Origin: a virus
Length of the DNA stretch: 50,035 nt
IMG/VR virus record: IMGVR_UViG_3300022542_000276
Reading direction: 5' to 3' (one strand)
In this document: in pieces, positions 1 through 50,035 of the stretch
How the letters are laid out: each line of letters starts with the position of its first letter
Position numbering within the stretch: position 1 is the stretch's first letter
Notes under the pieces: model-generated
Told to the model about the DNA's origin: nothing
The model's input: the letters and a program-made list of their open reading frames with translations, nothing else
The model's database searches: none
Translations under genes and position numbers: made by a program

Positions 1-141
1 ATAAGCAATCAGACATAGCCACTCTCCTAAGCATAACTCCAGCTACCGTTTCCAACACCTTAAATTCCGAACTCGGTTCTCACAAACTATCCCAACTCCG
101 CCTCGCTCGCGACAAGGACTACATAAACGTCTCAAAAAAGG
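1..141. repeat. Terminal direct repeat, left copy. Identical to 49895-50035, consistent with a circular or overlapping contig end. Unique genome length 49,894 bp.
   Basis: Compared base by base: 'ataagcaatcagacatagcc...aacgtctcaaaaaagg' occurs at 1-141 and again at 49895-50035. Confidence 0.95.
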
Positions 142-452
142 TCTCTGAACTTGCCTCTAAGGCCTTATCAATCTATGAAGAAATCTTCGACTCTGAAACA
201 GTCTCCTATAACCTAAAAAAAGACGCTGCAGACACTATCTTAATGGACCTAGGTGGTCACCGCACTCCTACCAAAATAGACACTCGCTCCCTCCACTTAA
301 CTGCTACCCCTGATGAAATATCTGAATTTAAACGCTTAGGCATCAAAGCTGCTAAAGAATCTGGCTTTATAATAGAACTAAAAAACGAATCTACACCTAA
401 GCCTACACCTACACCTACGCCAACCAGATCGTTTAATAACCGAACGGACTAA
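1..452 (+). CDS. Putative small terminase / HTH DNA-binding protein, 3' part. The ORF wraps the junction and its 5' part is at 49747..50035. The collapsed ORF is 199 aa.
   Basis: Frame 3 is open from nt 3 to TAA 450-452 and is in phase with ATG 49747 once the 141-nt duplication is collapsed. It contains the HTH-like segment 'QSDIATLLSITPATVSNTLN' and heads the packaging arm. Track ORF 243..452 is only its last Met-initiated piece. Confidence 0.5.
   Translation, partial: KQSDIATLLSITPATVSNTLNSELGSHKLSQLRLARDKDYINVSKKVSELASKALSIYEEIFDSETVSYNLKKDAADTILMDLGGHRTPTKIDTRSLHLTATPDEISEFKRLGIKAAKESGFIIELKNESTPKPTPTPTPTRSFNNRTD
426..450. repeat. 25-nt dyad element, copy 1 (degenerate right arm)
   Basis: agatcgtttaataaccgaacggact. 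Lies inside the 3' end of the terS-like ORF and is read as RSFNNRTD*. Confidence 0.7.
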
Positions 453-454
453 CC

Positions 455-883
455 ATGAAATCTTACTTCGCTTCAGCCCTAATAACTGAACAGCTTCTAG
501 ACAACAACTTTGTCAGACTAACCAAATCCTTCAAATACTACAGCAACTATCTATCCAAAACCATAATCATCCCTAGAAACTTCATCTGTGACCTTGAATC
601 TGTTCCCTTACTAAAATCCTCATCTAACCACGCTGGTCTAATCCATGACTACTTCTGTCGAAAAGACTCTATCCCTATCCTGACCAAACAGCAAGCTGCT
701 ACCCTCTACTTCGAAGCCCAATCCCTTCGAGACTCTCTAACTTCCAAAACCTTCCTATCCAAACTACTCAAACTACTAACTCGCCACTTTAAAACCCTAA
801 CTGTCCGTATATTTCCCAACTACTTCCACAAACACTATGTCCTATCCACCTTAAACGAACTCAAAGGACTTAAAGGAAACTAG
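455..883 (+). CDS. Hypothetical protein, DUF1353-like
   Basis: 142-aa ORF starting 3 nt after the upstream stop. 'FICDLESVP...HDYFC' resembles the DUF1353 signature as I remember it; this is not verified. Confidence 0.4.
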   Translation: MKSYFASALITEQLLDNNFVRLTKSFKYYSNYLSKTIIIPRNFICDLESVPLLKSSSNHAGLIHDYFCRKDSIPILTKQQAATLYFEAQSLRDSLTSKTFLSKLLKLLTRHFKTLTVRIFPNYFHKHYVLSTLNELKGLKGN

Positions 884-1888
884 ATGAAAAAATTATCAAT
901 AATTATTTCCAATCGCAACGACTTAACAATGCTCTCTGTAACCGTTCGCTCTTGCATAGAAGCCTTACGCCCTATAGGCCTCCCTAACTGTGAAATAGTA
1001 ATAGTTGACAACTCTGACGAATCCATCTACAAACTCCTACCTTCCATCCTCCCAACCGGCTACATCTCCGAAGGTCTAATTCAAATCTATCGCCAACCTA
1101 CCCCTTGCCTCTTCACCGCACGAGAACTAGCCGCTTCCAAATCTACTGGCACTTACATCCTTTGCCTAGACTCTCACATGCTAATCGGTCACAACATGCT
1201 AGTTGACTTACTCTCCTTTATGAATCGCCACTCTGATGACCCTACCTTAGGCTTTGCCCATGCTCCAATAAACTGGGCTCACCAGCATGACCGTGCTTCC
1301 AAACACGACCGAGATATGTCCCTTAACGAATTAGGTTCTTGGAACTTAAAATATAATAAAGAACGTACAATTACTTGGAAAGGTATGCCCTGGATCTGCC
1401 GACGTACTTGGTTCCTAGACAAACTCAATGGCCTAAACGGCTATGGCGCCCTCTCACAGCACCAAATCTCTTGGGGTGGTGGCGACCTTCACATCGGCGT
1501 CAAGCCTTGGCTACTTGGCTTTAAAAACTGGGCAGTACCTACCAACCCTGGAATCCACATAGGTCCTTTCCCAAAAATAGATACTGGCAAAAACCCTAAC
1601 GAAACCACTTGTGGCCCAGACAAATACCGTCTTTACTCTACTTCCGGAAACGGCCCTCATGCCATAGGCTTCCTAATCTCATGTTACGTATTAGGTGGCA
1701 TTCCTATGATGGAACGAAATAAAGCTGCTATAACTTCCCGCTTTGGTCGTTTCATAGATGTAGGCAAAAACTGGGATGCTGCCATAGCTTACGGCTCCGA
1801 TGAAAAAGCCTGGCTTGACTCCCGCAAAGTAATGTCTTTCGAACAACTACTAACCACTAAACCTTGGGAATCTACCAATGCCAATTAG
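884..1888 (+). CDS. Glycosyltransferase, GT-A fold (family 2-like) with a DxH motif
   Basis: 'LSIIISNRND' and 'EIVIVDNSDES' form a GT2-type N-terminus. 'CLDSHML' is a DxH metal motif like GT27 polypeptide GalNAc-transferases. Start abuts the upstream stop (TAGATG). Confidence 0.7.
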   Translation: MKKLSIIISNRNDLTMLSVTVRSCIEALRPIGLPNCEIVIVDNSDESIYKLLPSILPTGYISEGLIQIYRQPTPCLFTARELAASKSTGTYILCLDSHMLIGHNMLVDLLSFMNRHSDDPTLGFAHAPINWAHQHDRASKHDRDMSLNELGSWNLKYNKERTITWKGMPWICRRTWFLDKLNGLNGYGALSQHQISWGGGDLHIGVKPWLLGFKNWAVPTNPGIHIGPFPKIDTGKNPNETTCGPDKYRLYSTSGNGPHAIGFLISCYVLGGIPMMERNKAAITSRFGRFIDVGKNWDAAIAYGSDEKAWLDSRKVMSFEQLLTTKPWESTNAN

Positions 1889-2447
1889 TCATCAAAAAAA
1901 TATCTTCAGCGTACTCAACCTAGTAGATGATATACAAAAGCGTCTCGGTGTATCTTCTATCCTTGATATAGGCGCTGGATTCGGCAAATACGGACTCCTT
2001 CTTCGTGAACGTCTAGACATACGCTTCCTCCGCTATAACAAACCATCCTGGATAACTCGCATAGATGCTGTAGAACCCTACTCTGATTACATAACCCCTG
2101 TTCACAAATACATCTATGACAACATCTACTTAGACAAAATAGAAAACTTAGCATCTACCCTCCCTAACTACGACATAATCTTAATGATAGATTGCTTAGA
2201 ACACCTTGAAAAGTCTACTGGAGAAAAACTTCTAACAGAATTAGACTCTAAAACTAACAAACTACTAATCTTGTCCTTTCCTAATATTTACCAAGCAAGG
2301 GCCGGCGCCGACTGGATCAATGACTTAGAGCGCCATCGCTGTCTATGGACTAAAGAAGACCTAACATTCATACTAGGTCCTGTAAACCATCACAAGTTTA
2401 CAATCTATGTAAAAGATAAAACTAATCAAACTAACCAGATCGTTTAA
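1878..2447 (+). CDS. Class I SAM-dependent methyltransferase
   Basis: Motif I 'ILDIGAGFGKYG' and 'ILMIDCLEHL'. It overlaps the glycosyltransferase gene by 11 nt, and its stop lies inside a dyad copy (protein ends ...NQIV*). Confidence 0.7.
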   Translation: MPISHQKNIFSVLNLVDDIQKRLGVSSILDIGAGFGKYGLLLRERLDIRFLRYNKPSWITRIDAVEPYSDYITPVHKYIYDNIYLDKIENLASTLPNYDIILMIDCLEHLEKSTGEKLLTELDSKTNKLLILSFPNIYQARAGADWINDLERHRCLWTKEDLTFILGPVNHHKFTIYVKDKTNQTNQIV

Positions 2448-2461
2448 TTATGGAACAATCT
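2437..2461. repeat. 25-nt dyad element, copy 2 (degenerate right arm)
   Basis: agatcgtttaattatggaacaatct. Overlaps the methyltransferase stop and ends 2 nt before the TerL ATG. Confidence 0.65.
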
Positions 2462-2462
2462 A

Positions 2463-4028
2463 ATGGATAAAACAACTAAAGAAATACACTCTCTATGTTC
2501 TGTCTCCACTTGTATAACTGCCCAAACTTTCTTCCCTAACCGTTTCTACCTACCTTTCGCTAAAAAAGTCCATGGAGAGATCTTCAAACTAATAGACGGC
2601 CCTGATAACAAAATCGCTATCGCTGCCCCTCGTGGTTGGGGAAAAACTTCCATTGTAGCCCTAGCCTTAATGGCTCGCTACATCATGTACTCTCTAACCG
2701 GCTTCATCTGCTACATAAACAAATCTCATGACGCTGCCTCCCTTCAAACCGAAAATCTCCGCCGTGAACTCGTAACCAATCGAATGATAAAGCACTTCTT
2801 TGGCAACTTCAAACATCACAATGCTAACAACAATGAGTTTGATGAAGTATTCTCAAAAAAGGCCTGGGTTGCTTATAACACCCTAGTCTGGCCACGCGGT
2901 GCTGGCCAACAAGTCCGGGGTGTACTATTCAAAGATGACCGACCTGGACTTATAATAATAGATGACCTTGAAGACCCTGAACACATCGAAAATGAAGAGT
3001 ATCGTCGCAAACAGTTCGAATGGCTCTACGCTGACGTAATCAAGGCTGTCCCACGAATAGGCAAAGGTGCAAAAGACTACAAAATAGTCTACATCGACAC
3101 CCTCAAGCATGAAGACGCACTAATCCAAAAACTTCTTGACTCTCCCGAATGGAAATCTATACGCCTGGAAGCCTGTGACGACAACTTCAAATCCTCAGCT
3201 CCCGAATTCATGTCTGATGAAGACATCCAACGTGAGTGGCAGGAACATCTAGACTCTGGTCAATCTGATGTATTCTTTCGTGAACTCCGAAACCTACCTA
3301 TCTCGACCAAAGACTCTGCTTTCCGTAAAGAGTACTTCCATTACTACAACGTAGAACATTCAACTCGAGATGAACAAGACTTGGCTATCACCGATCCTGA
3401 AATACAGCAAGACCAATCTATCGAAACAGTAATCTTACTTGATCCTGCTAAAACAGTCAAAATCCATTCAGCTGAGTCGGCCATCCTTGGAATCGGCATA
3501 GACTTAAAAAATGCTAGACTCTACCTTCGAGATGGCATCTCAGAAAAAATGTACCCAGATGAAATCTACGATGCACTATTCAGTATGGCACTTAACCTTA
3601 ATGCCAAAGTAATAGGCATTGAAGAAACTGGCTTAAACGAATTCATAAAGCAACCTATAAAAAACGAAATGTTCAAACGAGCAGCAGGCAACAAAGGTGC
3701 ATTCTACGAACTCATCTGGCTCAAAGCCCGAGGCGGCATGAATGGTGAGAAGGGCAAATCCTTACGAATAAAAGAACTTGTACCATATTATCGACAAGGC
3801 TACATCTATCACAACAAGCGCTGTGCTATAATCTCTAAGCTTGAACAACAACTCCTCATGTTTCCTCGTTCGCGCCTATGGGACTTAATGGACTGCTTAG
3901 CCTACATCATCGAGATGCTCGAACTAGGTGAACGCTACTTTAGTCCACAAGATAAAATCGAAGATATCGAAGCTGAATATGCTGAACTAGAATATGAAAA
4001 ATCTTTAGAAGGGTACGAGATCATTTAA
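2463..4028 (+). CDS. terL: Terminase large subunit
   Basis: Walker A 'AAPRGWGKTS', Walker B 'GLIIIDDLED', a C-terminal nuclease-like half, 521 aa. Stop lies inside a dyad copy (...EII*). Confidence 0.85.
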   Translation: MDKTTKEIHSLCSVSTCITAQTFFPNRFYLPFAKKVHGEIFKLIDGPDNKIAIAAPRGWGKTSIVALALMARYIMYSLTGFICYINKSHDAASLQTENLRRELVTNRMIKHFFGNFKHHNANNNEFDEVFSKKAWVAYNTLVWPRGAGQQVRGVLFKDDRPGLIIIDDLEDPEHIENEEYRRKQFEWLYADVIKAVPRIGKGAKDYKIVYIDTLKHEDALIQKLLDSPEWKSIRLEACDDNFKSSAPEFMSDEDIQREWQEHLDSGQSDVFFRELRNLPISTKDSAFRKEYFHYYNVEHSTRDEQDLAITDPEIQQDQSIETVILLDPAKTVKIHSAESAILGIGIDLKNARLYLRDGISEKMYPDEIYDALFSMALNLNAKVIGIEETGLNEFIKQPIKNEMFKRAAGNKGAFYELIWLKARGGMNGEKGKSLRIKELVPYYRQGYIYHNKRCAIISKLEQQLLMFPRSRLWDLMDCLAYIIEMLELGERYFSPQDKIEDIEAEYAELEYEKSLEGYEII

Positions 4029-4042
4029 TAATTAAACGATCT
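4018..4042. repeat. 25-nt dyad element, copy 3
   Basis: agatcatttaataattaaacgatct. Overlaps the TerL stop and lies 20 nt upstream of ATG 4063. Confidence 0.9.
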
Positions 4043-4062
4043 TGATACATAAAGGATAAAAC

Positions 4063-4290
4063 ATGGCAGATCTTAATCTAATAAACCAGCAAATATATAC
4101 AGATCAAATACAGCCAAAGATTCAACAACTAAAAACACAAATGGATCTACGAATCCCAATCTGGCAGAAAATCTCCCCTGAAAAAAGGAAAGCATGGATT
4201 TTAAGTGGCAAAGATCCTCTTATGACTCTTGCATGGAATATATATAATTATCTTAAAAATAATTTTTTTGGAGATGTAAAAGATGGCTAA
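4063..4290 (+). CDS. Hypothetical protein
   Basis: 75-aa ORF with 'aaaggataaaac' SD-like sequence before the ATG. Confidence 0.55.
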   Translation: MADLNLINQQIYTDQIQPKIQQLKTQMDLRIPIWQKISPEKRKAWILSGKDPLMTLAWNIYNYLKNNFFGDVKDG

Positions 4291-4627
4291 TTATTCCTTT
4301 AAACCAATGCCTGATGTACCAGTAGATAAGACATTTACTGGGGACAATTTTTATCAGCTTGAGCCAGAAACCGAAATCTTTGCTGGGGTTACAGGACTGA
4401 CATTTGTTCGCTGTAACCTTACAAATTGTAAGATACCAGTTGATGCTGAAACAGTATCCTGTCGGCATGTTCAGTTTGAGTTCTGTACGAATCTTAGACC
4501 TGATTTGATTGACAGGGGTTTAGATGCTTGTGTGACAGAGTGTACACATATGCAAAGTAAAGAAATAATAAGCATTGACGGAGTTGTACTGGATACAGTT
4601 TATAAGTATCAAGATGTGAGGGTATAA
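4283..4627 (+). CDS. Hypothetical protein
   Basis: 114-aa ORF. Overlaps the upstream gene by 8 nt and the downstream gene by TAATG. Confidence 0.55.
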   Translation: MANYSFKPMPDVPVDKTFTGDNFYQLEPETEIFAGVTGLTFVRCNLTNCKIPVDAETVSCRHVQFEFCTNLRPDLIDRGLDACVTECTHMQSKEIISIDGVVLDTVYKYQDVRV

Positions 4628-5667
4628 TGACTGATTATTATGTAGATGCAACAGCATCAGGAAATAATGATGGATCAAGTCAGGCCAATGCTTGGGAGAG
4701 TCTGCAAGAAGCTATTGACAGTACGAATAATATAGGGAAACCAGCAGCAGGGGATAGAGTCTTATTACGACATACCGCAAGCCCTGATGAGCAACCAACG
4801 GTTGTGGTAAATGTTGATGGTACAACCGGAAGTGAAAAATTATATATTCAGTGGGTAGGTTGCAATAGTTCATGGGTTGAAAATGGAACAAAGTACGAAC
4901 TTGATTTTCAAAATGCTGTATCAACTGACGGCTTAGATTTTACTAATGCAGCCGTTGATTATATGATTTGGAAGCATATTGAAATATACAATGCTGATGA
5001 AGACGGATTTCATTTTGGAGTTACTGGAACTTACTATCATCATTTTATAGACTGTATAGCAAGAAATAATGGGCAACGTGGATTTAATGGATATAGAAAC
5101 TATCGAGCGATCTATTTTGGCTGTCTTGCTTACGGAAATGGTCAATATGGATTTTACGTAAATTCTAATTCTTTTGTAGCGTTTTGTTGCTCAAGAGATA
5201 ATACTTATTCAGGTTTTACTGCTCCCTATCAATCAGCTGGACTTTTCTACAACTGTCTTGCTTTTGATAATACCTGGCAGGGATTCGACTATGTTGCCAC
5301 CTATAACTGGTTAATTAATTGCGTAGCTGACAATAATGACTATGGAAATATTAGTTTATCTGATTATAACAATATTTTATTAGGATGCAGAATCACAAAT
5401 GCTCCAGCTACCAAATATGGCGTAGATGCGAATACAGAGCTTTTCTTTTCTTTTCTGAACTACTTTGAAGATAACGCAGGCGGGAATAAGCTCGACGCAA
5501 CAAATGAGATATTTCTAAGTACAACCAACTCAACTGATACTAGTCAATATGATCAAGCAGACATAAATGAAGGTTATATAAGCTTGACGGAAGGTTCAGA
5601 AGATTATCGTCTTAGGACTGATTCAACTGGATTCAGTCAAGCAATTCAGATACCAATGGGACAGTAA
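4627..5667 (+). CDS. Putative tail spike / parallel beta-helix protein
   Basis: Periodic 'N(N/G)xxxGF' coils (NNGQRGFNGY, GNGQYGFYV, NTYSGFTA, NTWQGFDY, NNDYGNISL) are typical of right-handed beta-helix (pectate-lyase-like) folds. Confidence 0.5.
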   Translation: MTDYYVDATASGNNDGSSQANAWESLQEAIDSTNNIGKPAAGDRVLLRHTASPDEQPTVVVNVDGTTGSEKLYIQWVGCNSSWVENGTKYELDFQNAVSTDGLDFTNAAVDYMIWKHIEIYNADEDGFHFGVTGTYYHHFIDCIARNNGQRGFNGYRNYRAIYFGCLAYGNGQYGFYVNSNSFVAFCCSRDNTYSGFTAPYQSAGLFYNCLAFDNTWQGFDYVATYNWLINCVADNNDYGNISLSDYNNILLGCRITNAPATKYGVDANTELFFSFLNYFEDNAGGNKLDATNEIFLSTTNSTDTSQYDQADINEGYISLTEGSEDYRLRTDSTGFSQAIQIPMGQ

Positions 5668-6444
5668 ATGGCTGACGAAAACAAAATATATATCAGTGCG
5701 GGTCTAATACCTAAAAAAGATACTGGAAGTGGAATATCTAATAAGGTCTATCTCAGTGCTGGTCTAACTCCTGATGTTGAATCAGTTGTTACTACTACTG
5801 CACCTACTACTCTAGCACCAACTACACTTGCGCCTACTACTTCACCTCCTACCACTCCACCTCCAACAACTATCGCACCTACTACATTACCACCTACTAC
5901 ACCTAGCCCAACTACCCCTTCTCCAACTACCTTACCTTCCACAACTATTGCACCAACAACACCTAGTCCAACAACTTTAGCACCTACAACTATATCCCCT
6001 ACCACTTTAGAACCTACAACAGTGACACCAACTACATTACCTACCACTGTACCTCCTACAACCTTAGCACCTACTACTCTTGTTCCTACTACTGAAGTCA
6101 CAACATTAGCACCTACGACAGAGGCTCCAACTACACCTGAACCTACAACAACTGCTCCTACGACTTTACTGCCGACCACACTTGCACCAACGACTATAGC
6201 CCCTACTACTTTAGTCCCTACTACTCCCAGTCCTACAACCCTAGCACCTACTACATTAGCAACTACTCTAGGACCAACTACTACCCTAACCACACCTGGA
6301 CCTACTACTGCTCCACCATCTATGCCATGTGGAGATAAAACTATAAAGATAATACAAGATAATCTAACCATAAACCTTATACAAGACAATCTAACCATCA
6401 ATCTTGCACAAGACAACTTAATCATAAACATCACACCATGCTAG
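5668..6444 (+). CDS. Mucin-like Pro/Thr-repeat protein
   Basis: 258 aa, of which about 176 aa are xPTT(L/I)A-type repeats. The N-terminus has a duplicated '(I/V)Y(I/L)SAGL(I/T)P', and the C-terminus has 3x 'IQDNLTIN'. Confidence 0.7.
   Translation: MADENKIYISAGLIPKKDTGSGISNKVYLSAGLTPDVESVVTTTAPTTLAPTTLAPTTSPPTTPPPTTIAPTTLPPTTPSPTTPSPTTLPSTTIAPTTPSPTTLAPTTISPTTLEPTTVTPTTLPTTVPPTTLAPTTLVPTTEVTTLAPTTEAPTTPEPTTTAPTTLLPTTLAPTTIAPTTLVPTTPSPTTLAPTTLATTLGPTTTLTTPGPTTAPPSMPCGDKTIKIIQDNLTINLIQDNLTINLAQDNLIINITPC
5791..6318 (+). repeat. Coding tandem array of APTT(L/I)-type Pro/Thr repeats
   Basis: Residues 42-217 of the 5668..6444 product. The antisense 'VVG' ORF 5748..6434 is a by-product of this array. 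Confidence 0.9.
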
Positions 6445-6454
6445 GAATATAACA

Positions 6455-6814
6455 ATGGAACAGATTAAATGCTACAAAGATAGAAACAATACTTTTTGGA
6501 TAAAACTATACAAAGACAACATTATCCTAACCCCTGCTGAAATGGCTGTGATTACAAAGTTTGAAATAAAACATCAAGGAACCTACTACAACTCTACTGA
6601 TAACCCAACTGGATTCACTCGAGACGATGCAAATGGCAGAGTCAAAATCAAACCTTTTGAACTTGATTTACCAACTTCAAAAGACCTTGTAGAATTCCTA
6701 GTCTACGACGCTGGCGACAACACTAACGGACTATACTGGACTACCTTTGAACTATCAATAAGAAACGATGTACTTATACCTACTACACTTGCTCCCACTA
6801 CTGCAGCACCATAA
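6455..6814 (+). CDS. Hypothetical virion-arm protein with a C-terminal PT tail
   Basis: 119 aa ending 'IPTTLAPTTAAP*' (nt 6776-6811). Confidence 0.6.
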   Translation: MEQIKCYKDRNNTFWIKLYKDNIILTPAEMAVITKFEIKHQGTYYNSTDNPTGFTRDDANGRVKIKPFELDLPTSKDLVEFLVYDAGDNTNGLYWTTFELSIRNDVLIPTTLAPTTAAP

Positions 6815-6825
6815 GGATATTTAAT

Positions 6826-6850
6826 ATATCGTTTAATAATTAAACGAACT
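6826..6850. repeat. 25-nt dyad element, copy 4
   Basis: atatcgtttaataattaaacgaact, followed directly by 'ggagaaacca' and ATG 6861 (portal). Confidence 0.9.
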
Positions 6851-6860
6851 GGAGAAACCA

Positions 6861-9800
6861 ATGCCTTATATATCAACTGGAGAACCAACTACTCCTGGTA
6901 AAACAACTATGGACTACTCTAGAATGTCCTTTGACTACGACTATCCTAACAACCTAAACCTAAAGCCAGGCAGTAAACTCCACGATAGGATAAAAAGTAA
7001 GATTTGGCAGCGTGCTAGGGAATCCCGCAATGAAATGTCTAAACGATTCAAATCCTGGAAAGAAATAGACAAAACTATGACTGTCTACATCCCTTTAAAA
7101 GACAAAGAAAAAGAACTTAGAGAAAAAGACCCTACTAAACCCGTATCTATCGTAATCCCTTACTCTTACTCAGTCCTTGAATCCCTCATGACTTACATGT
7201 CTATGGCATTCTTCCAGGACCCTATATTCAGATATGAAGGTGTAGAAGACTCAGACACTATCGGTGCTATGTTAATGGAACTAGTTATCAAAACACACTG
7301 TATCAAAAGTAAAGTCCCATTAGCTATCCACACTATACTTAAAGACAGCTTTAAATACGGCATAGGCATTGGAATACCTGGATGGACTAAACAAAATGGC
7401 AGAGTACCCATCAGATCTAATTCAATAACTAATAGCACCCTAGGCACTCAAACAACACAGCAAGTAGAATTCATAGACAAACTAGTCTACGAGGGCAATA
7501 ACTTAACAAATATCGACCCTTACTTATGGTTCCCTGACCCTTCTGTCTCAAGTGATAAAATCCAAGACGGTGAATTTATAGGCTGGTTAGATCGTGACAA
7601 CTACATGAACATGTTATCTAACGAAGCATCTTCAAATGGCGAAATCTTCAATGTTAAGTATCTAAAAGCTAAAAAATGGAAAAGGTCTTCACTCTCAATA
7701 GATGAAAGTGAAAGGGAAACAAAGTTCGGTGGAACATCTAAAGAACATCGTGGATTAACCACTTCGACCAATCCAGTAGATAACATAAAAATGTACATTA
7801 ACTTAATTCCAAAAGACTGGGGAATCGGCCAAGGTGAATACCCAGAAAAGTGGTTCTTTAACTTAGCCGCTGACGACATTATTACAGAAATGTATCGAGC
7901 TGATCACAATCATGGAATGTATCCTATGGCTATAGCCAGTCCTGAATACGACGGATATACTATAACCCCTATTGGCCGGATGGAACTTTTAACAGGTTCA
8001 CAAGAAACAATAAACTTCCTTTTTAACTGTTATGATGACAAAACTGAAGTACTAACAGATGTTGGATGGATTAATTTGTCTAAGGCAAAAGAGTCAAATA
8101 TGAATGTTGCTACAGTAGACCCTAAAAATGGATCTATGTGGTTTGAAGAACCTAAACAGTGGTTTGAGTATGACTATGATGATATACTAAACACATTTGA
8201 GTCTAAGAGATATAGTTTATCTGTGACTCCAAATCATAGTATGTTTGGTAAATATAGATACTCTAACAAACCTGAATTTAAGCCTGCTAATCTATTACAT
8301 AATAGAAGTAAATGGGATGAGTTTAAGATTCCTACAACTGTACAATTTATAGGTATTCAACTAAACTATACAGAGATACCTCCAGCAAAACGAAAAGGTA
8401 ATACTGGTAGACTACCTAGACAATCTCCAGTTAATATAAGTCCTGATATATTACCTGGATTTCTTGGTTGGTTACTCAGTGATGGAAGTATAAATATAGG
8501 TAAAAGTAGTGGGACTTATACAGTAACTATAAAGCAGGTTAAAGAGAAATACTTTAATGAGATAGACTATTTTACCAAAAATCTTCCATTTCATGTAGGT
8601 AAATACTTTAGTAAAAAACAATCTTCATGGCAGTGGAGTATAACTGATAAGGGATTTTATAGTTGGTTGAAGGACAACTGCTATCATGGAGGAACAACTG
8701 GAGAGTTTAAAGAAGTTCCTGATATTATAAGGAATGCTGATAGATTTACCTTAAATAGGTTCCTTGAGTCTTTCATACATGGAGATGGGCATGAGATAGA
8801 AGGACATAAAAACTTAATTCAGATAGGCACCGAAAGTAAACAACTATCTGATGACTTACAAGAGATAGCTATAAAACTTGGGTATAGTTGCTCTATTAGA
8901 AATACATGTACTAGTACAGGTAAGCCTTTCTGGTACTTAAATATAAACAAGAATGCTCCATGGGCTACTATAACAGACAAAAATTCATCTGAAGTCTACT
9001 ACAAAGGTAAAGTATACTGCTTTGAAAACTCTACTCATCTAACTATAATCAGACGTAATGGGAAAGTATCTATATGTGGACAGAGTCATATAGCTAATGT
9101 CCGCAAGGCTGTAAACGATATGTTCGTGGTCGACCCTTACCTAATAAACATAAATGATTTAACAAAGCCTGGCGCTGGAAAGATAATAAGGACTCGCCGT
9201 CCTGCCTGGGGACATGGTGTAAAGGGAGCGGTAGAACAACTAATGGTCAATGACATTACTAGATCCAACCTAGCTGACGTTCAGTATATGACTAACACTA
9301 TGGATCGTCTATTCGGCACTGATTCTTCAATGGCTGGTGTTATGCGACAGGGAGGTCCTGAGCGACTAACTAAAGGTGAATTTCAAGGCACACGTGGCTC
9401 AGCTATTTCCAGACTACAACAAACTGCTATGATCATAGGTATGCAATTCATGCAAGACATAGGCACTATGTTTGCTGTTCACACTCAACAAAATATGACT
9501 ACTGAAGCCTTCATAAATACCACTGGAAGATATGCTGGACAGTTAGCCAAAATCTATGGCCCAGAAGCTACAAAGATCGCAGTCTCACCTATGGACCTAG
9601 CAATTGCTACAGACTTAATCGTCCGAGACGGTTCAATCCCAGGAGGAAACTTCTCTGAAGCCTGGCTACAAATGTTTAAAACTATTGGCTCCTCAGAACA
9701 ACTAATGCAAGAATTTGATATAACAAGAATCTTCATGTATATAGCGCAAGAACTCGGTGCTAAGAATGTAGAAGACTTCAAACGTAATGTAGATCGAATC

Positions 9801-9878
9801 CAGCCACAAGTACAACCTAACGCACAAGTAACTCAGCAAGTACAAGCTGGAAATTACATACCAGTAGGAGAAACATGA
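6861..9878 (+). CDS. Portal protein interrupted by an intein (653-aa extein plus 352-aa intein)
   Basis: The size after intein removal, the position between TerL and scaffold/capsid, and extein segments such as 'DPYLWFPDPSVS' and 'GPERLTKGEFQGTRG' are portal-like from memory. Confidence 0.75.
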   Translation: MPYISTGEPTTPGKTTMDYSRMSFDYDYPNNLNLKPGSKLHDRIKSKIWQRARESRNEMSKRFKSWKEIDKTMTVYIPLKDKEKELREKDPTKPVSIVIPYSYSVLESLMTYMSMAFFQDPIFRYEGVEDSDTIGAMLMELVIKTHCIKSKVPLAIHTILKDSFKYGIGIGIPGWTKQNGRVPIRSNSITNSTLGTQTTQQVEFIDKLVYEGNNLTNIDPYLWFPDPSVSSDKIQDGEFIGWLDRDNYMNMLSNEASSNGEIFNVKYLKAKKWKRSSLSIDESERETKFGGTSKEHRGLTTSTNPVDNIKMYINLIPKDWGIGQGEYPEKWFFNLAADDIITEMYRADHNHGMYPMAIASPEYDGYTITPIGRMELLTGSQETINFLFNCYDDKTEVLTDVGWINLSKAKESNMNVATVDPKNGSMWFEEPKQWFEYDYDDILNTFESKRYSLSVTPNHSMFGKYRYSNKPEFKPANLLHNRSKWDEFKIPTTVQFIGIQLNYTEIPPAKRKGNTGRLPRQSPVNISPDILPGFLGWLLSDGSINIGKSSGTYTVTIKQVKEKYFNEIDYFTKNLPFHVGKYFSKKQSSWQWSITDKGFYSWLKDNCYHGGTTGEFKEVPDIIRNADRFTLNRFLESFIHGDGHEIEGHKNLIQIGTESKQLSDDLQEIAIKLGYSCSIRNTCTSTGKPFWYLNINKNAPWATITDKNSSEVYYKGKVYCFENSTHLTIIRRNGKVSICGQSHIANVRKAVNDMFVVDPYLININDLTKPGAGKIIRTRRPAWGHGVKGAVEQLMVNDITRSNLADVQYMTNTMDRLFGTDSSMAGVMRQGGPERLTKGEFQGTRGSAISRLQQTAMIIGMQFMQDIGTMFAVHTQQNMTTEAFINTTGRYAGQLAKIYGPEATKIAVSPMDLAIATDLIVRDGSIPGGNFSEAWLQMFKTIGSSEQLMQEFDITRIFMYIAQELGAKNVEDFKRNVDRIQPQVQPNAQVTQQVQAGNYIPVGET
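8028..9083 (+). mobile_element. Intein with a LAGLIDADG homing-endonuclease domain
   Basis: Starts at Cys390 'CYDDKTEVLTDVG' (block A). Block B is 'LSVTPNHSMF'. The LAGLIDADG motifs are 'FLGWLLSDGSI' and 'FLESFIHGDGH'. Block F is 'VYCFENSTHLTIIRRNG'. It ends '...VSICGQ' and the +1 residue is Ser. Hand counts of single 60-nt lines gave 27-37% GC inside versus about 47% in the upstream flank. Confidence 0.8.
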
Positions 9879-10174
9879 TGGAAGAAACTAACGAAACAGT
9901 TATTAATTCTACTAAAATTCAAATAGAAGAATTTAAAGAGTCGATCGTTTGGTTAGACATAGTCAATGAACTTAATGTATGGAAAAAGGGATTTGAGATA
10001 GAAATGAACAACATAGTAGATGATGCAAAAGAAGACAATCCATCTACAGCAGCTATCTTAATGCATATGGGAAATATAAGTGGTAGAATAAAGACTGTAG
10101 AATATATCAAGAGTTTACCAGATATGTTCTTAGAAATTTTAAAAATGAAGGCAGAAGAAACTAACAATAACTAA
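9875..10174 (+). CDS. Hypothetical protein
   Basis: 99-aa ORF with an ATGATG overlap with the portal stop. Confidence 0.6.
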   Translation: MMEETNETVINSTKIQIEEFKESIVWLDIVNELNVWKKGFEIEMNNIVDDAKEDNPSTAAILMHMGNISGRIKTVEYIKSLPDMFLEILKMKAEETNNN

Positions 10175-10187
10175 TGGAGAACACTAA

Positions 10188-11000
10188 ATGGGAATGTTAG
10201 ATGAAATTAAAAAGATGGGAAAAACACTAATGGGTGGAGAGGAAGAACTAACTACAGAAACTCCAAACACAGACACACCTAAAACAGACGCCCCTGGAAC
10301 TTCTGTCCCTACCACAGAAATTCCAATAGACACTCTTGAAACAGATACACCTTCTACAAACACTCCAGTTACATCTACACCTACAACCGAAATACCAGAC
10401 GAATCTGCTACATTAAAAGCTGAACTAGAACTACTACGTAATGAAGTCGAAAAACTAAAATCTCCCACTCCTACCAATGCACCTACAACTGAAGCATCTA
10501 TAGACGAAGAAAACTTTATGAAAGAACTAGACTTTGATACTATAACTAGCAATCCTGAAGAATTCAACAAGCTTCTAAATCTTGTATATAAAAAAGGTGT
10601 ATTGGCAGCGAGGGATGAAGTAAAGAATGGTTCCAAAGAAGTTATCAAAACTTTGCCTAACTTAATAAGCGACAATATCTCGGTAATCCAAACACTAGAA
10701 AAAGTAAGCAATGATTTCTATTCAGACAATGAAGACCTTAAACCATATAAAGAAAATGTAGCTATAATCTTCGGCGAGATTGCATCTGCTAACCTTGACA
10801 AAACATATACCGAGAACTTATCATTAACTGGCGATGAAGTCAGGAAACGACTTAATCTAACAAAACCTGAAACAAAACCTGAAACAAAACCCAAGCCACC
10901 TAAATTACCTACTAACAAAGGTAACAAAAGGTCAAACCAAACCGAGCCAAAAGGCATAGCTGATGAACTAGCTGCTATGAACAAGGCTCTCGGAATATAA
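10188..11000 (+). CDS. Putative scaffolding protein
   Basis: 270 aa, acidic and coiled-coil-like, lying between portal and capsid. It has a T/P-rich acidic N-terminal region (nt ~10251-10403) and a 'KPETKPETKPKPPK' repeat. Confidence 0.45.
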   Translation: MGMLDEIKKMGKTLMGGEEELTTETPNTDTPKTDAPGTSVPTTEIPIDTLETDTPSTNTPVTSTPTTEIPDESATLKAELELLRNEVEKLKSPTPTNAPTTEASIDEENFMKELDFDTITSNPEEFNKLLNLVYKKGVLAARDEVKNGSKEVIKTLPNLISDNISVIQTLEKVSNDFYSDNEDLKPYKENVAIIFGEIASANLDKTYTENLSLTGDEVRKRLNLTKPETKPETKPKPPKLPTNKGNKRSNQTEPKGIADELAAMNKALGI

Positions 11001-11011
11001 GGAGAAATACT

Positions 11012-11479
11012 ATGAGTTTAGAAGATCGTGGCGCTCAGCATGATAAAATAGTTGTAGACAAATATCATGGACCTATCGCCAACTATACAATGACAACTAG
11101 AGACTACATACTACGTCCAGCTGCAGGCCCTGCCACTGGCGCATTCACTATAACTTTACCGCCAGTGACTGAGGCAAAAGGTAGATTTTACTCCCTTATT
11201 GCCCGCGACGCTGACGGTACAAATACTATCACTATCCAAGACCGAGATGAGAGTGAATGCTGGGATGGTGATATTACTTTCAATGGTAAATGTGATAAGG
11301 TATTACTATACTCTGACGGTCTAGCCTGGCTTGTACTTGCTTCAGTCCTAACCGCTACTGGCACTACAGCTGCACCTACAACTATTGCACCTACAACTAT
11401 TGCCCCAACTACCCTAGCTACAACTGTTGCACCTACTACAGCTGCACCTACTACTCTGTCTCCGACTACAGCTGCTTAA
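11012..11479 (+). CDS. Putative head decoration / minor capsid protein with a C-terminal PT array
   Basis: 155 aa, immediately upstream of the capsid gene. The last 42 aa are 'TATGTTAAPTTIAPTTIAPTTLATTVAPTTAAPTTLSPTTAA'. Confidence 0.4.
   Translation: MSLEDRGAQHDKIVVDKYHGPIANYTMTTRDYILRPAAGPATGAFTITLPPVTEAKGRFYSLIARDADGTNTITIQDRDESECWDGDITFNGKCDKVLLYSDGLAWLVLASVLTATGTTAAPTTIAPTTIAPTTLATTVAPTTAAPTTLSPTTAA
11351..11476 (+). repeat. Coding APTT(I/L) Pro/Thr repeat array
   Basis: Residues 114-155 of the 11012..11479 product. Confidence 0.9.
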
Positions 11480-11484
11480 CAATC

Positions 11485-11509
11485 AGACCGTTTAATTAAT
11501 AAACAATCT
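11485..11509. repeat. 25-nt dyad element, copy 5
   Basis: agaccgtttaattaataaacaatct. Lies 21 nt upstream of the capsid ATG, before 'aggaga'. Confidence 0.8.
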
Positions 11510-11530
11510 ATCCAAATAGGAGAATATATT

Positions 11531-12832
11531 ATGTTTCTTGGAATGCGTGCGACTGACGACTGGGTTGCAAATCAGCGACCCTTAAACTGGCGTCAACAAA
11601 TACTATATCTATATCCAAACGGAATGGCTCCACTTACAGCCATACTCTCAATGTCTGGCTCTGCAAGTGTAGACGATCCACATTTTAACTGGTGGACTCA
11701 AACACAGTCAACTGTACAGGGTGCAGTAGCTGGAGTATTCACTAATGCCGACTTATCAACTGCCTATGTTACAGGCGCAATTGCTGGAGATACCTTATTC
11801 ATATCTATAACTACTCTCCTTGCTAACCGTATCAGACAAGGACATCAAATCCTCCTCCGTGATGAGTCTGACTATCGTGTAGATATAGTCGGCAAAGTCA
11901 CTTCGGTAACTCGTGGCACTACCAACTCAGTCCTTGCTGTTAGATTACTCGAAGCTGATGACAACTCACCTGACAATAACCTGGCCGATTGCGACAACTT
12001 CAAAATCATAGGCAATATTAACCCTGAGGGCGGTGAAATGCCTGACGCCATTGCACTAGATCCAGTTCAAGTCTACAACTATACCCAGATCTTTCGTACC
12101 CCTCTATCAATGACCCGTACTGCACTTAAAACCAAACTACGCACTAATGATCAGTATCAAAAAGCAAAATCTGAAGCCCTTGAAATGCACTCATGGGAAA
12201 TGGAACTTGCTTTTATCTGGGGAATTATGTCACAGAACATAGGTGACAATGGTAAACCTGAGCGTACCACTAGAGGTGTCATACCTTTCATTCGTCAATA
12301 TGCACCTAACAATGTAGATGACTACACCTTAAACACCACTTACGCCGGTCAAACTTGGGTTACTGGAGGCGAAACCTGGCTAAAAGCAATGCTTGAACTT
12401 ATGTTTAGATACGGTGCTGAAGACAAACTATGTCTATGTGGAAGCGGCTTTCTACTCGGCATAGATGCACTTGCTATGACTGGTGGACAGGTTAACTTAC
12501 AACCTGCCCAAAAAATGTACGGTATGCAGATTCGTGAGTGGCTTACACCTTTTGGCTCTATCTACATGAAAACTCACCCTCTATTCAGCTTCGATGCTAC
12601 TACCCGCCACATGGGTATCATTCTTGAACCCAAAGAACTCGGATACAAGTACATAGATGACACTACATTCTTTGGTGAAAGCACTTCAAAACAGCACTCT
12701 TCTGGATATGGCCAGAGACGAATTGACGGACTTAACGAGGAATATCTTACTGAGTGCGGCCTTGAATTTGGCCTATCTCAAAAGTGTGGTATTCTTAATG
12801 GAGTTGGACTAAATAACGGACTAACTCCATAA
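11531..12832 (+). CDS. Major capsid protein
   Basis: 433 aa, in the position after scaffold/decoration. The N-terminal 'QRPLNWRQQILYLYPNGMAPLTAIL...DDPHFNWWTQ' matches a podophage capsid family as I recall it. A strong hairpin follows the stop. Confidence 0.65.
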   Translation: MFLGMRATDDWVANQRPLNWRQQILYLYPNGMAPLTAILSMSGSASVDDPHFNWWTQTQSTVQGAVAGVFTNADLSTAYVTGAIAGDTLFISITTLLANRIRQGHQILLRDESDYRVDIVGKVTSVTRGTTNSVLAVRLLEADDNSPDNNLADCDNFKIIGNINPEGGEMPDAIALDPVQVYNYTQIFRTPLSMTRTALKTKLRTNDQYQKAKSEALEMHSWEMELAFIWGIMSQNIGDNGKPERTTRGVIPFIRQYAPNNVDDYTLNTTYAGQTWVTGGETWLKAMLELMFRYGAEDKLCLCGSGFLLGIDALAMTGGQVNLQPAQKMYGMQIREWLTPFGSIYMKTHPLFSFDATTRHMGIILEPKELGYKYIDDTTFFGESTSKQHSSGYGQRRIDGLNEEYLTECGLEFGLSQKCGILNGVGLNNGLTP

Positions 12833-12845
12833 ACTAACTTTAATT

Positions 12846-12877
12846 GATCTGGACTAAACTATGTGTTAGTCCAGATC
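12846..12877 (+). terminator. Perfect 12-bp stem hairpin after the capsid gene (terminator/stabiliser-like)
   Basis: gatctggactaa / actatgtg loop / ttagtccagatc. No strong U-tract follows. The right arm shares AGATC with dyad copy 6. Confidence 0.5.
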
Positions 12878-12897
12878 ATTTAATAACCAAACGAACT
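12873..12897. repeat. 25-nt dyad element, copy 6
   Basis: agatcatttaataaccaaacgaact, followed by 'attggagac' and ATG 12912. Confidence 0.75.
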
Positions 12898-12911
12898 ATT
12901 GGAGACTAAAA

Positions 12912-13442
12912 ATGGGAAGTAAACTAGAAAGTACCTTAACTTTATTCAATGGCAAGAAACATATGTCTGTAGCAGACTTTGAAGTAAACAGTATTATCAA
13001 AAATAAAGCATATGTAATTAAAACCCTATGGACTGATATAGTAGATGATGCATCTATTGAGTTATACGTAGAATCTTTTAATGTATTATCCTCTCCTCCA
13101 TACGTTACAATAGATTTTAACACTGGAGGAAATTGTAGAACTTACGTATATAATGAACCTACTATGTCTAACGACGGTACTGAACTACTCTTAATAAATA
13201 GAAACTTCGACAAGGGATCTCATATCATTAATTCAAGAATGTTTAGAGATCCAACTGTTACTGATGATGGTGACTTAATCGGTACATCATTATTACCAGG
13301 AGGGGTAGGAATAGCCGCTGTTGGTAGTTCAACTCCAATATACAGAGGTATCATGCCACTTAATGCAAAACTATTAATCAGAGCTACAAATGTATCAGGT
13401 GTGACTATAGATGTTAGTTTAGACTTTGGTATGTTTTCATAG
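12912..13442 (+). CDS. Hypothetical virion-arm protein
   Basis: 176-aa ORF with a GGAG SD. Confidence 0.6.
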   Translation: MGSKLESTLTLFNGKKHMSVADFEVNSIIKNKAYVIKTLWTDIVDDASIELYVESFNVLSSPPYVTIDFNTGGNCRTYVYNEPTMSNDGTELLLINRNFDKGSHIINSRMFRDPTVTDDGDLIGTSLLPGGVGIAAVGSSTPIYRGIMPLNAKLLIRATNVSGVTIDVSLDFGMFS

Positions 13443-13453
13443 ATGATTTAGTC

Positions 13454-13478
13454 AGTTCATTCAATAATTAAACGATCT
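13454..13478. repeat. 25-nt dyad element, copy 7 (degenerate left arm)
   Basis: agttcattcaataattaaacgatct, followed by 'atggaggtagtaga' and ATG 13493. Confidence 0.75.
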
Positions 13479-13492
13479 ATGGAGGTAGTAGA

Positions 13493-14146
13493 ATGAATGA
13501 CTTAACTACTCAATTAAATCAGATGAACAACTCATTATTGGGGGAACCTATTAAAGATAGGTTTAAAGAAATAGATGATGATATAAAAACTGGGAGATTT
13601 GATCGGTGTTATAAAGGTACTACATATAATAAATGTAATTTATTCTTAAATGATACAGCTAAACGGTTTGGAATAGATATACCAAAGAATAAAGATTTAC
13701 CTGATTTTTTATTACAGGGTAATATATCTTCATCTGGTGGAGTTCTTTCAGAGCATCTAGATAAACCAATGACAGCTGGATGGTTAGATGATTACTATGA
13801 AAATCGTTCAGCATTATCTAATAGTGGTGTAAGTCGGGTAGGAATAGATGAAGGACAAAAATTAGCTAATGATAAAAATCTTGTAATGGTTTTAGGTAGT
13901 GGTCATGCTTCATTATTAGCACCGTCTAAAACTGGGATGCCTACTATATATAGATCAGATAGATCCTTTCGCGGTAAAGATAAAAGGATAAAAGTTGGAA
14001 TTAAGAATGTTGATAAGTTTAAATACTTTTATATAAATCCAGATCAATATAATATATTTAATGAAGTTATTGCACAGAAAGGTATATCTAATAAAGATAT
14101 TTCTAGTAAGTCAGATTTATACTTGGATTTAATAGATAAAGAATAA
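13493..14146 (+). CDS. Hypothetical protein, possibly a Cys/His (papain/NlpC-like) hydrolase
   Basis: 217 aa. The candidate catalytic residues 'YNKCNLFLND' and 'GSGHASLL' are a weak, motif-only guess. Confidence 0.3.
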   Translation: MNDLTTQLNQMNNSLLGEPIKDRFKEIDDDIKTGRFDRCYKGTTYNKCNLFLNDTAKRFGIDIPKNKDLPDFLLQGNISSSGGVLSEHLDKPMTAGWLDDYYENRSALSNSGVSRVGIDEGQKLANDKNLVMVLGSGHASLLAPSKTGMPTIYRSDRSFRGKDKRIKVGIKNVDKFKYFYINPDQYNIFNEVIAQKGISNKDISSKSDLYLDLIDKE

Positions 14147-14161
14147 GGAAAGGTTGTAAAT

Positions 14162-14884
14162 ATGAATCTGTTACAAATAAGAACAAAATTCAGAGAACTA
14201 TCAGGCCGATTTGATCTAGTCAATCCAGACTACACTGACAATGGCGCTGACTTCTTTATCAACGAAGCTAGAAAATACCTAGACCGATTAGCCGAGACTC
14301 AAAAATCTTGGGGTAATTTCTACTACTTATTAAACATAGGTGAATACTTAGTAAAATTTCCCTACTGTAGATCAATCAAAGAAGTCTGGGTTGCTTCAAC
14401 TACTGCTTCATGGCAGTTGGAAAAAAAGCGTTTACAAGATATCCTATTATCCTATGGCAAAGGCCTCGTAAGCATACTTACCAACAGCACACCTTTATAC
14501 TACTCACCTTGCATTTCAAGGCACATCCCTGAAAACTCCACTCCTGCCGAACTTGCAGTCTTTGCGCCTTATATAGAAATACCTTCTGGAATAACTAACG
14601 AAATAAATGCTTTACTAATCAATATCCCTACTGACACAATCCTAACAGTAACTGTTAAAGGCCTTTTCTATTCAATGGAATTAGTCAATAACACAGATCA
14701 AAACTATTGGTCTGAAGTCCATCCACTTCTTCTATATATGTCAACTATGCGTGCAATAGAAGTAACCAATAGAAACACACAAGGTGTTAATGACTGGACA
14801 AAAGCTATATCAACCGAAGTCGGTCAATTGGGCATGGACCTTGTTGATGAAATCATTTCTGAAATAGATCAAATAGAGGACTAA
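14162..14884 (+). CDS. Putative head-tail adaptor / tail tubular protein
   Basis: 240 aa. The call rests on position after the capsid block and the N-terminal 'LLQIRTKFRELSGRFDLVNPDY...FFINEARKYLDR'. It is a synteny-level call. Confidence 0.35.
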   Translation: MNLLQIRTKFRELSGRFDLVNPDYTDNGADFFINEARKYLDRLAETQKSWGNFYYLLNIGEYLVKFPYCRSIKEVWVASTTASWQLEKKRLQDILLSYGKGLVSILTNSTPLYYSPCISRHIPENSTPAELAVFAPYIEIPSGITNEINALLINIPTDTILTVTVKGLFYSMELVNNTDQNYWSEVHPLLLYMSTMRAIEVTNRNTQGVNDWTKAISTEVGQLGMDLVDEIISEIDQIED

Positions 14885-14885
14885 T

Positions 14886-15032
14886 ATGAAAGAGGATGAA
14901 AACGGCAAGGAAAGTAGAAAGAACAAAAAAATATCTAAACATAAAAGAATAATAAAAAAATATCTAAAGAACTATAAACTAAATAGAATAGTCTTTAGAT
15001 ACAAAAAAAGGAAACCTAAACATGGATATTAA
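14886..15032 (+). CDS. Possible small, highly basic protein (48 aa), not in the ORF track
   Basis: ATG 14886 is preceded by 'agagga'. Product is MKEDENGKESRKNKKISKHKRIIKKYLKNYKLNRIVFRYKKRKPKHGY*. It overlaps ATG 15022 by 11 nt and contains a direct repeat 'aaaaaaatatctaaa' x2. Confidence 0.3.
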   Translation: MKEDENGKESRKNKKISKHKRIIKKYLKNYKLNRIVFRYKKRKPKHGY

Positions 15033-15426
15033 TTCTATTATAACTAAAGAAGAATTTGAAAATATTAAAGAACTCAACTACAGCACATTCAACACATACT
15101 TAATTAGACTAATCAAACTATGCGTCGAAGAATCACTTAAATCAATACCTTCTATAATGACTCACTTAACAAGTCAAATCTCTTATCTAAAAGGTCTAAG
15201 TGACGACTTCTACAAAAACAATAAAGACTTAGATACAGACTCAAACAGAAAAATCATGGCTCAGGCTATAGAAACCATAGAAAGTGAAAACCCTGGAAAG
15301 TCCTACACTGAAATCCTCAAACTAGCCGCTCCAAAAGCTAGAAAAATAATATCTAAAGTCAATCAAGTTCCAGAACCTAAAAAGGTAGAACTAAAACAAT
15401 TTGAAAGTCGTCTAGGAAAACTATAA
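15022..15426 (+). CDS. Hypothetical protein
   Basis: 134-aa ORF with an 'aaggaaa' SD. Confidence 0.6.
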   Translation: MDINSIITKEEFENIKELNYSTFNTYLIRLIKLCVEESLKSIPSIMTHLTSQISYLKGLSDDFYKNNKDLDTDSNRKIMAQAIETIESENPGKSYTEILKLAAPKARKIISKVNQVPEPKKVELKQFESRLGKL

Positions 15427-15923
15427 TGTATGAATATACTTTAACAATCAAAGGTGCTTTAAGTACAGGATTAAGAAAGACAGAAGACAATCCTAAGAAT
15501 ATAGGTGCGCTTACTTTAGCAAAAGGAATTATTCAGAAATCAACTAAGTTAGTTAACCTAGATCATTTAATCACTTTTGACATTTCATCTATTGAATCCT
15601 GTACTTTTCCATTCCCTCAGATATTCCAATTAAGAGAATGGACTTTGATTTGCACTCCTACTAAAATCTACACCTTTGATGGGAGTAGTCTTACATCTGT
15701 ATACACAGCCGATGAAGGATCTACATGGACTATAGGTGACTTTTACAACTATATAATAATGACTAACGGTAAAGAATTAATAACATTAGATCCAGAAGAT
15801 GGTACTTGGAGTAAGTATCTTGATTGTAAGATACCTTACTGCTTATGCCTATGTGATGTGAATGGACAGATATTTGTAGGTGGGCCTGAGGTAAGTATTA
15901 GCGCTGGATTTTTAGGGGAGTAA
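15426..15923 (+). CDS. Hypothetical virion-arm protein
   Basis: 165-aa ORF with a TAATG overlap with the upstream gene. Confidence 0.6.
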   Translation: MYEYTLTIKGALSTGLRKTEDNPKNIGALTLAKGIIQKSTKLVNLDHLITFDISSIESCTFPFPQIFQLREWTLICTPTKIYTFDGSSLTSVYTADEGSTWTIGDFYNYIIMTNGKELITLDPEDGTWSKYLDCKIPYCLCLCDVNGQIFVGGPEVSISAGFLGE

Positions 15924-15927
15924 TGAT

Positions 15928-16572
15928 ATGGCTAAGAATGAAACTTTTTCAGTATTAACTGGTGGTGGAGCAGATTCTTTAGATGGGATAACAACACCTT
16001 CAAATAATGACTTTGCTTTTGGTATAGTAAGTGATCTACATCATGCTTATATTTTTGATAGCTCTGAAGTAGGTGGAGAGAACTCACCTTATCAGATAAA
16101 GGCTAATGACGCAACTACAGGTAGTTGGATGCTTGTAGGATTTAAAGGGGCTTTTAGTCATGTGTTCGCGACCAGTGATGCTGGACAAAGTATTACACAA
16201 AATACAGATACTGACCTTATTTTTGAAGATGAAGTTCATGATCTTTTAAGTGAATATATTCATACAACTGGTATATTTACAGCTAAATATACTGGATACT
16301 ATCAAGTAAATGTCGGCATTTTATTTGATACTGCTGCATGGACAGCTGGAAATAATATAGCACTTTCTTTAGGTGGGACAAATACTTATAAATTACAGAG
16401 ATTTCCAATACCACTTACAACAAGTCAATATTATAGTATGCGTGGAAGTTTGTGCATCCCTTTGTCAGTAGGTAGTACGGTTAAAGCTATTGTTAATCAT
16501 AATGGTTCTGGAGCAAGGACTCTTATTGCATCGTCAGTATGGAATCATATTTCAATAGATCGTATAGCATAG
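15928..16572 (+). CDS. Putative receptor-binding protein with a C1q/TNF-like jelly-roll
   Basis: 'GIFTAKYTGYYQVNVGI' ... 'LCIPLSVGSTVKAIV' resembles C1q globular-domain strands. Lies immediately upstream of the large fibre gene. Confidence 0.4.
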   Translation: MAKNETFSVLTGGGADSLDGITTPSNNDFAFGIVSDLHHAYIFDSSEVGGENSPYQIKANDATTGSWMLVGFKGAFSHVFATSDAGQSITQNTDTDLIFEDEVHDLLSEYIHTTGIFTAKYTGYYQVNVGILFDTAAWTAGNNIALSLGGTNTYKLQRFPIPLTTSQYYSMRGSLCIPLSVGSTVKAIVNHNGSGARTLIASSVWNHISIDRIA

Positions 16573-16580
16573 GTTAAACA

Positions 16581-19500
16581 ATGTCAAGACTCTGGACAGA
16601 TAATTCAACAGATCGAGTATGGACAGATAATTCTACTGATAGGCTGTGGAATGATAGTACATTTACTACTGCTAGTCCTACTACATTGGCTACTACAGTT
16701 GCTCCAACTACTATAGTTACAACTGTAGCACCTACTACTTTACCTCCTACTACTATATTACCACCTACGACTTCTCCACCTACTACATTAGTTCCTACCA
16801 CTTTAGGCCCAACCACAGTAGGTCCTTCAACTGCCGTACCAACAGTAGGTCCGACTACTATAGCACCTGAACCTAAGCATGGTTATGCACTGGTAAGGAA
16901 TGGTTGGTGTGAAGATGGATTTAAGAGATGTAAGTGGTCTAGTCTTGGAAGGACTATGGCAAGTCAGAGTAGTAATGCTATAGATGAAAGAGGTAGAATG
17001 TTTACTTGGGGACAAAATTATTATTCCCAAAGTGGTCAAGGATTAGGTATTCCAGCTGGAGAATTATCACAGATAGAATATGCTACACAGATTGGTGCAG
17101 AGAGTAATTGGGTTAAGGCCGAATCAGGAGAGTTGTCAACTATAGCAATTAATAAAGATGGTGAACTATGGGGATGGGGTAATGCAGATAATGACTGTGA
17201 GCCTTTTGGTCTACCACCTTTTTCTGGGGATAATGGTGATGCTAGATTTTACTACCCAAGAATGGTAACTCCAGGATATGTATGGAAAGACTTCACCCAT
17301 GACTATTATCATACTATGGCTATAGATGAAAATGATAAGTTATGGATCTGGGGAATGAACTATGATGAATGTTTTGGGATGAGAGGAGTTCCTATACCTT
17401 ATAATAATGGTTCAGCTACACCGATCCAGCATACATATCTAACTGATGATGTAAAGTTAATAGATTGTGAATTGTTAGGTAATGTAGTTGTAACAACTAA
17501 TGATAAAGTATATGTATTCGGTGAAGGATTTTATACCTTCTTTGGATTTCCTGATCTAAAAGAGCCAAGAGAAATAACTGGATTGATTATTCCTTTAGGT
17601 GAAACTATAACTGAAATCACCTCATCTAATATGGGAATAACTGCATTATTGTCTAATGGTGAACTATGGGCAGCTGGACAGAGTTATATCTTTGGTGATA
17701 ACCGTACTGCATACCCTGCTGGATCAGACACTTTTGTTAAGATCCCTTTCTTTATTGGAAAAGAAGTTGTAAAAGTAAGGAATACATCACTTGGTGCTAC
17801 AAGTATGTTTGTGATAGATGCTAATGGAAACATTTGGGGATGGAGTTATACTACTCAATTCTATCCTGGAAATAGTTTACCAATTCCAGCTTCATATAAT
17901 GAGTTTATGCTAGTCGCTTCAGAATATGAAGGGCAATATAAATGGATAGACATGATAAACAATGAGCATCAACAATGTTATCAAACAATAGATAAAAATG
18001 GATATCTTTATACATGGGGACGACAGTGGTGGGGACCACACTTAGCATTAGGTGCTGCATATGATCAATCTGCAGCAGACGACGATCCTAATATTACAGA
18101 TATAGTAAAGGCAAGACTATATGCAGGTAAAGCTGCAAGAGCACTTGACTACAAACAAGAATTTACTACTTTAAATACTATACCAGTCGGTGAATCGAAC
18201 TACATCCAACCACTTGACCAAGATAAACGACATAAACCCTGTGGACACTGGCATAAAAGACTGTTTGAAGAGGAAGTTGAATATCCTGTAAACTGCTGGA
18301 TGCCTAGTCTAGCAGTCCATAATGAGTTAATTTTCTTCGTTGCATCTGGCAAACATCAACAACTTCATATAGCTGACACCGGCAGTGAAGTGTTATTCTT
18401 TACTTATAATATAGATACTGGAGTATGGGAGTGGTTACTGTACGAACAAAACATAAACGCATCTAACTTTCCAGGCGGTGCAGCTATCGACATAGACATC
18501 TATGCATTCTTTAACTATAAAGCAGATATATCTGGTGATAGACTAAATGAAATATTTACAAATCCAGCTATGGGAATCTGGGTACTACACAATGATATAT
18601 TAAAGTATACCGAGTGGACAGATAACATACCAATGTCTGGACAAAATAAACTAGGTGTGCATTCTACTGGATTAGTCGCTTTGGCTTACACTAATACAGC
18701 AGGACAAGTTTTAATAAAGGTATCAACCGACTTCGGTGTTACATTTAGTAATGTAAAAACACTGCCAACACTATCTGCAAGAAAAGACTATAGTTTAATA
18801 GTAGACCCTAATGGATATATTTATCTAGCACACCAGATATCAACCACATCTATAAAGATTGAAAGGTCAATAAATAATGGAGTTAGCTGGACTACACAGA
18901 TAGTTTCTAACTATATAATGCCTAACATAACCAAAGTCAAATTAATCTCTGACAATGCTATGCTATTCTTAATCTGTGCTAGTGAGACGGCTACAGCTAT
19001 AGAACGCAGTGAGAATGATGGAGTTAGTTGGACAACTTCGGGAGCCGGAGAACCTGGAAGTTCTATAGTCGGCTCAGTCTGTAATATATCTGACGGAGAT
19101 GATAACTATGCTATAGTATTAGTAGATGGTGATACTATTGAATATAAAACTTTTCCATCAGGTGAACAATATACAGTCTACGGAACTATGTATAACTATA
19201 TCTGGGACTTTAACTATGGAGATTATACTTGGTTAGAAAGAGATATCGCGCATCTTAGTGTGGATAGTGAAAATATGGATATAAGTGTGCAAGAATCAAA
19301 TTCTACACTAGAAGGCTACAATGGAAGATTTGCTTATTCATCTTACGGATTTTTCTCTGCACCTGATAATCATGTAGCGATAGTAATATCAAGTAATAAA
19401 GGAGCTAATTGGCAGGTAATATCTGTCCCACTTGGCTACAATAACGAGAATGAAATTTCAGATTTTAAAGGCTGTCCTTTATTCTGTATCAAAGATATTC

Positions 19501-19604
19501 CATACCTTAATCACATATGGAGTTTTGAAAAAAGTGATTGGAATGAAAAGTTTGTAGAGCAAAAAGATAAATACGTTAAAGTTAACAAATGTGAATGTAA
19601 ATAG
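16581..19604 (+). CDS. Tail fibre/spike: WTDNSTDR repeats, PT linker, RCC1-like propeller, BNR/Asp-box propeller
   Basis: RCC1-like 'G(E/K)LW(G/I)WG' blades occur at least 6 times (MFTWGQN, ELWGWGN, KLWIWGM, ELWAAGQ, NIWGWSY, YLYTWGR). Asp-box 'S-x-(D/N)-x-G-x-(S/T)-W' occurs 4 times (STDFGVTF, SINNGVSW, SENDGVSW, SSNKGANW). Confidence 0.7.
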   Translation: MSRLWTDNSTDRVWTDNSTDRLWNDSTFTTASPTTLATTVAPTTIVTTVAPTTLPPTTILPPTTSPPTTLVPTTLGPTTVGPSTAVPTVGPTTIAPEPKHGYALVRNGWCEDGFKRCKWSSLGRTMASQSSNAIDERGRMFTWGQNYYSQSGQGLGIPAGELSQIEYATQIGAESNWVKAESGELSTIAINKDGELWGWGNADNDCEPFGLPPFSGDNGDARFYYPRMVTPGYVWKDFTHDYYHTMAIDENDKLWIWGMNYDECFGMRGVPIPYNNGSATPIQHTYLTDDVKLIDCELLGNVVVTTNDKVYVFGEGFYTFFGFPDLKEPREITGLIIPLGETITEITSSNMGITALLSNGELWAAGQSYIFGDNRTAYPAGSDTFVKIPFFIGKEVVKVRNTSLGATSMFVIDANGNIWGWSYTTQFYPGNSLPIPASYNEFMLVASEYEGQYKWIDMINNEHQQCYQTIDKNGYLYTWGRQWWGPHLALGAAYDQSAADDDPNITDIVKARLYAGKAARALDYKQEFTTLNTIPVGESNYIQPLDQDKRHKPCGHWHKRLFEEEVEYPVNCWMPSLAVHNELIFFVASGKHQQLHIADTGSEVLFFTYNIDTGVWEWLLYEQNINASNFPGGAAIDIDIYAFFNYKADISGDRLNEIFTNPAMGIWVLHNDILKYTEWTDNIPMSGQNKLGVHSTGLVALAYTNTAGQVLIKVSTDFGVTFSNVKTLPTLSARKDYSLIVDPNGYIYLAHQISTTSIKIERSINNGVSWTTQIVSNYIMPNITKVKLISDNAMLFLICASETATAIERSENDGVSWTTSGAGEPGSSIVGSVCNISDGDDNYAIVLVDGDTIEYKTFPSGEQYTVYGTMYNYIWDFNYGDYTWLERDIAHLSVDSENMDISVQESNSTLEGYNGRFAYSSYGFFSAPDNHVAIVISSNKGANWQVISVPLGYNNENEISDFKGCPLFCIKDIPYLNHIWSFEKSDWNEKFVEQKDKYVKVNKCECK
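16665..16874 (+). repeat. Coding PTT-type Pro/Thr repeat array (70 aa)
   Basis: Residues 29-98 of the fibre: 'TTASPTTLATTVAPTTIVTTVAPTTLPPTT...GPTTIAPEP'. Confidence 0.9.
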
Positions 19605-19626
19605 ATCGTTTAATTATTAAACAATA
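19602..19626. repeat. 25-nt dyad element, copy 8 (degenerate right arm)
   Basis: agatcgtttaattattaaacaatat. Begins in the fibre stop codon and is followed by 'ggagacaaact' and ATG 19639. Confidence 0.8.
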
Positions 19627-19638
19627 TGGAGACAAACT

Positions 19639-20070
19639 ATGGCATCTCAAACGGCTAACAACTACAAAGAACTTTTAGCTAAAAAAGTTATCGACTATGC
19701 AGCTGATGTATTTAAGATCATCTTAATGGAACCTGGATTTGCCTTCAGCAGATCCGCTCATGAAATATATTCTGACATATCAGCCTTCGAATTACCTACC
19801 GCACTAGGCTATACCGTAGGTGGAGCAACCTTAGCTGGAATAACTATCACAAACGATGCAGTTTTAGCAGCTGCTATCATGGATTGGAATAACGTAGCAT
19901 GGCCCATCTCAGGTGGAGACTTACAGGCTAGTGGCGCTATCATATATGACTTTACTGTAGCTGCACCTGACATTAAACCACTAATTGGCTACATAGACTT
20001 CGGTGGCACTATGACGACATACAACAGCGGAACATTTACAGTAGCTAACATTGCAGTAGGGCATAAATAA
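19639..20070 (+). CDS. Hypothetical virion-arm protein
   Basis: 143-aa ORF with a GGAG SD. Confidence 0.6.
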   Translation: MASQTANNYKELLAKKVIDYAADVFKIILMEPGFAFSRSAHEIYSDISAFELPTALGYTVGGATLAGITITNDAVLAAAIMDWNNVAWPISGGDLQASGAIIYDFTVAAPDIKPLIGYIDFGGTMTTYNSGTFTVANIAVGHK

Positions 20071-20081
20071 GGAGATAAACT

Positions 20082-20255
20082 ATGAGTACATCTCCTCCTA
20101 CTACACTATCACCAACTACGTTAGCGCCAACAACTTTGGCTCCTACTACACTTGCACCTACTACTCTAACTCCTACTACCACTCCACCTACATCATTAGC
20201 ACCAACTACAACTTTAACAACCCTTACACCTACTACCCCTAGTCCACGAAATCCA
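20082..20255 (+). repeat. Coding APTTL Pro/Thr repeat array
   Basis: Residues 1-58 of the 20082..21347 product. The antisense ORF 20045..20281 is a by-product. Confidence 0.9.
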
Positions 20256-21347
20256 CTTAATGACAAGACATTTAATTGCAAAGCTGATAACTATGCAGGT
20301 GTATTATTTGTAGATACTTACATTGAGGGTGTAGCAGCTAGTCCTTCATATGGATTAACTGATTTGGAATTAGTTGTAGAAACTACAATATCTGGTAATG
20401 TACCAACTTCTGCACTATATATTTTAGAAGACCTAGCACTTATAGTAGACACTTACATAACTGGATGGGCAGTTGCTAATGATGAAAGAAGTAACTGGGT
20501 CGGTTGGAGTAAGATTGGCGAAGCTGACTTTACAATAGATATGGTTAACGATGCTGGATTCAAGACACTTGAATGGTCAGGCTATATATACAATGTATTG
20601 AAGTTAGATAAAAACATAGTTATATATGGAAGTGGAGGAATAACCTTAGCATTTCCAGTGTCTGAACCAATAGCTACTTTTGGTTTCAAACCTTTATTAA
20701 ACATAGGTATTAAGAATAAAACTGCTGTAACCGGTGATGAGTTTGTACACTTTTTCATAGACACCCTTGGACACCTTTACAAACTATCATCTGAAGGATT
20801 GGAAAAGTTAGGTTATGAAGAATTCTTACTACCACTAATCAATCCTGTCCTCACATGGGATGCTGCTGAGAGAAGACTATATATTAGTTCAGCTTCAGTA
20901 GGCTACATATTCAACGAGGGATCATTAACAGGTGGATACACTAACTTGACAGGACTTTACAGAATAAAAGATAACATAGAAGCTATCTCACCTGAGACGG
21001 TCATAGCTGATGCAGTCGAACTAGTCACCGACATTATAGACTTTAGACGTAGAGGAATGAAGTCTATCGAATCGCTACAGTTTGACGTTACATCAGATGT
21101 TGATATCTACGTAGCTATTGACTACAGATATAGAAAAAATGAAGAATTCCAAACTACTAATTGGTCTCCTCTAAATGACTCAGGTGTAGCACATATAAGA
21201 GCTTCAGGAACTGAATTTAGGATCAGATGCAAAGGACTCAAGTATGGCACCTTTGATCTTTCATACATTAGTGTACAATACAAGTTCATTGATCAAAGAT
21301 TCTCAAGGGACCCAAATAATAGAAGAGGTGGACTAGATGATTATTAA
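20082..21347 (+). CDS. Virion-arm protein with an N-terminal PT array
   Basis: 421 aa. The first 58 aa are 'MSTSPPTTLSPTTLAPTTLAPTTLAPTTLTPTT...'. Confidence 0.6.
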   Translation: MSTSPPTTLSPTTLAPTTLAPTTLAPTTLTPTTTPPTSLAPTTTLTTLTPTTPSPRNPLNDKTFNCKADNYAGVLFVDTYIEGVAASPSYGLTDLELVVETTISGNVPTSALYILEDLALIVDTYITGWAVANDERSNWVGWSKIGEADFTIDMVNDAGFKTLEWSGYIYNVLKLDKNIVIYGSGGITLAFPVSEPIATFGFKPLLNIGIKNKTAVTGDEFVHFFIDTLGHLYKLSSEGLEKLGYEEFLLPLINPVLTWDAAERRLYISSASVGYIFNEGSLTGGYTNLTGLYRIKDNIEAISPETVIADAVELVTDIIDFRRRGMKSIESLQFDVTSDVDIYVAIDYRYRKNEEFQTTNWSPLNDSGVAHIRASGTEFRIRCKGLKYGTFDLSYISVQYKFIDQRFSRDPNNRRGGLDDY

Positions 21348-21780
21348 ACTTCAACCAGACCAAGTAACACTATTCTGGGATATGATAAGGGCAAGTATGA
21401 TAGCATCTAATGATGTACCTAGAAAGTACCAACAAGACTATTCAATAAACATTTTGACTAAATTCCTATCTGGAAAATTACAAGCTTGGATTGGGTATAA
21501 AATAGATAAAGAAGGTAACAAACTAATCCATGTTTTACTTGTGTCTAGTATTATAGATGAAAAACACTATGGAGTCAAAGCTCTAAATGCCGAAGCAGTC
21601 TATGGCTTCAGGCCATTAGATGAAGAACTAATAAATGAAATATATCTTAAAATGGTAGAATTTGCCAAAGCCAATAAATGCAATGTAATGACTGCAGATT
21701 ATTCTATTGATAGAGTCAAGGAGATCTTATTAAATGTTGGATTTGAAAAGCATAGAACTATATGTAAAAAGTTTTTATAG
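21337..21780 (+). CDS. Hypothetical protein
   Basis: 147-aa ORF overlapping the upstream gene by 11 nt. Confidence 0.55.
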   Translation: MIIKLQPDQVTLFWDMIRASMIASNDVPRKYQQDYSINILTKFLSGKLQAWIGYKIDKEGNKLIHVLLVSSIIDEKHYGVKALNAEAVYGFRPLDEELINEIYLKMVEFAKANKCNVMTADYSIDRVKEILLNVGFEKHRTICKKFL

Positions 21781-21792
21781 AAGGAGTTAAGT

Positions 21793-22695
21793 ATGGGAAA
21801 AGGTGGTGGAACAAGTTCAGGAGAAGTAAGATACGCTCCATATCTTGAAGCGGCACATAGTAAATTACTAGATCATCAAGGATCAGATAATCCAGTTATG
21901 AGTTTCATGGAGGCTTTTAATGATATAATAAACAACTCACCATATTCAGAATATGACCAAATAGATGTAAATGAAGGATACTTCGGTATCAGGACTGATG
22001 ATCCAAGTCTCACATATGAACCTAAGAATTACCCATCCCTATGGGATATGTTTGGAAAGTTTATGGGTGGATTAGATATACATGATCTATGGAGTATGAT
22101 TTATTCAGATGTAATACAAGGACCTGAGATAGAAAATGCTGTTAGTGCACAATCTGCATTATTACAAGATGATATAGACACTACTATCATGCCTAAGTTT
22201 TTAGGTGGCATGAGAGACATCAATTCAGTACAAGGCACTGCTTTTATTGTAGGAAAGGGAATTATACAATCAACACATATTAAAGCCATTAATAAATTTT
22301 CTTCCGCAATTAGAATCAGAGCATTAGATATATCAAATGAGCAGTGGAATAGTCATCTAAAGTGGAATCATTCTGTAGTTGGAGCTTACTCAGAAATATT
22401 TAAACTATACTATGCATCTAAGATAGACATGGATAGAGCTAACTTAGAATATCAGTCTAAAAACCTTATGTGGGATATAAACTTATTTGAAAATGCTAGA
22501 GCAATCCTAGGTGCAATGAGTGGGAGTGCAGCTACTAAATCACAGAATGAACCAAGCCAGGGACAGAAAGCTGTAGGTGGAGCAATGGCTGGTGGAGCAG
22601 CTGGATGGATGGTTGGAGCTGAAATAGGAGCTGTTGGTGGTCCAGTTGGAGCAGCTATAGGAGCTGTAATTGGACTTGGTGCTTCATTTTTATAA
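21793..22695 (+). CDS. Putative internal virion protein with a C-terminal glycine-zipper membrane segment
   Basis: 300 aa. The C-terminus is 'GGAMAGGAAGWMVGAEIGAVGGPVGAAIGAVIGLGASFL'. Confidence 0.45.
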   Translation: MGKGGGTSSGEVRYAPYLEAAHSKLLDHQGSDNPVMSFMEAFNDIINNSPYSEYDQIDVNEGYFGIRTDDPSLTYEPKNYPSLWDMFGKFMGGLDIHDLWSMIYSDVIQGPEIENAVSAQSALLQDDIDTTIMPKFLGGMRDINSVQGTAFIVGKGIIQSTHIKAINKFSSAIRIRALDISNEQWNSHLKWNHSVVGAYSEIFKLYYASKIDMDRANLEYQSKNLMWDINLFENARAILGAMSGSAATKSQNEPSQGQKAVGGAMAGGAAGWMVGAEIGAVGGPVGAAIGAVIGLGASFL

Positions 22696-22696
22696 C

Positions 22697-22721
22697 AGAC
22701 CATTTAATAATTAAACGATCT
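22697..22721. repeat. 25-nt dyad element, copy 9
   Basis: agaccatttaataattaaacgatct, followed by 'taaacaggagaatttaaa' and ATG 22740. Confidence 0.9.
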
Positions 22722-22739
22722 TAAACAGGAGAATTTAAA

Positions 22740-23126
22740 ATGCCGATTAATCCTAATTTACTACTTCAATACTTATCAGGAGCTGGGAGTGCATTAGCAC
22801 AAGGACAACCAATAGCACCTGCTTTAGGTCAAATTACTCAGCAGAATATAACTGCACAAAGCTATGCTGGACTATTGCAGAGAATCCTAGGTGGTGGTGG
22901 AAAGATGACCTTAGACAAGGATAAGTTTAATCTAACCGGAACACCTGATTTACTTAGTCCTCAAGACACACCTCAACTACCAGGAGATCAACTTATTCCA
23001 GGAGGTGGTGCTCCAGTAGTTAGCCCTGTTACAGCAGCACCTATTCCAACTCAAACTGGTGCTGGTGCTGGTGCTGGTCTAGGAGGAAACCTCGGTTTCT
23101 TACAAGCACTCTTAAACCCTCAATAA
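22740..23126 (+). CDS. Hypothetical Gly/Pro/Gln-rich protein
   Basis: 128-aa ORF with a GAGAGAG stretch near the C-terminus. Confidence 0.5.
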   Translation: MPINPNLLLQYLSGAGSALAQGQPIAPALGQITQQNITAQSYAGLLQRILGGGGKMTLDKDKFNLTGTPDLLSPQDTPQLPGDQLIPGGGAPVVSPVTAAPIPTQTGAGAGAGLGGNLGFLQALLNPQ

Positions 23127-23165
23127 GCCCTCTAGGTAACCTTTCAGCGAGCGACCTAGCAGGGC
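23127..23165 (+). other. GC-rich hairpin between two virion-arm genes
   Basis: gccct(c)taggt ... acctag(c)agggc gives 11 bp with one bulge and a 16-nt loop. No U-tract follows. Confidence 0.4.
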
Positions 23166-23176
23166 TAACACCAGAA

Positions 23177-23905
23177 ATGATCAGCAGCGCGCTACAAATA
23201 GGACAAACTCAACAACAGATTAGACAGAAAAGACTAACAGATGTTGTTGATACAGTTTATAAAAAAGCTTTAATTGAAAATATGGGAATGACTGCGGCTA
23301 CCGCTAAACTCAAAGCAGAGACTGCTTTAGCTAAATCACTAAGAAAATCACCACTTGAAGTCCCTGGCAGAGGATTAGTTACACTAGACGAATGGAGAAC
23401 TTTAGATACAAAAACTAAAGCTTATTCATACTACGCCTTTGATGCTCAACGTAGGGATGAAGAAGTAATCTCTTATAATGAGTGGAGCAAACAGACTGAC
23501 ACACCAACTGCATTTGATCTTTATAAATTAGCCGAAGACGATCCAGAATTCAATGAGTGGTTGACTAAGTATAGAAGAGCAGGTGCTATTAGTATAGGAC
23601 AAACAGTTGAAAGGGCTAGGGCATTAGCTGATGTTAAGGCTGAAAAATATCTTACAGATCCCAAAGGATTATCTAAAGACATTAATAAATATAAAAATTC
23701 AAATGTCTTTCGGGATATAATGCTTCAGATTGATGATCCGGTAGAGGGTCAAAGAAAGTCAGAAGAATTAATTATAGACTTTGTTGATGATAAGATTAAA
23801 GTTACTGGTGGTAAGATATTGAAAAGTGGATATGATGGAGATGATCTTGTTTGGATAGTTAAGACAAAGACTGGTGAAACTGTAGAAATTAGACGTCCGA
23901 GGTAA
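23177..23905 (+). CDS. Hypothetical virion-arm protein
   Basis: 242-aa ORF. Its frame is open upstream to 23024 without a start codon. Confidence 0.5.
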   Translation: MISSALQIGQTQQQIRQKRLTDVVDTVYKKALIENMGMTAATAKLKAETALAKSLRKSPLEVPGRGLVTLDEWRTLDTKTKAYSYYAFDAQRRDEEVISYNEWSKQTDTPTAFDLYKLAEDDPEFNEWLTKYRRAGAISIGQTVERARALADVKAEKYLTDPKGLSKDINKYKNSNVFRDIMLQIDDPVEGQRKSEELIIDFVDDKIKVTGGKILKSGYDGDDLVWIVKTKTGETVEIRRPR

Positions 23906-23907
23906 CT

Positions 23908-26900
23908 ATGAGTAAATCATTGTTAGATATAGAACTAGTATCGTTTGAATCTGAAGGTCAGACTAAACAAGATAGTTTATTAGATATAGATCTTGTACCG
24001 TTTGGTGGGAAAGATATAAGTACTATAGATCCAGACTTAGATATAAAACTTATACCTTTTGGTACAGAAGAGCCTAAACTTGGTATACAAAAACCTATGA
24101 TTGAAGAACCTATAATCAAAAGAGAACCGTTTAGTAAACTTACAGAAGACTTTTATTCTAGAATACTTAACACACAAAGTTCTGAAGATAGAAAGAAGTT
24201 AGGTGTAGATGACACTGGAAGACCGATCGAAGATGAAGGATTTATAAGTAAAACTGGCAAATCCTTCAGTGATACTTTTAGACAATTAAGAGTGTTAAAA
24301 GGTAGACCTGATATAGTATTTCAAGGCTTAGCAGACTTTACTTTAAGTATACCTGGATTTGCAGTTGGAATAATAGATGCAGGAGTCAGTACTTCAAAGG
24401 AATTAGTAGATCAAATAGTGTTAGGTAATGAAATTAACTTGGAAGAAGTCTACAATTCGGCCGCTGAAGGTATGCAAAGAAGTATGGAGTTCTTTGAACC
24501 TGGTAAGGAGATGATATTAGGTAAGGTGCCTGAAGAATCACGATTAATAGGTGAAGTGGCTATGGCACCTATGACTGCACTAAGTATGACAGGACATAAA
24601 ATTGCAGATTGGGAAGGATTTAAAGATTATCCTAATATTCGTGGTGCAGCAAGGTTTGCTGGGGATATAGCTGGAATCGGCGCTATGGGATTCATAATGC
24701 ATGGACCGAGTGGAAAAGGTAAACTTGGAAGGGATATAGAAGAAGTTGTCACAGCTGCTGAACAAGTAGCAGTCAAGGAAAGTAGACTAGCCGAAATACC
24801 TAATGAAATAGCAAAACAAGCAATGGCTAAGGTATTGGAAATAGAGAAAATACAATTAGAGTTAAAAGCTAAAGATATAGCAGATAGTATTAGCAAAGAT
24901 GCAGTAATTAGAGAAGAGTTATTAGTGCAGAGTGAAAGATTAGCAAGGGAAAAGATGTTACCAGTCACAGGTAAGCCAGAAGCTACTTTTGTAAGTAAGA
25001 AAGGAAATGTTTACAATAAAGTTGATGGTATCTGGTATGATGAAGCAGGAAAGAAAGTAACTAATACTTTTAAACTTAAGGCTATTGAAAAGGGAGTTAA
25101 GGAGAAAGTTGTTGAACCTGTTGAGCCAAAAGAAGTTGTCGAACCAGATCGTTTAAAAATTGAACGACCTGAAGCAAAGATTACAAAACTTCCAGTCAAA
25201 CGTAAACTAAAAGCTGGTGATAGGGTAATAGTTTATGGTGAAGGGATTCCAGAAAGGATAATGGACTTTGCTGATGAATATGGTTTCTGGGATAAGCAGA
25301 ATGTGTATCCTGAAAAGATAAAAGAGTATGTAAGGAAGAGCTATGGTAAAGAAGGATTGAGGGAATATAATAAGATATTGTTAGATTTTGAAGATCCTGT
25401 TGCTGCATTGAGTAGATTTTTTAAGGATAAAGATATTATTGAGCCTAAAAAGCAGTTGGAGGTTGTTCCAGAACCAGATCGTTTAAAGATTGAACGACCT
25501 AAACCAACTGAATTAGTCGAACCTATAACCGAAATCGATCAGTCCACAGGCTCCCGCTTGCCTAACATCGAAGGTGAGAAAAGTCCTTTCTTTCAAGATT
25601 CTACAAAGACTACTCAAATGGCTGAGACATTCACTGAACGTGCTACCGCTGTGAGTGAAAGTGTAGAAATGTTCACACAGAAAATAATCAATGATGTGAA
25701 TCAGTGGTATCATAAGTTAAATGAAATAGATATAGAATCTGCTAGGGAAGGACTAAGTGAGTTAGCCTCCAGGGCTGATGAACTAAGAGGTGAATTCATA
25801 ACAGGGGCCGACCATGCAGTGTGGAAGGAAACTATATCAGAAGCTGCCACCTGGGCTAGGAGGTTAGATAGAAAAGTTATAAAGACAATATCTGAAAAGG
25901 AATACATAGATAAATTTAAAACTGTGTGGGATGAGTATGAGATAGAAATAGAAGCTACAAATAGAGGTATCAAGCCAGCATTTTATTATGCTACGAAAGA
26001 CCAAAAAATTATAGATTATGCTAAGTCAAAGGGATTAAAAGTTATAGAAGACATTACTCCTAGTGGTGACTTTATAGCTATAAAAGATAACATATTAGGT
26101 AATATAGTGGCTAATAAACTTATTGAATTATCGAAGAGAAGGAAAGAGATATTTAAAACAAGAGATATTGAAATTATAGATAAATGGAATGAAGAGTTTA
26201 GTGAAGCCTTAGGATATGATAAAGAACTATCCCAAAATATAAGGGATATTAGTGGGATGGGTCCCAGAGATTTAGAGGCTAAGAGAATACATAGTTATAT
26301 ACAGAAATTAGACCGTTTGGAAATTAAACGAACTGGAGAAGTAGTCAAAGAACTAACCAGGCAAGAGAAGATAGATAAGTTAATGAAAACTTTTGAGTCA
26401 GAAGGATTCAAACTTACAACTGGAATCGACCCAGTTAAGGGCATCAAAGCCCTAATTGAAGGTGCCAAGGAAACAATTGACTATGTTAAAGAATCTAGAG
26501 AACTAAAAAAATTCAAGCCTAAAGCAGCTATAAAAAACACTTATGAGGAATTAGTTAGATCTGGACTAGACGTATCAGGAAATATTAGAACCGAGTTTTT
26601 AGACAAGTTAGGAGATGAAGGATATAGGATAATACAAGCTATGTATTTAAGCAAAGGTGCTCATCCTAGAGTGACCGGTCTAATAAATCAGATGAGTAAG
26701 GAAGTATATAGTGGATTGAATAGAAATGAAAGACGGATATTAGATACTTTAGTATTAACTAGTCGAATGGTTGCTATAGCGAAAACCCCTTCAGGTGTTG
26801 GATTTAAGTATCCAAAGAAACTAACTCCAGAAAAGTCAGTTGTATACAGTGAACTGTTTGGTGAGATAGAAAAAATATCTCCAGAACGAACTGCAGTTAT

Positions 26901-29136
26901 TAGACAAAGAGCTAAAGCCTACTTTGACTGGATGAAAAAGCCACTTAAGGAAATGCATGAAGCTGAACTAATAACTGCTAAAGAACTTAATGATTTAAGT
27001 TCGCATAATTATAGTAAGCTAAAACTAGTTGACTTGTATGATGTAGAAAGACCTGGTATAGGGCCACGAGGAAGGACTGTATATGATTCAGGGATTCAAT
27101 CTTTAAAGAAAGGTAGAGACACAGACATCTTTGAATCATCTAGCAAAATTATGGCTTTGGAAGTATTCAATAGAGCATATGGTAGAATTATGAATAATAA
27201 GGCTAATCTAGCTTTATTGGATGTAGCTAAGGCCGATCCAACTAATCCATTTGTCAGAGTTAAACTGGACAAAGCAGATATAATTCCATCTGGATGGAAA
27301 AGAAGTTTCGTATTTAAAGATGGTGAAAGAATACCTATATATATTTCTCCTAAAATGGCTAAGGAATGGTTAAGTACTAACAAAGAAATTAGTTATAAAG
27401 CTGCACAAATAGCTAGGTGGGTTAGTGGATCGGTTGTGTTGAGGACCTTTGCTACTGGTATAAACTGGGGATTTGCCTTAGCTAATCTACCAATGGATGT
27501 CATGCGTGCTTGGTTTGCTGCTAGAACATGGAAAGATGGTAAGTGGGAAAGTGTATACAGTCCAATTACGCCAGTCTATGGATTACAAATGAGTAGAGAT
27601 CTAGCTACTGTATTCTCAGACTCTGTATTAAGAAAAGGCAGATTTAATAAGTATCTTGAAGAAGGCGGGGGACTAGAATACTTGACTCAACAGGGAAGGT
27701 TATTCCAAAAAGGTAGGCATCTTGAAGGACCGTTGGATAAGATACAGAATGTCCTAGGTTACTTTGGTGAGACTTCTGAAAATATGACTAGGTTAGCTAT
27801 AATGGAAAGAGTTATAAGGAATAGAGCTAAAGAACGTGGACTTACAATGGAACAGGCAAGGAAAGTCAAAGGGATTACTCGTGAAGCTGCGTTTGCTGCT
27901 AGAGATCAATTAGACTTCGGTCAAGGTGGGAGTATAACTAAAGCACTCGATACTGGTATACCGTATCTAAGTGCTGCAATACAAGGCACAAGAGGAATGT
28001 TTAGAACTTTTATACCTGGAAGCGGCACTGCATTTGAGTCTACGTTTAAGTTGGCTCAATTTGCAGCGTTGACTACTGGAACGATGGTAGTTGCATTGAA
28101 TATGGCACCGGAAACTATGGAGGAATTAGAGGGTAATCCAGCTAAGTTGAATAACTTGACTGTGCCTATAGGTGACCAGTTTGGATTTGAAGATGAATAC
28201 GGTCAAATGAGATATCCTTTTTTTAAAATACCTTTGGATCACGGACAGAGATTTTTCAAGACATTTTTTGAAGCGGCTGCTAGAAAACAAATGGGATATG
28301 AAATAGATATTAATGAAGTAGTTGACTCATTAAAAAGTGTATCACCAGTAGGAGTGTCAAGTTTACCACCAACCATTAGTGGCACATTAGGCTATGTTAC
28401 TAACAAAGACTTTTGGTTAAACGAAGATATTTGGCGTAAGACTGATCGACCATTTGCTTGGCCAGAGTCAAGAGAGGAGTATATCCCTGGAAGGACTCCA
28501 CAAGTTTATATAGATATTGGTCAGGTCACTGGACTAAGTCCTGAACGTACAAGATATGCAGTGGAGGAATTGGTTACTAGTGGAACCGTATGGTCTTATT
28601 TACTAGGCCAAGGCTATGATGCTATGTTTAGTGACTTGCCGAAAAGTAATAAAGAACAACATATAGCACAGGTGTTATCAAAGATGCCTATTACTAAAAG
28701 GTTCATAGGTATTACTAATCCTTATTCTAAATATGCAGAGAAGATTGAGAAAGCACAGGAAGTTGCAGTTATAGAAAGGTTTGTAGAAAATAGAGGCTTA
28801 GACGCTTTAGCCGAAGGTTACTTGTTTAAAGATACTGTAAGTCGTAAGGAAGTTATAGACTACATGAGATCATTTAAGGATCTAGACACCTTCGATCGGT
28901 TAAAGGAAAGATTCTTATTCCAAGAAATTACTAAAGACTTACCAGAAAGGAGTTTCTGGTTAAGACTGCAAGGTGTAAGATTAGAGGCTAGGGCTAGAGT
29001 ATTTGTGGATAGGTTAGAGAAAGCTAATCCAGAACAACGGAAGCAGATTTGGAAAGAATATTCAACCGTTGTCCTGGCTAAAGGAATAGTTAGTAAAGGA
29101 TTTAGAGAAGAAGTATTAAAACTACGAGGTCGGTAA
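23908..29136 (+). CDS. Giant internal virion / DNA-ejection (or tape-measure-like) protein
   Basis: 1742 aa and the last gene of the virion arm. Long helical/charged N-terminal half. Contains three in-frame copies of the 25-nt dyad element. Confidence 0.55.
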   Translation: MSKSLLDIELVSFESEGQTKQDSLLDIDLVPFGGKDISTIDPDLDIKLIPFGTEEPKLGIQKPMIEEPIIKREPFSKLTEDFYSRILNTQSSEDRKKLGVDDTGRPIEDEGFISKTGKSFSDTFRQLRVLKGRPDIVFQGLADFTLSIPGFAVGIIDAGVSTSKELVDQIVLGNEINLEEVYNSAAEGMQRSMEFFEPGKEMILGKVPEESRLIGEVAMAPMTALSMTGHKIADWEGFKDYPNIRGAARFAGDIAGIGAMGFIMHGPSGKGKLGRDIEEVVTAAEQVAVKESRLAEIPNEIAKQAMAKVLEIEKIQLELKAKDIADSISKDAVIREELLVQSERLAREKMLPVTGKPEATFVSKKGNVYNKVDGIWYDEAGKKVTNTFKLKAIEKGVKEKVVEPVEPKEVVEPDRLKIERPEAKITKLPVKRKLKAGDRVIVYGEGIPERIMDFADEYGFWDKQNVYPEKIKEYVRKSYGKEGLREYNKILLDFEDPVAALSRFFKDKDIIEPKKQLEVVPEPDRLKIERPKPTELVEPITEIDQSTGSRLPNIEGEKSPFFQDSTKTTQMAETFTERATAVSESVEMFTQKIINDVNQWYHKLNEIDIESAREGLSELASRADELRGEFITGADHAVWKETISEAATWARRLDRKVIKTISEKEYIDKFKTVWDEYEIEIEATNRGIKPAFYYATKDQKIIDYAKSKGLKVIEDITPSGDFIAIKDNILGNIVANKLIELSKRRKEIFKTRDIEIIDKWNEEFSEALGYDKELSQNIRDISGMGPRDLEAKRIHSYIQKLDRLEIKRTGEVVKELTRQEKIDKLMKTFESEGFKLTTGIDPVKGIKALIEGAKETIDYVKESRELKKFKPKAAIKNTYEELVRSGLDVSGNIRTEFLDKLGDEGYRIIQAMYLSKGAHPRVTGLINQMSKEVYSGLNRNERRILDTLVLTSRMVAIAKTPSGVGFKYPKKLTPEKSVVYSELFGEIEKISPERTAVIRQRAKAYFDWMKKPLKEMHEAELITAKELNDLSSHNYSKLKLVDLYDVERPGIGPRGRTVYDSGIQSLKKGRDTDIFESSSKIMALEVFNRAYGRIMNNKANLALLDVAKADPTNPFVRVKLDKADIIPSGWKRSFVFKDGERIPIYISPKMAKEWLSTNKEISYKAAQIARWVSGSVVLRTFATGINWGFALANLPMDVMRAWFAARTWKDGKWESVYSPITPVYGLQMSRDLATVFSDSVLRKGRFNKYLEEGGGLEYLTQQGRLFQKGRHLEGPLDKIQNVLGYFGETSENMTRLAIMERVIRNRAKERGLTMEQARKVKGITREAAFAARDQLDFGQGGSITKALDTGIPYLSAAIQGTRGMFRTFIPGSGTAFESTFKLAQFAALTTGTMVVALNMAPETMEELEGNPAKLNNLTVPIGDQFGFEDEYGQMRYPFFKIPLDHGQRFFKTFFEAAARKQMGYEIDINEVVDSLKSVSPVGVSSLPPTISGTLGYVTNKDFWLNEDIWRKTDRPFAWPESREEYIPGRTPQVYIDIGQVTGLSPERTRYAVEELVTSGTVWSYLLGQGYDAMFSDLPKSNKEQHIAQVLSKMPITKRFIGITNPYSKYAEKIEKAQEVAVIERFVENRGLDALAEGYLFKDTVSRKEVIDYMRSFKDLDTFDRLKERFLFQEITKDLPERSFWLRLQGVRLEARARVFVDRLEKANPEQRKQIWKEYSTVVLAKGIVSKGFREEVLKLRGR
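25146..25170. repeat. 25-nt dyad element, copy 10 (inside a CDS)
   Basis: agatcgtttaaaaattgaacgacct, translated as (P)DRLKIERP. Confidence 0.75.
25476..25500. repeat. 25-nt dyad element, copy 11 (inside a CDS)
   Basis: agatcgtttaaagattgaacgacct, translated as (P)DRLKIERP. Confidence 0.75.
26310..26334. repeat. 25-nt dyad element, copy 12 (inside a CDS)
   Basis: agaccgtttggaaattaaacgaact, translated as (L)DRLEIKRT. It is followed by 'ggagaa', exactly as upstream of the portal gene. Confidence 0.75.
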
Positions 29137-29137
29137 T

Positions 29138-29162
29138 AGATCGTTAAATTTCCAAACGGTCT
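29138..29162. repeat. 25-nt dyad element, copy 13, at the convergence point of the two arms
   Basis: agatcgttaaatttccaaacggtct. It fills the 29-nt gap between stop 29136 (+) and stop 29166 (-). Confidence 0.8.
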
Positions 29163-29165
29163 GGA

Positions 29166-30392
29166 TCACTTAAACCCTTTCAATATCTTATCTCTTGATT
29201 CAATAACTTTGATTATGCTGTCAGTCCCAGGCTTATTTATAACTCTTATTATATTACTAGCTTCAAGTGTATCTACTACCCGATCCATAGTTAACTTATC
29301 CATATCATTGCTAAATCTTCTAGCAAATTGATAGAAAGGGACTTCATCTGTACGGGAATTTACTAGAAATGAAGTTACTTGATTTATCAAAGATGCAATA
29401 TCAGACTGTCCCACACCTTTAAATACATATTCCATTTTTACTTCTACTTCATTAAGTAACTTTATTGCCTCTGTCAAATCATCTCTAGACATTGACAAAT
29501 CATGCTGGCCATGTGAAGCAGAGATAATCATGGATAGTTTCATAAGATGTGTGCGCCGTCTTCCTATATATCCATCGAACTTCCTATCATAAAATGGAGG
29601 GTTTTTCTCAGCATCTATACACCAGTCAGTCCATAGCTCTACAAACTTTTCAGTGTAGGAAAAAGAACCAGAAAGCATAGATATTTTCTCTAAATCATGA
29701 AGTAAGTATTCGCGCAGTTCGAATTCTTTCTGTGTCTGCACAGGCATGGTTACTAGTTTACCTTTCTTCTCTTCAAATACAAAGATGATACGGGAAGTAA
29801 GACCACCACCTATAGATTCAATAGGTAAGGAAGACTGTATTAAGTCTGGAGTAGTACCACCGAGTAAGTTTACCCATACACCTATAATTTCCTCCTTCTG
29901 CCTCGATATAGTATCATAAGACCACTTCTTATCACAGTCATACCAGTCACATAAAGAAGCCATCAACTCACGATTATGGTAGCCTAGAAAAACTGTAAAT
30001 TCTTTAGAGAAGATCGTGAGAGATGAATGATAAGTCTGATCACCTGTTTTAAGATCTAAGTCGGTTAAGTTGGTATCCTTAAGATGACGAATAAGTGCCT
30101 GAAGTGAAGTGGCATTAGCACTTAGACGGATAGATGGAATGTCAGATATTATATCAAGTCCAGGATTCATAGCTGTGCCTTTACCAGTTGCAGAAGGGCC
30201 TACTAAGACTACAAATAAGTTAGGATAGAAAGTTAAAGAAGTTCCCCAGTCTATCCCACACTTTCTTTGCATAGCAGCTGCAATGCATGAAATAGCAGTC
30301 CATCTTCTAAACAATATAGGTGGTTCAGAGTTGTCAGTATAGAGCTCATAAGCCTCAATCCAATCTGGGAGCTTACGTTTAAGTTGATTCAT
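29166..30392 (-). CDS. P-loop NTPase, DUF3987-like (putative replicative helicase)
   Basis: Walker A 'LVGPSATGKGTA' and a Walker B-like 'RIIFVFEE'. The family assignment is from memory. Confidence 0.45.
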   Translation of the reverse strand: MNQLKRKLPDWIEAYELYTDNSEPPILFRRWTAISCIAAAMQRKCGIDWGTSLTFYPNLFVVLVGPSATGKGTAMNPGLDIISDIPSIRLSANATSLQALIRHLKDTNLTDLDLKTGDQTYHSSLTIFSKEFTVFLGYHNRELMASLCDWYDCDKKWSYDTISRQKEEIIGVWVNLLGGTTPDLIQSSLPIESIGGGLTSRIIFVFEEKKGKLVTMPVQTQKEFELREYLLHDLEKISMLSGSFSYTEKFVELWTDWCIDAEKNPPFYDRKFDGYIGRRRTHLMKLSMIISASHGQHDLSMSRDDLTEAIKLLNEVEVKMEYVFKGVGQSDIASLINQVTSFLVNSRTDEVPFYQFARRFSNDMDKLTMDRVVDTLEASNIIRVINKPGTDSIIKVIESRDKILKGFK

Positions 30393-30396
30393 AACA

Positions 30397-30708
30397 CTAT
30401 TCCATAAAATGGACTGGTTTGTTTAGTGTTCTAGCTATACCTATTTCCCTCTTTACACCTTCTGACTTTTTCCAGTTGCCAAAAGAGGAAATGTATAGTT
30501 GATCACACCAATGAATGAAGCATATATCAAGCCATTTCCAGTAACTCCATTTTTTTGACAAGTTACATTCAGTTGCTATAGGATGAGAGTGGGAGATAGG
30601 ACTGAAGACTACATATCCTTCATTTATAAGTTTGCCAGCTAATTTATTAACCTCTTTAAAACTTTCCTTTTCATATCCTGTATAGGGCGTAGCTAGATAA
30701 ATCTTCAT
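30397..30708 (-). CDS. DUF1937 / nucleoside 2-deoxyribosyltransferase-like protein
   Basis: 'MKIYLATPYTG...VVFSPISHSHP...WCDQLYI...W..SEGV..EI' matches the DUF1937 pattern as remembered. It has a 4-nt overlap with the polymerase gene. Confidence 0.5.
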   Translation of the reverse strand: MKIYLATPYTGYEKESFKEVNKLAGKLINEGYVVFSPISHSHPIATECNLSKKWSYWKWLDICFIHWCDQLYISSFGNWKKSEGVKREIGIARTLNKPVHFME

Positions 30709-33209
30709 TTATTTCTCCTTAGTTTTTTATATGCTAGTTCTATCTTAACTGCAAGTGTGTGTAAGTCATCTGGGATATCTTTGCTTTTATATTCTATCAT
30801 ATTATCTTTACACATATCTAATCCAATAGTTACATCGGCAGGAATTGGAATCTTTACACCTTTCCAATAAAGTGGAGTTTCAAGTGAGTCTTTAATAAGT
30901 TTGATCATCCTAGCATGTTCAATCCAAGGTATAGATAAAGGGATTTGAAACACTACCGAGTCATGTACTTGGGCTAGGAGTTCTACAGGCTTAAACAAAT
31001 CTTGATTATAATAGATGTATTCAAGTCCTTGTTCATTTATCTTATCGGCCGTTGTAGATTGTGGAAGCTGTGCGTAGGCTTCACGGTAGGTAGCAAGGCA
31101 AGCAGATCTGGATACACCAGGATGGGAAGGAATTATGGGGCCTAGAAACAATCTATTACGTCCCATCAAGTTTGTAACAGTACGATTTTTCTTAAGCATA
31201 TTTTGAATAGTCAGGTGAAACCCTCCACGGATTTGAGGGTAACCCTTGTGAATCTTTTCTATGAGATACTTAGCATCTCGTTCAGTTAGTTCATTTTTAA
31301 GTGCAAAGGTTTTATATCCTACATCATAATTAGTAGCGTGATTCCCCTTTTTTCCGTAAAAGCGTTCTGACTGTCTACCGTCACCGAGTGTGGATGAACC
31401 GTCTTCACTTAAAATCTCATCATAAGGCTTACCAAAGATAACTGAAGCAGTCATACGATGAAGGTCTATTCCTTGCTCAAAGGCTTCGATTTGAGAAATG
31501 ACACCTCCAACGTAAGCCACGATTCTATTCTCGATCTGGCTGAGGTCGATAGAATATCCAAGATATCCTTCATCGAAGACGAAGAATTTGAGTAAGTCAT
31601 GTGGCCAGTTTTGTTGATTACCACCAGTTCCAAATATAGTCTCACCTGATGATAGTCTTCCTGTTTCAGCTCCGACAGGTTTATATGAACTACGATATCT
31701 CCCATCTTTATCCACCTTTTTTATATTTAAATAAGTTGATATACGCTTTGACAATCCACGAATGTCAAGCATGATTTGTGCAGCTTGAATGCCTTGCCTT
31801 GCAAGCCGTTTCATAGCATCTACATCGGTAGTAGGAACATATTTACCTTTACTATTACGTTTTTTATAAGGTTTTATTTTAAGTTCGTTGTAGAAATACT
31901 TCATTAATTGTTTAGGTGAATTATGATTAATAGCGTAACCTACTTCTTTATGAAGCTGCTCGATTAAGATATCAAGTTTAACCTGTTCCTTTTTTGCATA
32001 CTTAATTATACCATCTACATCAACTTTAATTCCACGCTCAGCCATATAAATTAAAGGTTTGATTAACTTACGTTGTCGATTATAGGTGTCGAGATTCCCT
32101 TGTTTCTTCAACTCAGCAATTTGCTCAGGGTGTGCAGCTGAAGTGGCGATAGAGTCAAGACCGTTGTAGTTCCACCAAGTTTCCCAGGTGCCAATCCCAC
32201 GCTTCATCCATTGTTTACCATCTTGTTTGTAATAAGGTATGTCAGTATGCATAGTTGTAACAAAATCCAGGCCAGCTGGGTAATCAGGTAACATAATTTT
32301 CTGAGCGATCTGTGTACAGTGAATTTCTCCTCTAGGAACCATACCATACTTGTGATACATAAATTGAGTATCGAAGATAAAATTAGCCCCTCGCTTACTT
32401 ATACGTGGAGATTGAATTATCTTAGCAATAAGCAACATTATTTCATACTCTTGCTCAATATGAAAATAGTCGCCTTTAGCATCACGAAAGGGAATACTTA
32501 TAGCATGTGTAGAATCCCAAGCAAAAGATATACAATCTAGTTCACGATTAACTACTTCGATATCCAGGTCTACCGTTCTACCTCGTAAACCACCTTCATA
32601 GATGTAGTTTAGTATATCTACACATTCATTGTAAGTAGGTGCAATCTTTATTGATCTGCCAAGTTGTCTAATCTCATGATAAGTTGATTCAATCTTAGCT
32701 TGGAGCAAGTCAGTGACGATTAGAGGTTTGTTAAGAAAATTGAACTTTGGAGGGATGAAAGTAGCCGGATGAAACGTGGGAATTATTTTTAATCCAGGAA
32801 CTAAAGTGGAATTAAGTACAGAACCTCTCCATTTGGTAATCCCGACTCGATTAGTCAAGGCAATTAAAGGTATATTTCCACAAGCTATTACAATATTAAG
32901 ATTGGGAAGTTTAGATAGTTCTTCACCAAGTTCTTGAATATAAATATAGCCATTCTCTGACATAGTATATCGACCGGACGAGTTAAGATTGATATACTTC
33001 ACCAATGGTTCGTCTAAGTCCTTAATTACGTTTGTTAGGTAGATAGACGAACGAGGAATCTTGGCCATTGTTAGGCAATCATTAAGACCCTTACCAGCTG
33101 GTCCTATGAATACTTTTCCATATCTTATTTCCTGCACTCCGGGTTGCTCACCTACAATTGCTATGGTAGCATTGGTAGGGCCGGAAGGATAAACAGTTGT
33201 TTGTCTCAT
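30705..33209 (-). CDS. Family A DNA polymerase with an N-terminal family-4 UDG-like domain and a 3'-5' exonuclease domain
   Basis: UDG motifs are 'GEQPGVQE' and 'FHPA'. Exo motifs are 'DLDIE', 'NFIFDTQF' and 'YNGLDS'. Pol motifs are A 'DLSQIENRIVAY', B 'RQSERFYGKKGNHATNYDVG' and C 'QVHDSVVF'. I place the start at ATG 33209, which forms an ATGA overlap with the upstream stop, rather than at the track's GTG 33227. Confidence 0.85.
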   Translation of the reverse strand: MRQTTVYPSGPTNATIAIVGEQPGVQEIRYGKVFIGPAGKGLNDCLTMAKIPRSSIYLTNVIKDLDEPLVKYINLNSSGRYTMSENGYIYIQELGEELSKLPNLNIVIACGNIPLIALTNRVGITKWRGSVLNSTLVPGLKIIPTFHPATFIPPKFNFLNKPLIVTDLLQAKIESTYHEIRQLGRSIKIAPTYNECVDILNYIYEGGLRGRTVDLDIEVVNRELDCISFAWDSTHAISIPFRDAKGDYFHIEQEYEIMLLIAKIIQSPRISKRGANFIFDTQFMYHKYGMVPRGEIHCTQIAQKIMLPDYPAGLDFVTTMHTDIPYYKQDGKQWMKRGIGTWETWWNYNGLDSIATSAAHPEQIAELKKQGNLDTYNRQRKLIKPLIYMAERGIKVDVDGIIKYAKKEQVKLDILIEQLHKEVGYAINHNSPKQLMKYFYNELKIKPYKKRNSKGKYVPTTDVDAMKRLARQGIQAAQIMLDIRGLSKRISTYLNIKKVDKDGRYRSSYKPVGAETGRLSSGETIFGTGGNQQNWPHDLLKFFVFDEGYLGYSIDLSQIENRIVAYVGGVISQIEAFEQGIDLHRMTASVIFGKPYDEILSEDGSSTLGDGRQSERFYGKKGNHATNYDVGYKTFALKNELTERDAKYLIEKIHKGYPQIRGGFHLTIQNMLKKNRTVTNLMGRNRLFLGPIIPSHPGVSRSACLATYREAYAQLPQSTTADKINEQGLEYIYYNQDLFKPVELLAQVHDSVVFQIPLSIPWIEHARMIKLIKDSLETPLYWKGVKIPIPADVTIGLDMCKDNMIEYKSKDIPDDLHTLAVKIELAYKKLRRNK

Positions 33210-33415
33210 ATAGATGTCTCCCACCACTTAGTTGGTGTTATACACCTAAGTATTCCCCATATACATAAAGTTCCATATCCAAGAACTACACCCCAAGGCT
33301 TTGCTAGTGGATCAAATGGCTGTCTAATAAATACAGCTTCTATACCATTCCAGAATGTTCCACCTAATCCTAGTATAATAAATAGCTTAAAGAATATCAC
33401 ATCTAAATTTTTCAT
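33206..33415 (-). CDS. Small membrane protein (about 2 TM segments)
   Basis: 69 aa with hydrophobic 'FFKLFIILGLGGTFW' and 'WGVVLGYGTLCIWGIL', a GGGAGG SD, and translational coupling to the polymerase gene. Confidence 0.55.
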   Translation of the reverse strand: MKNLDVIFFKLFIILGLGGTFWNGIEAVFIRQPFDPLAKPWGVVLGYGTLCIWGILRCITPTKWWETSI

Positions 33416-33428
33416 AAGTTAGCCTCCC

Positions 33429-33453
33429 ATATTGTTTAATAATTAAACGATCT
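33429..33453. repeat. 25-nt dyad element, copy 14
   Basis: atattgtttaataattaaacgatct. Lies directly upstream (minus sense) of the SD and ATG 33415. Confidence 0.8.
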
Positions 33454-33489
33454 ATTACAATATTCTCTCAATCCATTTGATAGTTTCCT

Positions 33490-33514
33490 AGATCGTTTGG
33501 GAATTAAACGATCT
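33490..33514. repeat. 25-nt dyad element, copy 15
   Basis: agatcgtttgggaattaaacgatct. Overlaps the stop of the ParB/Srx-MTase gene (protein ends ...QQIV*). Confidence 0.8.
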
Positions 33515-34823
33515 GTTGTGAATGCAATTTTATTAAAAAACTATCTCTGTAGGCTTTAGACAACTCAAATCCTAGCGGACTCATACCAAGTTGGTCGGCT
33601 GCTAGAATACCATTACCTGATCCCAGGAAAGGAATCAAAACACGCGAGCCAGGAAATGCAAAGGTATTATAGATCTCCTTCATCAACTCGATGGGACGTT
33701 CAGTAGGATGAGTTTTCTTCTGTGGTGGGACTGGAGGGTAATCAAAGATGTTTCTCCTACCTGGCTTATTAAGTGCCGGACGGCCCTTCCAAGCATAGAA
33801 AAACATCTCATAAGAATTTGCTAGATGTATTTCAGGTCGTTTAGATTGGCCATATCCTTTTGTCCACACTCCGCACATACGAGTAGTGTTAAATCCAGCA
33901 TGGGTTAATTCCTTATATACAACTTCAATCCATGGCTGGGGAGCAAACCAGCATATTAGCCAAGAATGCTGGGCCATTACTCGATAGCATTCTTGAAATA
34001 GTAAGGACAAAAATTCTATATATTTATCTGCATCAATTTCATTGTAAGAGTCGGAGGAATATATAGACTCACCATCTGTCTTTTTAGCTTGCTGGAGCCT
34101 TATAGCATACGGAGGGTCTATTTCCACAAGATGGTAAACGGAATCAGGAATCTTCTTTACACCTTCAAAGAAGTCATTTAGAACAAAGCAGTTAGATAAC
34201 TTAGTAAAAGAATTACTAGTAGTTTCTAACTGAATTTTCTGTGCAATAACTTCCTTAACAACAAGCTCATCCATCTTCTTAATTACAGTCGAAGCATCCT
34301 TTTGTGTCTTACATTTGTCAAATAGTTCCGGAAATGCTTCACGAGCTTCAGCACGTTTAATAGCGGTAGAAACAGATGCTTTGGAAACTCCGATTAGTTT
34401 GCCAGTATCATCAGTTCCCCAGCCAACTGCATCTGGGCCAGGTGCCTTTGTGCCATGGATAGATTGTTGTAGTTCATGTATTTCCCTTGTTAAGTTATCA
34501 AACTCCCAAAATTCCATATCCTTTCTGTGAAAGTTTTCAGACTTTTCTATTATTTTTATTTCTAAGTCTGATAAACTAGATGGAAATATCCTTACTGGAA
34601 TTATCTCAACTTTGTTTTTCAACAATGTTCGTAATCTGCGTTCACCGGCTAGTAATAGATACTTATTATCATCTATTTCTTTGACAGCTAATGGAGCAAT
34701 CAGTCCACTATTCTTCATTGACTCTTCAAGACTAATCAAGTCTCCCATTTCTACCCTTGTTCTATCTCCAATGTCTATGTTACTTATATCTACCATTGCA
34801 ACTTTTCCTACTTCTATAGACAT
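33504..34823 (-). CDS. ParB/Srx N-terminal domain fused to a DNA methyltransferase (DPPY, beta-class N6A/N4C type)
   Basis: 'LLAGERRLRT' is the ParB GxRR box, 'EIDPPY' is catalytic motif IV, and 'THPTERPIEL' plus 'VLIPFLGSGN' is the SAM-binding motif. Confidence 0.8.
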   Translation of the reverse strand: MSIEVGKVAMVDISNIDIGDRTRVEMGDLISLEESMKNSGLIAPLAVKEIDDNKYLLLAGERRLRTLLKNKVEIIPVRIFPSSLSDLEIKIIEKSENFHRKDMEFWEFDNLTREIHELQQSIHGTKAPGPDAVGWGTDDTGKLIGVSKASVSTAIKRAEAREAFPELFDKCKTQKDASTVIKKMDELVVKEVIAQKIQLETTSNSFTKLSNCFVLNDFFEGVKKIPDSVYHLVEIDPPYAIRLQQAKKTDGESIYSSDSYNEIDADKYIEFLSLLFQECYRVMAQHSWLICWFAPQPWIEVVYKELTHAGFNTTRMCGVWTKGYGQSKRPEIHLANSYEMFFYAWKGRPALNKPGRRNIFDYPPVPPQKKTHPTERPIELMKEIYNTFAFPGSRVLIPFLGSGNGILAADQLGMSPLGFELSKAYRDSFLIKLHSQQIV

Positions 34824-34826
34824 AAT

Positions 34827-35036
34827 TTATTCTCCTAACATTTTAAGCAATTCTGCCGCTTGAGCCTTGGATATTTTAGAGGCGGCCTTAGACTGACTGA
34901 TTTTGTTTTTAGTTGATTTAGACTTTTTCTTATCTGGAATACGACGTGAAAGACGAAGTTCTCGTAAGTATTCAATAGCTTCGTCTTTATTCATGTCGGA
35001 TACAGATTTGATTGGTAGGTCTTCAATAGTAGCCAT
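34827..35036 (-). CDS. Hypothetical Lys-rich protein
   Basis: 69-aa ORF, tightly packed. Confidence 0.5.
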   Translation of the reverse strand: MATIEDLPIKSVSDMNKDEAIEYLRELRLSRRIPDKKKSKSTKNKISQSKAASKISKAQAAELLKMLGE

Positions 35037-35275
35037 TATTTACATCTCCTTTTAGCTTTAGCTAAACTCGGTAAGATTTCCCTAGGCTTGACTGCCCCGT
35101 CTAGGATTGCACCTATAACTATATTACCGTGGTTTTCTATAAGATCTAATACATCGTCTAAGATTATAGAAAATATAGATTTGCGTATGCCATAGATGGA
35201 TATTAGTTTATCAGCCCGTAACTTTTGTTCGTCCGAGATTTCGAAAGAGAACTTCGCCTTATATTCACTATTCAT
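35036..35275 (-). CDS. Hypothetical protein
   Basis: 79-aa ORF with a GGAGG SD. Confidence 0.55.
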   Translation of the reverse strand: MNSEYKAKFSFEISDEQKLRADKLISIYGIRKSIFSIILDDVLDLIENHGNIVIGAILDGAVKPREILPSLAKAKRRCK

Positions 35276-35288
35276 ATTTTACCTCCAT

Positions 35289-35313
35289 AGATCGTTTAAC
35301 AATTAAATGAACT
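35289..35313. repeat. 25-nt dyad element, copy 16
   Basis: agatcgtttaacaattaaatgaact. Overlaps the stop of the SQD1-like gene. Confidence 0.8.
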
Positions 35314-36490
35314 ACTTCCACTTTGTTTCAGGCATAATTACAGATCCAACTACCCTTTCTTTATACTGTAAAAGGTAAGATAGCAAAGTATGAATCTCAT
35401 GTTTGATATTAGTTGTAGGAATATAGCCTAAGCTACGAAGACCTTTAGAAGTAGGATTATAGTAGTGATTTTCATCCTCACTACGTGGATTGTCGAGGTG
35501 AGTTACAGAAGGCTTCAGGTTAAGGGATTTAGCTTTCCGTACTACAATATTGGCTAGGTTATTTAACGAGTAGGTAGACTCATACTGATTAAAGACTTGA
35601 TAGGTGCCAGGTTTAGGTGGGTTGTCTATGATAAGGTTAATGCATTGGATAGAGTCTTTAAGTGGTAAGAATCCACGCTTTTGATTTCCCGAACCGTAGA
35701 CAGTTAAAGGATGATTGATTATAGCTTGAGCACAGAATCGGTTGATTATAGTACCAAAATACTGGTCGTAGTCAAAGCGGGTTACAAGGGAAGGTTCGGT
35801 GTCGGTTAAGCCATAGACTACACCTTGCATGATATCAGTGGAAGTTAATCCCCAAGTTTTGCAGGCAAAGATAATATTATGAGTATCGTGGACTTTGGAT
35901 AGATGATAGAAAGAACCTGGAGATTTAGGAAAAGGGAGACCAGCCATAGGACACGGAGCTGTTTGGTTATCTAAAGTGGACAAGCCTAAACATTTTTTAG
36001 GTATCTCCCCTTCAGGTATGTCACAGTCAGGCGTACCATACTCGCCCATTGTGCCTAGTTTGATTAAGTGAACATCAGGACATTTTTCCTTTATAGTCCA
36101 CAGGAGATTTAAAGTACTTAGGACATTCTCACGCTGGGTGGAAGCGGCATGTTCTGAGTCGATCATAGACCAAGGTGCAGAAGGTTGTTCGGCTAGGTGG
36201 ATTATCGTGTCAGGATAGAATTCTTCAAATAAGTTATCCAAGCCAAACTTTCCAATATGGAATAGGGAATATTTAGATATATTTGCATAGTTTTTGTAAG
36301 ACTTTAAAATATTCAGTCGATCAAGTCTACAACTTATAGGAGTTAGTGAGTTAGAACCTACATCTCTAACTCTTTGCCTCCTTGTATAATTATCAATGCC
36401 TGCTACTTGATAACCTTTTTTTAACAGATGGAGAGCCAAAGACCAGCCAATATACCCATCGTAACCTAGAATTAAAACTTTCTTTTTCAT
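35312..36490 (-). CDS. sqdB: UDP-sulfoquinovose synthase homologue (SQD1/SqdB/Agl3 family, extended SDR)
   Basis: The following blocks are near-identical to plant SQD1 as I recall it: 'VLILGYDGYIGW', 'KLGTMGEYGTP', 'FYHLSKVHDTHNI', 'QGVVYG', 'NRFCAQA', 'HPLTVYGSGNQKRGFL', 'SIQCI', 'YQVFNQ', 'NPRSEDENHYYN' and 'IMPETKWK'. Length is 392 aa. Confidence 0.8.
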   Translation of the reverse strand: MKKKVLILGYDGYIGWSLALHLLKKGYQVAGIDNYTRRQRVRDVGSNSLTPISCRLDRLNILKSYKNYANISKYSLFHIGKFGLDNLFEEFYPDTIIHLAEQPSAPWSMIDSEHAASTQRENVLSTLNLLWTIKEKCPDVHLIKLGTMGEYGTPDCDIPEGEIPKKCLGLSTLDNQTAPCPMAGLPFPKSPGSFYHLSKVHDTHNIIFACKTWGLTSTDIMQGVVYGLTDTEPSLVTRFDYDQYFGTIINRFCAQAIINHPLTVYGSGNQKRGFLPLKDSIQCINLIIDNPPKPGTYQVFNQYESTYSLNNLANIVVRKAKSLNLKPSVTHLDNPRSEDENHYYNPTSKGLRSLGYIPTTNIKHEIHTLLSYLLQYKERVVGSVIMPETKWK

Positions 36491-36699
36491 ATATCTGACT
36501 TTCCTTTTTTACATAAAGTGTTTATTATAAGTTCTGCTCCTTTACTATCAATGTTTGAAATAGCTCTGAATGTAGTATCTGGAGATTCAAATTCAGATAC
36601 TAAAAGCAAAAATACTTTACCTTCAAGTATCCATTCTATAAGCTGTGCTATGTGGTTAAGTTGTTCTTCAATATTATTAGATGATTCTTGATTACACAT
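36487..36699 (-). CDS. Hypothetical protein
   Basis: 70-aa ORF with a 4-nt overlap with the SQD1-like gene. Confidence 0.5.
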   Translation of the reverse strand: MCNQESSNNIEEQLNHIAQLIEWILEGKVFLLLVSEFESPDTTFRAISNIDSKGAELIINTLCKKGKSDI

Positions 36700-36713
36700 T
36701 AGTTATTCTCCTT

Positions 36714-36848
36714 CTATTTTTTTCTTTTATCTTTTTTATGTTGACTAATTTTAATCGCAGCTAGTTGTTTTAATGCTTCTTTACGTGTTTTGTGAATTCC
36801 AGGGACATTACGTATCTTCCATCCACCTTTCACTTTATATACTGGCAT
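36714..36848 (-). CDS. Small basic protein (44 aa). The start is moved to an internal ATG.
   Basis: ATG 36848 is preceded by 'aaggaaataact'. The track start 36932 is a TTG inside the tRNA-like element. Product is MPVYKVKGGWKIRNVPG...KKDKRKK. Confidence 0.5.
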   Translation of the reverse strand: MPVYKVKGGWKIRNVPGIHKTRKEALKQLAAIKISQHKKDKRKK

Positions 36849-36873
36849 AGTTATTTCCTTTAGTTTTAAGTCT

Positions 36874-36982
36874 ATGGGAGGCAAGGATTTGCACCTTACA
36901 TACAGTTTCCATCGTGCCCGCTCTAAGGCCAAGCCGTTTTTCTGCGTGTACCTACTACGTCTACCTATTCCGCCACTCCCAT
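36874..36982 (-). other. tRNA-Leu-like element (109 nt), non-canonical
   Basis: The minus strand reads ATGGGAG-TG-GCGGAATAGGTAGACGT...TAAGG-TGCAAAT-CCTTG-C-CTCCCAT. It has a perfect 7-bp acceptor-like stem, a D-arm nearly identical to bacterial tRNA-Leu (TGGCGGAATTGGTAGACGC), and a T-arm-like hairpin. I found no foldable anticodon arm, and it is about 20 nt too long. Confidence 0.35.
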
Positions 36983-37007
36983 AGATCGTTTAATAATTAA
37001 ATGGACT
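36983..37007. repeat. 25-nt dyad element, copy 17
   Basis: agatcgtttaataattaaatggact. Directly abuts the 5' end of the tRNA-Leu-like element. Confidence 0.85.
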
Positions 37008-37012
37008 GATTG

Positions 37013-37429
37013 TTACTTCCTAATCACATACTTCTTAATAGTATTACTATCACCGTAGGTATCATCTTTCTTTACACCAAGAATAGCCCAACCAGTCATG
37101 CCAATCAAGTCATCTTCCCACGAAAAGGGACGGGAATAGTCAAGGTCGATAGCAGCAGCGAAGTTACGAAAGTCGTTGAGAGCACGGGCAAACTGTTTAA
37201 GATCAAGTTTTTCACGGTCGAGTTCCCAGAAGAAATCGTTAAACTCGATTACCATAGGATCATCAGGGATGTCGAAGACGGGTTGATACCAGGTACAGTC
37301 ATTCTTATCTGATATGCCAGAACGTACTGAGATAATTCGGAAGTTTGCCTCGGTACCTGCGGGGAGGATTTTAGGTTCTTGCGCGTCGTTGATTTCTTGT
37401 TCCATGTCTGAATAATCAGTTAAGGACAT
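37013..37429 (-). CDS. Acidic protein, DUF669-like (putative ssDNA-binding)
   Basis: 138 aa. The call rests on a remembered DUF669 pattern and its frequent pairing with AAA_24 ATPases, and is weak. Confidence 0.35.
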   Translation of the reverse strand: MSLTDYSDMEQEINDAQEPKILPAGTEANFRIISVRSGISDKNDCTWYQPVFDIPDDPMVIEFNDFFWELDREKLDLKQFARALNDFRNFAAAIDLDYSRPFSWEDDLIGMTGWAILGVKKDDTYGDSNTIKKYVIRK

Positions 37430-37480
37430 AATAGTTTACTCCTTTGTTAAGATTAAGTTAAATTTAAGTTGACTTGATTA

Positions 37481-37675
37481 TTATTCAATTGGTGAAAGTT
37501 CATTAAACAATTTATCAAACTCACCTGGTTTAAGTTTAGTAATATCATCTACACCAATTGAGGTATCCCATATAGTTCCATCTGGCAAAAATATAGCAAA
37601 TATTTCTCCTACTGGCGGAACTACACATAACGGTTTCATTATACCACCTTCTTTAATTGTATACATTAGTCTCAT
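37481..37675 (-). CDS. Hypothetical protein
   Basis: 64-aa ORF with an AAGGAG SD. Confidence 0.55.
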   Translation of the reverse strand: MRLMYTIKEGGIMKPLCVVPPVGEIFAIFLPDGTIWDTSIGVDDITKLKPGEFDKLFNELSPIE

Positions 37676-37710
37676 GATAGTTACTCCTTTGATTTAGATT
37701 GATATTGATG

Positions 37711-38028
37711 TTAATCTTTAACTTCTTCATATGTAGAGTTAAATATATCAGGCTTACATGGATATATTTCACCTTGTATACCTCTGATAATATAATCGTT
37801 AAAGGTTATCTTATGTACTCCTCCAAGTGTTCCACAAACTAATTCGTTTGCAGATTTTTGTCCAGGTGGTATTGGTGCATCTGGATTAATCCATAAAGAA
37901 TTTTCGCCTGGCTCTCTTTGCCATGCTTCATGTAACCATTGAGGCCAGTCTAAGTTATCCCAACGACGTTCTAAGGTCATTTGGAAAGCTTCAACAATGA
38001 TTGGTCTTTTTCTAAATAGATAGTTCAT
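37711..38028 (-). CDS. Hypothetical protein
   Basis: 105-aa ORF with an AAGGAG SD and an ATGA overlap with the upstream small ORF. Confidence 0.6.
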   Translation of the reverse strand: MNYLFRKRPIIVEAFQMTLERRWDNLDWPQWLHEAWQREPGENSLWINPDAPIPPGQKSANELVCGTLGGVHKITFNDYIIRGIQGEIYPCKPDIFNSTYEEVKD

Positions 38029-38180
38029 TTAATCTCCTTTGATTTAGATTTATCTTTGTTAATTATAAATTCATAGTATTTTTTTGCAGCTTCTAACACT
38101 TCATATAACGGTTTACCGTTATTTGACTTAAGTGCAAGATCTAAAGCTACAATCCTTACTTGTCTATCTGAATTTTCCAA
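38025..38180 (-). CDS. Small ORF (51 aa, TTG start), not in the ORF track
   Basis: 'aaaggaggtacac' precedes TTG 38180. Product is (M)ENSDRQVRIVALDLALKSNNGKPLYEVLEAAKKYYEFIINKDKSKSKEIK*. Its stop overlaps ATG 38028 (ATGA). Confidence 0.45.
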   Translation of the reverse strand: MENSDRQVRIVALDLALKSNNGKPLYEVLEAAKKYYEFIINKDKSKSKEIK

Positions 38181-38206
38181 GTGTACCTCCTTTAAATAAG
38201 TTAATG

Positions 38207-38413
38207 TTAAACTTTATTTTCATCTAGTTTATGATCACCACACCAGTCAGTTTCAAAAACAACTGAGTAACCATTCATTGTTGGAGCATGTCGTCTGCAT
38301 CTTCCAATCGGTGTAGTGTTTTCACTGTTTTCATTTTTACTTTTCATTACAAACCACATACATGAATGGCATCCCATGCCTTTACTTCTGTGTTTCCAAG
38401 GATCTTTTGACAT
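38207..38413 (-). CDS. Small Cys-rich (Zn-binding?) protein
   Basis: 68 aa with 'CHSCMWF...CRRH...C'. Confidence 0.55.
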   Translation of the reverse strand: MSKDPWKHRSKGMGCHSCMWFVMKSKNENSENTTPIGRCRRHAPTMNGYSVVFETDWCGDHKLDENKV

Positions 38414-38432
38414 AATTACTTCCTTTAATTTT

Positions 38433-38457
38433 AGATCGTTTGATTATCAAACGGTCT
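38433..38457. repeat. 25-nt dyad element, copy 18 (paired inner substitutions)
   Basis: agatcgtttgattatcaaacggtct. Both arms carry TTTGAT/ATCAAA instead of TTTAAT/ATTAAA. Confidence 0.85.
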
Positions 38458-38465
38458 GGTTTTAG

Positions 38466-38747
38466 TTAAATTTCCATTCGGTCATTGATGCTGTTTAATA
38501 TTTCTGTGAGTGTTTTTACTTTACTTACCTGACTTAAGATATATCCAGATAGTTCACAAGATGGTTCTTTTTCTGTTCCGTCTCTTTCTAATGGGTTAGC
38601 TGAACTACATACCCTTGTAGTCTTTTCATTTAGTCTTGAGACTGATGCATCTAATCTATCAATTGCATTAGATAACTCATCCATAGTAATCCATACCTCA
38701 CCAGGCTTTTCAGGTGTTTTAGCTGTTCCTGCGTTTCCTTCATTCAT
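38466..38747 (-). CDS. Hypothetical protein
   Basis: 93-aa ORF with an AAGGAG SD. Confidence 0.55.
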   Translation of the reverse strand: MNEGNAGTAKTPEKPGEVWITMDELSNAIDRLDASVSRLNEKTTRVCSSANPLERDGTEKEPSCELSGYILSQVSKVKTLTEILNSINDRMEI

Positions 38748-38765
38748 AGGTAATTCTCCTTTGTT

Positions 38766-38790
38766 AGTTTGTTTATTAATTAAACGATCT
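38766..38790. repeat. 25-nt dyad element, copy 19 (degenerate left arm)
   Basis: agtttgtttattaattaaacgatct. Confidence 0.7.
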
Positions 38791-38792
38791 TG

Positions 38793-39602
38793 TTAAATTT
38801 CTAACTTAGGCTTATCCTTCCATGGTAAGCCTATCTTTTTAAGTAACTTCTTAATATCTGGATCTTCTGTATGTGAAAGTTTGCCATTAGACTTAAGGCG
38901 TGAACGGGCAAGATATTTGCCTTGAGCTTCAACTAACATTTCACGTTTTACAGGAGTACCCTTGCCAAGTAGTACATATAGTTCATCAAATTGCAAAGGG
39001 ATAGTTAGTAGTGCATTACCAGTGATGTTAAGACGGTATTTTTCAACTTTAATAGGCACACCATCTTTAGTCATACCTATTGTGTCCTCAGTTTCGCGAA
39101 GATGTGCAAGGAGAAAGAAGTCAGCTTTGAGTGACATTAGACGCTTGATCTTATTAACAATTTTTACTTTAGTAGGATTATAATCTCGACGATGCATAGG
39201 AACTTCACCTGCACGGCCTGCAAGTTTCATAGTATAGTTCATAACTGCATCATTGAACATAGAAAGGTCAAGTGCATAAGTGCCAAATAAGTCAAAGTAG
39301 CCTGTCTGAATACGGAGTTCAGTACTCTTTTCCCATTCAGCATAGACGGTAGGATTGTAAGGGTCTTCATTTTCCCAGCGAGTATCGGCTGTAATATCAC
39401 CTTTATCTATCCAAGGCTTAAGGCATTTAGTCCCACCAGGATCGAAGGAATCTATATGGACAGGAAAGCGAGCAGTAGAAAGTAGGTAAGTCTTACCACT
39501 ACCAATATCGCCAGAGATTATAGCACTAAAGCGCTTTTGTAAAGGGTCGTTAGCGTAATATTCACGTACTCGAAGGAGTTCTTTTTTAGAGTCGTAGGGC
39601 AT
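38793..39602 (-). CDS. RecA-like ATPase (AAA_24 / Sak4-like)
   Basis: Walker A 'GDIGSGKTYLL' and a Walker B-like 'DFFLLAHL'. 269 aa. Confidence 0.55.
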   Translation of the reverse strand: MPYDSKKELLRVREYYANDPLQKRFSAIISGDIGSGKTYLLSTARFPVHIDSFDPGGTKCLKPWIDKGDITADTRWENEDPYNPTVYAEWEKSTELRIQTGYFDLFGTYALDLSMFNDAVMNYTMKLAGRAGEVPMHRRDYNPTKVKIVNKIKRLMSLKADFFLLAHLRETEDTIGMTKDGVPIKVEKYRLNITGNALLTIPLQFDELYVLLGKGTPVKREMLVEAQGKYLARSRLKSNGKLSHTEDPDIKKLLKKIGLPWKDKPKLEI

Positions 39603-39604
39603 GA

Positions 39605-40588
39605 TTATTTATCTCCTTGCCACTTAAGATCTTTTTTATGTGTAGTTTGCATAGCTGCGGGATTCCAGAAGCTTTGAACATAACCCAAAGGTGGCTCATG
39701 TGCTTGGCGTAAAGGATTATCCCAGGACATGCAGAAATCGTGATAGGTGCACCCTCTGTATTTAGAACAACTGCCGGAATCCATAGGAAAGGCCATTAGC
39801 ACAGAGTCTGAATCTTTGCATGAAGATAACTTATCCATTTCCATCTCAAGTTTGTCATACAAGTCATTTACAGTCCATAGCCACACATTCATCTGTTCAG
39901 GAGTTTTCCAAGCAGGGACTCGTTTAAAGTTGATATGATAACCTTGGGCTCTAGCCCTGCCTCCACGAGGTAGGTAGTGGAAAGAAGTGCCACAGAATTC
40001 TATACCAATTACTTGTTCAATAGGATACATGCAGTAAAGGCAGTGTGTATAAGTGCCGTTTTGAAGACCTAGGAAGAAACTGTCTGCCCACCAAGGGTAA
40101 TCCATAGATCGTTCAGTAGCTGACTTATGATCCCAAGAGAATATCTTTCCATCTTCACACCGTTCCAAGACAGAGTCCATTCGATAGTGGAGAACCCGAG
40201 ATTCGTCAATAGGTACTGTGCCAGAAGTTTCAGTATATAGTAGTTTGTTATCAACCAAGTCACGCGGTCGCTCGTTAGCAAACTTTGTAAGTGCCATTGC
40301 TACAGCTATAGGATCTTTGGGCCGGAATAGTTCGTCGGTGCTTTCGGAAAACTTGGAACGGTAAAAGTCTAAAAATTTAAGATAAGCCCCCTTAACATCA
40401 TCGTAGCCGTTAATAAGTTGATGTTCCCTTGCTCTGTGCCAAGATTCACCAAAGTGCAAATCATGTTCGGGACGATCTGGACGCCAACCTAATATGTATT
40501 GATAGAAGTACTGTCTAGGGCAAGTAGCGAAGCAAGTAAGTTTGGAGGAATCTATGATGGAGTGAGTTGGATGACTAGGTAGTTGCAT
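39605..40588 (-). CDS. PD-(D/E)xK nuclease, Cas4/RecB-like with a Cys cluster
   Basis: N-terminal 'FATCPRQYFY', 'D...FSWDHKS', and C-terminal 'CSKYRGCTYHDFC'. The start is moved to ATG 40588, which is preceded by 'ggagataaggaag'. Confidence 0.6.
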   Translation of the reverse strand: MQLPSHPTHSIIDSSKLTCFATCPRQYFYQYILGWRPDRPEHDLHFGESWHRAREHQLINGYDDVKGAYLKFLDFYRSKFSESTDELFRPKDPIAVAMALTKFANERPRDLVDNKLLYTETSGTVPIDESRVLHYRMDSVLERCEDGKIFSWDHKSATERSMDYPWWADSFFLGLQNGTYTHCLYCMYPIEQVIGIEFCGTSFHYLPRGGRARAQGYHINFKRVPAWKTPEQMNVWLWTVNDLYDKLEMEMDKLSSCKDSDSVLMAFPMDSGSCSKYRGCTYHDFCMSWDNPLRQAHEPPLGYVQSFWNPAAMQTTHKKDLKWQGDK

Positions 40589-40772
40589 CTTCCTTATCTC
40601 CTTTTCCTTTAAATATAGTCCCAGGCCCTTTATCCCAGTCCATTTGATCTTCATGTCCAGGACAGCAATCTTTAGGGAAGAAACTTTCATAATGCTCACT
40701 ATAATAGGGACTTCCTAAGTGTGAACCTTTAGTACATCCACAGTTTACACATACTTCTTTTAATTTATCCAT
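40575..40772 (-). CDS. Small Cys/His-rich protein
   Basis: 'CVNCGC...H...CCPGH'. The start is placed at ATG 40772 rather than the track's TTG 40781. Confidence 0.5.
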   Translation of the reverse strand: MDKLKEVCVNCGCTKGSHLGSPYYSEHYESFFPKDCCPGHEDQMDWDKGPGTIFKGKGDKEDATT

Positions 40773-40959
40773 CTTTATCAATCTCCTTTAATAAATGTAA
40801 ATCAAGTAATTCTTGAGTTAGTAAAAGAATACAGTCTGCTAAGGCTATTCTCCCTAAATGAGTAATAGTAGCATCTATTGTACCTTCAACAGGCTTACTA
40901 TTAACAACTTTAAGCGCTCCCTTTCTCCATTTAGTAAGCTTTCGTTTAGACAAAGTCAT
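40765..40959 (-). CDS. Hypothetical protein
   Basis: 64-aa ORF. Confidence 0.5.
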   Translation of the reverse strand: MTLSKRKLTKWRKGALKVVNSKPVEGTIDATITHLGRIALADCILLLTQELLDLHLLKEIDKDG

Positions 40960-40973
40960 CTTTGTTACCTCCT

Positions 40974-41162
40974 TTAAGGTTCAAATGTGTATAACTTATA
41001 ATCATCAGGCTTTCCCATAAAATAGTCAGGTGATGTAGAGCCTCCAAATTTTTGGTTTAGTTCCTCTACAATACACTTAACATAATAATCAGGGACATTT
41101 TCTGCTATAAGTTCATCTGAAATATCTTCCCTATCAAAGTTATCTACTTTAATTATCTTCAT
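40974..41162 (-). CDS. Hypothetical acidic protein
   Basis: 62-aa ORF. Confidence 0.5.
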   Translation of the reverse strand: MKIIKVDNFDREDISDELIAENVPDYYVKCIVEELNQKFGGSTSPDYFMGKPDDYKLYTFEP

Positions 41163-41449
41163 ATTACAAGATTCCTTTCTATATAGTTACCTTTTTTGTA
41201 CAATAATAGGTTTAAACATCCATGTAGTTTAGCAAAGATACTGCATGCTATGGCATTCATCACGTTCAAGGAACATAAGACAATGTAATCCTCCGGTTCA
41301 GAATATTTAAGAATGGAGTTAAACTGTCTATGTATATTGTTAGTAGCATATCTGTCCATTAAGCCTTCAGACAGATACACTACCTCACCGTATTGTTTAG
41401 TAGCATTAAAGTTATGAGCTGATTTGTTAATAATGAAGACCTTTGACAT
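41159..41449 (-). CDS. Hypothetical protein
   Basis: 96-aa ORF with a 4-nt overlap. Confidence 0.55.
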   Translation of the reverse strand: MSKVFIINKSAHNFNATKQYGEVVYLSEGLMDRYATNNIHRQFNSILKYSEPEDYIVLCSLNVMNAIACSIFAKLHGCLNLLLYKKGNYIERNLVI

Positions 41450-41451
41450 AG

Positions 41452-41829
41452 TTAATCCTTTCCAGGTTTAGACTTTACAGCATCCAAGATGCCAGGCGGA
41501 GCTATGGTATTATCTCGGATTAAGTCCTTCGATCGTTTATCACCTGAGTTAGGGGTTAGTAAAGGATTGATAGTAGGTTTTTTATTCAGTTCGTTTGATT
41601 TTTGAACGAACTTGAAATCGTTAAATAGTTTATCAAGATCACTTTTGGGCTTGCCAGGATCGGGACGAGTAAGAAGTTCATTATTTATATCTTTGAATGG
41701 ATAATCAGGATGTTCATCAGGGCAGGAGTGAGGGGCTATGACAAGGATTACCTTTTGTTGTTTAGGTAAGGCTTTGTGCAGGATGGTTAGTTCAGTTCCG
41801 CACTCAGCGCAGAAGATTTGACGGCTCAT
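41452..41829 (-). CDS. Hypothetical protein with an N-terminal Zn-ribbon-like motif
   Basis: 'CAECGTEL...HSCPDEH'. 125 aa. Confidence 0.55.
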   Translation of the reverse strand: MSRQIFCAECGTELTILHKALPKQQKVILVIAPHSCPDEHPDYPFKDINNELLTRPDPGKPKSDLDKLFNDFKFVQKSNELNKKPTINPLLTPNSGDKRSKDLIRDNTIAPPGILDAVKSKPGKD

Positions 41830-41981
41830 TGATTCCTCCTTGTTCTTGTTAGTAATACAGATACCAGATTCATATCTCCGATGCTAAATCCATGTATAGT
41901 TATAACATAGTCATGCTTCCACTGATTTAAAGTTTTTTGTACTTCAATTTTAGCGCCTAATAATACTTTCCATTCAGTCAT
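41826..41981 (-). CDS. Small ORF (51 aa). The start is moved to an internal ATG.
   Basis: ATG 41981 is preceded by 'aaggagaaatcta'. This avoids the out-of-frame overlap with the Zn-ribbon ORF 41974..42150. Confidence 0.4.
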   Translation of the reverse strand: MTEWKVLLGAKIEVQKTLNQWKHDYVITIHGFSIGDMNLVSVLLTRTRRNQ

Positions 41982-42150
41982 TAGATTTCTCCTTTTTGCA
42001 GTCTGGACAGATTCTTGAATATCCTGGAGGATTTTCAAAGAAATCATCCAACTTCTTTTTATCTTTCCAATACTTTTCTATCTCTGGCATCCACTGACCA
42101 CAGATTGAACAGGTTATCCCATTTAGTATATCCTGTGTAGCCTCTCCCAT
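41974..42150 (-). CDS. Zn-ribbon protein (58 aa), not in the ORF track
   Basis: Product is MGEATQDILNGITCSICGQWMPEIEKYWKDKKKLDDFFENPPGYSRICPDCKKEKSND*. It has a CxxC...CxxC pair, and its ATG shares one nt with the upstream stop (TAATG). Confidence 0.5.
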   Translation of the reverse strand: MGEATQDILNGITCSICGQWMPEIEKYWKDKKKLDDFFENPPGYSRICPDCKKEKSND

Positions 42151-42455
42151 TATTTATTTTCTTTGATAATAACTTTGATTCGTTCCCATGGTTTAGCTGA
42201 GGGATCAAGTTCAGTAATAGTACAAGTTAACCCTTCATCAATAATCAAAGCAGCGCCGACTTCAGCTGCAAATTTAGCTGGAACGTATCCTATCATACAA
42301 TCATCTTTTAACCTGGCAAACTTTAATGCTATTGCATTAGCATCGAATCTGTTATCAGGTTCGGGAACCATCTTGAGAACTGTACCTTTCTTTAATTCAT
42401 CTATTACCTCATCTGACTTGTGGTGCTGAACTCCTGCAATGTAAAATTCACGCAT
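42150..42455 (-). CDS. HIRAN-domain protein
   Basis: 'FYIAGVQHH...EPDNRFDANAIAL...IGYVP' matches the HIRAN signature as remembered. Confidence 0.55.
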   Translation of the reverse strand: MREFYIAGVQHHKSDEVIDELKKGTVLKMVPEPDNRFDANAIALKFARLKDDCMIGYVPAKFAAEVGAALIIDEGLTCTITELDPSAKPWERIKVIIKENK

Positions 42456-42515
42456 CTTACTTCTCCTTTGTTAATAGTTATGACTTACATTCCTGTATCA
42501 GGAAATAAATTTGTT

Positions 42516-42540
42516 AGTCTGTTAAATAATTAAACGATCT
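42516..42540. repeat. 25-nt dyad element, copy 20 (degenerate left arm)
   Basis: agtctgttaaataattaaacgatct. A 6-bp hairpin ttcctg-tat-caggaa lies at 42490-42504 nearby. Confidence 0.75.
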
Positions 42541-42544
42541 ATTA

Positions 42545-42823
42545 TTAAATACTAGACTTACCAGTCTTGTCCACCAAGCCCCATTTCTGCATTATGTAGT
42601 TGAACTCTTGCTTACCATATGGAACTTTAGAGTCTTTACACAAAGCAATGCAATTCTCAGCATTCATGCCCAAGCATTCACAATGACATGCCATAGCTCG
42701 AGAGTTAAGATCGAGGATCTGCATTTGAGCCTTAGCAGCCATTACTTGTACTTTTTGCATCAGGGAAGGATCGGTAGCGTTGATAGTGTCGTCAAAGTTA
42801 TTGATAATTTCGCTAGCTTTCAT
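42545..42823 (-). CDS. Hypothetical Cys-rich protein
   Basis: 92-aa ORF with 'ACHCECLGMNAENCIALC'. Confidence 0.55.
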   Translation of the reverse strand: MKASEIINNFDDTINATDPSLMQKVQVMAAKAQMQILDLNSRAMACHCECLGMNAENCIALCKDSKVPYGKQEFNYIMQKWGLVDKTGKSSI

Positions 42824-42853
42824 AAGTTTTCTCCTTTGTTTAAGTTATTTATA

Positions 42854-43711
42854 CTAATCCTTCAGTCCATGGACTATTAGGTCAAAACAGCCTTTAGGTA
42901 TCTTTTTATTGGAAAGATGTTGATAGTAAACTGTAGCATCTAAACCTTGAAGTATCATCCTGTGCTCCCATAAGTAAGAGCGATCTTGATCATTTAACCC
43001 AGCTGAGACGTTAAAAGTGTCGCCTGTCTGACTTGACAGTGTTAGAGAGCCTATCCTACCTTTGGGCACACCATCTTTGGAAATCTCTTCATTCCAGTTT
43101 ACTATCATATAGGTGTCTGAGCACCTAGGTTTGAATTTCATAAGAAATGTAGATCTTTTGTGTTCGTAGAAGTTATTAAGATGTCTGATGATGATGCCTT
43201 CATAACCTTGCAGGATCAACTTGTCATAAATCTTCTTGATCTGGCTTAGATTTTCACATATCCAGAATGGGGCTACTTTGATATAAGGTAAGTTTAACTT
43301 AGCTATCTTAGTCAAAGTTATCAATCGTTCAAGTTGAGGCCTTTTACTTTCTATATCGAATAAGTGATATTCTAATTCAAGGTGCCTAGGATGTAAATTT
43401 ATCGTGCGGGAAGCTACCGAGTGAATTAGTTCGTGACCACCTTCGAGGTTAAGTTTGTGTGAGTATAGTTCACCATCGAGTATTAGATCTAAGTTAGAAT
43501 CGGCCAAGGATTTTTGGATGTGAGGGATGGAGAAGTAAGGATTTTCTTCAGATGTTAGAAGTAGATAATTTGTAGATTCTTTTATAGGATAAGCTTTACA
43601 ACGGTCTCCATCGTATTTAGGTTGAACAATGTAAGGAGGTTGCCATTTAGCTAAGCGCTTTTCTTCAAAAGGCACACATTTCATTATCCCAGACCATCTT
43701 TGCCAGGCCAC
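42854..43711 (-). CDS. ATP-dependent DNA ligase
   Basis: Motif I 'QPKYDGDR' (KxDG), 'EGIIIR' (motif IV) and 'LMKFKP' (motif V). 285 aa. Confidence 0.8.
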   Translation of the reverse strand: MAWQRWSGIMKCVPFEEKRLAKWQPPYIVQPKYDGDRCKAYPIKESTNYLLLTSEENPYFSIPHIQKSLADSNLDLILDGELYSHKLNLEGGHELIHSVASRTINLHPRHLELEYHLFDIESKRPQLERLITLTKIAKLNLPYIKVAPFWICENLSQIKKIYDKLILQGYEGIIIRHLNNFYEHKRSTFLMKFKPRCSDTYMIVNWNEEISKDGVPKGRIGSLTLSSQTGDTFNVSAGLNDQDRSYLWEHRMILQGLDATVYYQHLSNKKIPKGCFDLIVHGLKD

Positions 43712-43713
43712 AA

Positions 43714-43983
43714 CTATATTTCCTTATCCATCAGTTGAAAGTAGTATTCTTGAATTTCTGGCCAAGTGGAAAATCTATTTATGACACACTTTTCATTATC
43801 AAAGCCTGGAACGGCCGAGATTGCAAAGCTTGGGATGGATAGATGTGAATCACCGTCGAAAGACCAGACTTCAATATCTATACGAAATGACTTTTTGTAC
43901 TTTTTTCTTAGATTAATTACCATAGTAGGCAATTGATGATAGGAAGGGACTTCAGTTCTTTTTACTTCTTTATATTCAGACAT
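43714..43983 (-). CDS. Hypothetical protein (89 aa). The start is moved to an internal ATG.
   Basis: ATG 43983 is preceded by 'aaaggataaacaa'. The track start 44076 is a TTG that reads through the dyad copy and the tRNA-like element. Confidence 0.55.
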   Translation of the reverse strand: MSEYKEVKRTEVPSYHQLPTMVINLRKKYKKSFRIDIEVWSFDGDSHLSIPSFAISAVPGFDNEKCVINRFSTWPEIQEYYFQLMDKEI

Positions 43984-44007
43984 TTGTTTATCCTTTTTTT
44001 CTTTATA

Positions 44008-44032
44008 AGATCGTTTAATAATCAAACGGACT
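44008..44032. repeat. 25-nt dyad element, copy 21
   Basis: agatcgtttaataatcaaacggact. Lies 3 nt from the 3' end of the tRNA-like minihelix. Confidence 0.8.
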
Positions 44033-44035
44033 GAA

Positions 44036-44095
44036 TGGTGAGGATAGGATTCGAACCTACACCAGGATAGGACCAACTTATATTAACTCTCACCA
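44036..44095 (-). other. tRNA-like minihelix (about 60 nt): acceptor-like stem plus a canonical T-arm
   Basis: The minus strand reads TGGTGAG-AGTTAATATAAGTTGGTCCTATCCTGGT-GTAGG-TTCGAAT-CCTAT-C-CTCACCA. It has a consensus GGTTCGAATCC T-loop and a perfect 7-bp terminal stem. Only 26 nt remain where D and anticodon arms should be, so it is not a standard tRNA. Confidence 0.35.
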
Positions 44096-44106
44096 GTCCT
44101 AACACA

Positions 44107-44493
44107 TTATTCTTCAGCGGCTAACCGTAGTTGTTCGATCATCTCAGCTTGTTTCTCTGGTGTGGAAGTCTTAAACTTGGCAATGAAAGCAGCTCGTGGA
44201 TCTATCCTAGCGCCGACTTGTGCTATGCCGAGCACCGCAGTGCTCAGTTTATCCTGGATTTGTTCGGGAGTCGAACCAGCACGAAGGGAAGAACGGATAT
44301 TTCCTTGAAGTGTTACCTTCCAATTAGCATTCATGTTTGACAAGATAGCAGCATCACCGAATAGTTCCTCTGCCTCCTGTAGAGTCTCTGCAGTTTGGAC
44401 TACTACAGTAGCTTCCATTTCTTTAGTTACCACATTCCCTTCTCCATCTTTCTTTACCGGAACCTTTGCTGCGACTACTAAATCTTTAGTCAT
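44107..44493 (-). CDS. Hypothetical protein, probably highly expressed
   Basis: 128-aa ORF with an 'aggagac' SD, driven by the consensus promoter at 44564-44592. Confidence 0.6.
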   Translation of the reverse strand: MTKDLVVAAKVPVKKDGEGNVVTKEMEATVVVQTAETLQEAEELFGDAAILSNMNANWKVTLQGNIRSSLRAGSTPEQIQDKLSTAVLGIAQVGARIDPRAAFIAKFKTSTPEKQAEMIEQLRLAAEE

Positions 44494-44563
44494 TTTTGTC
44501 TCCTAAGTTTAAATTTATTATTGTTATGAGATGGAACTCACGTCCCATCCCGAACCATAATTT

Positions 44564-44592
44564 ATTATAACAGTAGTTGAGTTGGATGTCAA
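44564..44592 (-). promoter_or_regulatory. Consensus sigma70-type promoter (TTGACA-17-TATAAT)
   Basis: The minus strand reads ccTTGACAtccaactcaactactgtTATAATaaat. The -35 is at 44592-44587 and the -10 at 44569-44564. The leader contains an 8-bp hairpin, GATGGGAC-GTGA-GTTCCATC. Confidence 0.7.
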
Positions 44593-44735
44593 GGCATATT
44601 TTGGTGTATTTGCACCCAGGTTTGATCAATCCAAGTGGTCATGTCAAAGTTATAATAACACCAAGTGTAACCTATCACGATGCCAAGGGCTACACACATA
44701 AGGAAATAAAGTAGTTTATCTATCTTTTCAACCAT
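44589..44735 (-). CDS. Small single-pass membrane protein (48 aa), not in the ORF track
   Basis: 'aaggagaattaaaaa' precedes ATG 44735. Product is MVEKIDKLLYFLMCVALGIVIGYTWCYYNFDMTTWIDQTWVQIHQNMP*. Its stop TGA lies inside the -35 hexamer of the promoter above. Confidence 0.45.
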   Translation of the reverse strand: MVEKIDKLLYFLMCVALGIVIGYTWCYYNFDMTTWIDQTWVQIHQNMP

Positions 44736-44738
44736 TTT

Positions 44739-45128
44739 TTAATTCTCCTTTTGATCTTTCATTAGTTGATTTAAAGCAGTTGAGATCTGCGCTAGTTGAT
44801 CCTGGTTAAACTTCTTCAATTGATCTTTGACAGATTTGTTAAATTTACCTAGCTTAACTACTTTATATCTACCATCTAACCTTGCAAGTTTACGATCAGA
44901 CTTTTTGTACAGTTCCTTAGTTTCCTTATTCGATTCGACCAGGGCAACAAGTCGATTGTTAAGTATCGCTATTGACTGCTTGATAGTGTCAATAGTTGAG
45001 TTATTAGACTTGATAGTTTCCTTGTAATCATTAAGCTTTTCTCTCAACTTCTCAGCCTCAGATTTAGGCGCAGGTAGAAGATAATTAGTTACCCTCGGCA
45101 TTAGACTGTAAAGATGTATGTTATTCAT
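44739..45128 (-). CDS. Hypothetical coiled-coil protein
   Basis: 129-aa ORF with an 'aagggagaa' SD. Confidence 0.6.
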   Translation of the reverse strand: MNNIHLYSLMPRVTNYLLPAPKSEAEKLREKLNDYKETIKSNNSTIDTIKQSIAILNNRLVALVESNKETKELYKKSDRKLARLDGRYKVVKLGKFNKSVKDQLKKFNQDQLAQISTALNQLMKDQKEN

Positions 45129-45150
45129 TAGTAGTTTTCTCCCTTATTTA

Positions 45151-45321
45151 TCACCTATTATCAGTTCCCCATGCAAGGACTGTCTTAACTATTTCCTTCT
45201 GTGCAGGGTTAGTAGTCTTCCATTCAGGCAAAGTTATCTTAGATACAGCATTCCTGAATGGTATAGTTTTAGAATTAAACTTGGTCTTAATCTTTGGTCT
45301 GTCAGTCTTGGAATTATTCAT
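45151..45321 (-). CDS. Small ORF (56 aa), not in the ORF track
   Basis: ATG 45321 overlaps the upstream stop (ATGA). Product is MNNSKTDRPKIKTKFNSKTIPFRNAVSKITLPEWKTTNPAQKEIVKTVLAWGTDNR*. The track's + ORF 45118..45408 is its antisense shadow. Confidence 0.45.
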   Translation of the reverse strand: MNNSKTDRPKIKTKFNSKTIPFRNAVSKITLPEWKTTNPAQKEIVKTVLAWGTDNR

Positions 45322-45515
45322 AGTTTAGTTCTCCTTATATTAGGATTAAATCTTATAAAAGCTATTCCATCTATACAAATCCACACCCTGCCGTCTTCAG
45401 CTACTTGAATACCAAAGTCTTTATTCATACCACCTTCAGGCACCGTTTCGATACTTAGATATCCAAGCATGTGAGTTTCCTTTATCTCATTTAGTTTCTT
45501 GTACTGACTAGACAT
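45318..45515 (-). CDS. Hypothetical protein
   Basis: 65-aa ORF with an AGGAG SD. Confidence 0.55.
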   Translation of the reverse strand: MSSQYKKLNEIKETHMLGYLSIETVPEGGMNKDFGIQVAEDGRVWICIDGIAFIRFNPNIRRTKL

Positions 45516-45545
45516 TAATTACTCCTGTTTAAAAGTTATTTGTTA

Positions 45546-45570
45546 AGACCGTTTATTAATTAAACGATCT
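45546..45570. repeat. 25-nt dyad element, copy 22
   Basis: agaccgtttattaattaaacgatct. Overlaps the 3' end of 45556..45861 (protein ends ...PRSFN*). Confidence 0.85.
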
Positions 45571-45861
45571 TGGATTAAGAATTAAGGTAACAACTACTTT
45601 CATCCGGCAGGAGTGGTCACCTTTTATTTGTCCCTCTTTATTACCAAACAGTTTATCAAACAGTTCATTAAAACACTTTTCACACAAACCTGAGATAGCA
45701 AACTCACGCTTGCCCCCTTCTGAATAACAGTTAGCAAGTGCAGATTGCTTACACTTAATGCAAAGACCTTTATCCCAATTAGACTGAGAATCCTTGCCGT
45801 AAAGTTTGTCTTGTAAAGACTTTTGAAACTTCTGTAACTTGTCCATCTGTAACTCATCCAT
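45556..45861 (-). CDS. Zn-finger protein
   Basis: 'CIKCKQ...CEKC' forms a CxxC pair. 101 aa. Preferred over the overlapping out-of-frame ORF 45624..45857. Confidence 0.55.
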   Translation of the reverse strand: MDELQMDKLQKFQKSLQDKLYGKDSQSNWDKGLCIKCKQSALANCYSEGGKREFAISGLCEKCFNELFDKLFGNKEGQIKGDHSCRMKVVVTLILNPRSFN

Positions 45862-45978
45862 CTTTAATTTTTCCCTCTTATTCTTCTATTACTAACAAAC
45901 AGCTTCAAACCAACCACTTTACCAACAATATAGAGTGCTACTTTACAATTGTAAGTAGTAAACATTAATCTAGCTGGC

Positions 45979-46203
45979 TTACCAGGATTTAAGTACTGAT
46001 AGATGTAAAACATTAGCTAATCCTCCTTCATGACTTTTTCTCCTTTGACTTATCTGGCATTTCACCAGATGGTTAATTAAAGTTACTTCCTCAACTGTAA
46101 ACGGCCGCCTAGAACCTTCATCTAACACTTGTCTAATAGTTGCTAATGACACCTTTGACGACTTCTCCTTAATGCCTAGAAGTTGTCTAATACCTTTAAT
46201 CAT
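45979..46203 (-). CDS. Small protein, possibly HTH DNA-binding
   Basis: 74 aa with an AAGGAGG SD. 'VSLATIRQVLDEGSR' is weakly HTH-like. It is the first gene after the repeat-rich 46204-46489 spacer. Confidence 0.5.
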   Translation of the reverse strand: MIKGIRQLLGIKEKSSKVSLATIRQVLDEGSRRPFTVEEVTLINHLVKCQISQRRKSHEGGLANVLHLSVLKSW

Positions 46204-46223
46204 CTTTTTCCTCCTTTAGTTAA

Positions 46224-46251
46224 TTTGCCATTTGCCATTTGCCATTTGCCA
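46224..46251. repeat. Tandem heptamer (TTTGCCA)x4, which reads (TGGCAAA)x4 on the minus strand
   Basis: tttgccatttgccatttgccatttgcca. Lies 21-48 nt upstream of ATG 46203, inside the predicted 5' leader. Confidence 0.9.
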
Positions 46252-46282
46252 TTCTTGGTCCCATTTTCCCGATTACACCTTA

Positions 46283-46311
46283 ACCATACCACATATTTAA
46301 CCCCAAATCAA
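46283..46311 (-). promoter_or_regulatory. Candidate sigma70-type promoter (TTGATT-17-TGgTATGGT)
   Basis: The minus strand reads acTTGATTtggggttaaatatgtggTATGGTtaag. This is a weaker match with an extended -10 TG. Confidence 0.3.
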
Positions 46312-46321
46312 GTCCTTTAAA

Positions 46322-46355
46322 AATTACAGTTTGCAATTACAGTTTGCAATTACAC
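46322..46355. repeat. Tandem 13-mer (AATTACAGTTTGC)x2 plus a partial third unit
   Basis: aattacagtttgcaattacagtttgcaattacac, followed by the GC-rich 'tagggcgccagttgagggcggcg'. Confidence 0.9.
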
Positions 46356-46379
46356 TAGGGCGCCAGTTGAGGGCGGCGA

Positions 46380-46404
46380 AGATTGTTTATTAATTAAACG
46401 AACT
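46380..46404. repeat. 25-nt dyad element, copy 23
   Basis: agattgtttattaattaaacgaact. Confidence 0.75.
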
Positions 46405-46489
46405 GATTTAACTCTAACTAATCTAACTTAACCTAACTTCAATTACTTTCAACTACCTCCGTCCGAAATAGAAGTTTTAACTACCTTAA

Positions 46490-47392
46490 TTATCCATCAT
46501 TATCTCTGTCCAAAATAGGCTTTAAGTCGCTAACACTTATCGAATCCCACGCATCTTGTTCTCTTCTATCCTTTTCAGCAATCTTCTCTTCATGCTTAGT
46601 CATTTCCTCATCTGATAATTTCCTAGGCCTTACATCAACAGGTTTAGACTTATCCCTAGCCCTAACCTTACCTTTAACTTTACCTTCTAGCCTATCAAGC
46701 AACTTCTTAGCTTCATTTTTAGACTTAGGCATTTCCTTATCCTGGATAGTTACAACACTCCCTCCAATCGGCCGAGATTTTAAGCCTAACCTTTCCCTTT
46801 CCTCATTTATATCTTTAAGCCTATCCTTAGCCGTATAAGTATTTGTTAGATCAATAGGTTTAATAACTCCATTCTTATCAAATGATAAGCTATCCCTAAC
46901 TTTCTTTGCCTCAGCTTTTTGCTCTTTCACTAACTTCCTATCATATTCAGCCCATAGTGCAGATCGGTCAGTCTTAGGTACATAGTCCATTTCAGGCGCT
47001 GGTTCAACTGAGTTATTATTATGTGACTTAGCATATCCTCCTTTACCTTTAGCCCAGGTTTCAGGATCTATACCTTCTATCCTTAAATTTTCTAGTTGTC
47101 TGGCCCTAACTATCTTTTTCTGAGCTCGATTATACATACTACCTTGATACAATCCTCTTTTAGTTAATAACTCATTAGCTTCTAAAATGGTATCTACTGA
47201 CTTCGGTAGTAGATTATTAATCTTTAATATCTGACTACATAAATCCATACTCCAGTTAACTAACTGACTCATACTTTTAATAAACTTTCTCTCCCCATCC
47301 CAATATAATACCATCTCAGCTAATACTCTAACATCTACCCTACTCTGAATCGGAATGCTAGCTTCTACCTTTCTACCCATCTTTTCGTTCAT
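46490..47392 (-). CDS. Hypothetical Lys/Glu/Arg-rich protein
   Basis: 300-aa ORF overlapping the upstream gene by 20 nt. Confidence 0.6.
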   Translation of the reverse strand: MNEKMGRKVEASIPIQSRVDVRVLAEMVLYWDGERKFIKSMSQLVNWSMDLCSQILKINNLLPKSVDTILEANELLTKRGLYQGSMYNRAQKKIVRARQLENLRIEGIDPETWAKGKGGYAKSHNNNSVEPAPEMDYVPKTDRSALWAEYDRKLVKEQKAEAKKVRDSLSFDKNGVIKPIDLTNTYTAKDRLKDINEERERLGLKSRPIGGSVVTIQDKEMPKSKNEAKKLLDRLEGKVKGKVRARDKSKPVDVRPRKLSDEEMTKHEEKIAEKDRREQDAWDSISVSDLKPILDRDNDG

Positions 47393-47822
47393 ATTTAATC
47401 CTCCCTAATTTAATTAAACTATAAGCACATCTTGGACACCATATTAAGTTTATATCCAAGTCTTCTACACATCCTATTATGAACACTCTTCTACATATTC
47501 TACATTCATAAGTTGGTAAAATAACCTTAATTTCTTCTCCAGTGTCTTTCCTTTTCATTACACAACTTATATCTATTTCTACTTCTATCTCTTTCTTTTC
47601 CTCATCTTTTCTTTTATAATATCCACTTCGGAACGGTATATCTTTATATCCCCATTCCCTTAACACCATTCTAACCAAGTTCATCTTTTTCTTATAAGTA
47701 TCCTTACCACGTCCATCTCTACTATCTTCAACTATCTCCATAGCCTTCTTTAACTCTTCTACACTACCCCACTTACCAAATTCTTCAATTACATCCTCTA
47801 GTTTCCAATCCTCTCCTCTCAT
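47373..47822 (-). CDS. Hypothetical protein with a C-terminal Zn-ribbon
   Basis: 'CRICRR...CPRCAY'. 149 aa with a strong 'aaaggaggtaaagtt' SD. Confidence 0.6.
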   Translation of the reverse strand: MRGEDWKLEDVIEEFGKWGSVEELKKAMEIVEDSRDGRGKDTYKKKMNLVRMVLREWGYKDIPFRSGYYKRKDEEKKEIEVEIDISCVMKRKDTGEEIKVILPTYECRICRRVFIIGCVEDLDINLIWCPRCAYSLIKLGRIKYERKDG

Positions 47823-47837
47823 AACTTTACCTCCTTT

Positions 47838-47862
47838 AGTCTGTTTAATAATTAAACGATCT
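47838..47862. repeat. 25-nt dyad element, copy 24
   Basis: agtctgtttaataattaaacgatct. Lies between the candidate leftward promoter and the SD of 47373..47822. Confidence 0.8.
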
Positions 47863-47886
47863 ACTTTCTACCACACTCAACCTTCC

Positions 47887-47899
47887 ATGACGTAGTCAT
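47887..47899. promoter_or_regulatory. 13-nt palindrome ATGAC-GTA-GTCAT (left copy)
   Basis: The same palindrome family recurs at 48122-48134. With flanks, the 15-mer 47887-47901 is the exact reverse complement of 48120-48134. Confidence 0.7.
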
Positions 47900-47915
47900 A
47901 GTTATGATTTGTATT

Positions 47916-47943
47916 AATGTATTCATGTAATAATGTTTGTCAA
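47916..47943 (-). promoter_or_regulatory. Promoter-like block (TTGACA-16-TACATT), leftward
   Basis: The minus strand reads TTGACAaacattattacatgaaTACATT. It is an inverted near-duplicate of 48028-48055. Confidence 0.4.
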
Positions 47944-48004
47944 TTCGAGAAACCCAGACCTACCTACCACTACCTTAGACTACCCATAGGTAGTATATAT
48001 AGAG

Positions 48005-48021
48005 TATATATATATATATAT
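48005..48021. repeat. (TA)8 dinucleotide tract
   Basis: tatatatatatatatat, preceded by 'tatatat' at 47994-48000. Lies at the centre of the inverted promoter-like pair. Confidence 0.9.
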
Positions 48022-48027
48022 TAAGGG

Positions 48028-48055
48028 TTGACAAACAATAATACAATCATACATT
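48028..48055 (+). promoter_or_regulatory. Promoter-like block (TTGACA-16-TACATT), rightward
   Basis: TTGACAaacaataatacaatcaTACATT. It points into the antisense of 48206..48616, so its function is unclear. Confidence 0.35.
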
Positions 48056-48121
48056 CATACAATTATCCTACCACATCTACACACGAAAGTCAACGTAATT
48101 TTTGGTACATTTAACCCACCT

Positions 48122-48134
48122 ATGACTACGTCAT
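48122..48134. promoter_or_regulatory. 13-nt palindrome ATGAC-TAC-GTCAT (right copy)
   Basis: See 47887-47899. Confidence 0.7.
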
Positions 48135-48205
48135 ACTATGACACACTATGTCTGCATCTTAACCTTCCTTAACCTTAAGTAAGTAGTAGCATCTACTAAC
48201 ACCTA

Positions 48206-48616
48206 TTACTTCACATCTATGTCCTTAACTACTTTCTCAAACGCCTGTGGATTATCTATACTAAACTCAGCTAGTTTTCTAGGCAGTCCTGCACTAACTA
48301 ACGCTTCCACCTTATCCTCCCTGGACTTAACCTTCTGACCGATAGATTGAGCCAAGAACGTCTTTCCATCTAAGCCTTTCACTTCCTCCACACTTAAGTC
48401 TCTCCAAGGTCGCTGCCCAGCTATGATCCTATTAGAATTAAGCCAACTTATAATATCCTGGTTGTTAGTAGTTGTATAATCTATCTTTACCGTAATACTA
48501 GTGTTCGGCCCACCTTTACACTGGCTAACCTTACAAGTATGGCTTCTAACTCCTATCATCTGGCCAAAGGTCATCTTATCTCTATCATTACCTAAGTCTT
48601 CTTTGTCTTCTTTCAT
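48206..48616 (-). CDS. Hypothetical protein (136 aa). The start is moved to an internal ATG.
   Basis: ATG 48616 is preceded by 'caacaaggggtttacc'. The track start 48685 is a GTG that reads through dyad copy 25. Confidence 0.55.
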   Translation of the reverse strand: MKEDKEDLGNDRDKMTFGQMIGVRSHTCKVSQCKGGPNTSITVKIDYTTTNNQDIISWLNSNRIIAGQRPWRDLSVEEVKGLDGKTFLAQSIGQKVKSREDKVEALVSAGLPRKLAEFSIDNPQAFEKVVKDIDVK

Positions 48617-48636
48617 GGTAAACCCCTTGTTGTTAT

Positions 48637-48661
48637 AGTTCGTTAAATTACCAAACGATCT
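48637..48661. repeat. 25-nt dyad element, copy 25
   Basis: agttcgttaaattaccaaacgatct. Confidence 0.7.
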
Positions 48662-48780
48662 AATTTCCAGTCTACCACTACTCACTTTTAGTATTTACCT
48701 TTACCTCTAGCTTACACTCCAGCAATGAGTTAATAAGTTACCCGTCTAGAAGCATAAACTATTAGGTATATCTTAGTCTA

Positions 48781-48807
48781 CATCAACCATTTATAATGGT
48801 GGCTAGG
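48781..48807. repeat. 27-nt inverted repeat, left arm (pairs with 49032-49058)
   Basis: The reverse complement of catcaaccatttataatggtggctagg matches the right arm at 25 of 27 positions. Confidence 0.85.
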
Positions 48808-48827
48808 AATTTATTACATTGTTATTG

Positions 48828-49016
48828 TCACTTATAAAATACGGTAAAAGCCTTGTCAAACTCACGTACTTGGATACTAGAAACATCCCCATAATGTATG
48901 CTAGTATCACCATTTATTTCCGTTACCTCAAATTCATTATTGTCTAGTGGTTTATAAAATATAACATTTGATATCCATTTGATGTCATAGTCTGTAACAT
49001 GATCATTGTTATTCAT
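48828..49016 (-). CDS. Hypothetical small protein enclosed by the 27-nt inverted repeats
   Basis: 62-aa ORF with a weak SD. It is the first ORF downstream of the leftward consensus promoter. Confidence 0.4.
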   Translation of the reverse strand: MNNNDHVTDYDIKWISNVIFYKPLDNNEFEVTEINGDTSIHYGDVSSIQVREFDKAFTVFYK

Positions 49017-49031
49017 ATTTAATCCATTTCA

Positions 49032-49058
49032 CCTAGCCACCATTATAAATAATTGATG
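49032..49058. repeat. 27-nt inverted repeat, right arm
   Basis: cctagccaccattataaataattgatg. The 9-mer CCTAGCCAC recurs at 49097-49105. Confidence 0.85.
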
Positions 49059-49219
49059 TAAACTTGACTAGACATAACCCCTAGTTTGTATTAATACCTA
49101 GCCACAAATTGCCAAAGAGGAATTACACGCCGCACCATATGTGCATTCGAGCGTCACCCATCAAATGTTCTAGCCGTCGGTGTACCCTAGTTCCACCGCA
49201 CCCCATCCAATGTAATTAC

Positions 49220-49247
49220 ATTATATCATACTAGTCACCCATGTCAA
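49220..49247 (-). promoter_or_regulatory. Near-consensus sigma70-type promoter (TTGACA-16-TATAAT), leftward early promoter candidate
   Basis: The minus strand reads aaTTGACAtgggtgactagtatgaTATAATgtaa. The -35 is at 49247-49242 and the -10 at 49225-49220. Confidence 0.65.
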
Positions 49248-49378
49248 TTAATATATTAAATGTCGATGGGGAAGATCTGGGCCGTAGTTCGCCGGGTTAG
49301 CCTCCAAACATTTTGTCTGAAAAATAAAACATTGTACTAAAATGTACGGTGCGCCCAGCCACGTCCAGCCCAGATGCG

Positions 49379-49434
49379 CACTACGCACGAAGCACGAGGC
49401 ACGATGCACGAAGCACGATGCACCAGGCACGAGG
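49379..49434. repeat. Tandem heptamer array, CACGANG-type x8, in a GC-rich island
   Basis: cactacg cacgaag cacgagg cacgatg cacgaag cacgatg caccagg cacgagg. Confidence 0.9.
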
Positions 49435-49448
49435 TGAGATGAAAGGTT

Positions 49449-49473
49449 AGATCGTTTAATTATTGAATGATCT
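49449..49473. repeat. 25-nt dyad element, copy 26
   Basis: agatcgtttaattattgaatgatct. Lies 14 nt after the heptamer array. Confidence 0.8.
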
Positions 49474-49613
49474 TGCGATTCCACTAAGTGCCTACGAACT
49501 TCAGTTCGTGTCTTTATCCTCCAAGGAAATTTTAATCTTAACATAGTAAATGATAATAGTAGTACTTACAATAATGTAAGTAATAGCCGGGCACAACTTC
49601 ACTTCGTTACGAA

Positions 49614-49638
49614 AGATCGTTTATTGATTAAACAAACT
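49614..49638. repeat. 25-nt dyad element, copy 27
   Basis: agatcgtttattgattaaacaaact. Lies 55 nt upstream of the rightward promoter -35. Confidence 0.75.
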
Positions 49639-49693
49639 ATCTCGATTCCGCAGTAACCGTCCCAAACTTGACCCAAATACACACAAAAATACC

Positions 49694-49722
49694 TTGACTT
49701 TTCACCAAAAATCTGCCATAAT
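49694..49722 (+). promoter_or_regulatory. Sigma70-type promoter (TTGACT-17-CATAAT) for the rightward arm
   Basis: ccTTGACTtttcaccaaaaatctgcCATAATtaaaac, then 'aaaagga' SD and ATG 49747. Confidence 0.6.
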
Positions 49723-49746
49723 TAAAACAAAGTAAAAGGAAAAAAT

Positions 49747-50035
49747 ATGGACTCTAAACTAAAAAATAAAACTTCCCTCTACGGTTTCGAGACTCGCGCT
49801 CCAGACCTACGCCGCACTGAACATAGAAACTCTCATGATATAAAATCTCTCTGGCAGCGCTCTCACGAAATCATAGGCTTAGCCCTCCAAGGCCATAAGC
49901 AATCAGACATAGCCACTCTCCTAAGCATAACTCCAGCTACCGTTTCCAACACCTTAAATTCCGAACTCGGTTCTCACAAACTATCCCAACTCCGCCTCGC
50001 TCGCGACAAGGACTACATAAACGTCTCAAAAAAGG
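49747..50035 (+). CDS. Putative small terminase / HTH DNA-binding protein, 5' part (continues at nt 1..452 across the junction)
   Basis: ATG 49747 follows an 'aaaagga' SD. The product starts MDSKLKNKTSLYGFETRAPDL...GHKQSDIATLLSITPATVSNTLN. There is no stop before the window end. Confidence 0.5.
   Translation, partial: MDSKLKNKTSLYGFETRAPDLRRTEHRNSHDIKSLWQRSHEIIGLALQGHKQSDIATLLSITPATVSNTLNSELGSHKLSQLRLARDKDYINVSKK
49895..50035. repeat. Terminal direct repeat, right copy (identical to 1-141)
   Basis: See the left copy. Confidence 0.95.

What the first reader, a model, noticed from the sequence alone, without database searches (positions are those of the whole stretch)
426..49638. A 25-nt dyad-symmetric element in 27 copies punctuates gene-module boundaries on both transcription arms
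The consensus AGATCGTTTAAT-A-ATTAAACGATCT is a perfect 12+1+12 palindrome with a GATC in each arm. I located 27 copies by eye, and a weaker candidate sits at 16557-16582.

Twenty-two or more copies lie in the short spacers between genes. They typically sit 5-25 nt upstream of a GGAG-type SD (6826, 12873, 13454, 19602, 22697, 33429, 47838). They often overlap the preceding stop codon. As a result, unrelated proteins end in the same element-encoded peptide: QIV* in 1878..2447 and 33504..34823, EII* in TerL, and RSFN in the terS-like ORF and 45556..45861.

The copies divide the genome into roughly 20 cassettes, and one copy fills the 29-nt gap where the two arms converge. Many copies keep one near-perfect arm while the other is degenerate (for example 13454, 19602, 38766, 42516). 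This looks more like two inverted protein half-sites than an obligate RNA hairpin. However, copy 38433 carries paired TTTGAT/ATCAAA changes plus a G.U-compatible outer change, which would also preserve a hairpin.

No U-tract follows any copy, so these are not canonical intrinsic terminators.

Candidate roles, all inference:
- An operator for a dimeric phage DNA-binding protein, such as the HTH protein at the junction or the ParB/Srx-MTase.
- An mRNA processing or stability hairpin, analogous to T7 intercistronic RNase III sites.
- Recombination module-boundary cassettes, analogous to T4-type PeSLs.
Basis: partly seen in the sequence, partly recalled or inferred. Interest (0 to 1): 0.8.

Follow-up and report, generated by a model that had tools for sequence, protein, structure and literature searches.

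The report
Dispersed parS-like sites for a ParB-methyltransferase
A 25-base mirror-symmetric DNA word occurs 28 times around this roughly 50-kb phage genome, and it is most likely the docking site of the phage's own ParB-type DNA-binding protein fused to a DNA methyltransferase, which gives a testable handle on a widespread but uncharacterised class of phage proteins.

Summary
There are 28 copies of AGATCGTTTAAT-N-ATTAAACGATCT with at most 5 mismatches, none with 6-7, and 0 expected by chance.

The window is a complete, circularly closed phage genome. It belongs to a large uncultivated clade with more than 45 genome groups in IMG/VR. Every relative keeps the same 25-nt frame (AG...CT) at the same gene junctions. 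The inner core differs between genomes, and both arms always change together.

Within copies there is no compensatory pairing. The symmetry runs through positions that cannot pair in a hairpin. mRNA-strand hairpins are weak and appear to be selected against. This is therefore a double-stranded DNA dyad site, not an RNA hairpin.

I scanned 911 sequence windows from 16 conserved proteins for co-variation with the element core. The top four all fall on the helix-turn-helix of the ParB_N-HTH-N6/N4-methyltransferase fusion (window 33504-34823, minus strand). The best value was partial r = 0.53, rank 1 of 911, with 0 of 3000 permutations as high. Its N-terminal 210 residues model as a ParB/Noc/KorB NTD plus DNA-binding domain.

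Best reading: these are dispersed parS-like sites of a ParB-methyltransferase. What binding achieves is inferred only. It could be clamp-loading and self-targeted methylation, or KorB-like silencing.

The parts
426..450 (.). element copy, 5 mismatches; read through by the TerS C-terminus (..RSFNNRTD*), upstream of 455-883
2437..2461 (.). element copy, 3 mismatches; supplies the stop of 1878-2447 (QIV*), upstream of TerL
4018..4042 (.). element copy, 1 mismatch; supplies the TerL stop (EII*). An element after TerL is found in 12 relatives
6826..6850 (.). element copy, 2 mismatches; abuts the GGAG of the portal gene
11485..11509 (.). element copy, 3 mismatches; 22 nt upstream of the MCP ATG. The position is conserved in 10 relatives of several core types
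12873..12897 (.). element copy, 4 mismatches; directly follows the GC-rich hairpin after the MCP stop
13454..13478 (.). element copy, 3 mismatches; 2 nt before the SD of 13493-14146
19603..19627 (.). element copy, 2 mismatches; overlaps the TAG stop of 16581-19604 and abuts a GGAG
22697..22721 (.). element copy, 2 mismatches; between 21793-22695 and 22740-23126
25146..25170 (.). in-ORF copy, 3 mismatches, in the polyvalent-protein gene; read in the stop-free frame as DRLKIERP
25476..25500 (.). in-ORF copy, 3 mismatches, in the polyvalent-protein gene; read as DRLKIERP
26310..26334 (.). in-ORF copy, 5 mismatches (DRLEIKRT), at the boundary between the variable N-half and the conserved C-half of the polyvalent protein
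29138..29162 (.). element copy, 5 mismatches, filling the 29-nt gap where the two arms converge. The position is conserved in 22 relatives
33429..33453 (.). element copy, 2 mismatches; upstream of 33206-33415 and PolA. A PolA/MTase junction copy is conserved in 20 relatives
33490..33514 (.). element copy, 3 mismatches; supplies the stop codon of the ParB-MTase gene itself (QIV*)
35289..35313 (.). element copy, 3 mismatches; 2 nt before the SD of 35036-35275
36983..37007 (.). element copy, 3 mismatches; beside the SSB-like gene 37013-37429. A copy adjacent to this gene is found in about 22 relatives
38433..38457 (.). element copy, 3 mismatches
38766..38790 (.). element copy, 3 mismatches
41588..41612 (.). 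in-ORF copy, 5 mismatches, in 41452-41829. The position is conserved in 13 relatives, tracks each genome's core type, and carries stop-avoiding changes
42516..42540 (.). element copy, 4 mismatches
44008..44032 (.). element copy, 3 mismatches; between a tRNA-like fragment and the ATG at 43983
45546..45570 (.). element copy, 2 mismatches; supplies the stop of 45556-45861 (..RSFN*)
46380..46404 (.). element copy, 3 mismatches, in the early region
47838..47862 (.). element copy, 3 mismatches; 3 nt before the SD of 47373-47822
48637..48661 (.). element copy, 4 mismatches; upstream of the likely true ATG (about 48617) of 48206-48685
49449..49473 (.). element copy, 2 mismatches, in the divergent control region next to the 7-nt tandem array. 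It lies upstream of both predicted promoters
49614..49638 (.). element copy, 3 mismatches; about 110 nt upstream of the TerS ATG and 56 nt upstream of the -35 of the + strand promoter-like site. An equivalent copy is present in 7 of 8 relatives examined
16557..16583 (.). possible decayed copy (AGATCGT...TTAAACAA) with a longer scrambled centre
33504..34823 (-). proposed reader: the ParB_N (GERRLRT box II, ENFHRKD box III) - HTH - N6_N4 MTase (DPPY) fusion, 439 aa; a core gene of the clade
34335..34415 (-). coding segment for HTH residues 137-163 (DDTGKLI-GVS-KASVSTAIKRAEAREA). This is the protein stretch whose divergence tracks the element core

Best explanation
The 25-bp elements are double-stranded, two-fold symmetric binding sites. 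They are parS-like sites for a dimer of the phage's own ParB_N-HTH-DNA methyltransferase fusion protein (33504-34823, minus strand). Each HTH reads one 12-bp half-site. The residues at the start of the recognition helix (S147-K148 in this phage) read the genome-specific core at positions 5-9.

Shown here:
- The sites are a DNA-level dyad.
- They are kept at the same junctions across a large clade while their core changes.
- The ParB-MTase HTH is the one conserved protein segment that co-varies with that core.

Inferred from what is established for ParB, Noc and KorB (PMC12704722): the intact GERRxR box suggests nucleotide-dependent clamp loading at the sites and sliding away from them. About 28 sites, one per roughly 1.8 kb and including copies forced into long ORFs, would then tether the fused N6-adenine-type MTase to phage DNA and spread it over the whole genome. 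That would give self-addressed methylation, for example to evade restriction or to mark self. A KorB-like alternative is that the bound or sliding protein silences or insulates transcription units.

The palindrome necessarily makes a hairpin in the mRNA next to ribosome-binding sites. That hairpin appears to be selected against, which would explain the strand asymmetry of the degenerate positions.
For: (1) dsDNA dyad, not a hairpin.
- Per-genome consensus is palindromic in 45 genome groups. 9 of 12 symmetric position pairs change on both sides between genomes. This includes pair 12-14, which cannot pair across a 1-nt loop.
- Within copies there is no excess of compensated changes at 3-23, 4-22 or 5-21. 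At 5-21 there is a deficit: 10 observed against 17.6 expected, P = 0.005. Mismatch counts in the two arms are negatively correlated (r = -0.30), as expected for two half-sites sharing an affinity budget.

(2) Conserved placement with a changing core.
- Convergent junction: 22 contigs. PolA/MTase junction: 20. Upstream of MCP: 10. After TerL: 12.
- One in-ORF site is kept in 13 contigs with stop-avoiding substitutions.
- A copy in the divergent, probably untranscribed region upstream of TerS is present in 7 of 8 relatives.

(3) Reader.
- Of 911 sliding 24-aa windows in 16 conserved protein families, the top four by partial correlation with element-core distance (controlling for the rest of the same protein) are all ParB-MTase residues 130-165. 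The maximum is r = 0.526 at residues 138-161. The background has mean 0.033, sd 0.127 and 99th percentile 0.333. 0 of 3000 label permutations reached the observed value. The profile is about 0 in the CTPase and MTase domains.
- Residue signatures. CG-core genomes have G(G)VSK. All 9 AATTA/GATTA-core genomes have G(V/I)T(D/N/G)AS. The window and genome group G15 differ only by SK to TD in an otherwise identical recognition helix. The rarer cores (TCCAAA, CCATTGAA, CGGTTAAT, CCCATTAAT, AAATTTAA) each have their own signature.

(4) Fold.
- AF2 model of residues 1-230: mean pLDDT 78.9, helices 137-144 and 148-163.
- Foldseek top hits are Noc (7nfu; 7ol9 with its DNA site), ParB-parS (6t1f) and KorB (8qa9/8qa8), over 195-231 columns, E = 1e-8.
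- Sequence hits to Noc and ParB cover AGERRxR and ENxxR.
- Pfam ParB_N plus N6_N4_Mtase; NCBIfam noc/parB_part.

(5) Outgroup. Desulfofustis phage LS06-2018-MD01 has the same fusion gene with a different recognition helix (KSSISRDLKLA). It carries 9 copies of a different palindrome (CTATGTCCCAAnTTGGGACATAG) at analogous places, including the junction and upstream of the portal gene.

(6) Literature. ParB-N6N4 MTase fusions are frequent in phages and uncharacterised (PMC12704722). The idea that ParB homologs direct DNA-modifying enzymes to specific loci is described as unconfirmed (PMC13229309).
Against: - No binding, methylation or transcript data exist; everything is comparative.
- The genome groups are not phylogenetically independent. 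The control used was divergence of the rest of the protein plus a proteome-wide window background, not a tree-aware model.
- No single HTH residue perfectly predicts every core. Thr occurs at position 148 with both CG and CA cores.
- The primase-helicase also shows some type association: residues 180-211 give r = 0.36-0.38, and whole-protein correlation is 0.45.
- Canonical ParB needs a C-terminal dimerisation domain, which the MTase replaces here.
- The 25-bp site is longer than a 16-bp parS, and the invariant outer AG/CT is unexplained.
- The sliding and self-methylation step is pure inference. ParB-fold proteins can bind ATP or GTP, or not act as switches at all (PMC12704722).
- The tight placement just upstream of SD sequences could still mean a role in gene expression.
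Confidence: 0.6

Rival explanations
1. The elements are operators or 'stoperators' of a different, still unidentified dimeric phage regulator. Candidates are the small protein 35036-35275 or the N-terminal domain of 46490-47392, both of which look like ribbon-helix-helix proteins by pattern only. Bound at gene boundaries, at the late promoter region and at the convergence point, this protein would block or insulate transcription in either direction.
For: - The sites have the DNA-level dyad properties listed above.
- They sit in short intergenic spaces and near a promoter, like L5 operators and stoperators (PMC9283540).
- The element is the only feature in the convergent gap in 22 contigs, and no intrinsic terminators are enriched anywhere.
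- An element lies directly upstream of 35036-35275.
- Outside two early promoters, sigma-70 promoters are at chance level.
Against: - The putative beta-strand residues of both RHH-like families do not track element type.
- RHH status is unverified: the AF2 model has pLDDT 61.7, and PDB and Pfam profile searches were negative.
- No window of these proteins approaches the ParB-MTase HTH in the coevolution scan.
- No integrase or CI-like repressor was detected in the ORFs scanned.
- Three copies inside one 5.2-kb ORF are hard to explain as gene-boundary stops.
Confidence: 0.15
2. The element acts as RNA. It would be an intercistronic hairpin for processing, 3'/5' end protection, termination or translational control of the polycistronic arm transcripts.
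For: - Copies lie in transcribed intercistronic spacers 0-10 nt from SD sequences.
- Some copies fold well, for example 45546 at -10.9 and 25146 at -9.7 kcal/mol.
- The junction copy is the only candidate 3'-end structure for both arms.
Against: - Mean mRNA-strand MFE is -4.4 kcal/mol in the window and -3.4 over 233 copies. 10 of 28 window copies are at or above -2. A perfect copy would give -11, and the true hairpin after MCP gives -19.5.
- Mismatches on the mRNA strand are A.C rather than G.U, 168 to 68.
- Compensated pairs are depleted, not enriched.
- The symmetry extends to positions 12/14, which cannot pair.
- A separate strong hairpin is still needed after MCP.
- Copies exist upstream of both divergent promoters.
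- There is no Rfam match.
- The stem is too short for an RNase III substrate.
Confidence: 0.07
3. The element works as a single-stranded DNA hairpin on the template strand. It could be a priming or helicase-loading signal for the DUF3987 primase-helicase (29166-30392), or an N4-type hairpin promoter.
For: - The antisense strand folds better than the sense strand: -6.4 against -4.4 kcal/mol, P = 0.004 in the window, and P = 1e-11 over 233 copies.
- The primase-helicase shows the second-best type association.
- Copies are spaced about 1.8 kb apart, and one lies beside an iteron-like array.
Against: - T5 is paired with G21 (an A.C mismatch on the template strand) more often than with A21: 28 against 10. 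That is the opposite of what a template-strand stem would select.
- There is no compensation at pairs 3-5/21-23.
- No phage RNA polymerase was found. The 1742-aa virion protein is a polyvalent protein with LPD domains.
- The asymmetry is explained equally well by selection against the mRNA hairpin.
Confidence: 0.06
4. The elements are homology 'linkers' or small mobile palindromes (MITE- or REP-like). They would spread or homogenise by copying, and would promote cassette exchange between related phages.
For: - Some accessory blocks (455-2447, 4063-6814) are flanked by copies.
- The phage encodes a Sak4-like annealase and an exonuclease.
- Copies within a genome are homogeneous.
Against: - Elements are not enriched at conserved/variable breakpoints (Fisher P = 0.54).
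- Positions are orthologous across genomes with different cores, so the cores changed in place rather than by insertion.
- No transposase or RAYT was detected.
- In-ORF copies are maintained under coding constraint.
Confidence: 0.05

Closest known systems
ParB-parS, Noc-NBS and KorB-OB systems (ParB-CTPase family proteins with palindromic cognate sites)
   Same: - The N-terminal ParB CTPase fold has GERRxR and ENxxR boxes and is followed by an HTH DNA-binding domain.
- The DNA site is dyad-symmetric and presumably read by a dimer.
- Many dispersed copies occur per replicon, as with Noc (about 70 NBS) and KorB (12 OB sites); those counts are from my own knowledge.
- HTH specificity and site co-diversify, as described for ParB/Noc (own knowledge).
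- The half-site (T/C)GTTT...AAAC(G/A) resembles parS TGTTNCAC/GTGAAACA (own knowledge).
   Different: - The C-terminal dimerisation domain is replaced by an N6_N4 DNA methyltransferase.
- No ParA gene and no ParA-binding motif were seen.
- The site is 25 bp with an invariant outer AG/CT rather than 13-16 bp.
- The replicon is an apparently lytic 50-kb phage, so segregation is unlikely to be the purpose.
- The nucleotide bound, and any sliding, are untested.
Phage ParB-CTPase-N6N4 methyltransferase fusions (surveyed in PMC12704722)
   Same: The domain architecture is the same. That survey reports it as frequent in phages and prophages, with unknown function, possibly anti-defence.
   Different: No cognate DNA sites are described for these fusions in the papers I could search. 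Here a candidate site set, and its co-variation with the HTH, is identified.
Cluster A mycobacteriophage operator/stoperator system (L5 gp71; PMC9283540, PMC6550527)
   Same: More than 20 copies of one short site are dispersed over the genome, in short intergenic spaces and at a promoter. The motif differs between related phages together with the protein that reads it.
   Different: Stoperators are 13-bp, asymmetric, oriented with transcription, and bound by a monomeric two-domain immunity repressor of temperate phages. Here the site is a 25-bp palindrome, the candidate reader is a ParB-MTase, and no lysogeny functions were found.
T7 intercistronic RNase III sites and T4 PeSLs
   Same: Repeated elements sit between genes of long transcription units.
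   Different: There is no conserved base pairing, the stems are too short, and there is no promoter inside the element. No association with cassette breakpoints was found.

Membership tests
ParB/Noc/KorB protein-site systems | N-terminal ParB CTPase fold with Box II (GERRxRA) and Box III (ENxxR) | tested here: met
   GERRLRT at residues 60-66 and ENFHRKD at 96-102. Pfam ParB_N scores 38.9 bits against a 26.3 cut-off. phmmer hits to Noc 7ng0 and ParB 6t1f/4umk. Foldseek E = 1e-8 to Noc, ParB and KorB.
ParB/Noc/KorB protein-site systems | Central helix-turn-helix DNA-binding domain following the CTPase fold | tested here: met
   The AF2 model has helices 137-144 and 148-163, with pLDDT 86-93 in that region. 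Foldseek alignments to NTD+DBD crystal structures span 195-231 of 230 columns. A distant homolog, P0119, carries a Sigma70_r4_2-type HTH Pfam hit next to ParB_N.
ParB/Noc/KorB protein-site systems | Palindromic cognate DNA site whose sequence co-varies with the HTH | tested here: met
   Dyad consensus in 45 genome groups. The HTH window ranks 1 of 911 for partial correlation with core distance, r = 0.526, with 0 of 3000 permutations as high. Physical binding was not tested.
ParB/Noc/KorB protein-site systems | C-terminal dimerisation domain; ParA partner or ParA-binding motif (canonical partition ParB) | tested here: not met
   Residues 231-427 are an N6_N4 MTase. No ParA-like hit in any ORF scanned. 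It is therefore not a canonical partition system.
ParB/Noc/KorB protein-site systems | CTP-dependent clamp closure at the site and spreading | not testable with these tools
   This needs nucleotide-binding and crosslinking assays. PMC12704722 shows the fold may bind CTP, ATP or GTP.
Cluster A mycobacteriophage stoperators | Many copies of one short site in short intergenic spaces plus a promoter operator | tested here: met
   28 copies. 14 of the 23 gaps of at least 25 nt are occupied. There are copies in the divergent promoter region.
Cluster A mycobacteriophage stoperators | Asymmetric 13-bp site oriented with transcription, read by a monomeric HTH+stoperator-domain immunity repressor | tested here: not met
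   The site is a 25-bp palindrome. There is only a statistical strand bias in the degenerate positions. No such repressor was detected.
Intrinsic (Rho-independent) terminators | G+C-rich stem-loop followed by a U-tract | tested here: not met
   The core is AT-rich and no T-run follows on the transcribed strand. Terminator-like sites occur at chance level.
RNase III processing hairpins (T7-type) | About 20 bp of conserved, compensated double-stranded RNA | tested here: not met
   At most 12 potential pairs, no compensation, and mean MFE of -3.4 to -4.4 kcal/mol.
T4 PeSLs / modular-exchange linkers | Repeats that bracket exchangeable cassettes (and, for PeSLs, carry an early promoter) | tested here: not met
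   No enrichment at conservation breakpoints. No sigma-70 promoter lies within the element.
N4-type hairpin promoters | Template-strand DNA hairpin read by a phage-encoded virion RNA polymerase | tested here: not met
   No RNAP was found. The large virion protein's homologs carry LPD (polyvalent protein) domains. The pairing statistics argue against a template-strand stem.
REP/MITE-like mobile palindromes | Copies arise by insertion; a cognate transposase is present; insertion sites vary | tested here: not met
   Positions are orthologous across genomes with different cores, and no transposase was detected.

The most novel reading that the evidence does not exclude
The dispersed dyads are an 'address label'. 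A ParB clamp fused to an adenine methyltransferase loads only on DNA that carries the phage's private 25-bp word. It then slides about 1-2 kb in each direction. Because of this, the phage methylates its own genome completely, and not the host chromosome or co-infecting relatives with a different core. Core diversification in step with the HTH would then create mutually exclusive 'self-marking' specificities among co-circulating phages. This would be the first cognate-site system for the widespread phage ParB-MTase fusions, and a direct example of a ParB fold directing a DNA-modifying enzyme to chosen DNA.
Probability: 0.3. Interest if true: 0.88.

Novelty: new variant of a known kind. Interest (0 to 1): 0.76.

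Why it matters
ParB-CTPase folds fused to DNA methyltransferases are among the commonest ParB architectures in phages. Their function and their DNA targets are unknown (PMC12704722). The long-standing idea that ParB homologs steer DNA-modifying enzymes to particular loci is still called unconfirmed (PMC13229309).

This genome and its roughly 45 related genome groups offer a natural experiment:
- a defined 25-bp site;
- about 10-28 copies per genome at conserved positions;
- at least eight core variants;
- a two-residue change in the recognition helix (SK to TD) that accompanies the CG to AA core switch.

That makes binding specificity, clamp loading and cis-restricted methylation directly testable with synthetic DNA and one recombinant protein.

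The work also shows how a DNA-level palindrome can be told apart from an RNA hairpin by sequence statistics alone. Three signatures did this here: symmetry through unpairable central positions, depletion of compensated pairs, and an A.C over G.U bias on the mRNA strand.

Tried and rejected
- Megablast of the whole window against GenBank phages found nothing. tblastn found only a distant named relative.
- Rfam and tRNA scans of the window found nothing.
- Sigma-70 promoter and intrinsic-terminator scans: only two perfect early promoters stand out, and everything else is at chance level. The element is therefore not a host-type promoter or terminator. The TCCAAA-type core has no -10-like hexamer.
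- Virion RNA polymerase idea for the 1742-aa protein: no Pfam, PDB or PHROG support. Its homologs carry LPD polyvalent-protein domains. Rejected.
- RHH candidates 35036-35275 and 46490-47392: their strand residues do not follow element type. PDB and Pfam profile searches were negative. The AF2 model has pLDDT 61.7, too poor to use.
- Whole-protein identity contrasts (same-type against different-type) and per-column mutual information gave only weak, lineage-confounded signals for the primase-helicase, an early coiled-coil/HeH family (window 44739-45128) and others.
- My hand count had suggested that elements mark conserved/variable breakpoints. The formal count did not bear this out.
- The trend of weaker mRNA hairpins nearer the SD is weak (rho = -0.18, P = 0.02) and also appears on the antisense strand. 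I treat it only as mild support for anti-hairpin selection.
- GATC methylation as the point of the element: GATC is absent from most relatives' versions.
- The ligase as an anchor for fetching relatives gave only 10 loci. An alignment of the 44107-44493 family worked better.

Full report
**1. The observation**

Searching AGATCGTTTAATNATTAAACGATCT with up to 3 mismatches gives 21 hits, against 0 in 100 dinucleotide-preserving shuffles. Relaxing the limit to 7 mismatches gives 28 copies with at most 5 mismatches and none with 6 or 7. The family is therefore discrete.

The last 141 nt of the window repeat its first 141 nt, so this is a closed genome of about 49.9 kb. It is a tailed phage. I identified:
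- TerS, running across the window ends;
- TerL at 2463-4028;
- an intein-containing portal at 6861-9878;
- MCP at 11531-12832;
- a 1742-aa polyvalent virion protein;
- on the other strand, a primase-helicase, PolA, a ParB_N-MTase fusion, a Sak4-like annealase, an exonuclease and a ligase.

Genes run 49748->29136 on the plus strand and 49016->29166 on the minus strand, and they converge at 29137-29165.

Copies occupy 14 of the 23 intergenic gaps of at least 25 nt. This includes the whole convergent gap. They often supply the stop codon of the upstream gene and end 0-10 nt before the next SD. Four copies lie inside ORFs.

**2. Relatives**

There is no close GenBank relative. The nearest named phage is Desulfofustis phage LS06-2018-MD01, with MCP at 51% and PolA at 46% identity. 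IMG/VR holds well over a hundred related contigs, with MCP at 72-85% and PolA at 50-78% identity. I grouped these into genome groups.

All of them carry a 25-nt dyad with invariant A1 G2 ... A11 | T15 ... C24 T25. The inner core differs by genome, and always in both arms together. Cores seen were CGTTT (as in the window), CGTTC, CGTTA, CGTAA, (A/G)ATTA, C(A/G)TCC, CCATTG, CGGTT, CCCATT and others.

On 20 per-genome consensus sequences, 9 of 12 symmetric position pairs change on both sides. 94% of cells are complementary, against 72% in shuffles.

Positions are orthologous regardless of core:
- the convergent junction, in 22 contigs;
- the PolA/MTase junction, in 20;
- 22-34 nt upstream of the MCP ATG, in 10;
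- after TerL, in 12;
- an in-ORF site between the 41159 and 42150 orthologues, in 13, each with substitutions that avoid the stop codon the consensus would create.

The cores therefore changed in place. The copies are not independent insertions.

The Desulfofustis phage has 9 copies of an unrelated palindrome, CTATGTCCCAAnTTGGGACATAG. They sit at analogous places, including the junction and upstream of the portal gene.

**3. DNA dyad or hairpin?**

I used 233 copies of the window type, oriented by transcription.

*Compensation.* Pairs 3-23, 4-22 and 5-21 show no excess of compensated double changes. Pair 5-21 shows a deficit: 10 observed against 17.6 expected, P = 0.005. A3.A23 is the commonest combination at that pair. 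Mismatch counts in the two arms are negatively correlated, r = -0.30. This is what two half-sites sharing a binding-energy budget predict. It is the opposite of what a stem predicts.

*Central symmetry.* The symmetry continues to positions 12/14. T-A and A-T covary there (71 observed against 37 expected for A-T), although these bases cannot pair across a 1-nt loop.

*Folding.* Predicted mRNA-strand hairpins are weak. The mean is -4.4 kcal/mol in the window, with 10 of 28 copies at or above -2. A perfect copy gives -11.0, and the genuine covarying hairpin after the MCP stop gives -19.5.

*Strand asymmetry.* There is a robust asymmetry. On the mRNA strand, transitions give A.C rather than G.U (168 to 68). 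G21->A occurs in 44% of copies against 19% for C5->T. As a result the antisense strand folds better, with P = 0.004 in the window and P = 1e-11 over all copies.

A functional template-strand stem would explain this. However, T5 is then found with G21 (28 copies) rather than with A21 (10 copies), which contradicts any stem. My reading, which is an inference, is as follows. For a symmetric dimer, C5->T and G21->A are equivalent, but only the latter breaks the mRNA hairpin. Selection against structure next to ribosome-binding sites therefore biases which arm degenerates.

*Untranscribed copies.* Copies 49449 and 49614 lie between a perfect leftward sigma-70 promoter (49247-49220) and a rightward promoter-like site (49694-49722) just before TerS. 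They are upstream of both. An equivalent copy is present in 7 of 8 relatives examined. Sites in probably untranscribed DNA and sites kept inside ORFs both point to DNA-level function.

**4. Who reads it?**

Annotation of the small ORFs gave no classical repressor. Two families look like ribbon-helix-helix proteins by pattern (35036-35275, and the N-terminus of 46490-47392). Their putative DNA-facing residues do not follow element type, and neither profile searches nor a low-confidence AF2 model support the fold.

Whole-protein contrasts and per-column mutual information were weak and confounded by lineage.

Looking at the ParB_N-MTase fusion in detail showed an HTH at about residues 137-158 (DDTGKLI-GVS-KASVSTAIKRA). 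The start of its recognition helix sorts by core:
- CG cores have G(G)VSK.
- All nine AATTA/GATTA genomes have G(V/I)T(D/N/G)AS.
- Each rarer core has its own signature.
- The window and one AATTA genome differ only by SK to TD in an otherwise identical helix.

I then ran an unbiased scan over 911 sliding 24-residue windows from the 16 protein families present in at least 30 genome groups. For each window I computed the partial correlation between its divergence and the element-core distance, controlling for divergence of the rest of the same protein.

- The four best windows of all 911 are ParB-MTase residues 130-165.
- The maximum is r = 0.526 at residues 138-161.
- The background has mean 0.033, sd 0.127 and 99th percentile 0.333.
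- 0 of 3000 label permutations reach the observed value.
- The profile is flat, about 0, across the CTPase fold and the MTase domain.
- Next best is a stretch of the primase-helicase, at r = 0.36-0.38.

**5. What that protein is**

- It has GERRLRT (Box II), ENFHRKD (Box III) and DPPY.
- Pfam gives ParB_N plus N6_N4_Mtase.
- NCBIfam gives noc and parB_part domain-level hits and adenine-MTase hits.
- phmmer against PDB hits Noc and ParB.
- An AF2 model of residues 1-230 has mean pLDDT 78.9, with helices at 137-144 and 148-163.
- The best Foldseek matches are C-terminally truncated Noc (including the DNA complex 7ol9), Caulobacter ParB-parS (6t1f) and KorB (8qa8/8qa9). They align over 195-231 columns at E = 1e-8. 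So the fold is NTD plus DNA-binding domain.
- The gene is core to the clade, at 54-70% identity.
- It is present in the Desulfofustis phage with a different recognition helix, matching that phage's different palindrome.
- One element supplies the gene's own stop codon, and a second lies 61 nt away.

**6. Mechanism**

Shown:
- The elements are dsDNA dyads under selection at fixed places.
- The ParB-MTase HTH co-diversifies with them.

Inferred from established ParB, Noc and KorB biology (summarised in PMC12704722):
- A dimer binds the dyad.
- Nucleotide binding at the GERRxR pocket may close a clamp that slides off the site.
- With one site per roughly 1.8 kb, including three forced into the 5.2-kb ORF, the tethered MTase could cover the entire phage genome selectively.

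A KorB-like role in transcription is the main alternative for the same protein-site pair. This could be bidirectional insulation at the junction or control of the TerS promoter. I cannot decide between the two roles.

**7. Comparison and novelty**

This works like a ParB/Noc/KorB site system, and the N-terminal 210 residues pass the fold tests. It fails the canonical partition criteria: there is no C-terminal dimerisation domain and no ParA.

Phage ParB-N6N4 MTase fusions are reported as frequent and uncharacterised (PMC12704722). I found no description of their DNA sites. The hypothesis that ParB homologs direct modification enzymes to specific loci is stated to be unconfirmed (PMC13229309).

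Verdict: this is a new variant of a known kind, with a clear experimental path.

**8. Caveats**

- All evidence is comparative.
- Genome groups share ancestry.
- The core 'type' was taken from palindromised consensus sequences.
- Orientation was inferred from ORFs.
- The invariant outer AG/CT and the 25-bp length are unexplained.
- The primase-helicase association is not excluded as a second interaction.

Noticed in passing
window 1-141 and 49895-50035: The last 141 nt repeat the first 141 nt, so the window is a circularly closed or terminally redundant assembly of a genome of about 49.9 kb. TerS (about 215 aa, with an HTH) runs across the ends (about 49748..50035 and 1..452).
   Followed up: yes
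window 49378-49446: About 9 tandem copies of a 7-nt unit (GCACGAN) abut element copy 49449 in the divergent control region. They are iteron-like and may mark a replication origin.
   Followed up: partly
window 49247-49220 (-) and 44592-44564 (-): There are two perfect sigma-70 promoters (TTGACA-16/17-TATAAT with an upstream TG, 12/12), both in element-free gaps of the early region. A weaker + strand site at 49694-49722 lies just before TerS. The host therefore uses sigma-70-type promoters and GGAG SDs.
   Followed up: partly
window 6861-9878: The portal gene is 1005 aa and has a LAGLIDADG_3 hit at residues 633-697. Relatives' portals are about 650 aa. This indicates an intein inserted in the portal protein.
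   Followed up: partly
window 12848-12875; L108 5841-5868; L111 11315; L115 11329; L128 11292; L145 10904; L182 11314: A strong hairpin sits directly after the MCP stop (-19.5 kcal/mol in the window). Its sequence differs but its pairing is kept in every relative, and the 25-nt element follows immediately. It is probably the real MCP 3'-end terminator or stabiliser.
   Followed up: partly
window 44033-44100 (- strand): The sequence looks like a tRNA T-arm plus acceptor end (GGTTCGAATCC...CTCACCA). It lies between gene 44107-44493 and element 44008. ARAGORN and Rfam do not call it.
   Followed up: partly
window 23908-29136: The 1742-aa virion protein has a variable N-half and a conserved C-terminal half of about 900 aa. 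Homologs of that half carry 'large polyvalent protein-associated' domains (PF18857/PF18838), and one homolog carries an N6_N4 MTase domain. The peptide PDRLKIERP occurs twice, each time encoded by an in-frame element copy.
   Followed up: partly
window 37013-37429 (-) and orthologues: This conserved 138-aa protein ends in ...(A/V/E)PF in many orthologues, after an acidic or Gly-rich tail. That resembles the C-terminal tip of bacterial SSBs, so it is probably the phage SSB. The window copy lacks the tail.
   Followed up: no
L186 (Desulfofustis phage LS06-2018-MD01, OP947158) 245, 2247, 7684, 15470, 23055, 29966, 37109, 41277, 42973: There are nine copies of a different 23-nt palindrome, CTATGTCCCAAnTTGGGACATAG (0 expected by chance). 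They lie at gene junctions analogous to those in the window. None is annotated in the record.
   Followed up: yes
window 38431-38459 (+ strand): Copy 38433 is followed by TTTTAGTT on the + strand. It scores as terminator-like, but only for antisense transcription of the minus-strand arm.
   Followed up: no
L227 6185-6685: An HNH_3 homing-endonuclease-like ORF (166 aa) is present in some relatives' early/middle arm and absent from the window.
   Followed up: no
window 29166-30392 (-): The primase-helicase (DUF3987) shows the second-strongest association with element type. Whole-protein distance against core distance gives r = 0.45, and residues 180-211 give partial r = 0.36-0.38. This may reflect lineage or a second interaction with the sites.
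   Followed up: partly
window 44739-45128 (-) and family (e.g. L280 8519-8839): This fast-evolving early protein family has an N-terminal coiled coil and a C-terminal LTxEQ(I/L)xxIAxxLG(I/V) motif that looks HeH/SAP-like. It may be a DNA-binding dimer. Its function is unknown.
   Followed up: partly

What the first reader, a model, noticed from the sequence alone, without database searches (positions are those of the whole stretch)
5668..20255. Mucin-like APTT(L/I) Pro/Thr arrays on at least six virion-arm proteins
The same low-complexity module, repeats of x-P-T-T-(L/I/V)-A, is appended to otherwise unrelated proteins in the virion arm:
- Essentially all of the 5668..6444 product (176 aa of repeats).
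- The C-terminus of the 6455..6814 product.
- The C-terminus of the decoration-like 11012..11479 product.
- The N-terminal linker of the 1007-aa fibre (70 aa).
- The N-terminus of the 20082..21347 product (58 aa).
- A related T/P-rich acidic block in the scaffold-like protein, and a TPKPTPTPTPT tail on the terS-like protein.

Such Ser/Thr/Pro arrays are classical O-glycosylation substrates (mucins, bacterial S-layer and pilin linkers). Virion glycosylation by phage-encoded glycosyltransferases has been described for some mycobacteriophages, as I recall. Together with the glycosyltransferase/methyltransferase cassette and the SQD1 homologue in this genome, this suggests a self-contained virion glycosylation system.

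The shared repeat DNA could also drive recombination or length variation between these genes. The arrays generate the long antisense 'VVG' ORFs seen in the track.
Basis: partly seen in the sequence, partly recalled or inferred. Interest (0 to 1): 0.7.

Follow-up and report, generated by a model that had tools for sequence, protein, structure and literature searches.

The report
Phage virion mucin-like glycosylation module
This uncultured phage carries threonine/proline "mucin-like" repeats on five virion-arm proteins, and across related phages these repeats occur only with a glycosyltransferase shaped like animal mucin O-glycosylating enzymes and a sulfo-sugar synthase, so the phage probably sugar-coats its own particle.

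Summary
Five virion-arm proteins carry 5-residue x-P-T-T-x arrays: 351 aa in total, 41% Thr and 23% Pro, with 71 PTT on the + strand against 7.5 in shuffles. The terS-like and scaffold-like blocks are related but differ in sequence.

- **Fold:** The 884-1888 enzyme has an invariant D-x-H and SWGG(G/A)(D/E) motif. Its AlphaFold model's top 49 PDB matches are all polypeptide GalNAc-transferases.
- **Co-variation with tails:** Among 26 related phages, the glycosyltransferase and a Thr-rich tail on the 11012-11479 orthologue occur together in 13/13. The tail is absent in all 13 that lack the enzyme, with about 5 independent changes.
- **Sulfo-sugar synthase:** The SQD1-like UDP-sulfoquinovose synthase lies about 34 kb away. 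It is present in 11 of 12 glycosyltransferase-positive genomes and 0 of 10 negative ones.
- **Other lineages:** Two unrelated phage lineages place a D-x-H glycosyltransferase, one fused to a methyltransferase, directly beside a PTT-array protein.

The recombination idea is not supported, because array codons are scrambled and exact identity is at most 16 nt.

Best reading: phage-encoded, mucin-type-like O-glycosylation of virion proteins, possibly with sulfoquinovose. This is a new variant of the virion glycosylation known from mycobacteriophages.

The parts
884..1888 (+). Glycosyltransferase, 334 aa, GT-A fold, ppGalNAc-T-like. It is soluble, with no lectin domain. This is the proposed initiating O-glycosyltransferase.
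   Evidence: - Pfam Glycos_transf_2, E=1.2e-10.
- D96-S-H98, W197GGGD201 and H225 are invariant in 30 homologues and in a 43%-identity subclass.
- AF2 pLDDT 87.
- The Foldseek PDB top 49 hits are all polypeptide GalNAc-transferases, E about 1e-12.
1878..2447 (+). Class I SAM methyltransferase overlapping the GT stop by 11 nt. Proposed to methylate the glycan.
   Evidence: - Pfam Methyltransf_23, E=9.5e-6, just below the cut-off.
- GT family members are fused to MT domains in both orders: P0034, P0251, P0263 and L209 572-2035.
- Aligns to the L209 fused MT domain, E=5e-5.
4627..5667 (+). Right-handed beta-helix protein, in the same frame as the array gene and separated from it only by a TAA. 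Probably the globular partner of the array protein.
   Evidence: - Pfam Beta_helix, E=3.3e-7.
- Junction reads CAG TAA ATG.
- In relatives, a ConA-like lectin domain and arrays form one polypeptide in this slot.
5668..6444 (+). Array protein, 258 aa. The x-P-T-T-x array is aa 39-222 (nt 5782-6333, 31 PTT).
   Evidence: -.
- Orthologous slot proteins in relatives carry 22-88 PTT.
6455..6814 (+). 119-aa protein with the C-terminal tail IPTTLAPTTAAP (nt 6776-6811).
   Evidence: -.
- Proteins of about 115 aa with PTT tails sit in the same slot, just before the portal gene, in L009, L015, L025, L031, L040, L048, L050, L057, L059 and L079.
10188..11000 (+). Scaffold-like protein with an acidic T/P block (nt 10251-10400). 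A related but different repeat type.
   Evidence: -.
- Thr in the first 140 aa is 5-19 in GT+ relatives against 0-9 in GT- relatives, MWU p=2e-4. GT- relatives have poly-E/D/K or PEPEP linkers instead.
11012..11479 (+). Fibre-anchor-type beta-sandwich protein (aa 20-112) with a C-terminal PTT tail (aa 114-155, nt 11351-11476).
   Evidence: - AF2: core pLDDT above 90; the tail has no secondary structure and pLDDT about 63.
- Foldseek matches N-terminal anchor domains of tailspikes and tail fibres.
- Tail length is 7-77 aa in 117 homologues.
- The tail is Thr-rich only in GT+ genomes.
16581..19604 (+). 1007-aa fibre. It has an N-terminal LWTDNSTDR x3 repeat, then a PTT array (aa 29-82, nt 16665-16826), then an RCC1-like propeller and a region with Asp-box-like motifs.
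   Evidence: -.
- Pfam RCC1-like domain and RCC1_2.
20082..21347 (+). 421-aa conserved virion-arm protein with an N-terminal PTT array (aa 2-60, nt 20085-20261).
   Evidence: -.
- Orthologues occur in all relatives (27-38% identity).
- N-terminal arrays occur only in array-rich genomes: L015, L023, L052, L079.
35312..36490 (-). SQD1-like UDP-sulfoquinovose synthase, the proposed supplier of the sugar donor.
   Evidence: - NCBIfam UDP-sulfoquinovose synthase, E=7e-141, 470 bits, below the 575 cut-off.
- Full-length match to Arabidopsis SQD1 (1qrr), E=5e-105, with GTMGEYGTP and YHLSK conserved.
- Present in 11/12 GT+ and 0/10 GT- genomes.
378..440 (+). TPKPTPTPTPT tail of the terS-like protein, whose gene runs off the window start. 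A different repeat type; it may not belong to the system.

Best explanation
The phage encodes its own cytoplasmic protein O-glycosylation system.

**Proposed mechanism**
- During late infection, the soluble GT-A enzyme from 884-1888 transfers a UDP-activated sugar onto threonines of the disordered x-P-T-T-x arrays. This enzyme is ppGalNAc-T-like, with Mn-binding D-x-H plus a distal His.
- The arrays sit at termini or linkers of fibre-like and anchor proteins.
- The 5-residue period puts a Pro at +3 of the second Thr and at -1 of the first. From my own knowledge, this is the context polypeptide GalNAc-transferases prefer.
- The SQD1-like enzyme most likely makes the donor, UDP-sulfoquinovose.
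- The adjacent methyltransferase modifies the glycan.
- In relatives, extra GT domains and epimerases extend or vary the glycan.

**Proposed result**
The product is a dense, hydrophilic and possibly anionic 'bottle-brush' on the virion. It would stiffen and extend the stalks and tails and mask or protect the particle surface.

**Shown versus inferred**
- Shown: the arrays, the enzyme fold and motifs, and the three-way co-variation.
- Inferred: that transfer happens, which sugar is used, and what the coat is for.
For: **Arrays**
- They are real, periodic, Thr-dense and disordered.
- 67 of 144 array Thr have Pro at +3 and 56 have Pro at -1.

**Enzyme**
- D-S-H, SWGG(G/A)(D/E) and HIGP are invariant.
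- The best single-sequence PDB hit is a ppGalNAc-T, aligning DSH to DAH and WGGGD to WGGEN.
- The Foldseek top 49 hits are all ppGalNAc-Ts.

**Co-variation**
- A Thr-rich tail on the 11012 orthologue occurs in 13/13 GT+ and 0/13 GT- phages, Fisher p=1.9e-7, with about 5 parsimony changes on a TerL tree.
- GT- genomes covered 65-95% have no GT, no SQD1 and no clustered PTT.
- SQD1 is in 11/12 GT+ against 0/10 GT- genomes, p=3.4e-5, despite lying in the other genome arm.
- In L032 the major capsid protein itself carries a PTT tail.

**Independent lineages**
- L209-type: a PTT-array gene abuts a GT-MT fusion gene.
- L207: a D-C-H GT gene abuts a 307-aa PTT-array gene.

**Glycosylation island**
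- Relatives' GT islands carry NAD-dependent epimerases/dehydratases, MTs and extra GTs.
- Family members are fused to further GT or MT domains.

**Precedent**
- Mycobacteriophages glycosylate capsid and tail-tube proteins with their own GTs (as summarised in PMC12363180).
- Corndog has an O-MT plus GT cassette in its structural operon (PMC4351075).
Against: - There is no direct evidence of any glycan.
- Sequence-level membership in GT27 is not established. Pfam detects only the generic Glycos_transf_2 half. The profile-to-PDB search ranks TarP and TarS (teichoic-acid GTs) above the GalNAc-Ts. Foldseek E-values for GT27 (1e-12) and TarP (3e-10) are not far apart.
- Co-variation counts are not fully phylogenetically independent, and GT- genomes are not 100% covered.
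- One GT+ genome (3300018080_000031) lacks SQD1 and has a non-Thr tail on the 11012 orthologue, although it has arrays elsewhere.
- Virion location of the array proteins rests on synteny and fold only.
- The scaffold-like and terS-like proteins would not be on the mature particle.
Confidence: 0.68

Rival explanations
1. The arrays are unmodified Pro/Thr-rich extended linkers or entropic bristles. The GT (with SQD1) acts on something else: host envelope glycolipid, LPS or teichoic-acid-type polymers, or sulfolipid synthesis as an auxiliary metabolic function.
For: - PT linkers are common spacers.
- The best profile-to-PDB hits are the wall-teichoic-acid GTs TarP and TarS.
- A viral UDP-sulfoquinovose synthase has previously been read as a host-directed AMG (PMC7785012).
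- From my own knowledge, some sulfolipid pathways use GT-A enzymes.
Against: - This does not explain why Thr-rich tails, arrays and even the scaffold's Thr content appear only in GT+ genomes, with other tail types (GYDY, large domains, poly-E/D) at the same positions in GT- genomes.
- It does not explain why GT genes abut array genes in two unrelated lineages.
- Terminal tails link nothing, so they are not linkers.
- No integrase-like ORF was evident in the ORF lists (not searched specifically), so seroconversion is less plausible.
Confidence: 0.15
2. The arrays are glycosylated, but by the host's own protein O-glycosylation machinery. The phage GT only elaborates or is unrelated.
For: From my own knowledge, many bacteria O-glycosylate Ser/Thr-rich linkers. 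The host is unknown.
Against: - Virions assemble in the cytoplasm, whereas most bacterial general O-glycosylation is periplasmic or extracytoplasmic.
- The perfect GT/array co-variation would not be expected if the host enzyme sufficed.
- The GT fold is that of initiating peptide O-glycosyltransferases.
Confidence: 0.08
3. The arrays matter mainly at the DNA level, as recombination or slippage cassettes that shuffle or phase-vary fibre genes.
For: The same module sits in five genes, and array length differs widely among relatives.
Against: - Exact identity is at most 16 nt between arrays and 15 nt within the 552-nt array.
- Synonymous codon use matches the genome, so the repeat is maintained at protein level.
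- TRF matches are only 63-80%.
Confidence: 0.04
4. The 5-residue repeats fold into a regular structure, such as a pentapeptide-repeat beta-helix or a collagen-like rod, rather than a disordered glycan carrier.
For: The strict 5-residue period with a hydrophobic residue (L/I/V) once per unit.
Against: - AF2 predicts no secondary structure and pLDDT about 63 for the 42-aa tail of the 11012 product.
- One Pro per five residues and 41% Thr fit mucin/extensin-type extended chains. Pfam gives only sub-threshold Extensin-like hits on relatives.
- The long 5668 array itself was not modelled.
Confidence: 0.03

Closest known systems
Mycobacteriophage virion glycosylation (Che8, Corndog, Myrna; Freeman et al. 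2023, cited via PMC12363180 and PMC12582341; Corndog cassette in PMC4351075)
   Same: - Phage-encoded glycosyltransferases, with an O-methyltransferase in Corndog, lie in or next to the structural genes.
- They modify structural proteins. From my own recollection, the acceptors are C-terminal extensions of the capsid and tail-tube subunits.
- Here there are C-terminal tails on the 11012 and 6455 products, and on the capsid protein itself in relative L032.
   Different: - The phage lineage is different: an SU10-type capsid podophage-like genome from environmental metagenomes, host unknown.
- The acceptors are long tandem 5-residue PTT arrays on five fibre or anchor proteins, not short tails on the major capsid and tube.
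- The enzyme resembles ppGalNAc-T.
- A UDP-sulfoquinovose synthase co-varies with the GT.
- Homology to Che8 gp110 or Corndog gp38 was not tested, and the original paper was not available to me.
Eukaryotic mucin-type O-glycosylation (polypeptide GalNAc-transferases, CAZy GT27, acting on PTS tandem-repeat domains)
   Same: - GT-A fold with D-x-H instead of D-x-D, a WGGE-like motif and a distal His.
- The top 49 structural matches are GT27 enzymes.
- The acceptors are Pro/Thr-rich, disordered tandem repeats of variable number, with Pro at +3 and -1 of Thr.
   Different: - No signal anchor and no ricin-type lectin domain.
- Only about 15-20% identity; the sequence match is not significant (E=0.058); no Glyco_transf_7C Pfam hit.
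- The enzyme is cytoplasmic.
- The donor is probably not UDP-GalNAc.
Sulfoquinovose-containing protein glycans of Sulfolobus (Agl3 UDP-sulfoquinovose synthase; my own knowledge) and SQD1/SqdB of sulfolipid synthesis
   Same: An SQD1-family enzyme with conserved catalytic motifs, which in archaea feeds protein glycosylation.
   Different: - The archaeal case is N-linked and assembled on a lipid carrier. Here it would be direct O-linkage on Thr by a soluble GT in a bacteriophage.
- The phage enzyme scores below the NCBIfam equivalog cut-off (470 against 575 bits).
Giant-virus glycosylated fibrils and Pro/Thr-rich proteins
   Same: - From my own knowledge, these viruses encode their own glycosylation machinery and heavily glycosylated surface fibres.
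- (PTTxx)x4 arrays were found on many giant-virus MAG contigs.
   Different: The genomes and enzymes are different. No link between arrays and GTs was tested in those contigs.
Pro/Thr linkers of bacterial cellulases and S-layer or pilin O-glycosylation
   Same: From my own knowledge, these have similar composition, an extended conformation and frequent O-glycosylation.
   Different: Those are secreted proteins modified by host systems. Here the arrays are cytoplasmically assembled virion proteins with a phage-borne enzyme set.

Membership tests
CAZy GT27 / polypeptide GalNAc-transferase | GT-A fold most similar to GT27 catalytic domains | tested here: met
   - AF2 model, pLDDT 87.
- Foldseek PDB ranks 1-49 are all ppGalNAc-Ts, E 6e-13 to 2e-10, TMq 0.52-0.68.
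- TarP is at rank 50.
CAZy GT27 / polypeptide GalNAc-transferase | D-x-H metal-binding motif plus a distal His | tested here: met
   - D96-S-H98 and H225 are invariant in 30 homologues, in the 43% subclass, in L209 (DAH) and in L207 (DCH).
- DSH aligns to DAH of TgGalNAc-T3.
- Equating H225 with the third Mn ligand rests on my memory of the GalNAc-T2 sequence.
CAZy GT27 / polypeptide GalNAc-transferase | Gal/GalNAc-T motif (WGGEN...) | tested here: inconclusive
   SWGGGD or SWGGAE is conserved and aligns to WGGEN. No Pfam Glyco_transf_7C hit in any of 30 members.
CAZy GT27 / polypeptide GalNAc-transferase | Significant sequence similarity to GT27 members | tested here: not met
   - phmmer best hit is a ppGalNAc-T, but at E=0.058.
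- The profile search ranks TarP (1e-4) and TarS above GalNAc-T7/T9 (3e-3 to 1e-2), over the N-terminal half only.
CAZy GT27 / polypeptide GalNAc-transferase | C-terminal ricin-type lectin domain and type II membrane anchor | tested here: not met
   The protein is 334 aa and starts directly at the first beta-strand. There is no extra domain in Pfam or in the model.
CAZy GT27 / polypeptide GalNAc-transferase | Transfers GalNAc from UDP-GalNAc to Ser/Thr of peptides | not testable with these tools
   Needs enzymology. Co-variation with SQD1 suggests a different UDP-sugar.
Phage virion glycosylation system (mycobacteriophage type) | Phage-encoded GT(s), with or without a methyltransferase, near the structural genes | tested here: met
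   GT at 884-1888 and MT at 1878-2447 lie between terS and terL. Relatives add epimerases and further GTs.
Phage virion glycosylation system (mycobacteriophage type) | Acceptor extensions on structural proteins that depend on the GT | tested here: inconclusive
   Dependence is shown only as evolutionary co-variation: 13/13 against 0/13, and 0 clustered PTT in 10 GT- genomes. No biochemical test.
Phage virion glycosylation system (mycobacteriophage type) | Glycan mass on virion proteins | not testable with these tools
   Needs MS or glycan staining of particles.
Phage virion glycosylation system (mycobacteriophage type) | Homology of the GT to Che8 gp110 or Corndog gp38 | not tested
   Those sequences were not retrieved.
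Mucin-like (PTS) tandem-repeat domain | High Pro/Thr/Ser content in tandem repeats | tested here: met
   351 array residues: T 41%, P 23%, S 5%. Period of 5 in 39/50 intervals.
Mucin-like (PTS) tandem-repeat domain | Variable repeat number between alleles or relatives | tested here: met
   Tails of 7-77 aa in 117 homologues of the 11012 product. Slot proteins carry 4 to 88 PTT.
Mucin-like (PTS) tandem-repeat domain | Intrinsically disordered or extended | tested here: met
   No secondary structure and pLDDT about 63 for aa 113-155 of the 11012 product. The long 5668 array was not modelled.
Mucin-like (PTS) tandem-repeat domain | Dense O-glycosylation | not testable with these tools
   Experimental.
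UDP-sulfoquinovose synthase (SQD1/SqdB/Agl3) | Full-length similarity with conserved catalytic Thr and Y-H-x-x-K | tested here: met
   1qrr, E=5e-105 over aa 3-392. GTMGEYGTP and YHLSKVH are conserved.
UDP-sulfoquinovose synthase (SQD1/SqdB/Agl3) | Score above the NCBIfam equivalog cut-off | tested here: not met
   469.6 bits against a cut-off of 575. The next family scores 46 bits.

The most novel reading that the evidence does not exclude
A widespread family of environmental phages, and at least two unrelated lineages, carry a compact mucin-type-like O-glycosylation system. It consists of a lectin-less, cytoplasmic relative of the animal polypeptide GalNAc-transferases. This enzyme would decorate tandem PTTxx arrays on virion fibres and anchors with sulfoquinovose, a sulfonated sugar so far known on proteins only in archaeal N-glycans, plus methylation. 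The result would be a 'sulfomucin' coat on a bacteriophage. It would be the first O-linked sulfoquinovose on protein. It would also be a prokaryotic-virus counterpart, or possibly an evolutionary relative, of the GT27 mucin machinery.
Probability: 0.25. Interest if true: 0.9.

Novelty: new variant of a known kind. Interest (0 to 1): 0.75.

Why it matters
- **Scope of virion glycosylation.** Self-glycosylation of phage particles has been shown experimentally only in mycobacteriophages. A second, mechanistically distinct system in abundant uncultured phages would make virion glycosylation a general phage strategy. Its features would be tandem mucin-like acceptors, a ppGalNAc-T-like enzyme and a dedicated sulfo-sugar supply.
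- **Consequences for phage biology.** It would bear on particle stability, adsorption, escape from host or grazer recognition, and the design of therapeutic phages.
- **A minimal tool.** It offers a soluble three-gene toolkit (GT, SQD1, MT) and a short portable acceptor tag (APTTL)n for making O-glycoproteins in bacteria.
- **Reinterpretation of a viral gene.** It gives a concrete function to viral UDP-sulfoquinovose synthase genes previously read as host-directed auxiliary metabolic genes.
- **Testability.** The predictions are directly testable: +226.015 Da per site (my calculation for a sulfoquinovosyl residue), loss on D96A/H98A, and dependence on SQD1.

Tried and rejected
**Searches that led nowhere**
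- Pfam and PHROGs on the array proteins and most neighbours gave no informative hits.
- phmmer to PDB for the 20082 and 14162 products gave nothing useful.
- A 50-aa fragment of the GT against PDB, meant to show the distal-His alignment, returned only noise.
- The primary mycobacteriophage paper (PMC10527164) is not held.
- Literature searches for phage GT27, mucin-like virion proteins or threonine-rich capsid glycosylation found no prior description.
- The look-up of encoding contigs for the window's own 11012 product found no record.

**Host**
- Only two MAG contigs carry the capsid gene, one from New Zealand groundwater and one from a sulfur-cave 'Brevinema' bin. The host stays unknown.
- The nearest phage in the annotated GenBank phage collection is Desulfofustis phage LS06-2018-MD01 (51% capsid identity), which has no arrays and no GT.

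**Ideas rejected or weakened**
- Recombination or slippage role: DNA identity is too low.
- Folded pentapeptide-repeat solenoid: no predicted structure.
- DUF1353 gene (455-883) as part of the system: it occurs in GT- genomes too.
- The first SQD1 scan under-reported homologues because it finds only close relatives. The PolA-anchored loci corrected this.
- Generality across all (PTTxx)x4-bearing viral contigs could not be assessed, because the loci are short.

Full report
**What the window is.** The 50-kb window is a near-complete podophage-like genome.
- It has a terminase large subunit at 2463-4028 (assigned from the annotated Desulfofustis phage orthologue, 46% identity; no Pfam hit), an SU10-type portal at 6861-9878 with a LAGLIDADG insertion, and an SU10-type major capsid protein at 11531-12832.
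- A large internal protein lies at 23908-29136, followed by a leftward replication arm with PolA.
- The nearest phage in the annotated GenBank phage collection is Desulfofustis phage LS06-2018-MD01, with 51% capsid identity.
- IMG/VR holds at least 119 contigs with capsid proteins 72-85% identical.

**The observation.** Five + strand proteins carry the same x-P-T-T-x module:

| Product | Array (aa) | Array (nt) | PTT count |
|---|---|---|---|
| 5668-6444 | 39-222 | 5782-6333 | 31 |
| 6455-6814 | C-terminal 12 aa | 6776-6811 | 2 |
| 11012-11479 | 114-155 | 11351-11476 | 6 |
| 16581-19604 (fibre) | 29-82 | 16665-16826 | 9 |
| 20082-21347 | 2-60 | 20085-20261 | 8 |

- Together the arrays are 351 residues, 41% Thr and 23% Pro.
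- Successive PTT are exactly 5 residues apart in 39 of 50 cases.
- The + strand has 71 PTT against 7.5 in shuffles, and there are no clusters elsewhere.
- The antisense 'VVG' ORFs are by-products of the arrays.
- The terS-like tail (TPKPTPTPTPT) and the acidic T/P block of the scaffold-like protein are different flavours.
- At DNA level the arrays are codon-scrambled. Exact identity is at most 16 nt between arrays and 15 nt within the 552-nt array, and synonymous codon use equals that of other genes. The repeat is therefore maintained by selection on the peptide, not by recent duplication.

**What the carriers are.**
- The 11012 product has a confidently predicted beta-sandwich (aa 20-112) and an unstructured tail.
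- Its fold matches the N-terminal particle-anchoring domains of tailspikes and tail fibres (Solidus gp83, CBA120 TSP4, T4 gp9) and many fibre-like proteins in BFVD.
- In relatives the same core carries a Thr-rich tail, a short aromatic 'GYDY' tail, or a 100-350-aa extra domain. It is therefore an anchor that displays a variable C-terminal module.
- The TerL-portal interval is a variable slot. In relatives it holds proteins of up to 1238 aa with as many as 88 PTT in one (truncated) ORF, some with ConA-like lectin domains.
- In the window this slot holds a beta-helix protein, followed in frame after a single TAA by the array protein.
- The fibre places its array between a short N-terminal repeat and RCC1-like and Asp-box-like domains.
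- In every case the arrays sit at termini or between an anchor and a distal domain.

**The enzyme.**
- The 884-1888 product is a Pfam GT2-type enzyme.
- Thirty homologues (63-77% identity) have an invariant D96-S-H98, W197GGGD201 and H225. A 43%-identity subclass keeps DSH, SWGGAE and HIGP.
- The best single-sequence PDB hit is a polypeptide GalNAc-transferase. It aligns DSH to DAH and WGGGD to WGGEN, but at only E=0.058.
- A profile search gives TarP and TarS first, then GalNAc-T7/T9, over the N-terminal half only.
- The AlphaFold model (pLDDT 87) finds polypeptide GalNAc-transferases as its top 49 PDB matches (E about 1e-12, TMq up to 0.68). TarP comes at rank 50.
- The enzyme works like a ppGalNAc-T: a GT-A fold, D-x-H, and the class that initiates peptide O-glycosylation.
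- Formal GT27 membership is not established. Sequence similarity is not significant, there is no lectin domain, and there is no Glyco_transf_7C hit.
- An exhaustive HMMER search of 1.84 billion representatives finds only 40 clusters at E<=1e-30. This is a small specialised family. Its members are repeatedly fused to further GT domains or to SAM methyltransferases in both orders.

**The comparative test.** Using TerL-, capsid- and PolA-anchored loci from IMG/VR, I scored relatives for the GT, for Thr-rich tails and arrays, and for SQD1.
- Among 26 non-redundant genomes covering both the terS-terL island and the 11012 orthologue, 13 have the GT and all 13 have a Thr-rich (A/P)TT tail.
- The other 13 lack the GT and none has such a tail. 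Fisher p=1.9e-7, with about five state changes on a TerL tree.
- Ten GT-negative genomes covered 65-95%, including the syntenic slot upstream of PolA, contain no GT, no SQD1 and zero clustered PTT.
- Ten GT-positive genomes all contain an SQD1 homologue about 3-3.6 kb upstream of PolA, in the opposite genome arm from the GT.
- With the window the table is 11/1 against 0/10, p=3.4e-5.
- The one exception has a divergent GT placed downstream of terL, arrays elsewhere, no SQD1 and a non-Thr tail on the 11012 orthologue.
- Even the scaffold-like protein's linker is (S/T)TExP-type in GT-positive genomes and poly-E/D/K or PEPEP in GT-negative ones (MWU p=2e-4).
- In one relative (L032) the capsid protein itself ends in a PTT tail.
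- GT islands in relatives add NAD-dependent sugar epimerases/dehydratases, methyltransferases and further GTs.

**Independent lineages.** A DNA pattern scan for (PTTxx)x4 found more than 119 viral contigs, including jumbo phages and giant-virus MAGs.
- In one unrelated phage lineage (L190, L209, L223, L253, L284, L288), a 176-aa protein ending in a PTT array is followed, stop abutting start, by a 487-aa fusion. The fusion joins a homologous GT (33% identity, DAH motif) to a methyltransferase.
- In another lineage (L207), a GT2 enzyme with a D-C-H motif lies directly upstream of a 307-aa PTT-array protein and downstream of a beta-solenoid fibre.

**The sugar supply.**
- The 35312-36490 product matches Arabidopsis SQD1 over its full length (E=5e-105) with the catalytic motifs conserved.
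- It is by far closest to the NCBIfam UDP-sulfoquinovose synthase model, but scores below its equivalog cut-off.
- Its tight co-variation with a physically unlinked GT makes it the most likely donor-forming enzyme. This is inference.
- A viral UDP-sulfoquinovose synthase has been reported once, as a presumed host-directed auxiliary gene (PMC7785012).

**Mechanism proposed.**
- A soluble, Mn-dependent, ppGalNAc-T-like GT O-glycosylates Thr in the disordered arrays in the cytoplasm before or during assembly.
- The 5-residue period gives Pro at +3 for 67 and Pro at -1 for 56 of 144 Thr. From my own knowledge, this is the context favoured by GalNAc-transferases.
- SQD1 supplies UDP-sulfoquinovose, the methyltransferase modifies the glycan, and other GTs extend it in relatives.
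- The product is a hydrophilic, possibly anionic brush on fibres and anchors.
- What the brush does (stiffening stalks, masking the particle, resisting proteases, adhesion) is not resolved.

**Rivals.** The alternatives are:
- unmodified linkers with a GT aimed at host envelope or lipid;
- glycosylation by the host;
- a DNA-level recombination role;
- a folded solenoid.
Each is weakened by the co-variation, the gene adjacency in unrelated lineages, the codon scrambling or the structure prediction. None is excluded without biochemistry.

**Comparison with known systems.**
- The closest known system is mycobacteriophage virion glycosylation (Freeman et al. 2023, seen only through citing papers; Corndog's O-MT/GT cassette in PMC4351075).
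- This system shares the logic but differs in lineage, in acceptor architecture (tandem mucin-like arrays on several fibre or anchor proteins), in enzyme type and in the sulfo-sugar link.
- I rate it a new variant of a known kind, with interest 0.75. The hypothesis is now specific and cheaply testable by co-expression and mass spectrometry.

Noticed in passing
window 6861-9878 (+): The portal protein is 1005 aa against about 650 aa in relatives. It contains a LAGLIDADG homing-endonuclease domain (Pfam LAGLIDADG_3, aa 633-697), with the SU10_portal match resuming at aa 744. This looks like an intein inserted in the portal gene.
   Followed up: partly
window 5659-5673: The beta-helix gene (4627-5667) and the array gene (5668-6444) are in the same reading frame, separated only by TAA directly followed by ATG (CAG TAA ATG). 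In relatives a globular domain and the arrays are one polypeptide. Readthrough or a recently split gene is possible.
   Followed up: partly
window 16587-16650 and 6352-6429: There are 9-residue tandem repeats flanking arrays: LWTDNSTDR x3 at the extreme N-terminus of the fibre, and IQDNLTINL x3 at the C-terminus of the 5668 product. They may be attachment or trimerisation motifs.
   Followed up: no
window 35312-36490 (-): A full-length SQD1-type UDP-sulfoquinovose synthase is encoded in the replication arm of a phage. It occupies a conserved slot about 3-3.6 kb upstream of PolA in all GT-positive relatives, and the slot is empty in GT-negative ones.
   Followed up: yes
window 33504-34823 (-): A fusion of a ParB-like N-terminal domain with an N6-adenine DNA methyltransferase. 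It is also present in the Desulfofustis phage, where it is annotated as a ParB-like partition protein.
   Followed up: no
window 46223-46354, 47994-48063, 49378-49432: Several perfect or near-perfect short tandem repeats (ATTTGCC x4.4, a 13-mer x2.5, GCACGAA-type x7) lie in the AT-skewed, GC-skew-negative end of the window. They may be regulatory or origin/terminus elements.
   Followed up: no
L209 41-2035 (+); also L190, L223, L253, L284, L288: In an unrelated phage lineage, a 176-aa protein ending in a PTT array is immediately followed by a 487-aa glycosyltransferase-methyltransferase fusion homologous to the window's GT (33% identity).
   Followed up: partly
L207 1733-7142 (-): A third lineage has this gene order: a 1133-aa bactofilin-like beta-solenoid fibre, then a 348-aa GT2 enzyme with a D-C-H motif, then a 307-aa Cys-flanked PTT/TTE array protein.
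   Followed up: partly
L032 2327-3724 (+): In this relative the major capsid protein itself carries a C-terminal PTT tail (ATATTAAPTTLGPTTIVTTAAPTTVV), as recalled for the mycobacteriophage capsid extensions.
   Followed up: partly
window 10859-10891: A perfect 12-nt tandem repeat (AACAAAACCTGA x2.8) encodes KPETKPETKP near the C-terminus of the scaffold-like protein.
   Followed up: no
L088 10389-11339 (contig 3300018080_000031): This exceptional relative has a divergent GT (39% identity) downstream of terL instead of upstream. It has PTT arrays, no SQD1, and a non-Thr tail on the 11012 orthologue. It may be a variant system using another sugar.
   Followed up: partly

Follow-up and report, generated by a model that had tools for sequence, protein, structure and literature searches.

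We found that a complete, circular 49.9-kb phage genome, contained in the 50,035-nt stretch of DNA analyzed here as a whole (hereafter the window), carries a gene for a specific homologue of the SQD1/SqdB/Agl3 enzymes, and that across related phages this gene occurs together with a phage glycosyltransferase of family GT2 and with proteins bearing Pro/Thr (PT) repeats. SQD1 and SqdB are the UDP-sulfoquinovose synthases of the sulfolipid pathway. From the gene content, we tentatively propose, at a little under an even chance, that the phage makes UDP-sulfoquinovose for glycosylation of its own proteins, probably those of the virion, by way of a working SqdB and a GT2 that acts on the Pro/Thr repeats.

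The sqdB-like gene is a real open reading frame on the minus strand, and its 392-aa product is homologous to SQD1/SqdB/Agl3 over its full length, with 46% identity to Arabidopsis SQD1. A phmmer search of the PDB returned SQD1 (1QRR) with an E-value of 4.8e-105, residues 3-392 aligning with 2-383, while the next short-chain dehydrogenases/reductases (SDRs) reached only ~1e-8. The first-pass annotation had argued from a series of motifs for a protein beyond a generic SDR, and all of these aligned to Arabidopsis SQD1: KLGTMGEYGTP, FYHLSKVHDTHNI, QGVVYG, NRFCAQA, HPLTVYGSGNQKRG, NPRSEDENHYYN, and IMPETKWK. Additionally, the model NF041015 ('UDP-sulfoquinovose synthase') matched with an E-value of 7e-141 and 469.6 bits, against 45.8 bits for the next family. 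The NCBIfam equivalog cut-off of this model is 575 bits, but the validated Arabidopsis SQD1 (485.7 bits) and SqdB of S. meliloti (332.1 bits) also fall below it, so that a score under this narrow cut-off cannot rule a protein out of the family; a denial of family membership on this ground was dropped after calibration with SQD1 itself. The AF2 model (pLDDT 91.5, pTM 0.92) superimposed in Foldseek on 1QRR with a TM-score of 0.92 and an rmsd of 2.4, other SDRs scoring at most 0.70. By phmmer, NF041015, the active-site residues, and Foldseek, the protein is thus nearest to SQD1 and not to ordinary epimerases or dehydratases, and it is a specific member of the SQD1/SqdB/Agl3 family.

The catalytic set is intact, which bears out the earlier assignment at the level of SQD1-specific active-site residues. 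Specifically, the NAD motif GxxGxxG is present as G9-YD-G12-YI-G15, and T147, M148, E150, Y151, Y195, H196, and K199 correspond to SQD1 T145, M146, E148, Y149, Y182, H183, and K186; the equivalent of SQD1 Q209 is also kept. Each catalytic-set position is retained in at least 106 of 120 members of the phage clade described below, and most in 119 or 120. Mutagenesis of Agl3 found the equivalents of SQD1 M146, E148, Y149, Y182, and K186 to be essential, while the T144A variant (equivalent to SQD1 T145) was still active (PMC4388408). Like its relatives, the window protein should catalyze the formation of UDP-sulfoquinovose from UDP-glucose and sulfite. Pro replaces SQD1 Arg101 at one further position, both in the window protein and in 118 of the 120 clade members. 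An Arg101 is essential in Agl3 and presumably corresponds to this residue. Pro is nevertheless the majority state among cellular representatives too, including those of Actinomycetota and haloarchaea, so Arg at this position is not family-defining, and a phage-specific loss was ruled out.

The phage copies formed a monophyletic clade of their own in a coarse neighbour-joining tree, outside the plant SQD1 clade (the tree held no cyanobacterial SqdB). The 120 closest database proteins are 56-68% identical to the window protein and all lie on contigs of at most 53,037 bp, about 30 of them on contigs of 46-53 kb. The nearest named cellular group is Anaerolineae, at 48% identity, and the neighbouring representatives are singletons on short contigs; haloarchaeal homologues are 35% identical. 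The G+C content of the gene equals that of the genome, and some clade members contain inteins placed exactly at conserved active-site motifs. Together, the G+C match, the small-contig relatives, the monophyly, and the position of the inteins argue for long residence in phages under selection. The PHROGs collection holds no dedicated family for this protein, and among the 50,697 phage records of INPHARED there was neither a DNA match to the window nor an SqdB homologue in any phage. The earlier statement that no phage sqdB had been characterized therefore holds for that collection, but viral sqdB is not entirely unprecedented, as Mara et al. [quoted passage not shown]

Members of the phage clade also share four cysteines, Cys137 (114/120), Cys156 (117/120), Cys167 (118/120), and Cys180 (120/120), which were missing from all cellular sequences compared. 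These frame a length-variable insert that replaces SQD1 segment ~155-175 and is specific to the phage clade; in the sequence it is near the active site, and it could confer altered chemistry. An enzyme that keeps the SQD1 scaffold, but in which the Cys-rich insert brings in another sulfur donor or nucleophile, or which stops at a 6-deoxy, 4-keto, or 5,6-ene UDP-sugar, would account for these near-invariant cysteines around a variable segment. It would also be in keeping with the insert's lower pLDDT (72-84, below the rest of the model), the Pro at SQD1 position 101, and the observation that Agl3 releases UDP-glucose-5,6-ene when sulfite is absent (PMC4388408). We consider such a change of function unlikely, given that all residues known to matter in catalysis are retained, that the Pro is shared family-wide with cellular members, and that viral homologues lacking the Cys-type insert adjoin PAPS reductase genes.

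Window features, including those of the sqdB slot, are listed in Table 1. The genome encodes a large terminase subunit (TerL), portal, major capsid protein (MCP), primase, and PolA, confirming that the gene is phage-encoded, and is one of a large family of uncultured phages. For PolA and MCP, the best matches (46% and 51%) are to a Desulfofustis phage, the nearest named relative, for which the host link comes from CRISPR (PMC10370329). Microcystis phage Mel-JY34 reached 28% only, and the sole cyanophage link was one relative's small protein with a Pam3_gp32 domain. A cyanobacterial host, at which the first-pass annotation had hinted, was therefore rejected, on the Desulfofustis phage matches, the lack of any match in the 50,697 phage records, and the placement of the clade outside plant SQD1. 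Separately, an OMP beta-barrel gene in one relative is a hint of a diderm host.

Table 1. Features of the window discussed in the text (strand: +, -, or. where not applicable)
Feature	Coordinates	Strand	Remarks
GT2-family (GT-A, inverting) glycosyltransferase	884..1888	+	Phage-restricted family; PF00535, E 1.2e-10
SAM-methyltransferase-like gene	1878..2447	+	Between GT2 and terminase; 25.9 bits, under the Pfam cut-off of 27
258-aa protein	5668..6444	+	Mostly mucin-like xPTT repeats (TTLAPTT-type) with 31 PT dipeptides; possible acceptor of glycosylation
119-aa protein	6455..6814	+	C-terminal PT-repeat tail
155-aa protein	11012..11479	+	Just upstream of major capsid gene; C-terminal APTT-repeat tail
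1007-aa RCC1-repeat protein	16581..19604	+	N-terminal PT-repeat region; tail/fibre module by position
421-aa protein	20082..21347	+	N-terminal PT-repeat region
p79	35036..35275	-	Conserved family gene, downstream border of the slot; followed by p69 and ParB-N6/N4 methyltransferase
Junction palindrome copy	35289..35313	.	At sqdB stop
sqdB-like gene, 392 aa	35312..36490	-	SQD1/SqdB/Agl3-type UDP-sulfoquinovose synthase homologue, phage-restricted clade
70-aa ORF	36487..36699	-	Stop overlaps sqdB start (ATGA); no Pfam family
Sigma-70-like promoter match	36524..36551	-	TTGATA-16-TATAAT, 11/12, 34 nt upstream of sqdB start
44-aa basic ORF	36714..36848	-	Not conserved in relatives
Degenerate tRNA-like remnant	36874..36980 (about)	-	D-arm-like GGCGGAATAGGTAGAC, T-arm-like GGTGCAAATCC
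Junction palindrome copy	36983..37007	.	Just past p138 stop
p138	37013..37429	-	Conserved family gene, upstream border of the sqdB slot

In the replication module, sqdB is accessory and occupies a variable slot flanked by two conserved genes; of 78 family loci, 34 have it there. The sigma-70-like sequence upstream of it is a consensus match only, and the total of promoter-like sites in this region was not above shuffle expectation. The slot had earlier been described as a palindrome-bracketed cassette. Both dyads and both small ORFs do exist, but they do not delimit a special unit: the dyads are two of the 26 genome copies (at up to 5 mismatches; 22 at gene junctions) of one 25-bp junction palindrome, AGATCGTTTAATAATTAAACGATCT, for which base-composition shuffles yielded zero copies. 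The exact palindrome core was missing from all 480 related loci, and neither the 44-aa nor the 70-aa ORF had a counterpart beside sqdB in 22 related loci, so the dyads were discarded as cassette borders. The proposed tRNA-Leu identity of the adjacent element was likewise abandoned, since ARAGORN at default settings made no call, Rfam gave no match at E-values up to 10, and the fold was not better than shuffles (z -0.61); at an 80% threshold ARAGORN returned only a poor 'tRNA-Ser'. We retain the element as a degenerate tRNA-like remnant because one relative has a better-preserved homologue (L011:289-394; 34 bits to Rfam tRNA, with a 44-nt middle unaligned). In that relative it lies 5 kb from sqdB, and the two are unlinked.

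A single glycosyltransferase, the GT2, was found in the window; it adjoins the terminase region and heads the packaging/structural module, 14 kb from sqdB, on the opposite strand and in a different module. Its PDB relatives match weakly (E ~5e-5) and use UDP-GlcNAc, UDP-GalNAc, or UDP-GlcA. PT repeats occur in six structural-module ORFs of the window. These proteins had no PHROG matches, and from the position of their genes they are likely virion components. Loci flanking TerL in relatives did not contain the methyltransferase-like gene that lies next to the GT2, although methyltransferases recur beside glycosyltransferase or sqdB genes in other phages. Along with the DUF1353 and beta-helix genes of the window, this gene was dropped as a conserved partner, since the same loci showed no cases or two cases only.

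Among 34 related genomes of at least 36 kb, 20 had both sqdB and the GT2 family, none had sqdB only, two had GT2 only, and 12 had neither (Fisher p 1.7e-7, a statistic that ignores shared ancestry); GT2 was thus present in 20 of 20 sqdB-positive genomes. The presence of sqdB is phylogenetically clustered, with 9 changes against 21 expected at random, and co-transitions of sqdB and GT2 were found in separate branches of the ParB tree. Contigs of the same sizes also recurred in the independent lists of database matches to sqdB and to GT2. Of the 21 genomes classed as GT2-positive for this comparison, 9 had PT-repeat ORFs, against 0 of 13 others (p 0.006), counts that cover the retrievable parts of the genomes only. 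The first-pass annotation had raised the supply of a donor sugar to the glycosyltransferase and PT-repeat system as one possible role, and this now gains comparative support from the co-occurrence of sqdB with GT2 and the restriction of PT repeats to GT2-positive genomes.

Comparable neighbourhoods were found elsewhere. In one relative, the GT2 is followed by two further glycosyltransferases and a methyltransferase, and in an unrelated viral lineage (L248) a GT2-FkbM methyltransferase fusion lies directly after sqdB. In other viral contigs, the neighbours of sqdB are GT47, GT-D, UDP-glucose dehydrogenase, or more epimerases, and in a further lineage (L255), with a more distant SqdB, the gene order is TerL, epimerase, PAPS reductase, SqdB, portal. 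PAPS reductase produces sulfite, and its place beside viral homologues without the cysteines fits sulfite use by viral SqdB generally. Actinomycetota copies of sqdB adjoin GT2 genes as well, in one genome together with a PMT-like GT-C. Orthology of the phage GT2 with either the GT2 beside Pseudonocardia sqdB or the GT2-FkbM fusion of L248 was rejected, there being no specific similarity; the glycosyltransferase associations are therefore analogous and not inherited.

Alteration of host surface polymers by phage-encoded GT2 enzymes is well documented, and SqdB and the GT2 might together modify host lipopolysaccharide, capsule, or S-layer, blocking superinfection or aiding release. Among the PDB entries nearest to the GT2 are the teichoic-acid glycosyltransferases TarS and TarP, the latter prophage-encoded. 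Two GT2-positive genomes lack sqdB, which the GT2 thus does not require, and in 12 of the 21 genomes classed as GT2-positive for the PT-repeat count the parts examined held no such ORF. However, PT-repeat ORFs occurred only in genomes positive for both GT2 and sqdB, the sequence of the GT2 has no evident membrane segment, and its gene heads the packaging/structural module, so that we regard conversion of the host surface as distinctly unlikely.

Provision of extra UDP-sulfoquinovose to a host SQDG synthase (SqdX/SQD2 or SqdD), leading to membrane remodelling or sparing phosphorus for phage DNA, would be the canonical role of SqdB in bacteria and plastids. In Alphaproteobacteria, sqdB genes stand in sqdB-sqdD(-sqdC) operons, and the early/replication module in which the phage gene lies is a frequent place of metabolic genes. 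This remodelling of host sulfolipid, also put forward in the first-pass annotation, now appears quite improbable. No GT4/GT8 SQDG synthase was found in the window, in related loci, or beside sqdB in 12 other viral contigs; the sole glycosyltransferase of the phage is the GT2, although a host could encode the synthase. GT2 enzymes are inverting and the sulfoquinovose of SQDG is alpha-linked, which are at odds with each other. There was also no sign of a phototrophic host, considering the Desulfofustis relative and the position of the clade outside plant SQD1. Instead, sqdB tracks the phage GT2 and the mucin-like Pro/Thr repeats, which points to sugar decoration over sulfolipid synthesis, and we infer that UDP-sulfoquinovose is used mainly by the phage GT2. 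Finally, placement of the sulfo-sugar on modified bases of phage DNA is hardly credible: the neighbouring ParB-methyltransferase, PolA with a UDG-like domain, and nucleoside deoxyribosyltransferase-like gene, and the dCMP deaminase that relatives carry in this slot region, would suit it, but domain scans detected no dNMP hydroxymethylase or DNA glycosyltransferase family, and the association of sqdB is with GT2 and PT repeats.

Under the proposed glycosylation of phage proteins, SqdB would bind NAD+ and UDP-glucose, both supplied by the infected cell, oxidize C4, and eliminate water to give a 4-keto-5,6-ene. Sulfite, again from the infected cell, would then be added at C6 and C4 re-reduced to yield UDP-sulfoquinovose, of which the GT2 would be the main user. 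Its likely targets are the Thr-rich Pro/Thr repeats of several structural-module proteins, the abundance of Thr suggesting O-linkage, and the outcome would be virions with a sulfonated, mucin-like glycan coat. More broadly, it is possible, if on the doubtful side, that this widespread, uncultured family of ~50-kb phages has its own sulfonated-glycoprotein pathway, in which a phage-only SqdB with a Cys-framed, possibly metal- or redox-active flap serves a phage-only GT2 acting on capsid and tail Pro/Thr repeats.

Several known systems share parts of this arrangement. The window protein resembles SQD1 (1QRR/1I24) and SqdB in its full-length homology, fold, NAD motif, and the residues T145, Y182, H183, and K186; it differs in being phage-encoded, in its separate clade, in Pro for Arg101, and in the Cys-framed insert, and its partner is a GT2 where that of SQD1/SqdB is a GT4/GT8 SQDG synthase. 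Agl3 of Sulfolobus acidocaldarius belongs to the same family, its essential His, Met, Glu, Tyr, and Y-xxx-K set is conserved in the window protein (as compared by described residues), and, as we suppose for the phage, its product goes to glycoprotein and not lipid. Agl3 is, however, a cellular archaeal enzyme that feeds a lipid-linked N-glycan, whereas the setting here is a virus of bacteria in which the GT2 looks soluble and the repeats are rich in Thr. In Che8-type mycobacteriophages, glycosyltransferases reportedly modify C-terminal extensions of the capsid and tail-tube proteins, and are said to use host sugar nucleotides (Freeman et al. 2023, cited by PMC11256854). The window has the same combination of a phage glycosyltransferase with Ser/Thr/Pro-rich segments on structural-module proteins, and unlike those phages it also brings a predicted enzyme for a sulfonated donor. 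Phage PAPS reductase (cysH) and organosulfur auxiliary metabolic genes likewise represent viral steps in sulfur metabolism, and cysH lies directly upstream of sqdB in L255; the window phage has no cysH, and its sulfur would go to a sugar sulfonate and not to cysteine/methionine assimilation. The Cariaco Basin virus, compared here by its description, also has a metagenomic viral sqdB-like gene, discussed as a glycosylation-related auxiliary gene, but it is of the Mu-like type, and the paper contains neither biochemistry nor an analysis of distribution, partner genes, or signatures (PMC7785012).

The conserved, phage-restricted synthase clade, its link to a glycosyltransferase and mucin-like repeats, and the occurrence of sqdB beside PAPS reductase in a second phage lineage would add a new use of sulfoquinovose. 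To our knowledge, this sugar is known almost only from the sulfolipid of phototrophs and the N-glycans of Sulfolobus. The Cys-framed insert is a natural variant of the surroundings of the SQD1 active site and as such useful to enzymologists. For the phages, the pathway would be a new kind of virion modification and would open a viral route into sulfur cycling, probably in non-phototrophic habitats. If the broader proposal is true, sulfoquinovose glycoproteins would for the first time extend beyond Archaea, a virus would for the first time be seen to make a sulfo-sugar coat, and viruses would be direct producers in the environmental sulfoquinovose cycle.

The 392-aa product of the sqdB-like gene matched Arabidopsis SQD1 (1QRR, 1I24) end to end in a search of all PDB sequences (residues 3-392 versus 2-383, E 4.8e-105), while the next SDRs, UDP-xylose synthase and dTDP-glucose dehydratase, followed at about E 1e-8 or weaker. 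All of the SQD1 motif blocks quoted in the first-pass annotation were seen in this alignment. The NCBIfam equivalog NF041015, 'UDP-sulfoquinovose synthase', scored 469.6 bits (E 7e-141), and every other NDP-sugar SDR model remained below 46 bits; the curated NF041015 cut-off of 575 is uninformative here, because validated SQD1 (485.7) and S. meliloti SqdB (332.1) also score below it. An AlphaFold2 model generated with 120 homologues (pLDDT 91.5, pTM 0.92) shares the SQD1 fold, with a TM-score of 0.92 on superposition to 1QRR, whereas epimerases and dehydratases did not exceed 0.70. The assignment to the SQD1 type rather than to generic SDRs was thus borne out by both the search and the model.

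The protein carries a G-xx-G-xx-G motif and retains equivalents of SQD1 T145, M146, E148, Y149, Y182, H183, K186, and Q209, and this catalytic set is near-invariant across the phage clade described below. In Agl3, mutagenesis found the equivalents of M146, E148, Y149, Y182, and K186 to be essential, while T144A (equivalent to T145) was still active (PMC4388408). SQD1 Arg101 is replaced by Pro, also the commonest residue there among cellular homologues. These results show that the protein is a member of the SQD1 family, has its fold, and keeps its active site intact. UDP-sulfoquinovose as its product follows from the established biochemistry of SQD1 and Agl3 and, for the phage clade, is a prediction; this reading is supported by the neighborhood of sqdB in another phage (L255), which includes a PAPS reductase (CysH). 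There, the sulfite producer lies directly upstream of the sulfite user. Sulfite made by PAPS reductase is the co-substrate of SQD1.

The best 120 matches to the window SqdB among 5.8 billion proteins were 56-68% identical and came from contigs of no more than 53,037 bp, about 30 of them 46-53 kb; one was in NCBI assembly GCA_041890195.1, which is syntenic with the window. Cellular homologues were more distant (Actinomycetota, 44-48%; SQD1, 46%; alphaproteobacterial SqdB and haloarchaeal homologues, 35%). Four cysteines conserved in the clade, Cys137 (114/120), Cys156 (117/120), Cys167 (118/120), and Cys180 (120/120), flank an insert that varies in length and sequence and takes the place of a 23-residue SQD1 segment, and none of the cellular sequences compared had them. 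Alternatively to the product predicted above, this insert may alter the chemistry of the enzyme, in which the catalytic residues are nevertheless kept. In a neighbor-joining tree of 50%-identity representatives, which did not include cyanobacterial SqdB, the phage clade was monophyletic and outside the group of plant SQD1 and Actinomycetota. Among cellular clusters with a name, Anaerolineae came closest to it. There is one earlier mention of a putative viral UDP-sulfoquinovose synthase, from a Mu-like virus in metagenomic data (PMC7785012), so the gene class is not entirely new in viruses; new here are a clade confined to phages, the signature it carries, and the genes with which it partners.

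Several SqdB representatives (P0121, P0122, P0124, P0127, P0131, P0197) reach 714-1108 aa through one or two inteins each, at three sites: before the catalytic Thr (KLG/TMGEYG), after GEYG, and in FDYDxxFGT. To our knowledge, this enzyme family was not previously known to carry inteins. The window portal has an intein-like insert at residues ~389-742 (CYDDKTEVLT ... RRNGKVSICGQ/S), the middle of which resembles a homing endonuclease, and the insert is homologous to one SqdB intein from related metagenomic sequences (E 2e-18).

Coordinates of features in the window and in compared loci
Feature	Position	Strand	Details
Terminal repeat	1-141; 49895-50035		100% identical over 141 nt
GT2 glycosyltransferase	884..1888	+	PF00535, E 1.2e-10
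Portal	6861-9878		1005 aa
Tail-module protein	16581-19604	+	1007 aa
ORF with palindrome-like copies	23908..29136		1742 aa; copies at 25146-25170, 25476-25500, 26310-26334
PolA (family-A DNA polymerase), UDG-like N-terminal domain	30705-33227	-	PF03167, precomputed gene calls
sqdB-like gene	35312..36490	-	392 aa; ORF call
tRNA-like element	36874-36980	-	class-II-like D and T arms; degenerate
p138, conserved family gene	37013..37429		
Palindrome sites (among 26)	2437, 4018, 6826, 11485, 12873, 13454, 19603, 22697, 33429, 33490, 35289, 36983, 38433, 38766, 42516, 44008, 45546, 46380, 47838, 49449, 49614		
tRNA-like homologue, L011	289-394	+	34 bits on Rfam tRNA
L255 (IMGVR_UViG_3300033141_004322, 40 kb)	6175-13428		TerL, nucleotide-sugar epimerase, PAPS reductase (CysH), SqdB, portal
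L286 (IMGVR_UViG_3300013117_000172)	3806-5522		weak MobA-like nucleotidyltransferase match; outer-membrane beta-barrel domain protein
Actinomycetota SqdB divergently paired with GT2, L034	4901-5974	-	
Same, L055	2660-3910	-	
Same, L032	7556-8911	+	

The exact terminal repeat indicates a complete, circularly closed assembly of 49,894 bp, which encodes a large terminase, portal, major capsid protein (MCP), primase, exonuclease, Sak4-like protein, ParB-N6/N4 methyltransferase, and DNA ligase. The fusion of PolA to a UDG-like domain was also kept in relatives. No deposited phage matched at the DNA level, no SqdB homologue was present among 50,697 phage records, and PHROGs offered only a generic epimerase family for SqdB. 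Desulfofustis phage LS06-2018-MD01, assigned to its host by CRISPR spacers (PMC10370329), was the closest named phage (PolA 46%, MCP 51%) and lacked sqdB. The family is a large one in IMG/VR, where at least 119 contigs had a capsid gene 72-85% identical to that of the window. A cyanobacterial host, hinted at earlier, was not indicated; the beta-barrel protein in the corresponding region of L286, a GT2-positive relative without sqdB, is a hint of diderm bacteria as hosts of the family.

The gene had been described as part of a palindrome-bracketed cassette with a tRNA-Leu-like element and two small ORFs, a description that did not hold. Both bracketing dyads are copies of one 25-bp palindrome (perfect consensus AGATCGTTTAATAATTAAACGATCT), which the window contains 26 times at up to 5 mismatches and which base-composition shuffles did not yield. 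Since 22 of the 26 are intergenic, at gene junctions on both strands, the palindrome punctuates the entire genome and is not a marker of the sqdB locus; candidate roles are binding of a regulator and formation of an RNA hairpin, as a terminator or for processing. Its exact core was not found in any of the 480 related loci. Two of the three palindrome-like copies inside the 1742-aa ORF encode a repeated peptide, EPDRLKIERP, perhaps by chance or perhaps as part of a functional internal site. Neither the 44-aa nor the 70-aa ORF was next to sqdB in 22 relatives. No tRNA was detectable in the window element; its better-preserved homologue in L011 has a 44-nt unaligned middle where the anticodon arm normally sits, and the terminal stems of the two show compensatory changes. 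We interpret the element in the window as what is left of a decayed tRNA-like sequence, unrelated to sqdB.

Instead, the conserved backbone runs p138, a variable slot, p79, p69, and the ParB-methyltransferase. Across 78 family loci, the slot held sqdB in 34 (gap 1.4-5.7 kb) and lacked it in 44 (gap 63-2302 bp), being an empty 194 bp in the closest ParB relative, and sqdB presence required at least 9 changes on the ParB tree versus 21 for random labels. Therefore, sqdB is accessory, and the slot that holds it is hypervariable.

GT2, followed by a methyltransferase-like gene and then the terminase, was the sole glycosyltransferase found in the window. Profile scans for sqdB and GT2, plus slot analysis, across 34 related contigs of at least 36 kb first gave 19 contigs with both genes, 1 with sqdB only, 2 with GT2 only, and 12 with neither; the lone sqdB-only contig was later found to carry GT2, then two more glycosyltransferases and a methyltransferase. 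The final table was 20/0/2/12 (Fisher p 1.7e-7, in a test that ignores shared ancestry). Co-gain or co-loss fell on separate ParB-tree branches: L326 has both genes amid relatives with neither, and L298 and L319 have neither amid relatives with both. In the L286 slot, a weak MobA-like nucleotidyltransferase match occupies the place of sqdB. The GT2 family is itself phage-restricted: its best 120 matches were all on contigs of at most 52,029 bp, 7 of them equal in length to contigs in the sqdB match list. Mucin-like xPTT (TTLAPTT-type) repeats occur on six structural-module ORFs of the window, and, by the GT2 scores before that last correction, PT-repeat ORFs were present in 9 of 21 GT2-positive contigs versus 0 of 13 GT2-negative ones (p 0.006), counts that are lower bounds because structural modules were incompletely covered. 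The 1007-aa tail-module protein combines N-terminal PT repeats with RCC1-like beta-propeller repeats and several SxDxGxTW-like (BNR-type) motifs.

SqdB homologues without the Cys signature (42-51% identity) were in unrelated IMG/VR viral contigs with G+C of 0.32-0.60, among them L255, and all kept the catalytic residues. In L248, sqdB overlaps at its stop with the start of a GT2-FkbM methyltransferase fusion, and a further glycosyltransferase-like gene follows. Neighbors in other contigs included a GT47 glycosyltransferase and FkbM methyltransferase (L233), a GT-D-like protein (L244), UDP-glucose dehydrogenase (L242), and, in four other contigs, second epimerases. Alphaproteobacterial sqdB was in sqdB-sqdD operons. 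Actinomycetota homologues adjoin a GT2, and one genome also has a PMT-like GT-C after sqdB, which suggests an uncharacterized non-lipid sulfoquinovose glycoconjugate pathway in these bacteria.

As a less likely alternative to use by the phage's own GT2, a host SQDG synthase could take up the phage product, boosting sulfolipid; no GT4 or GT8 SQDG synthase was near sqdB in the unrelated viral contigs examined. Host-surface conversion and DNA modification are further alternatives to be set against the co-occurrence of sqdB with GT2 and PT repeats. Some mycobacteriophages glycosylate virion proteins (work cited in PMC11256854), and, by this analogy and that co-occurrence, we infer that UDP-sulfoquinovose from the phage SqdB would be used by the phage GT2, which would place the sugar on the PT repeats of virion proteins.
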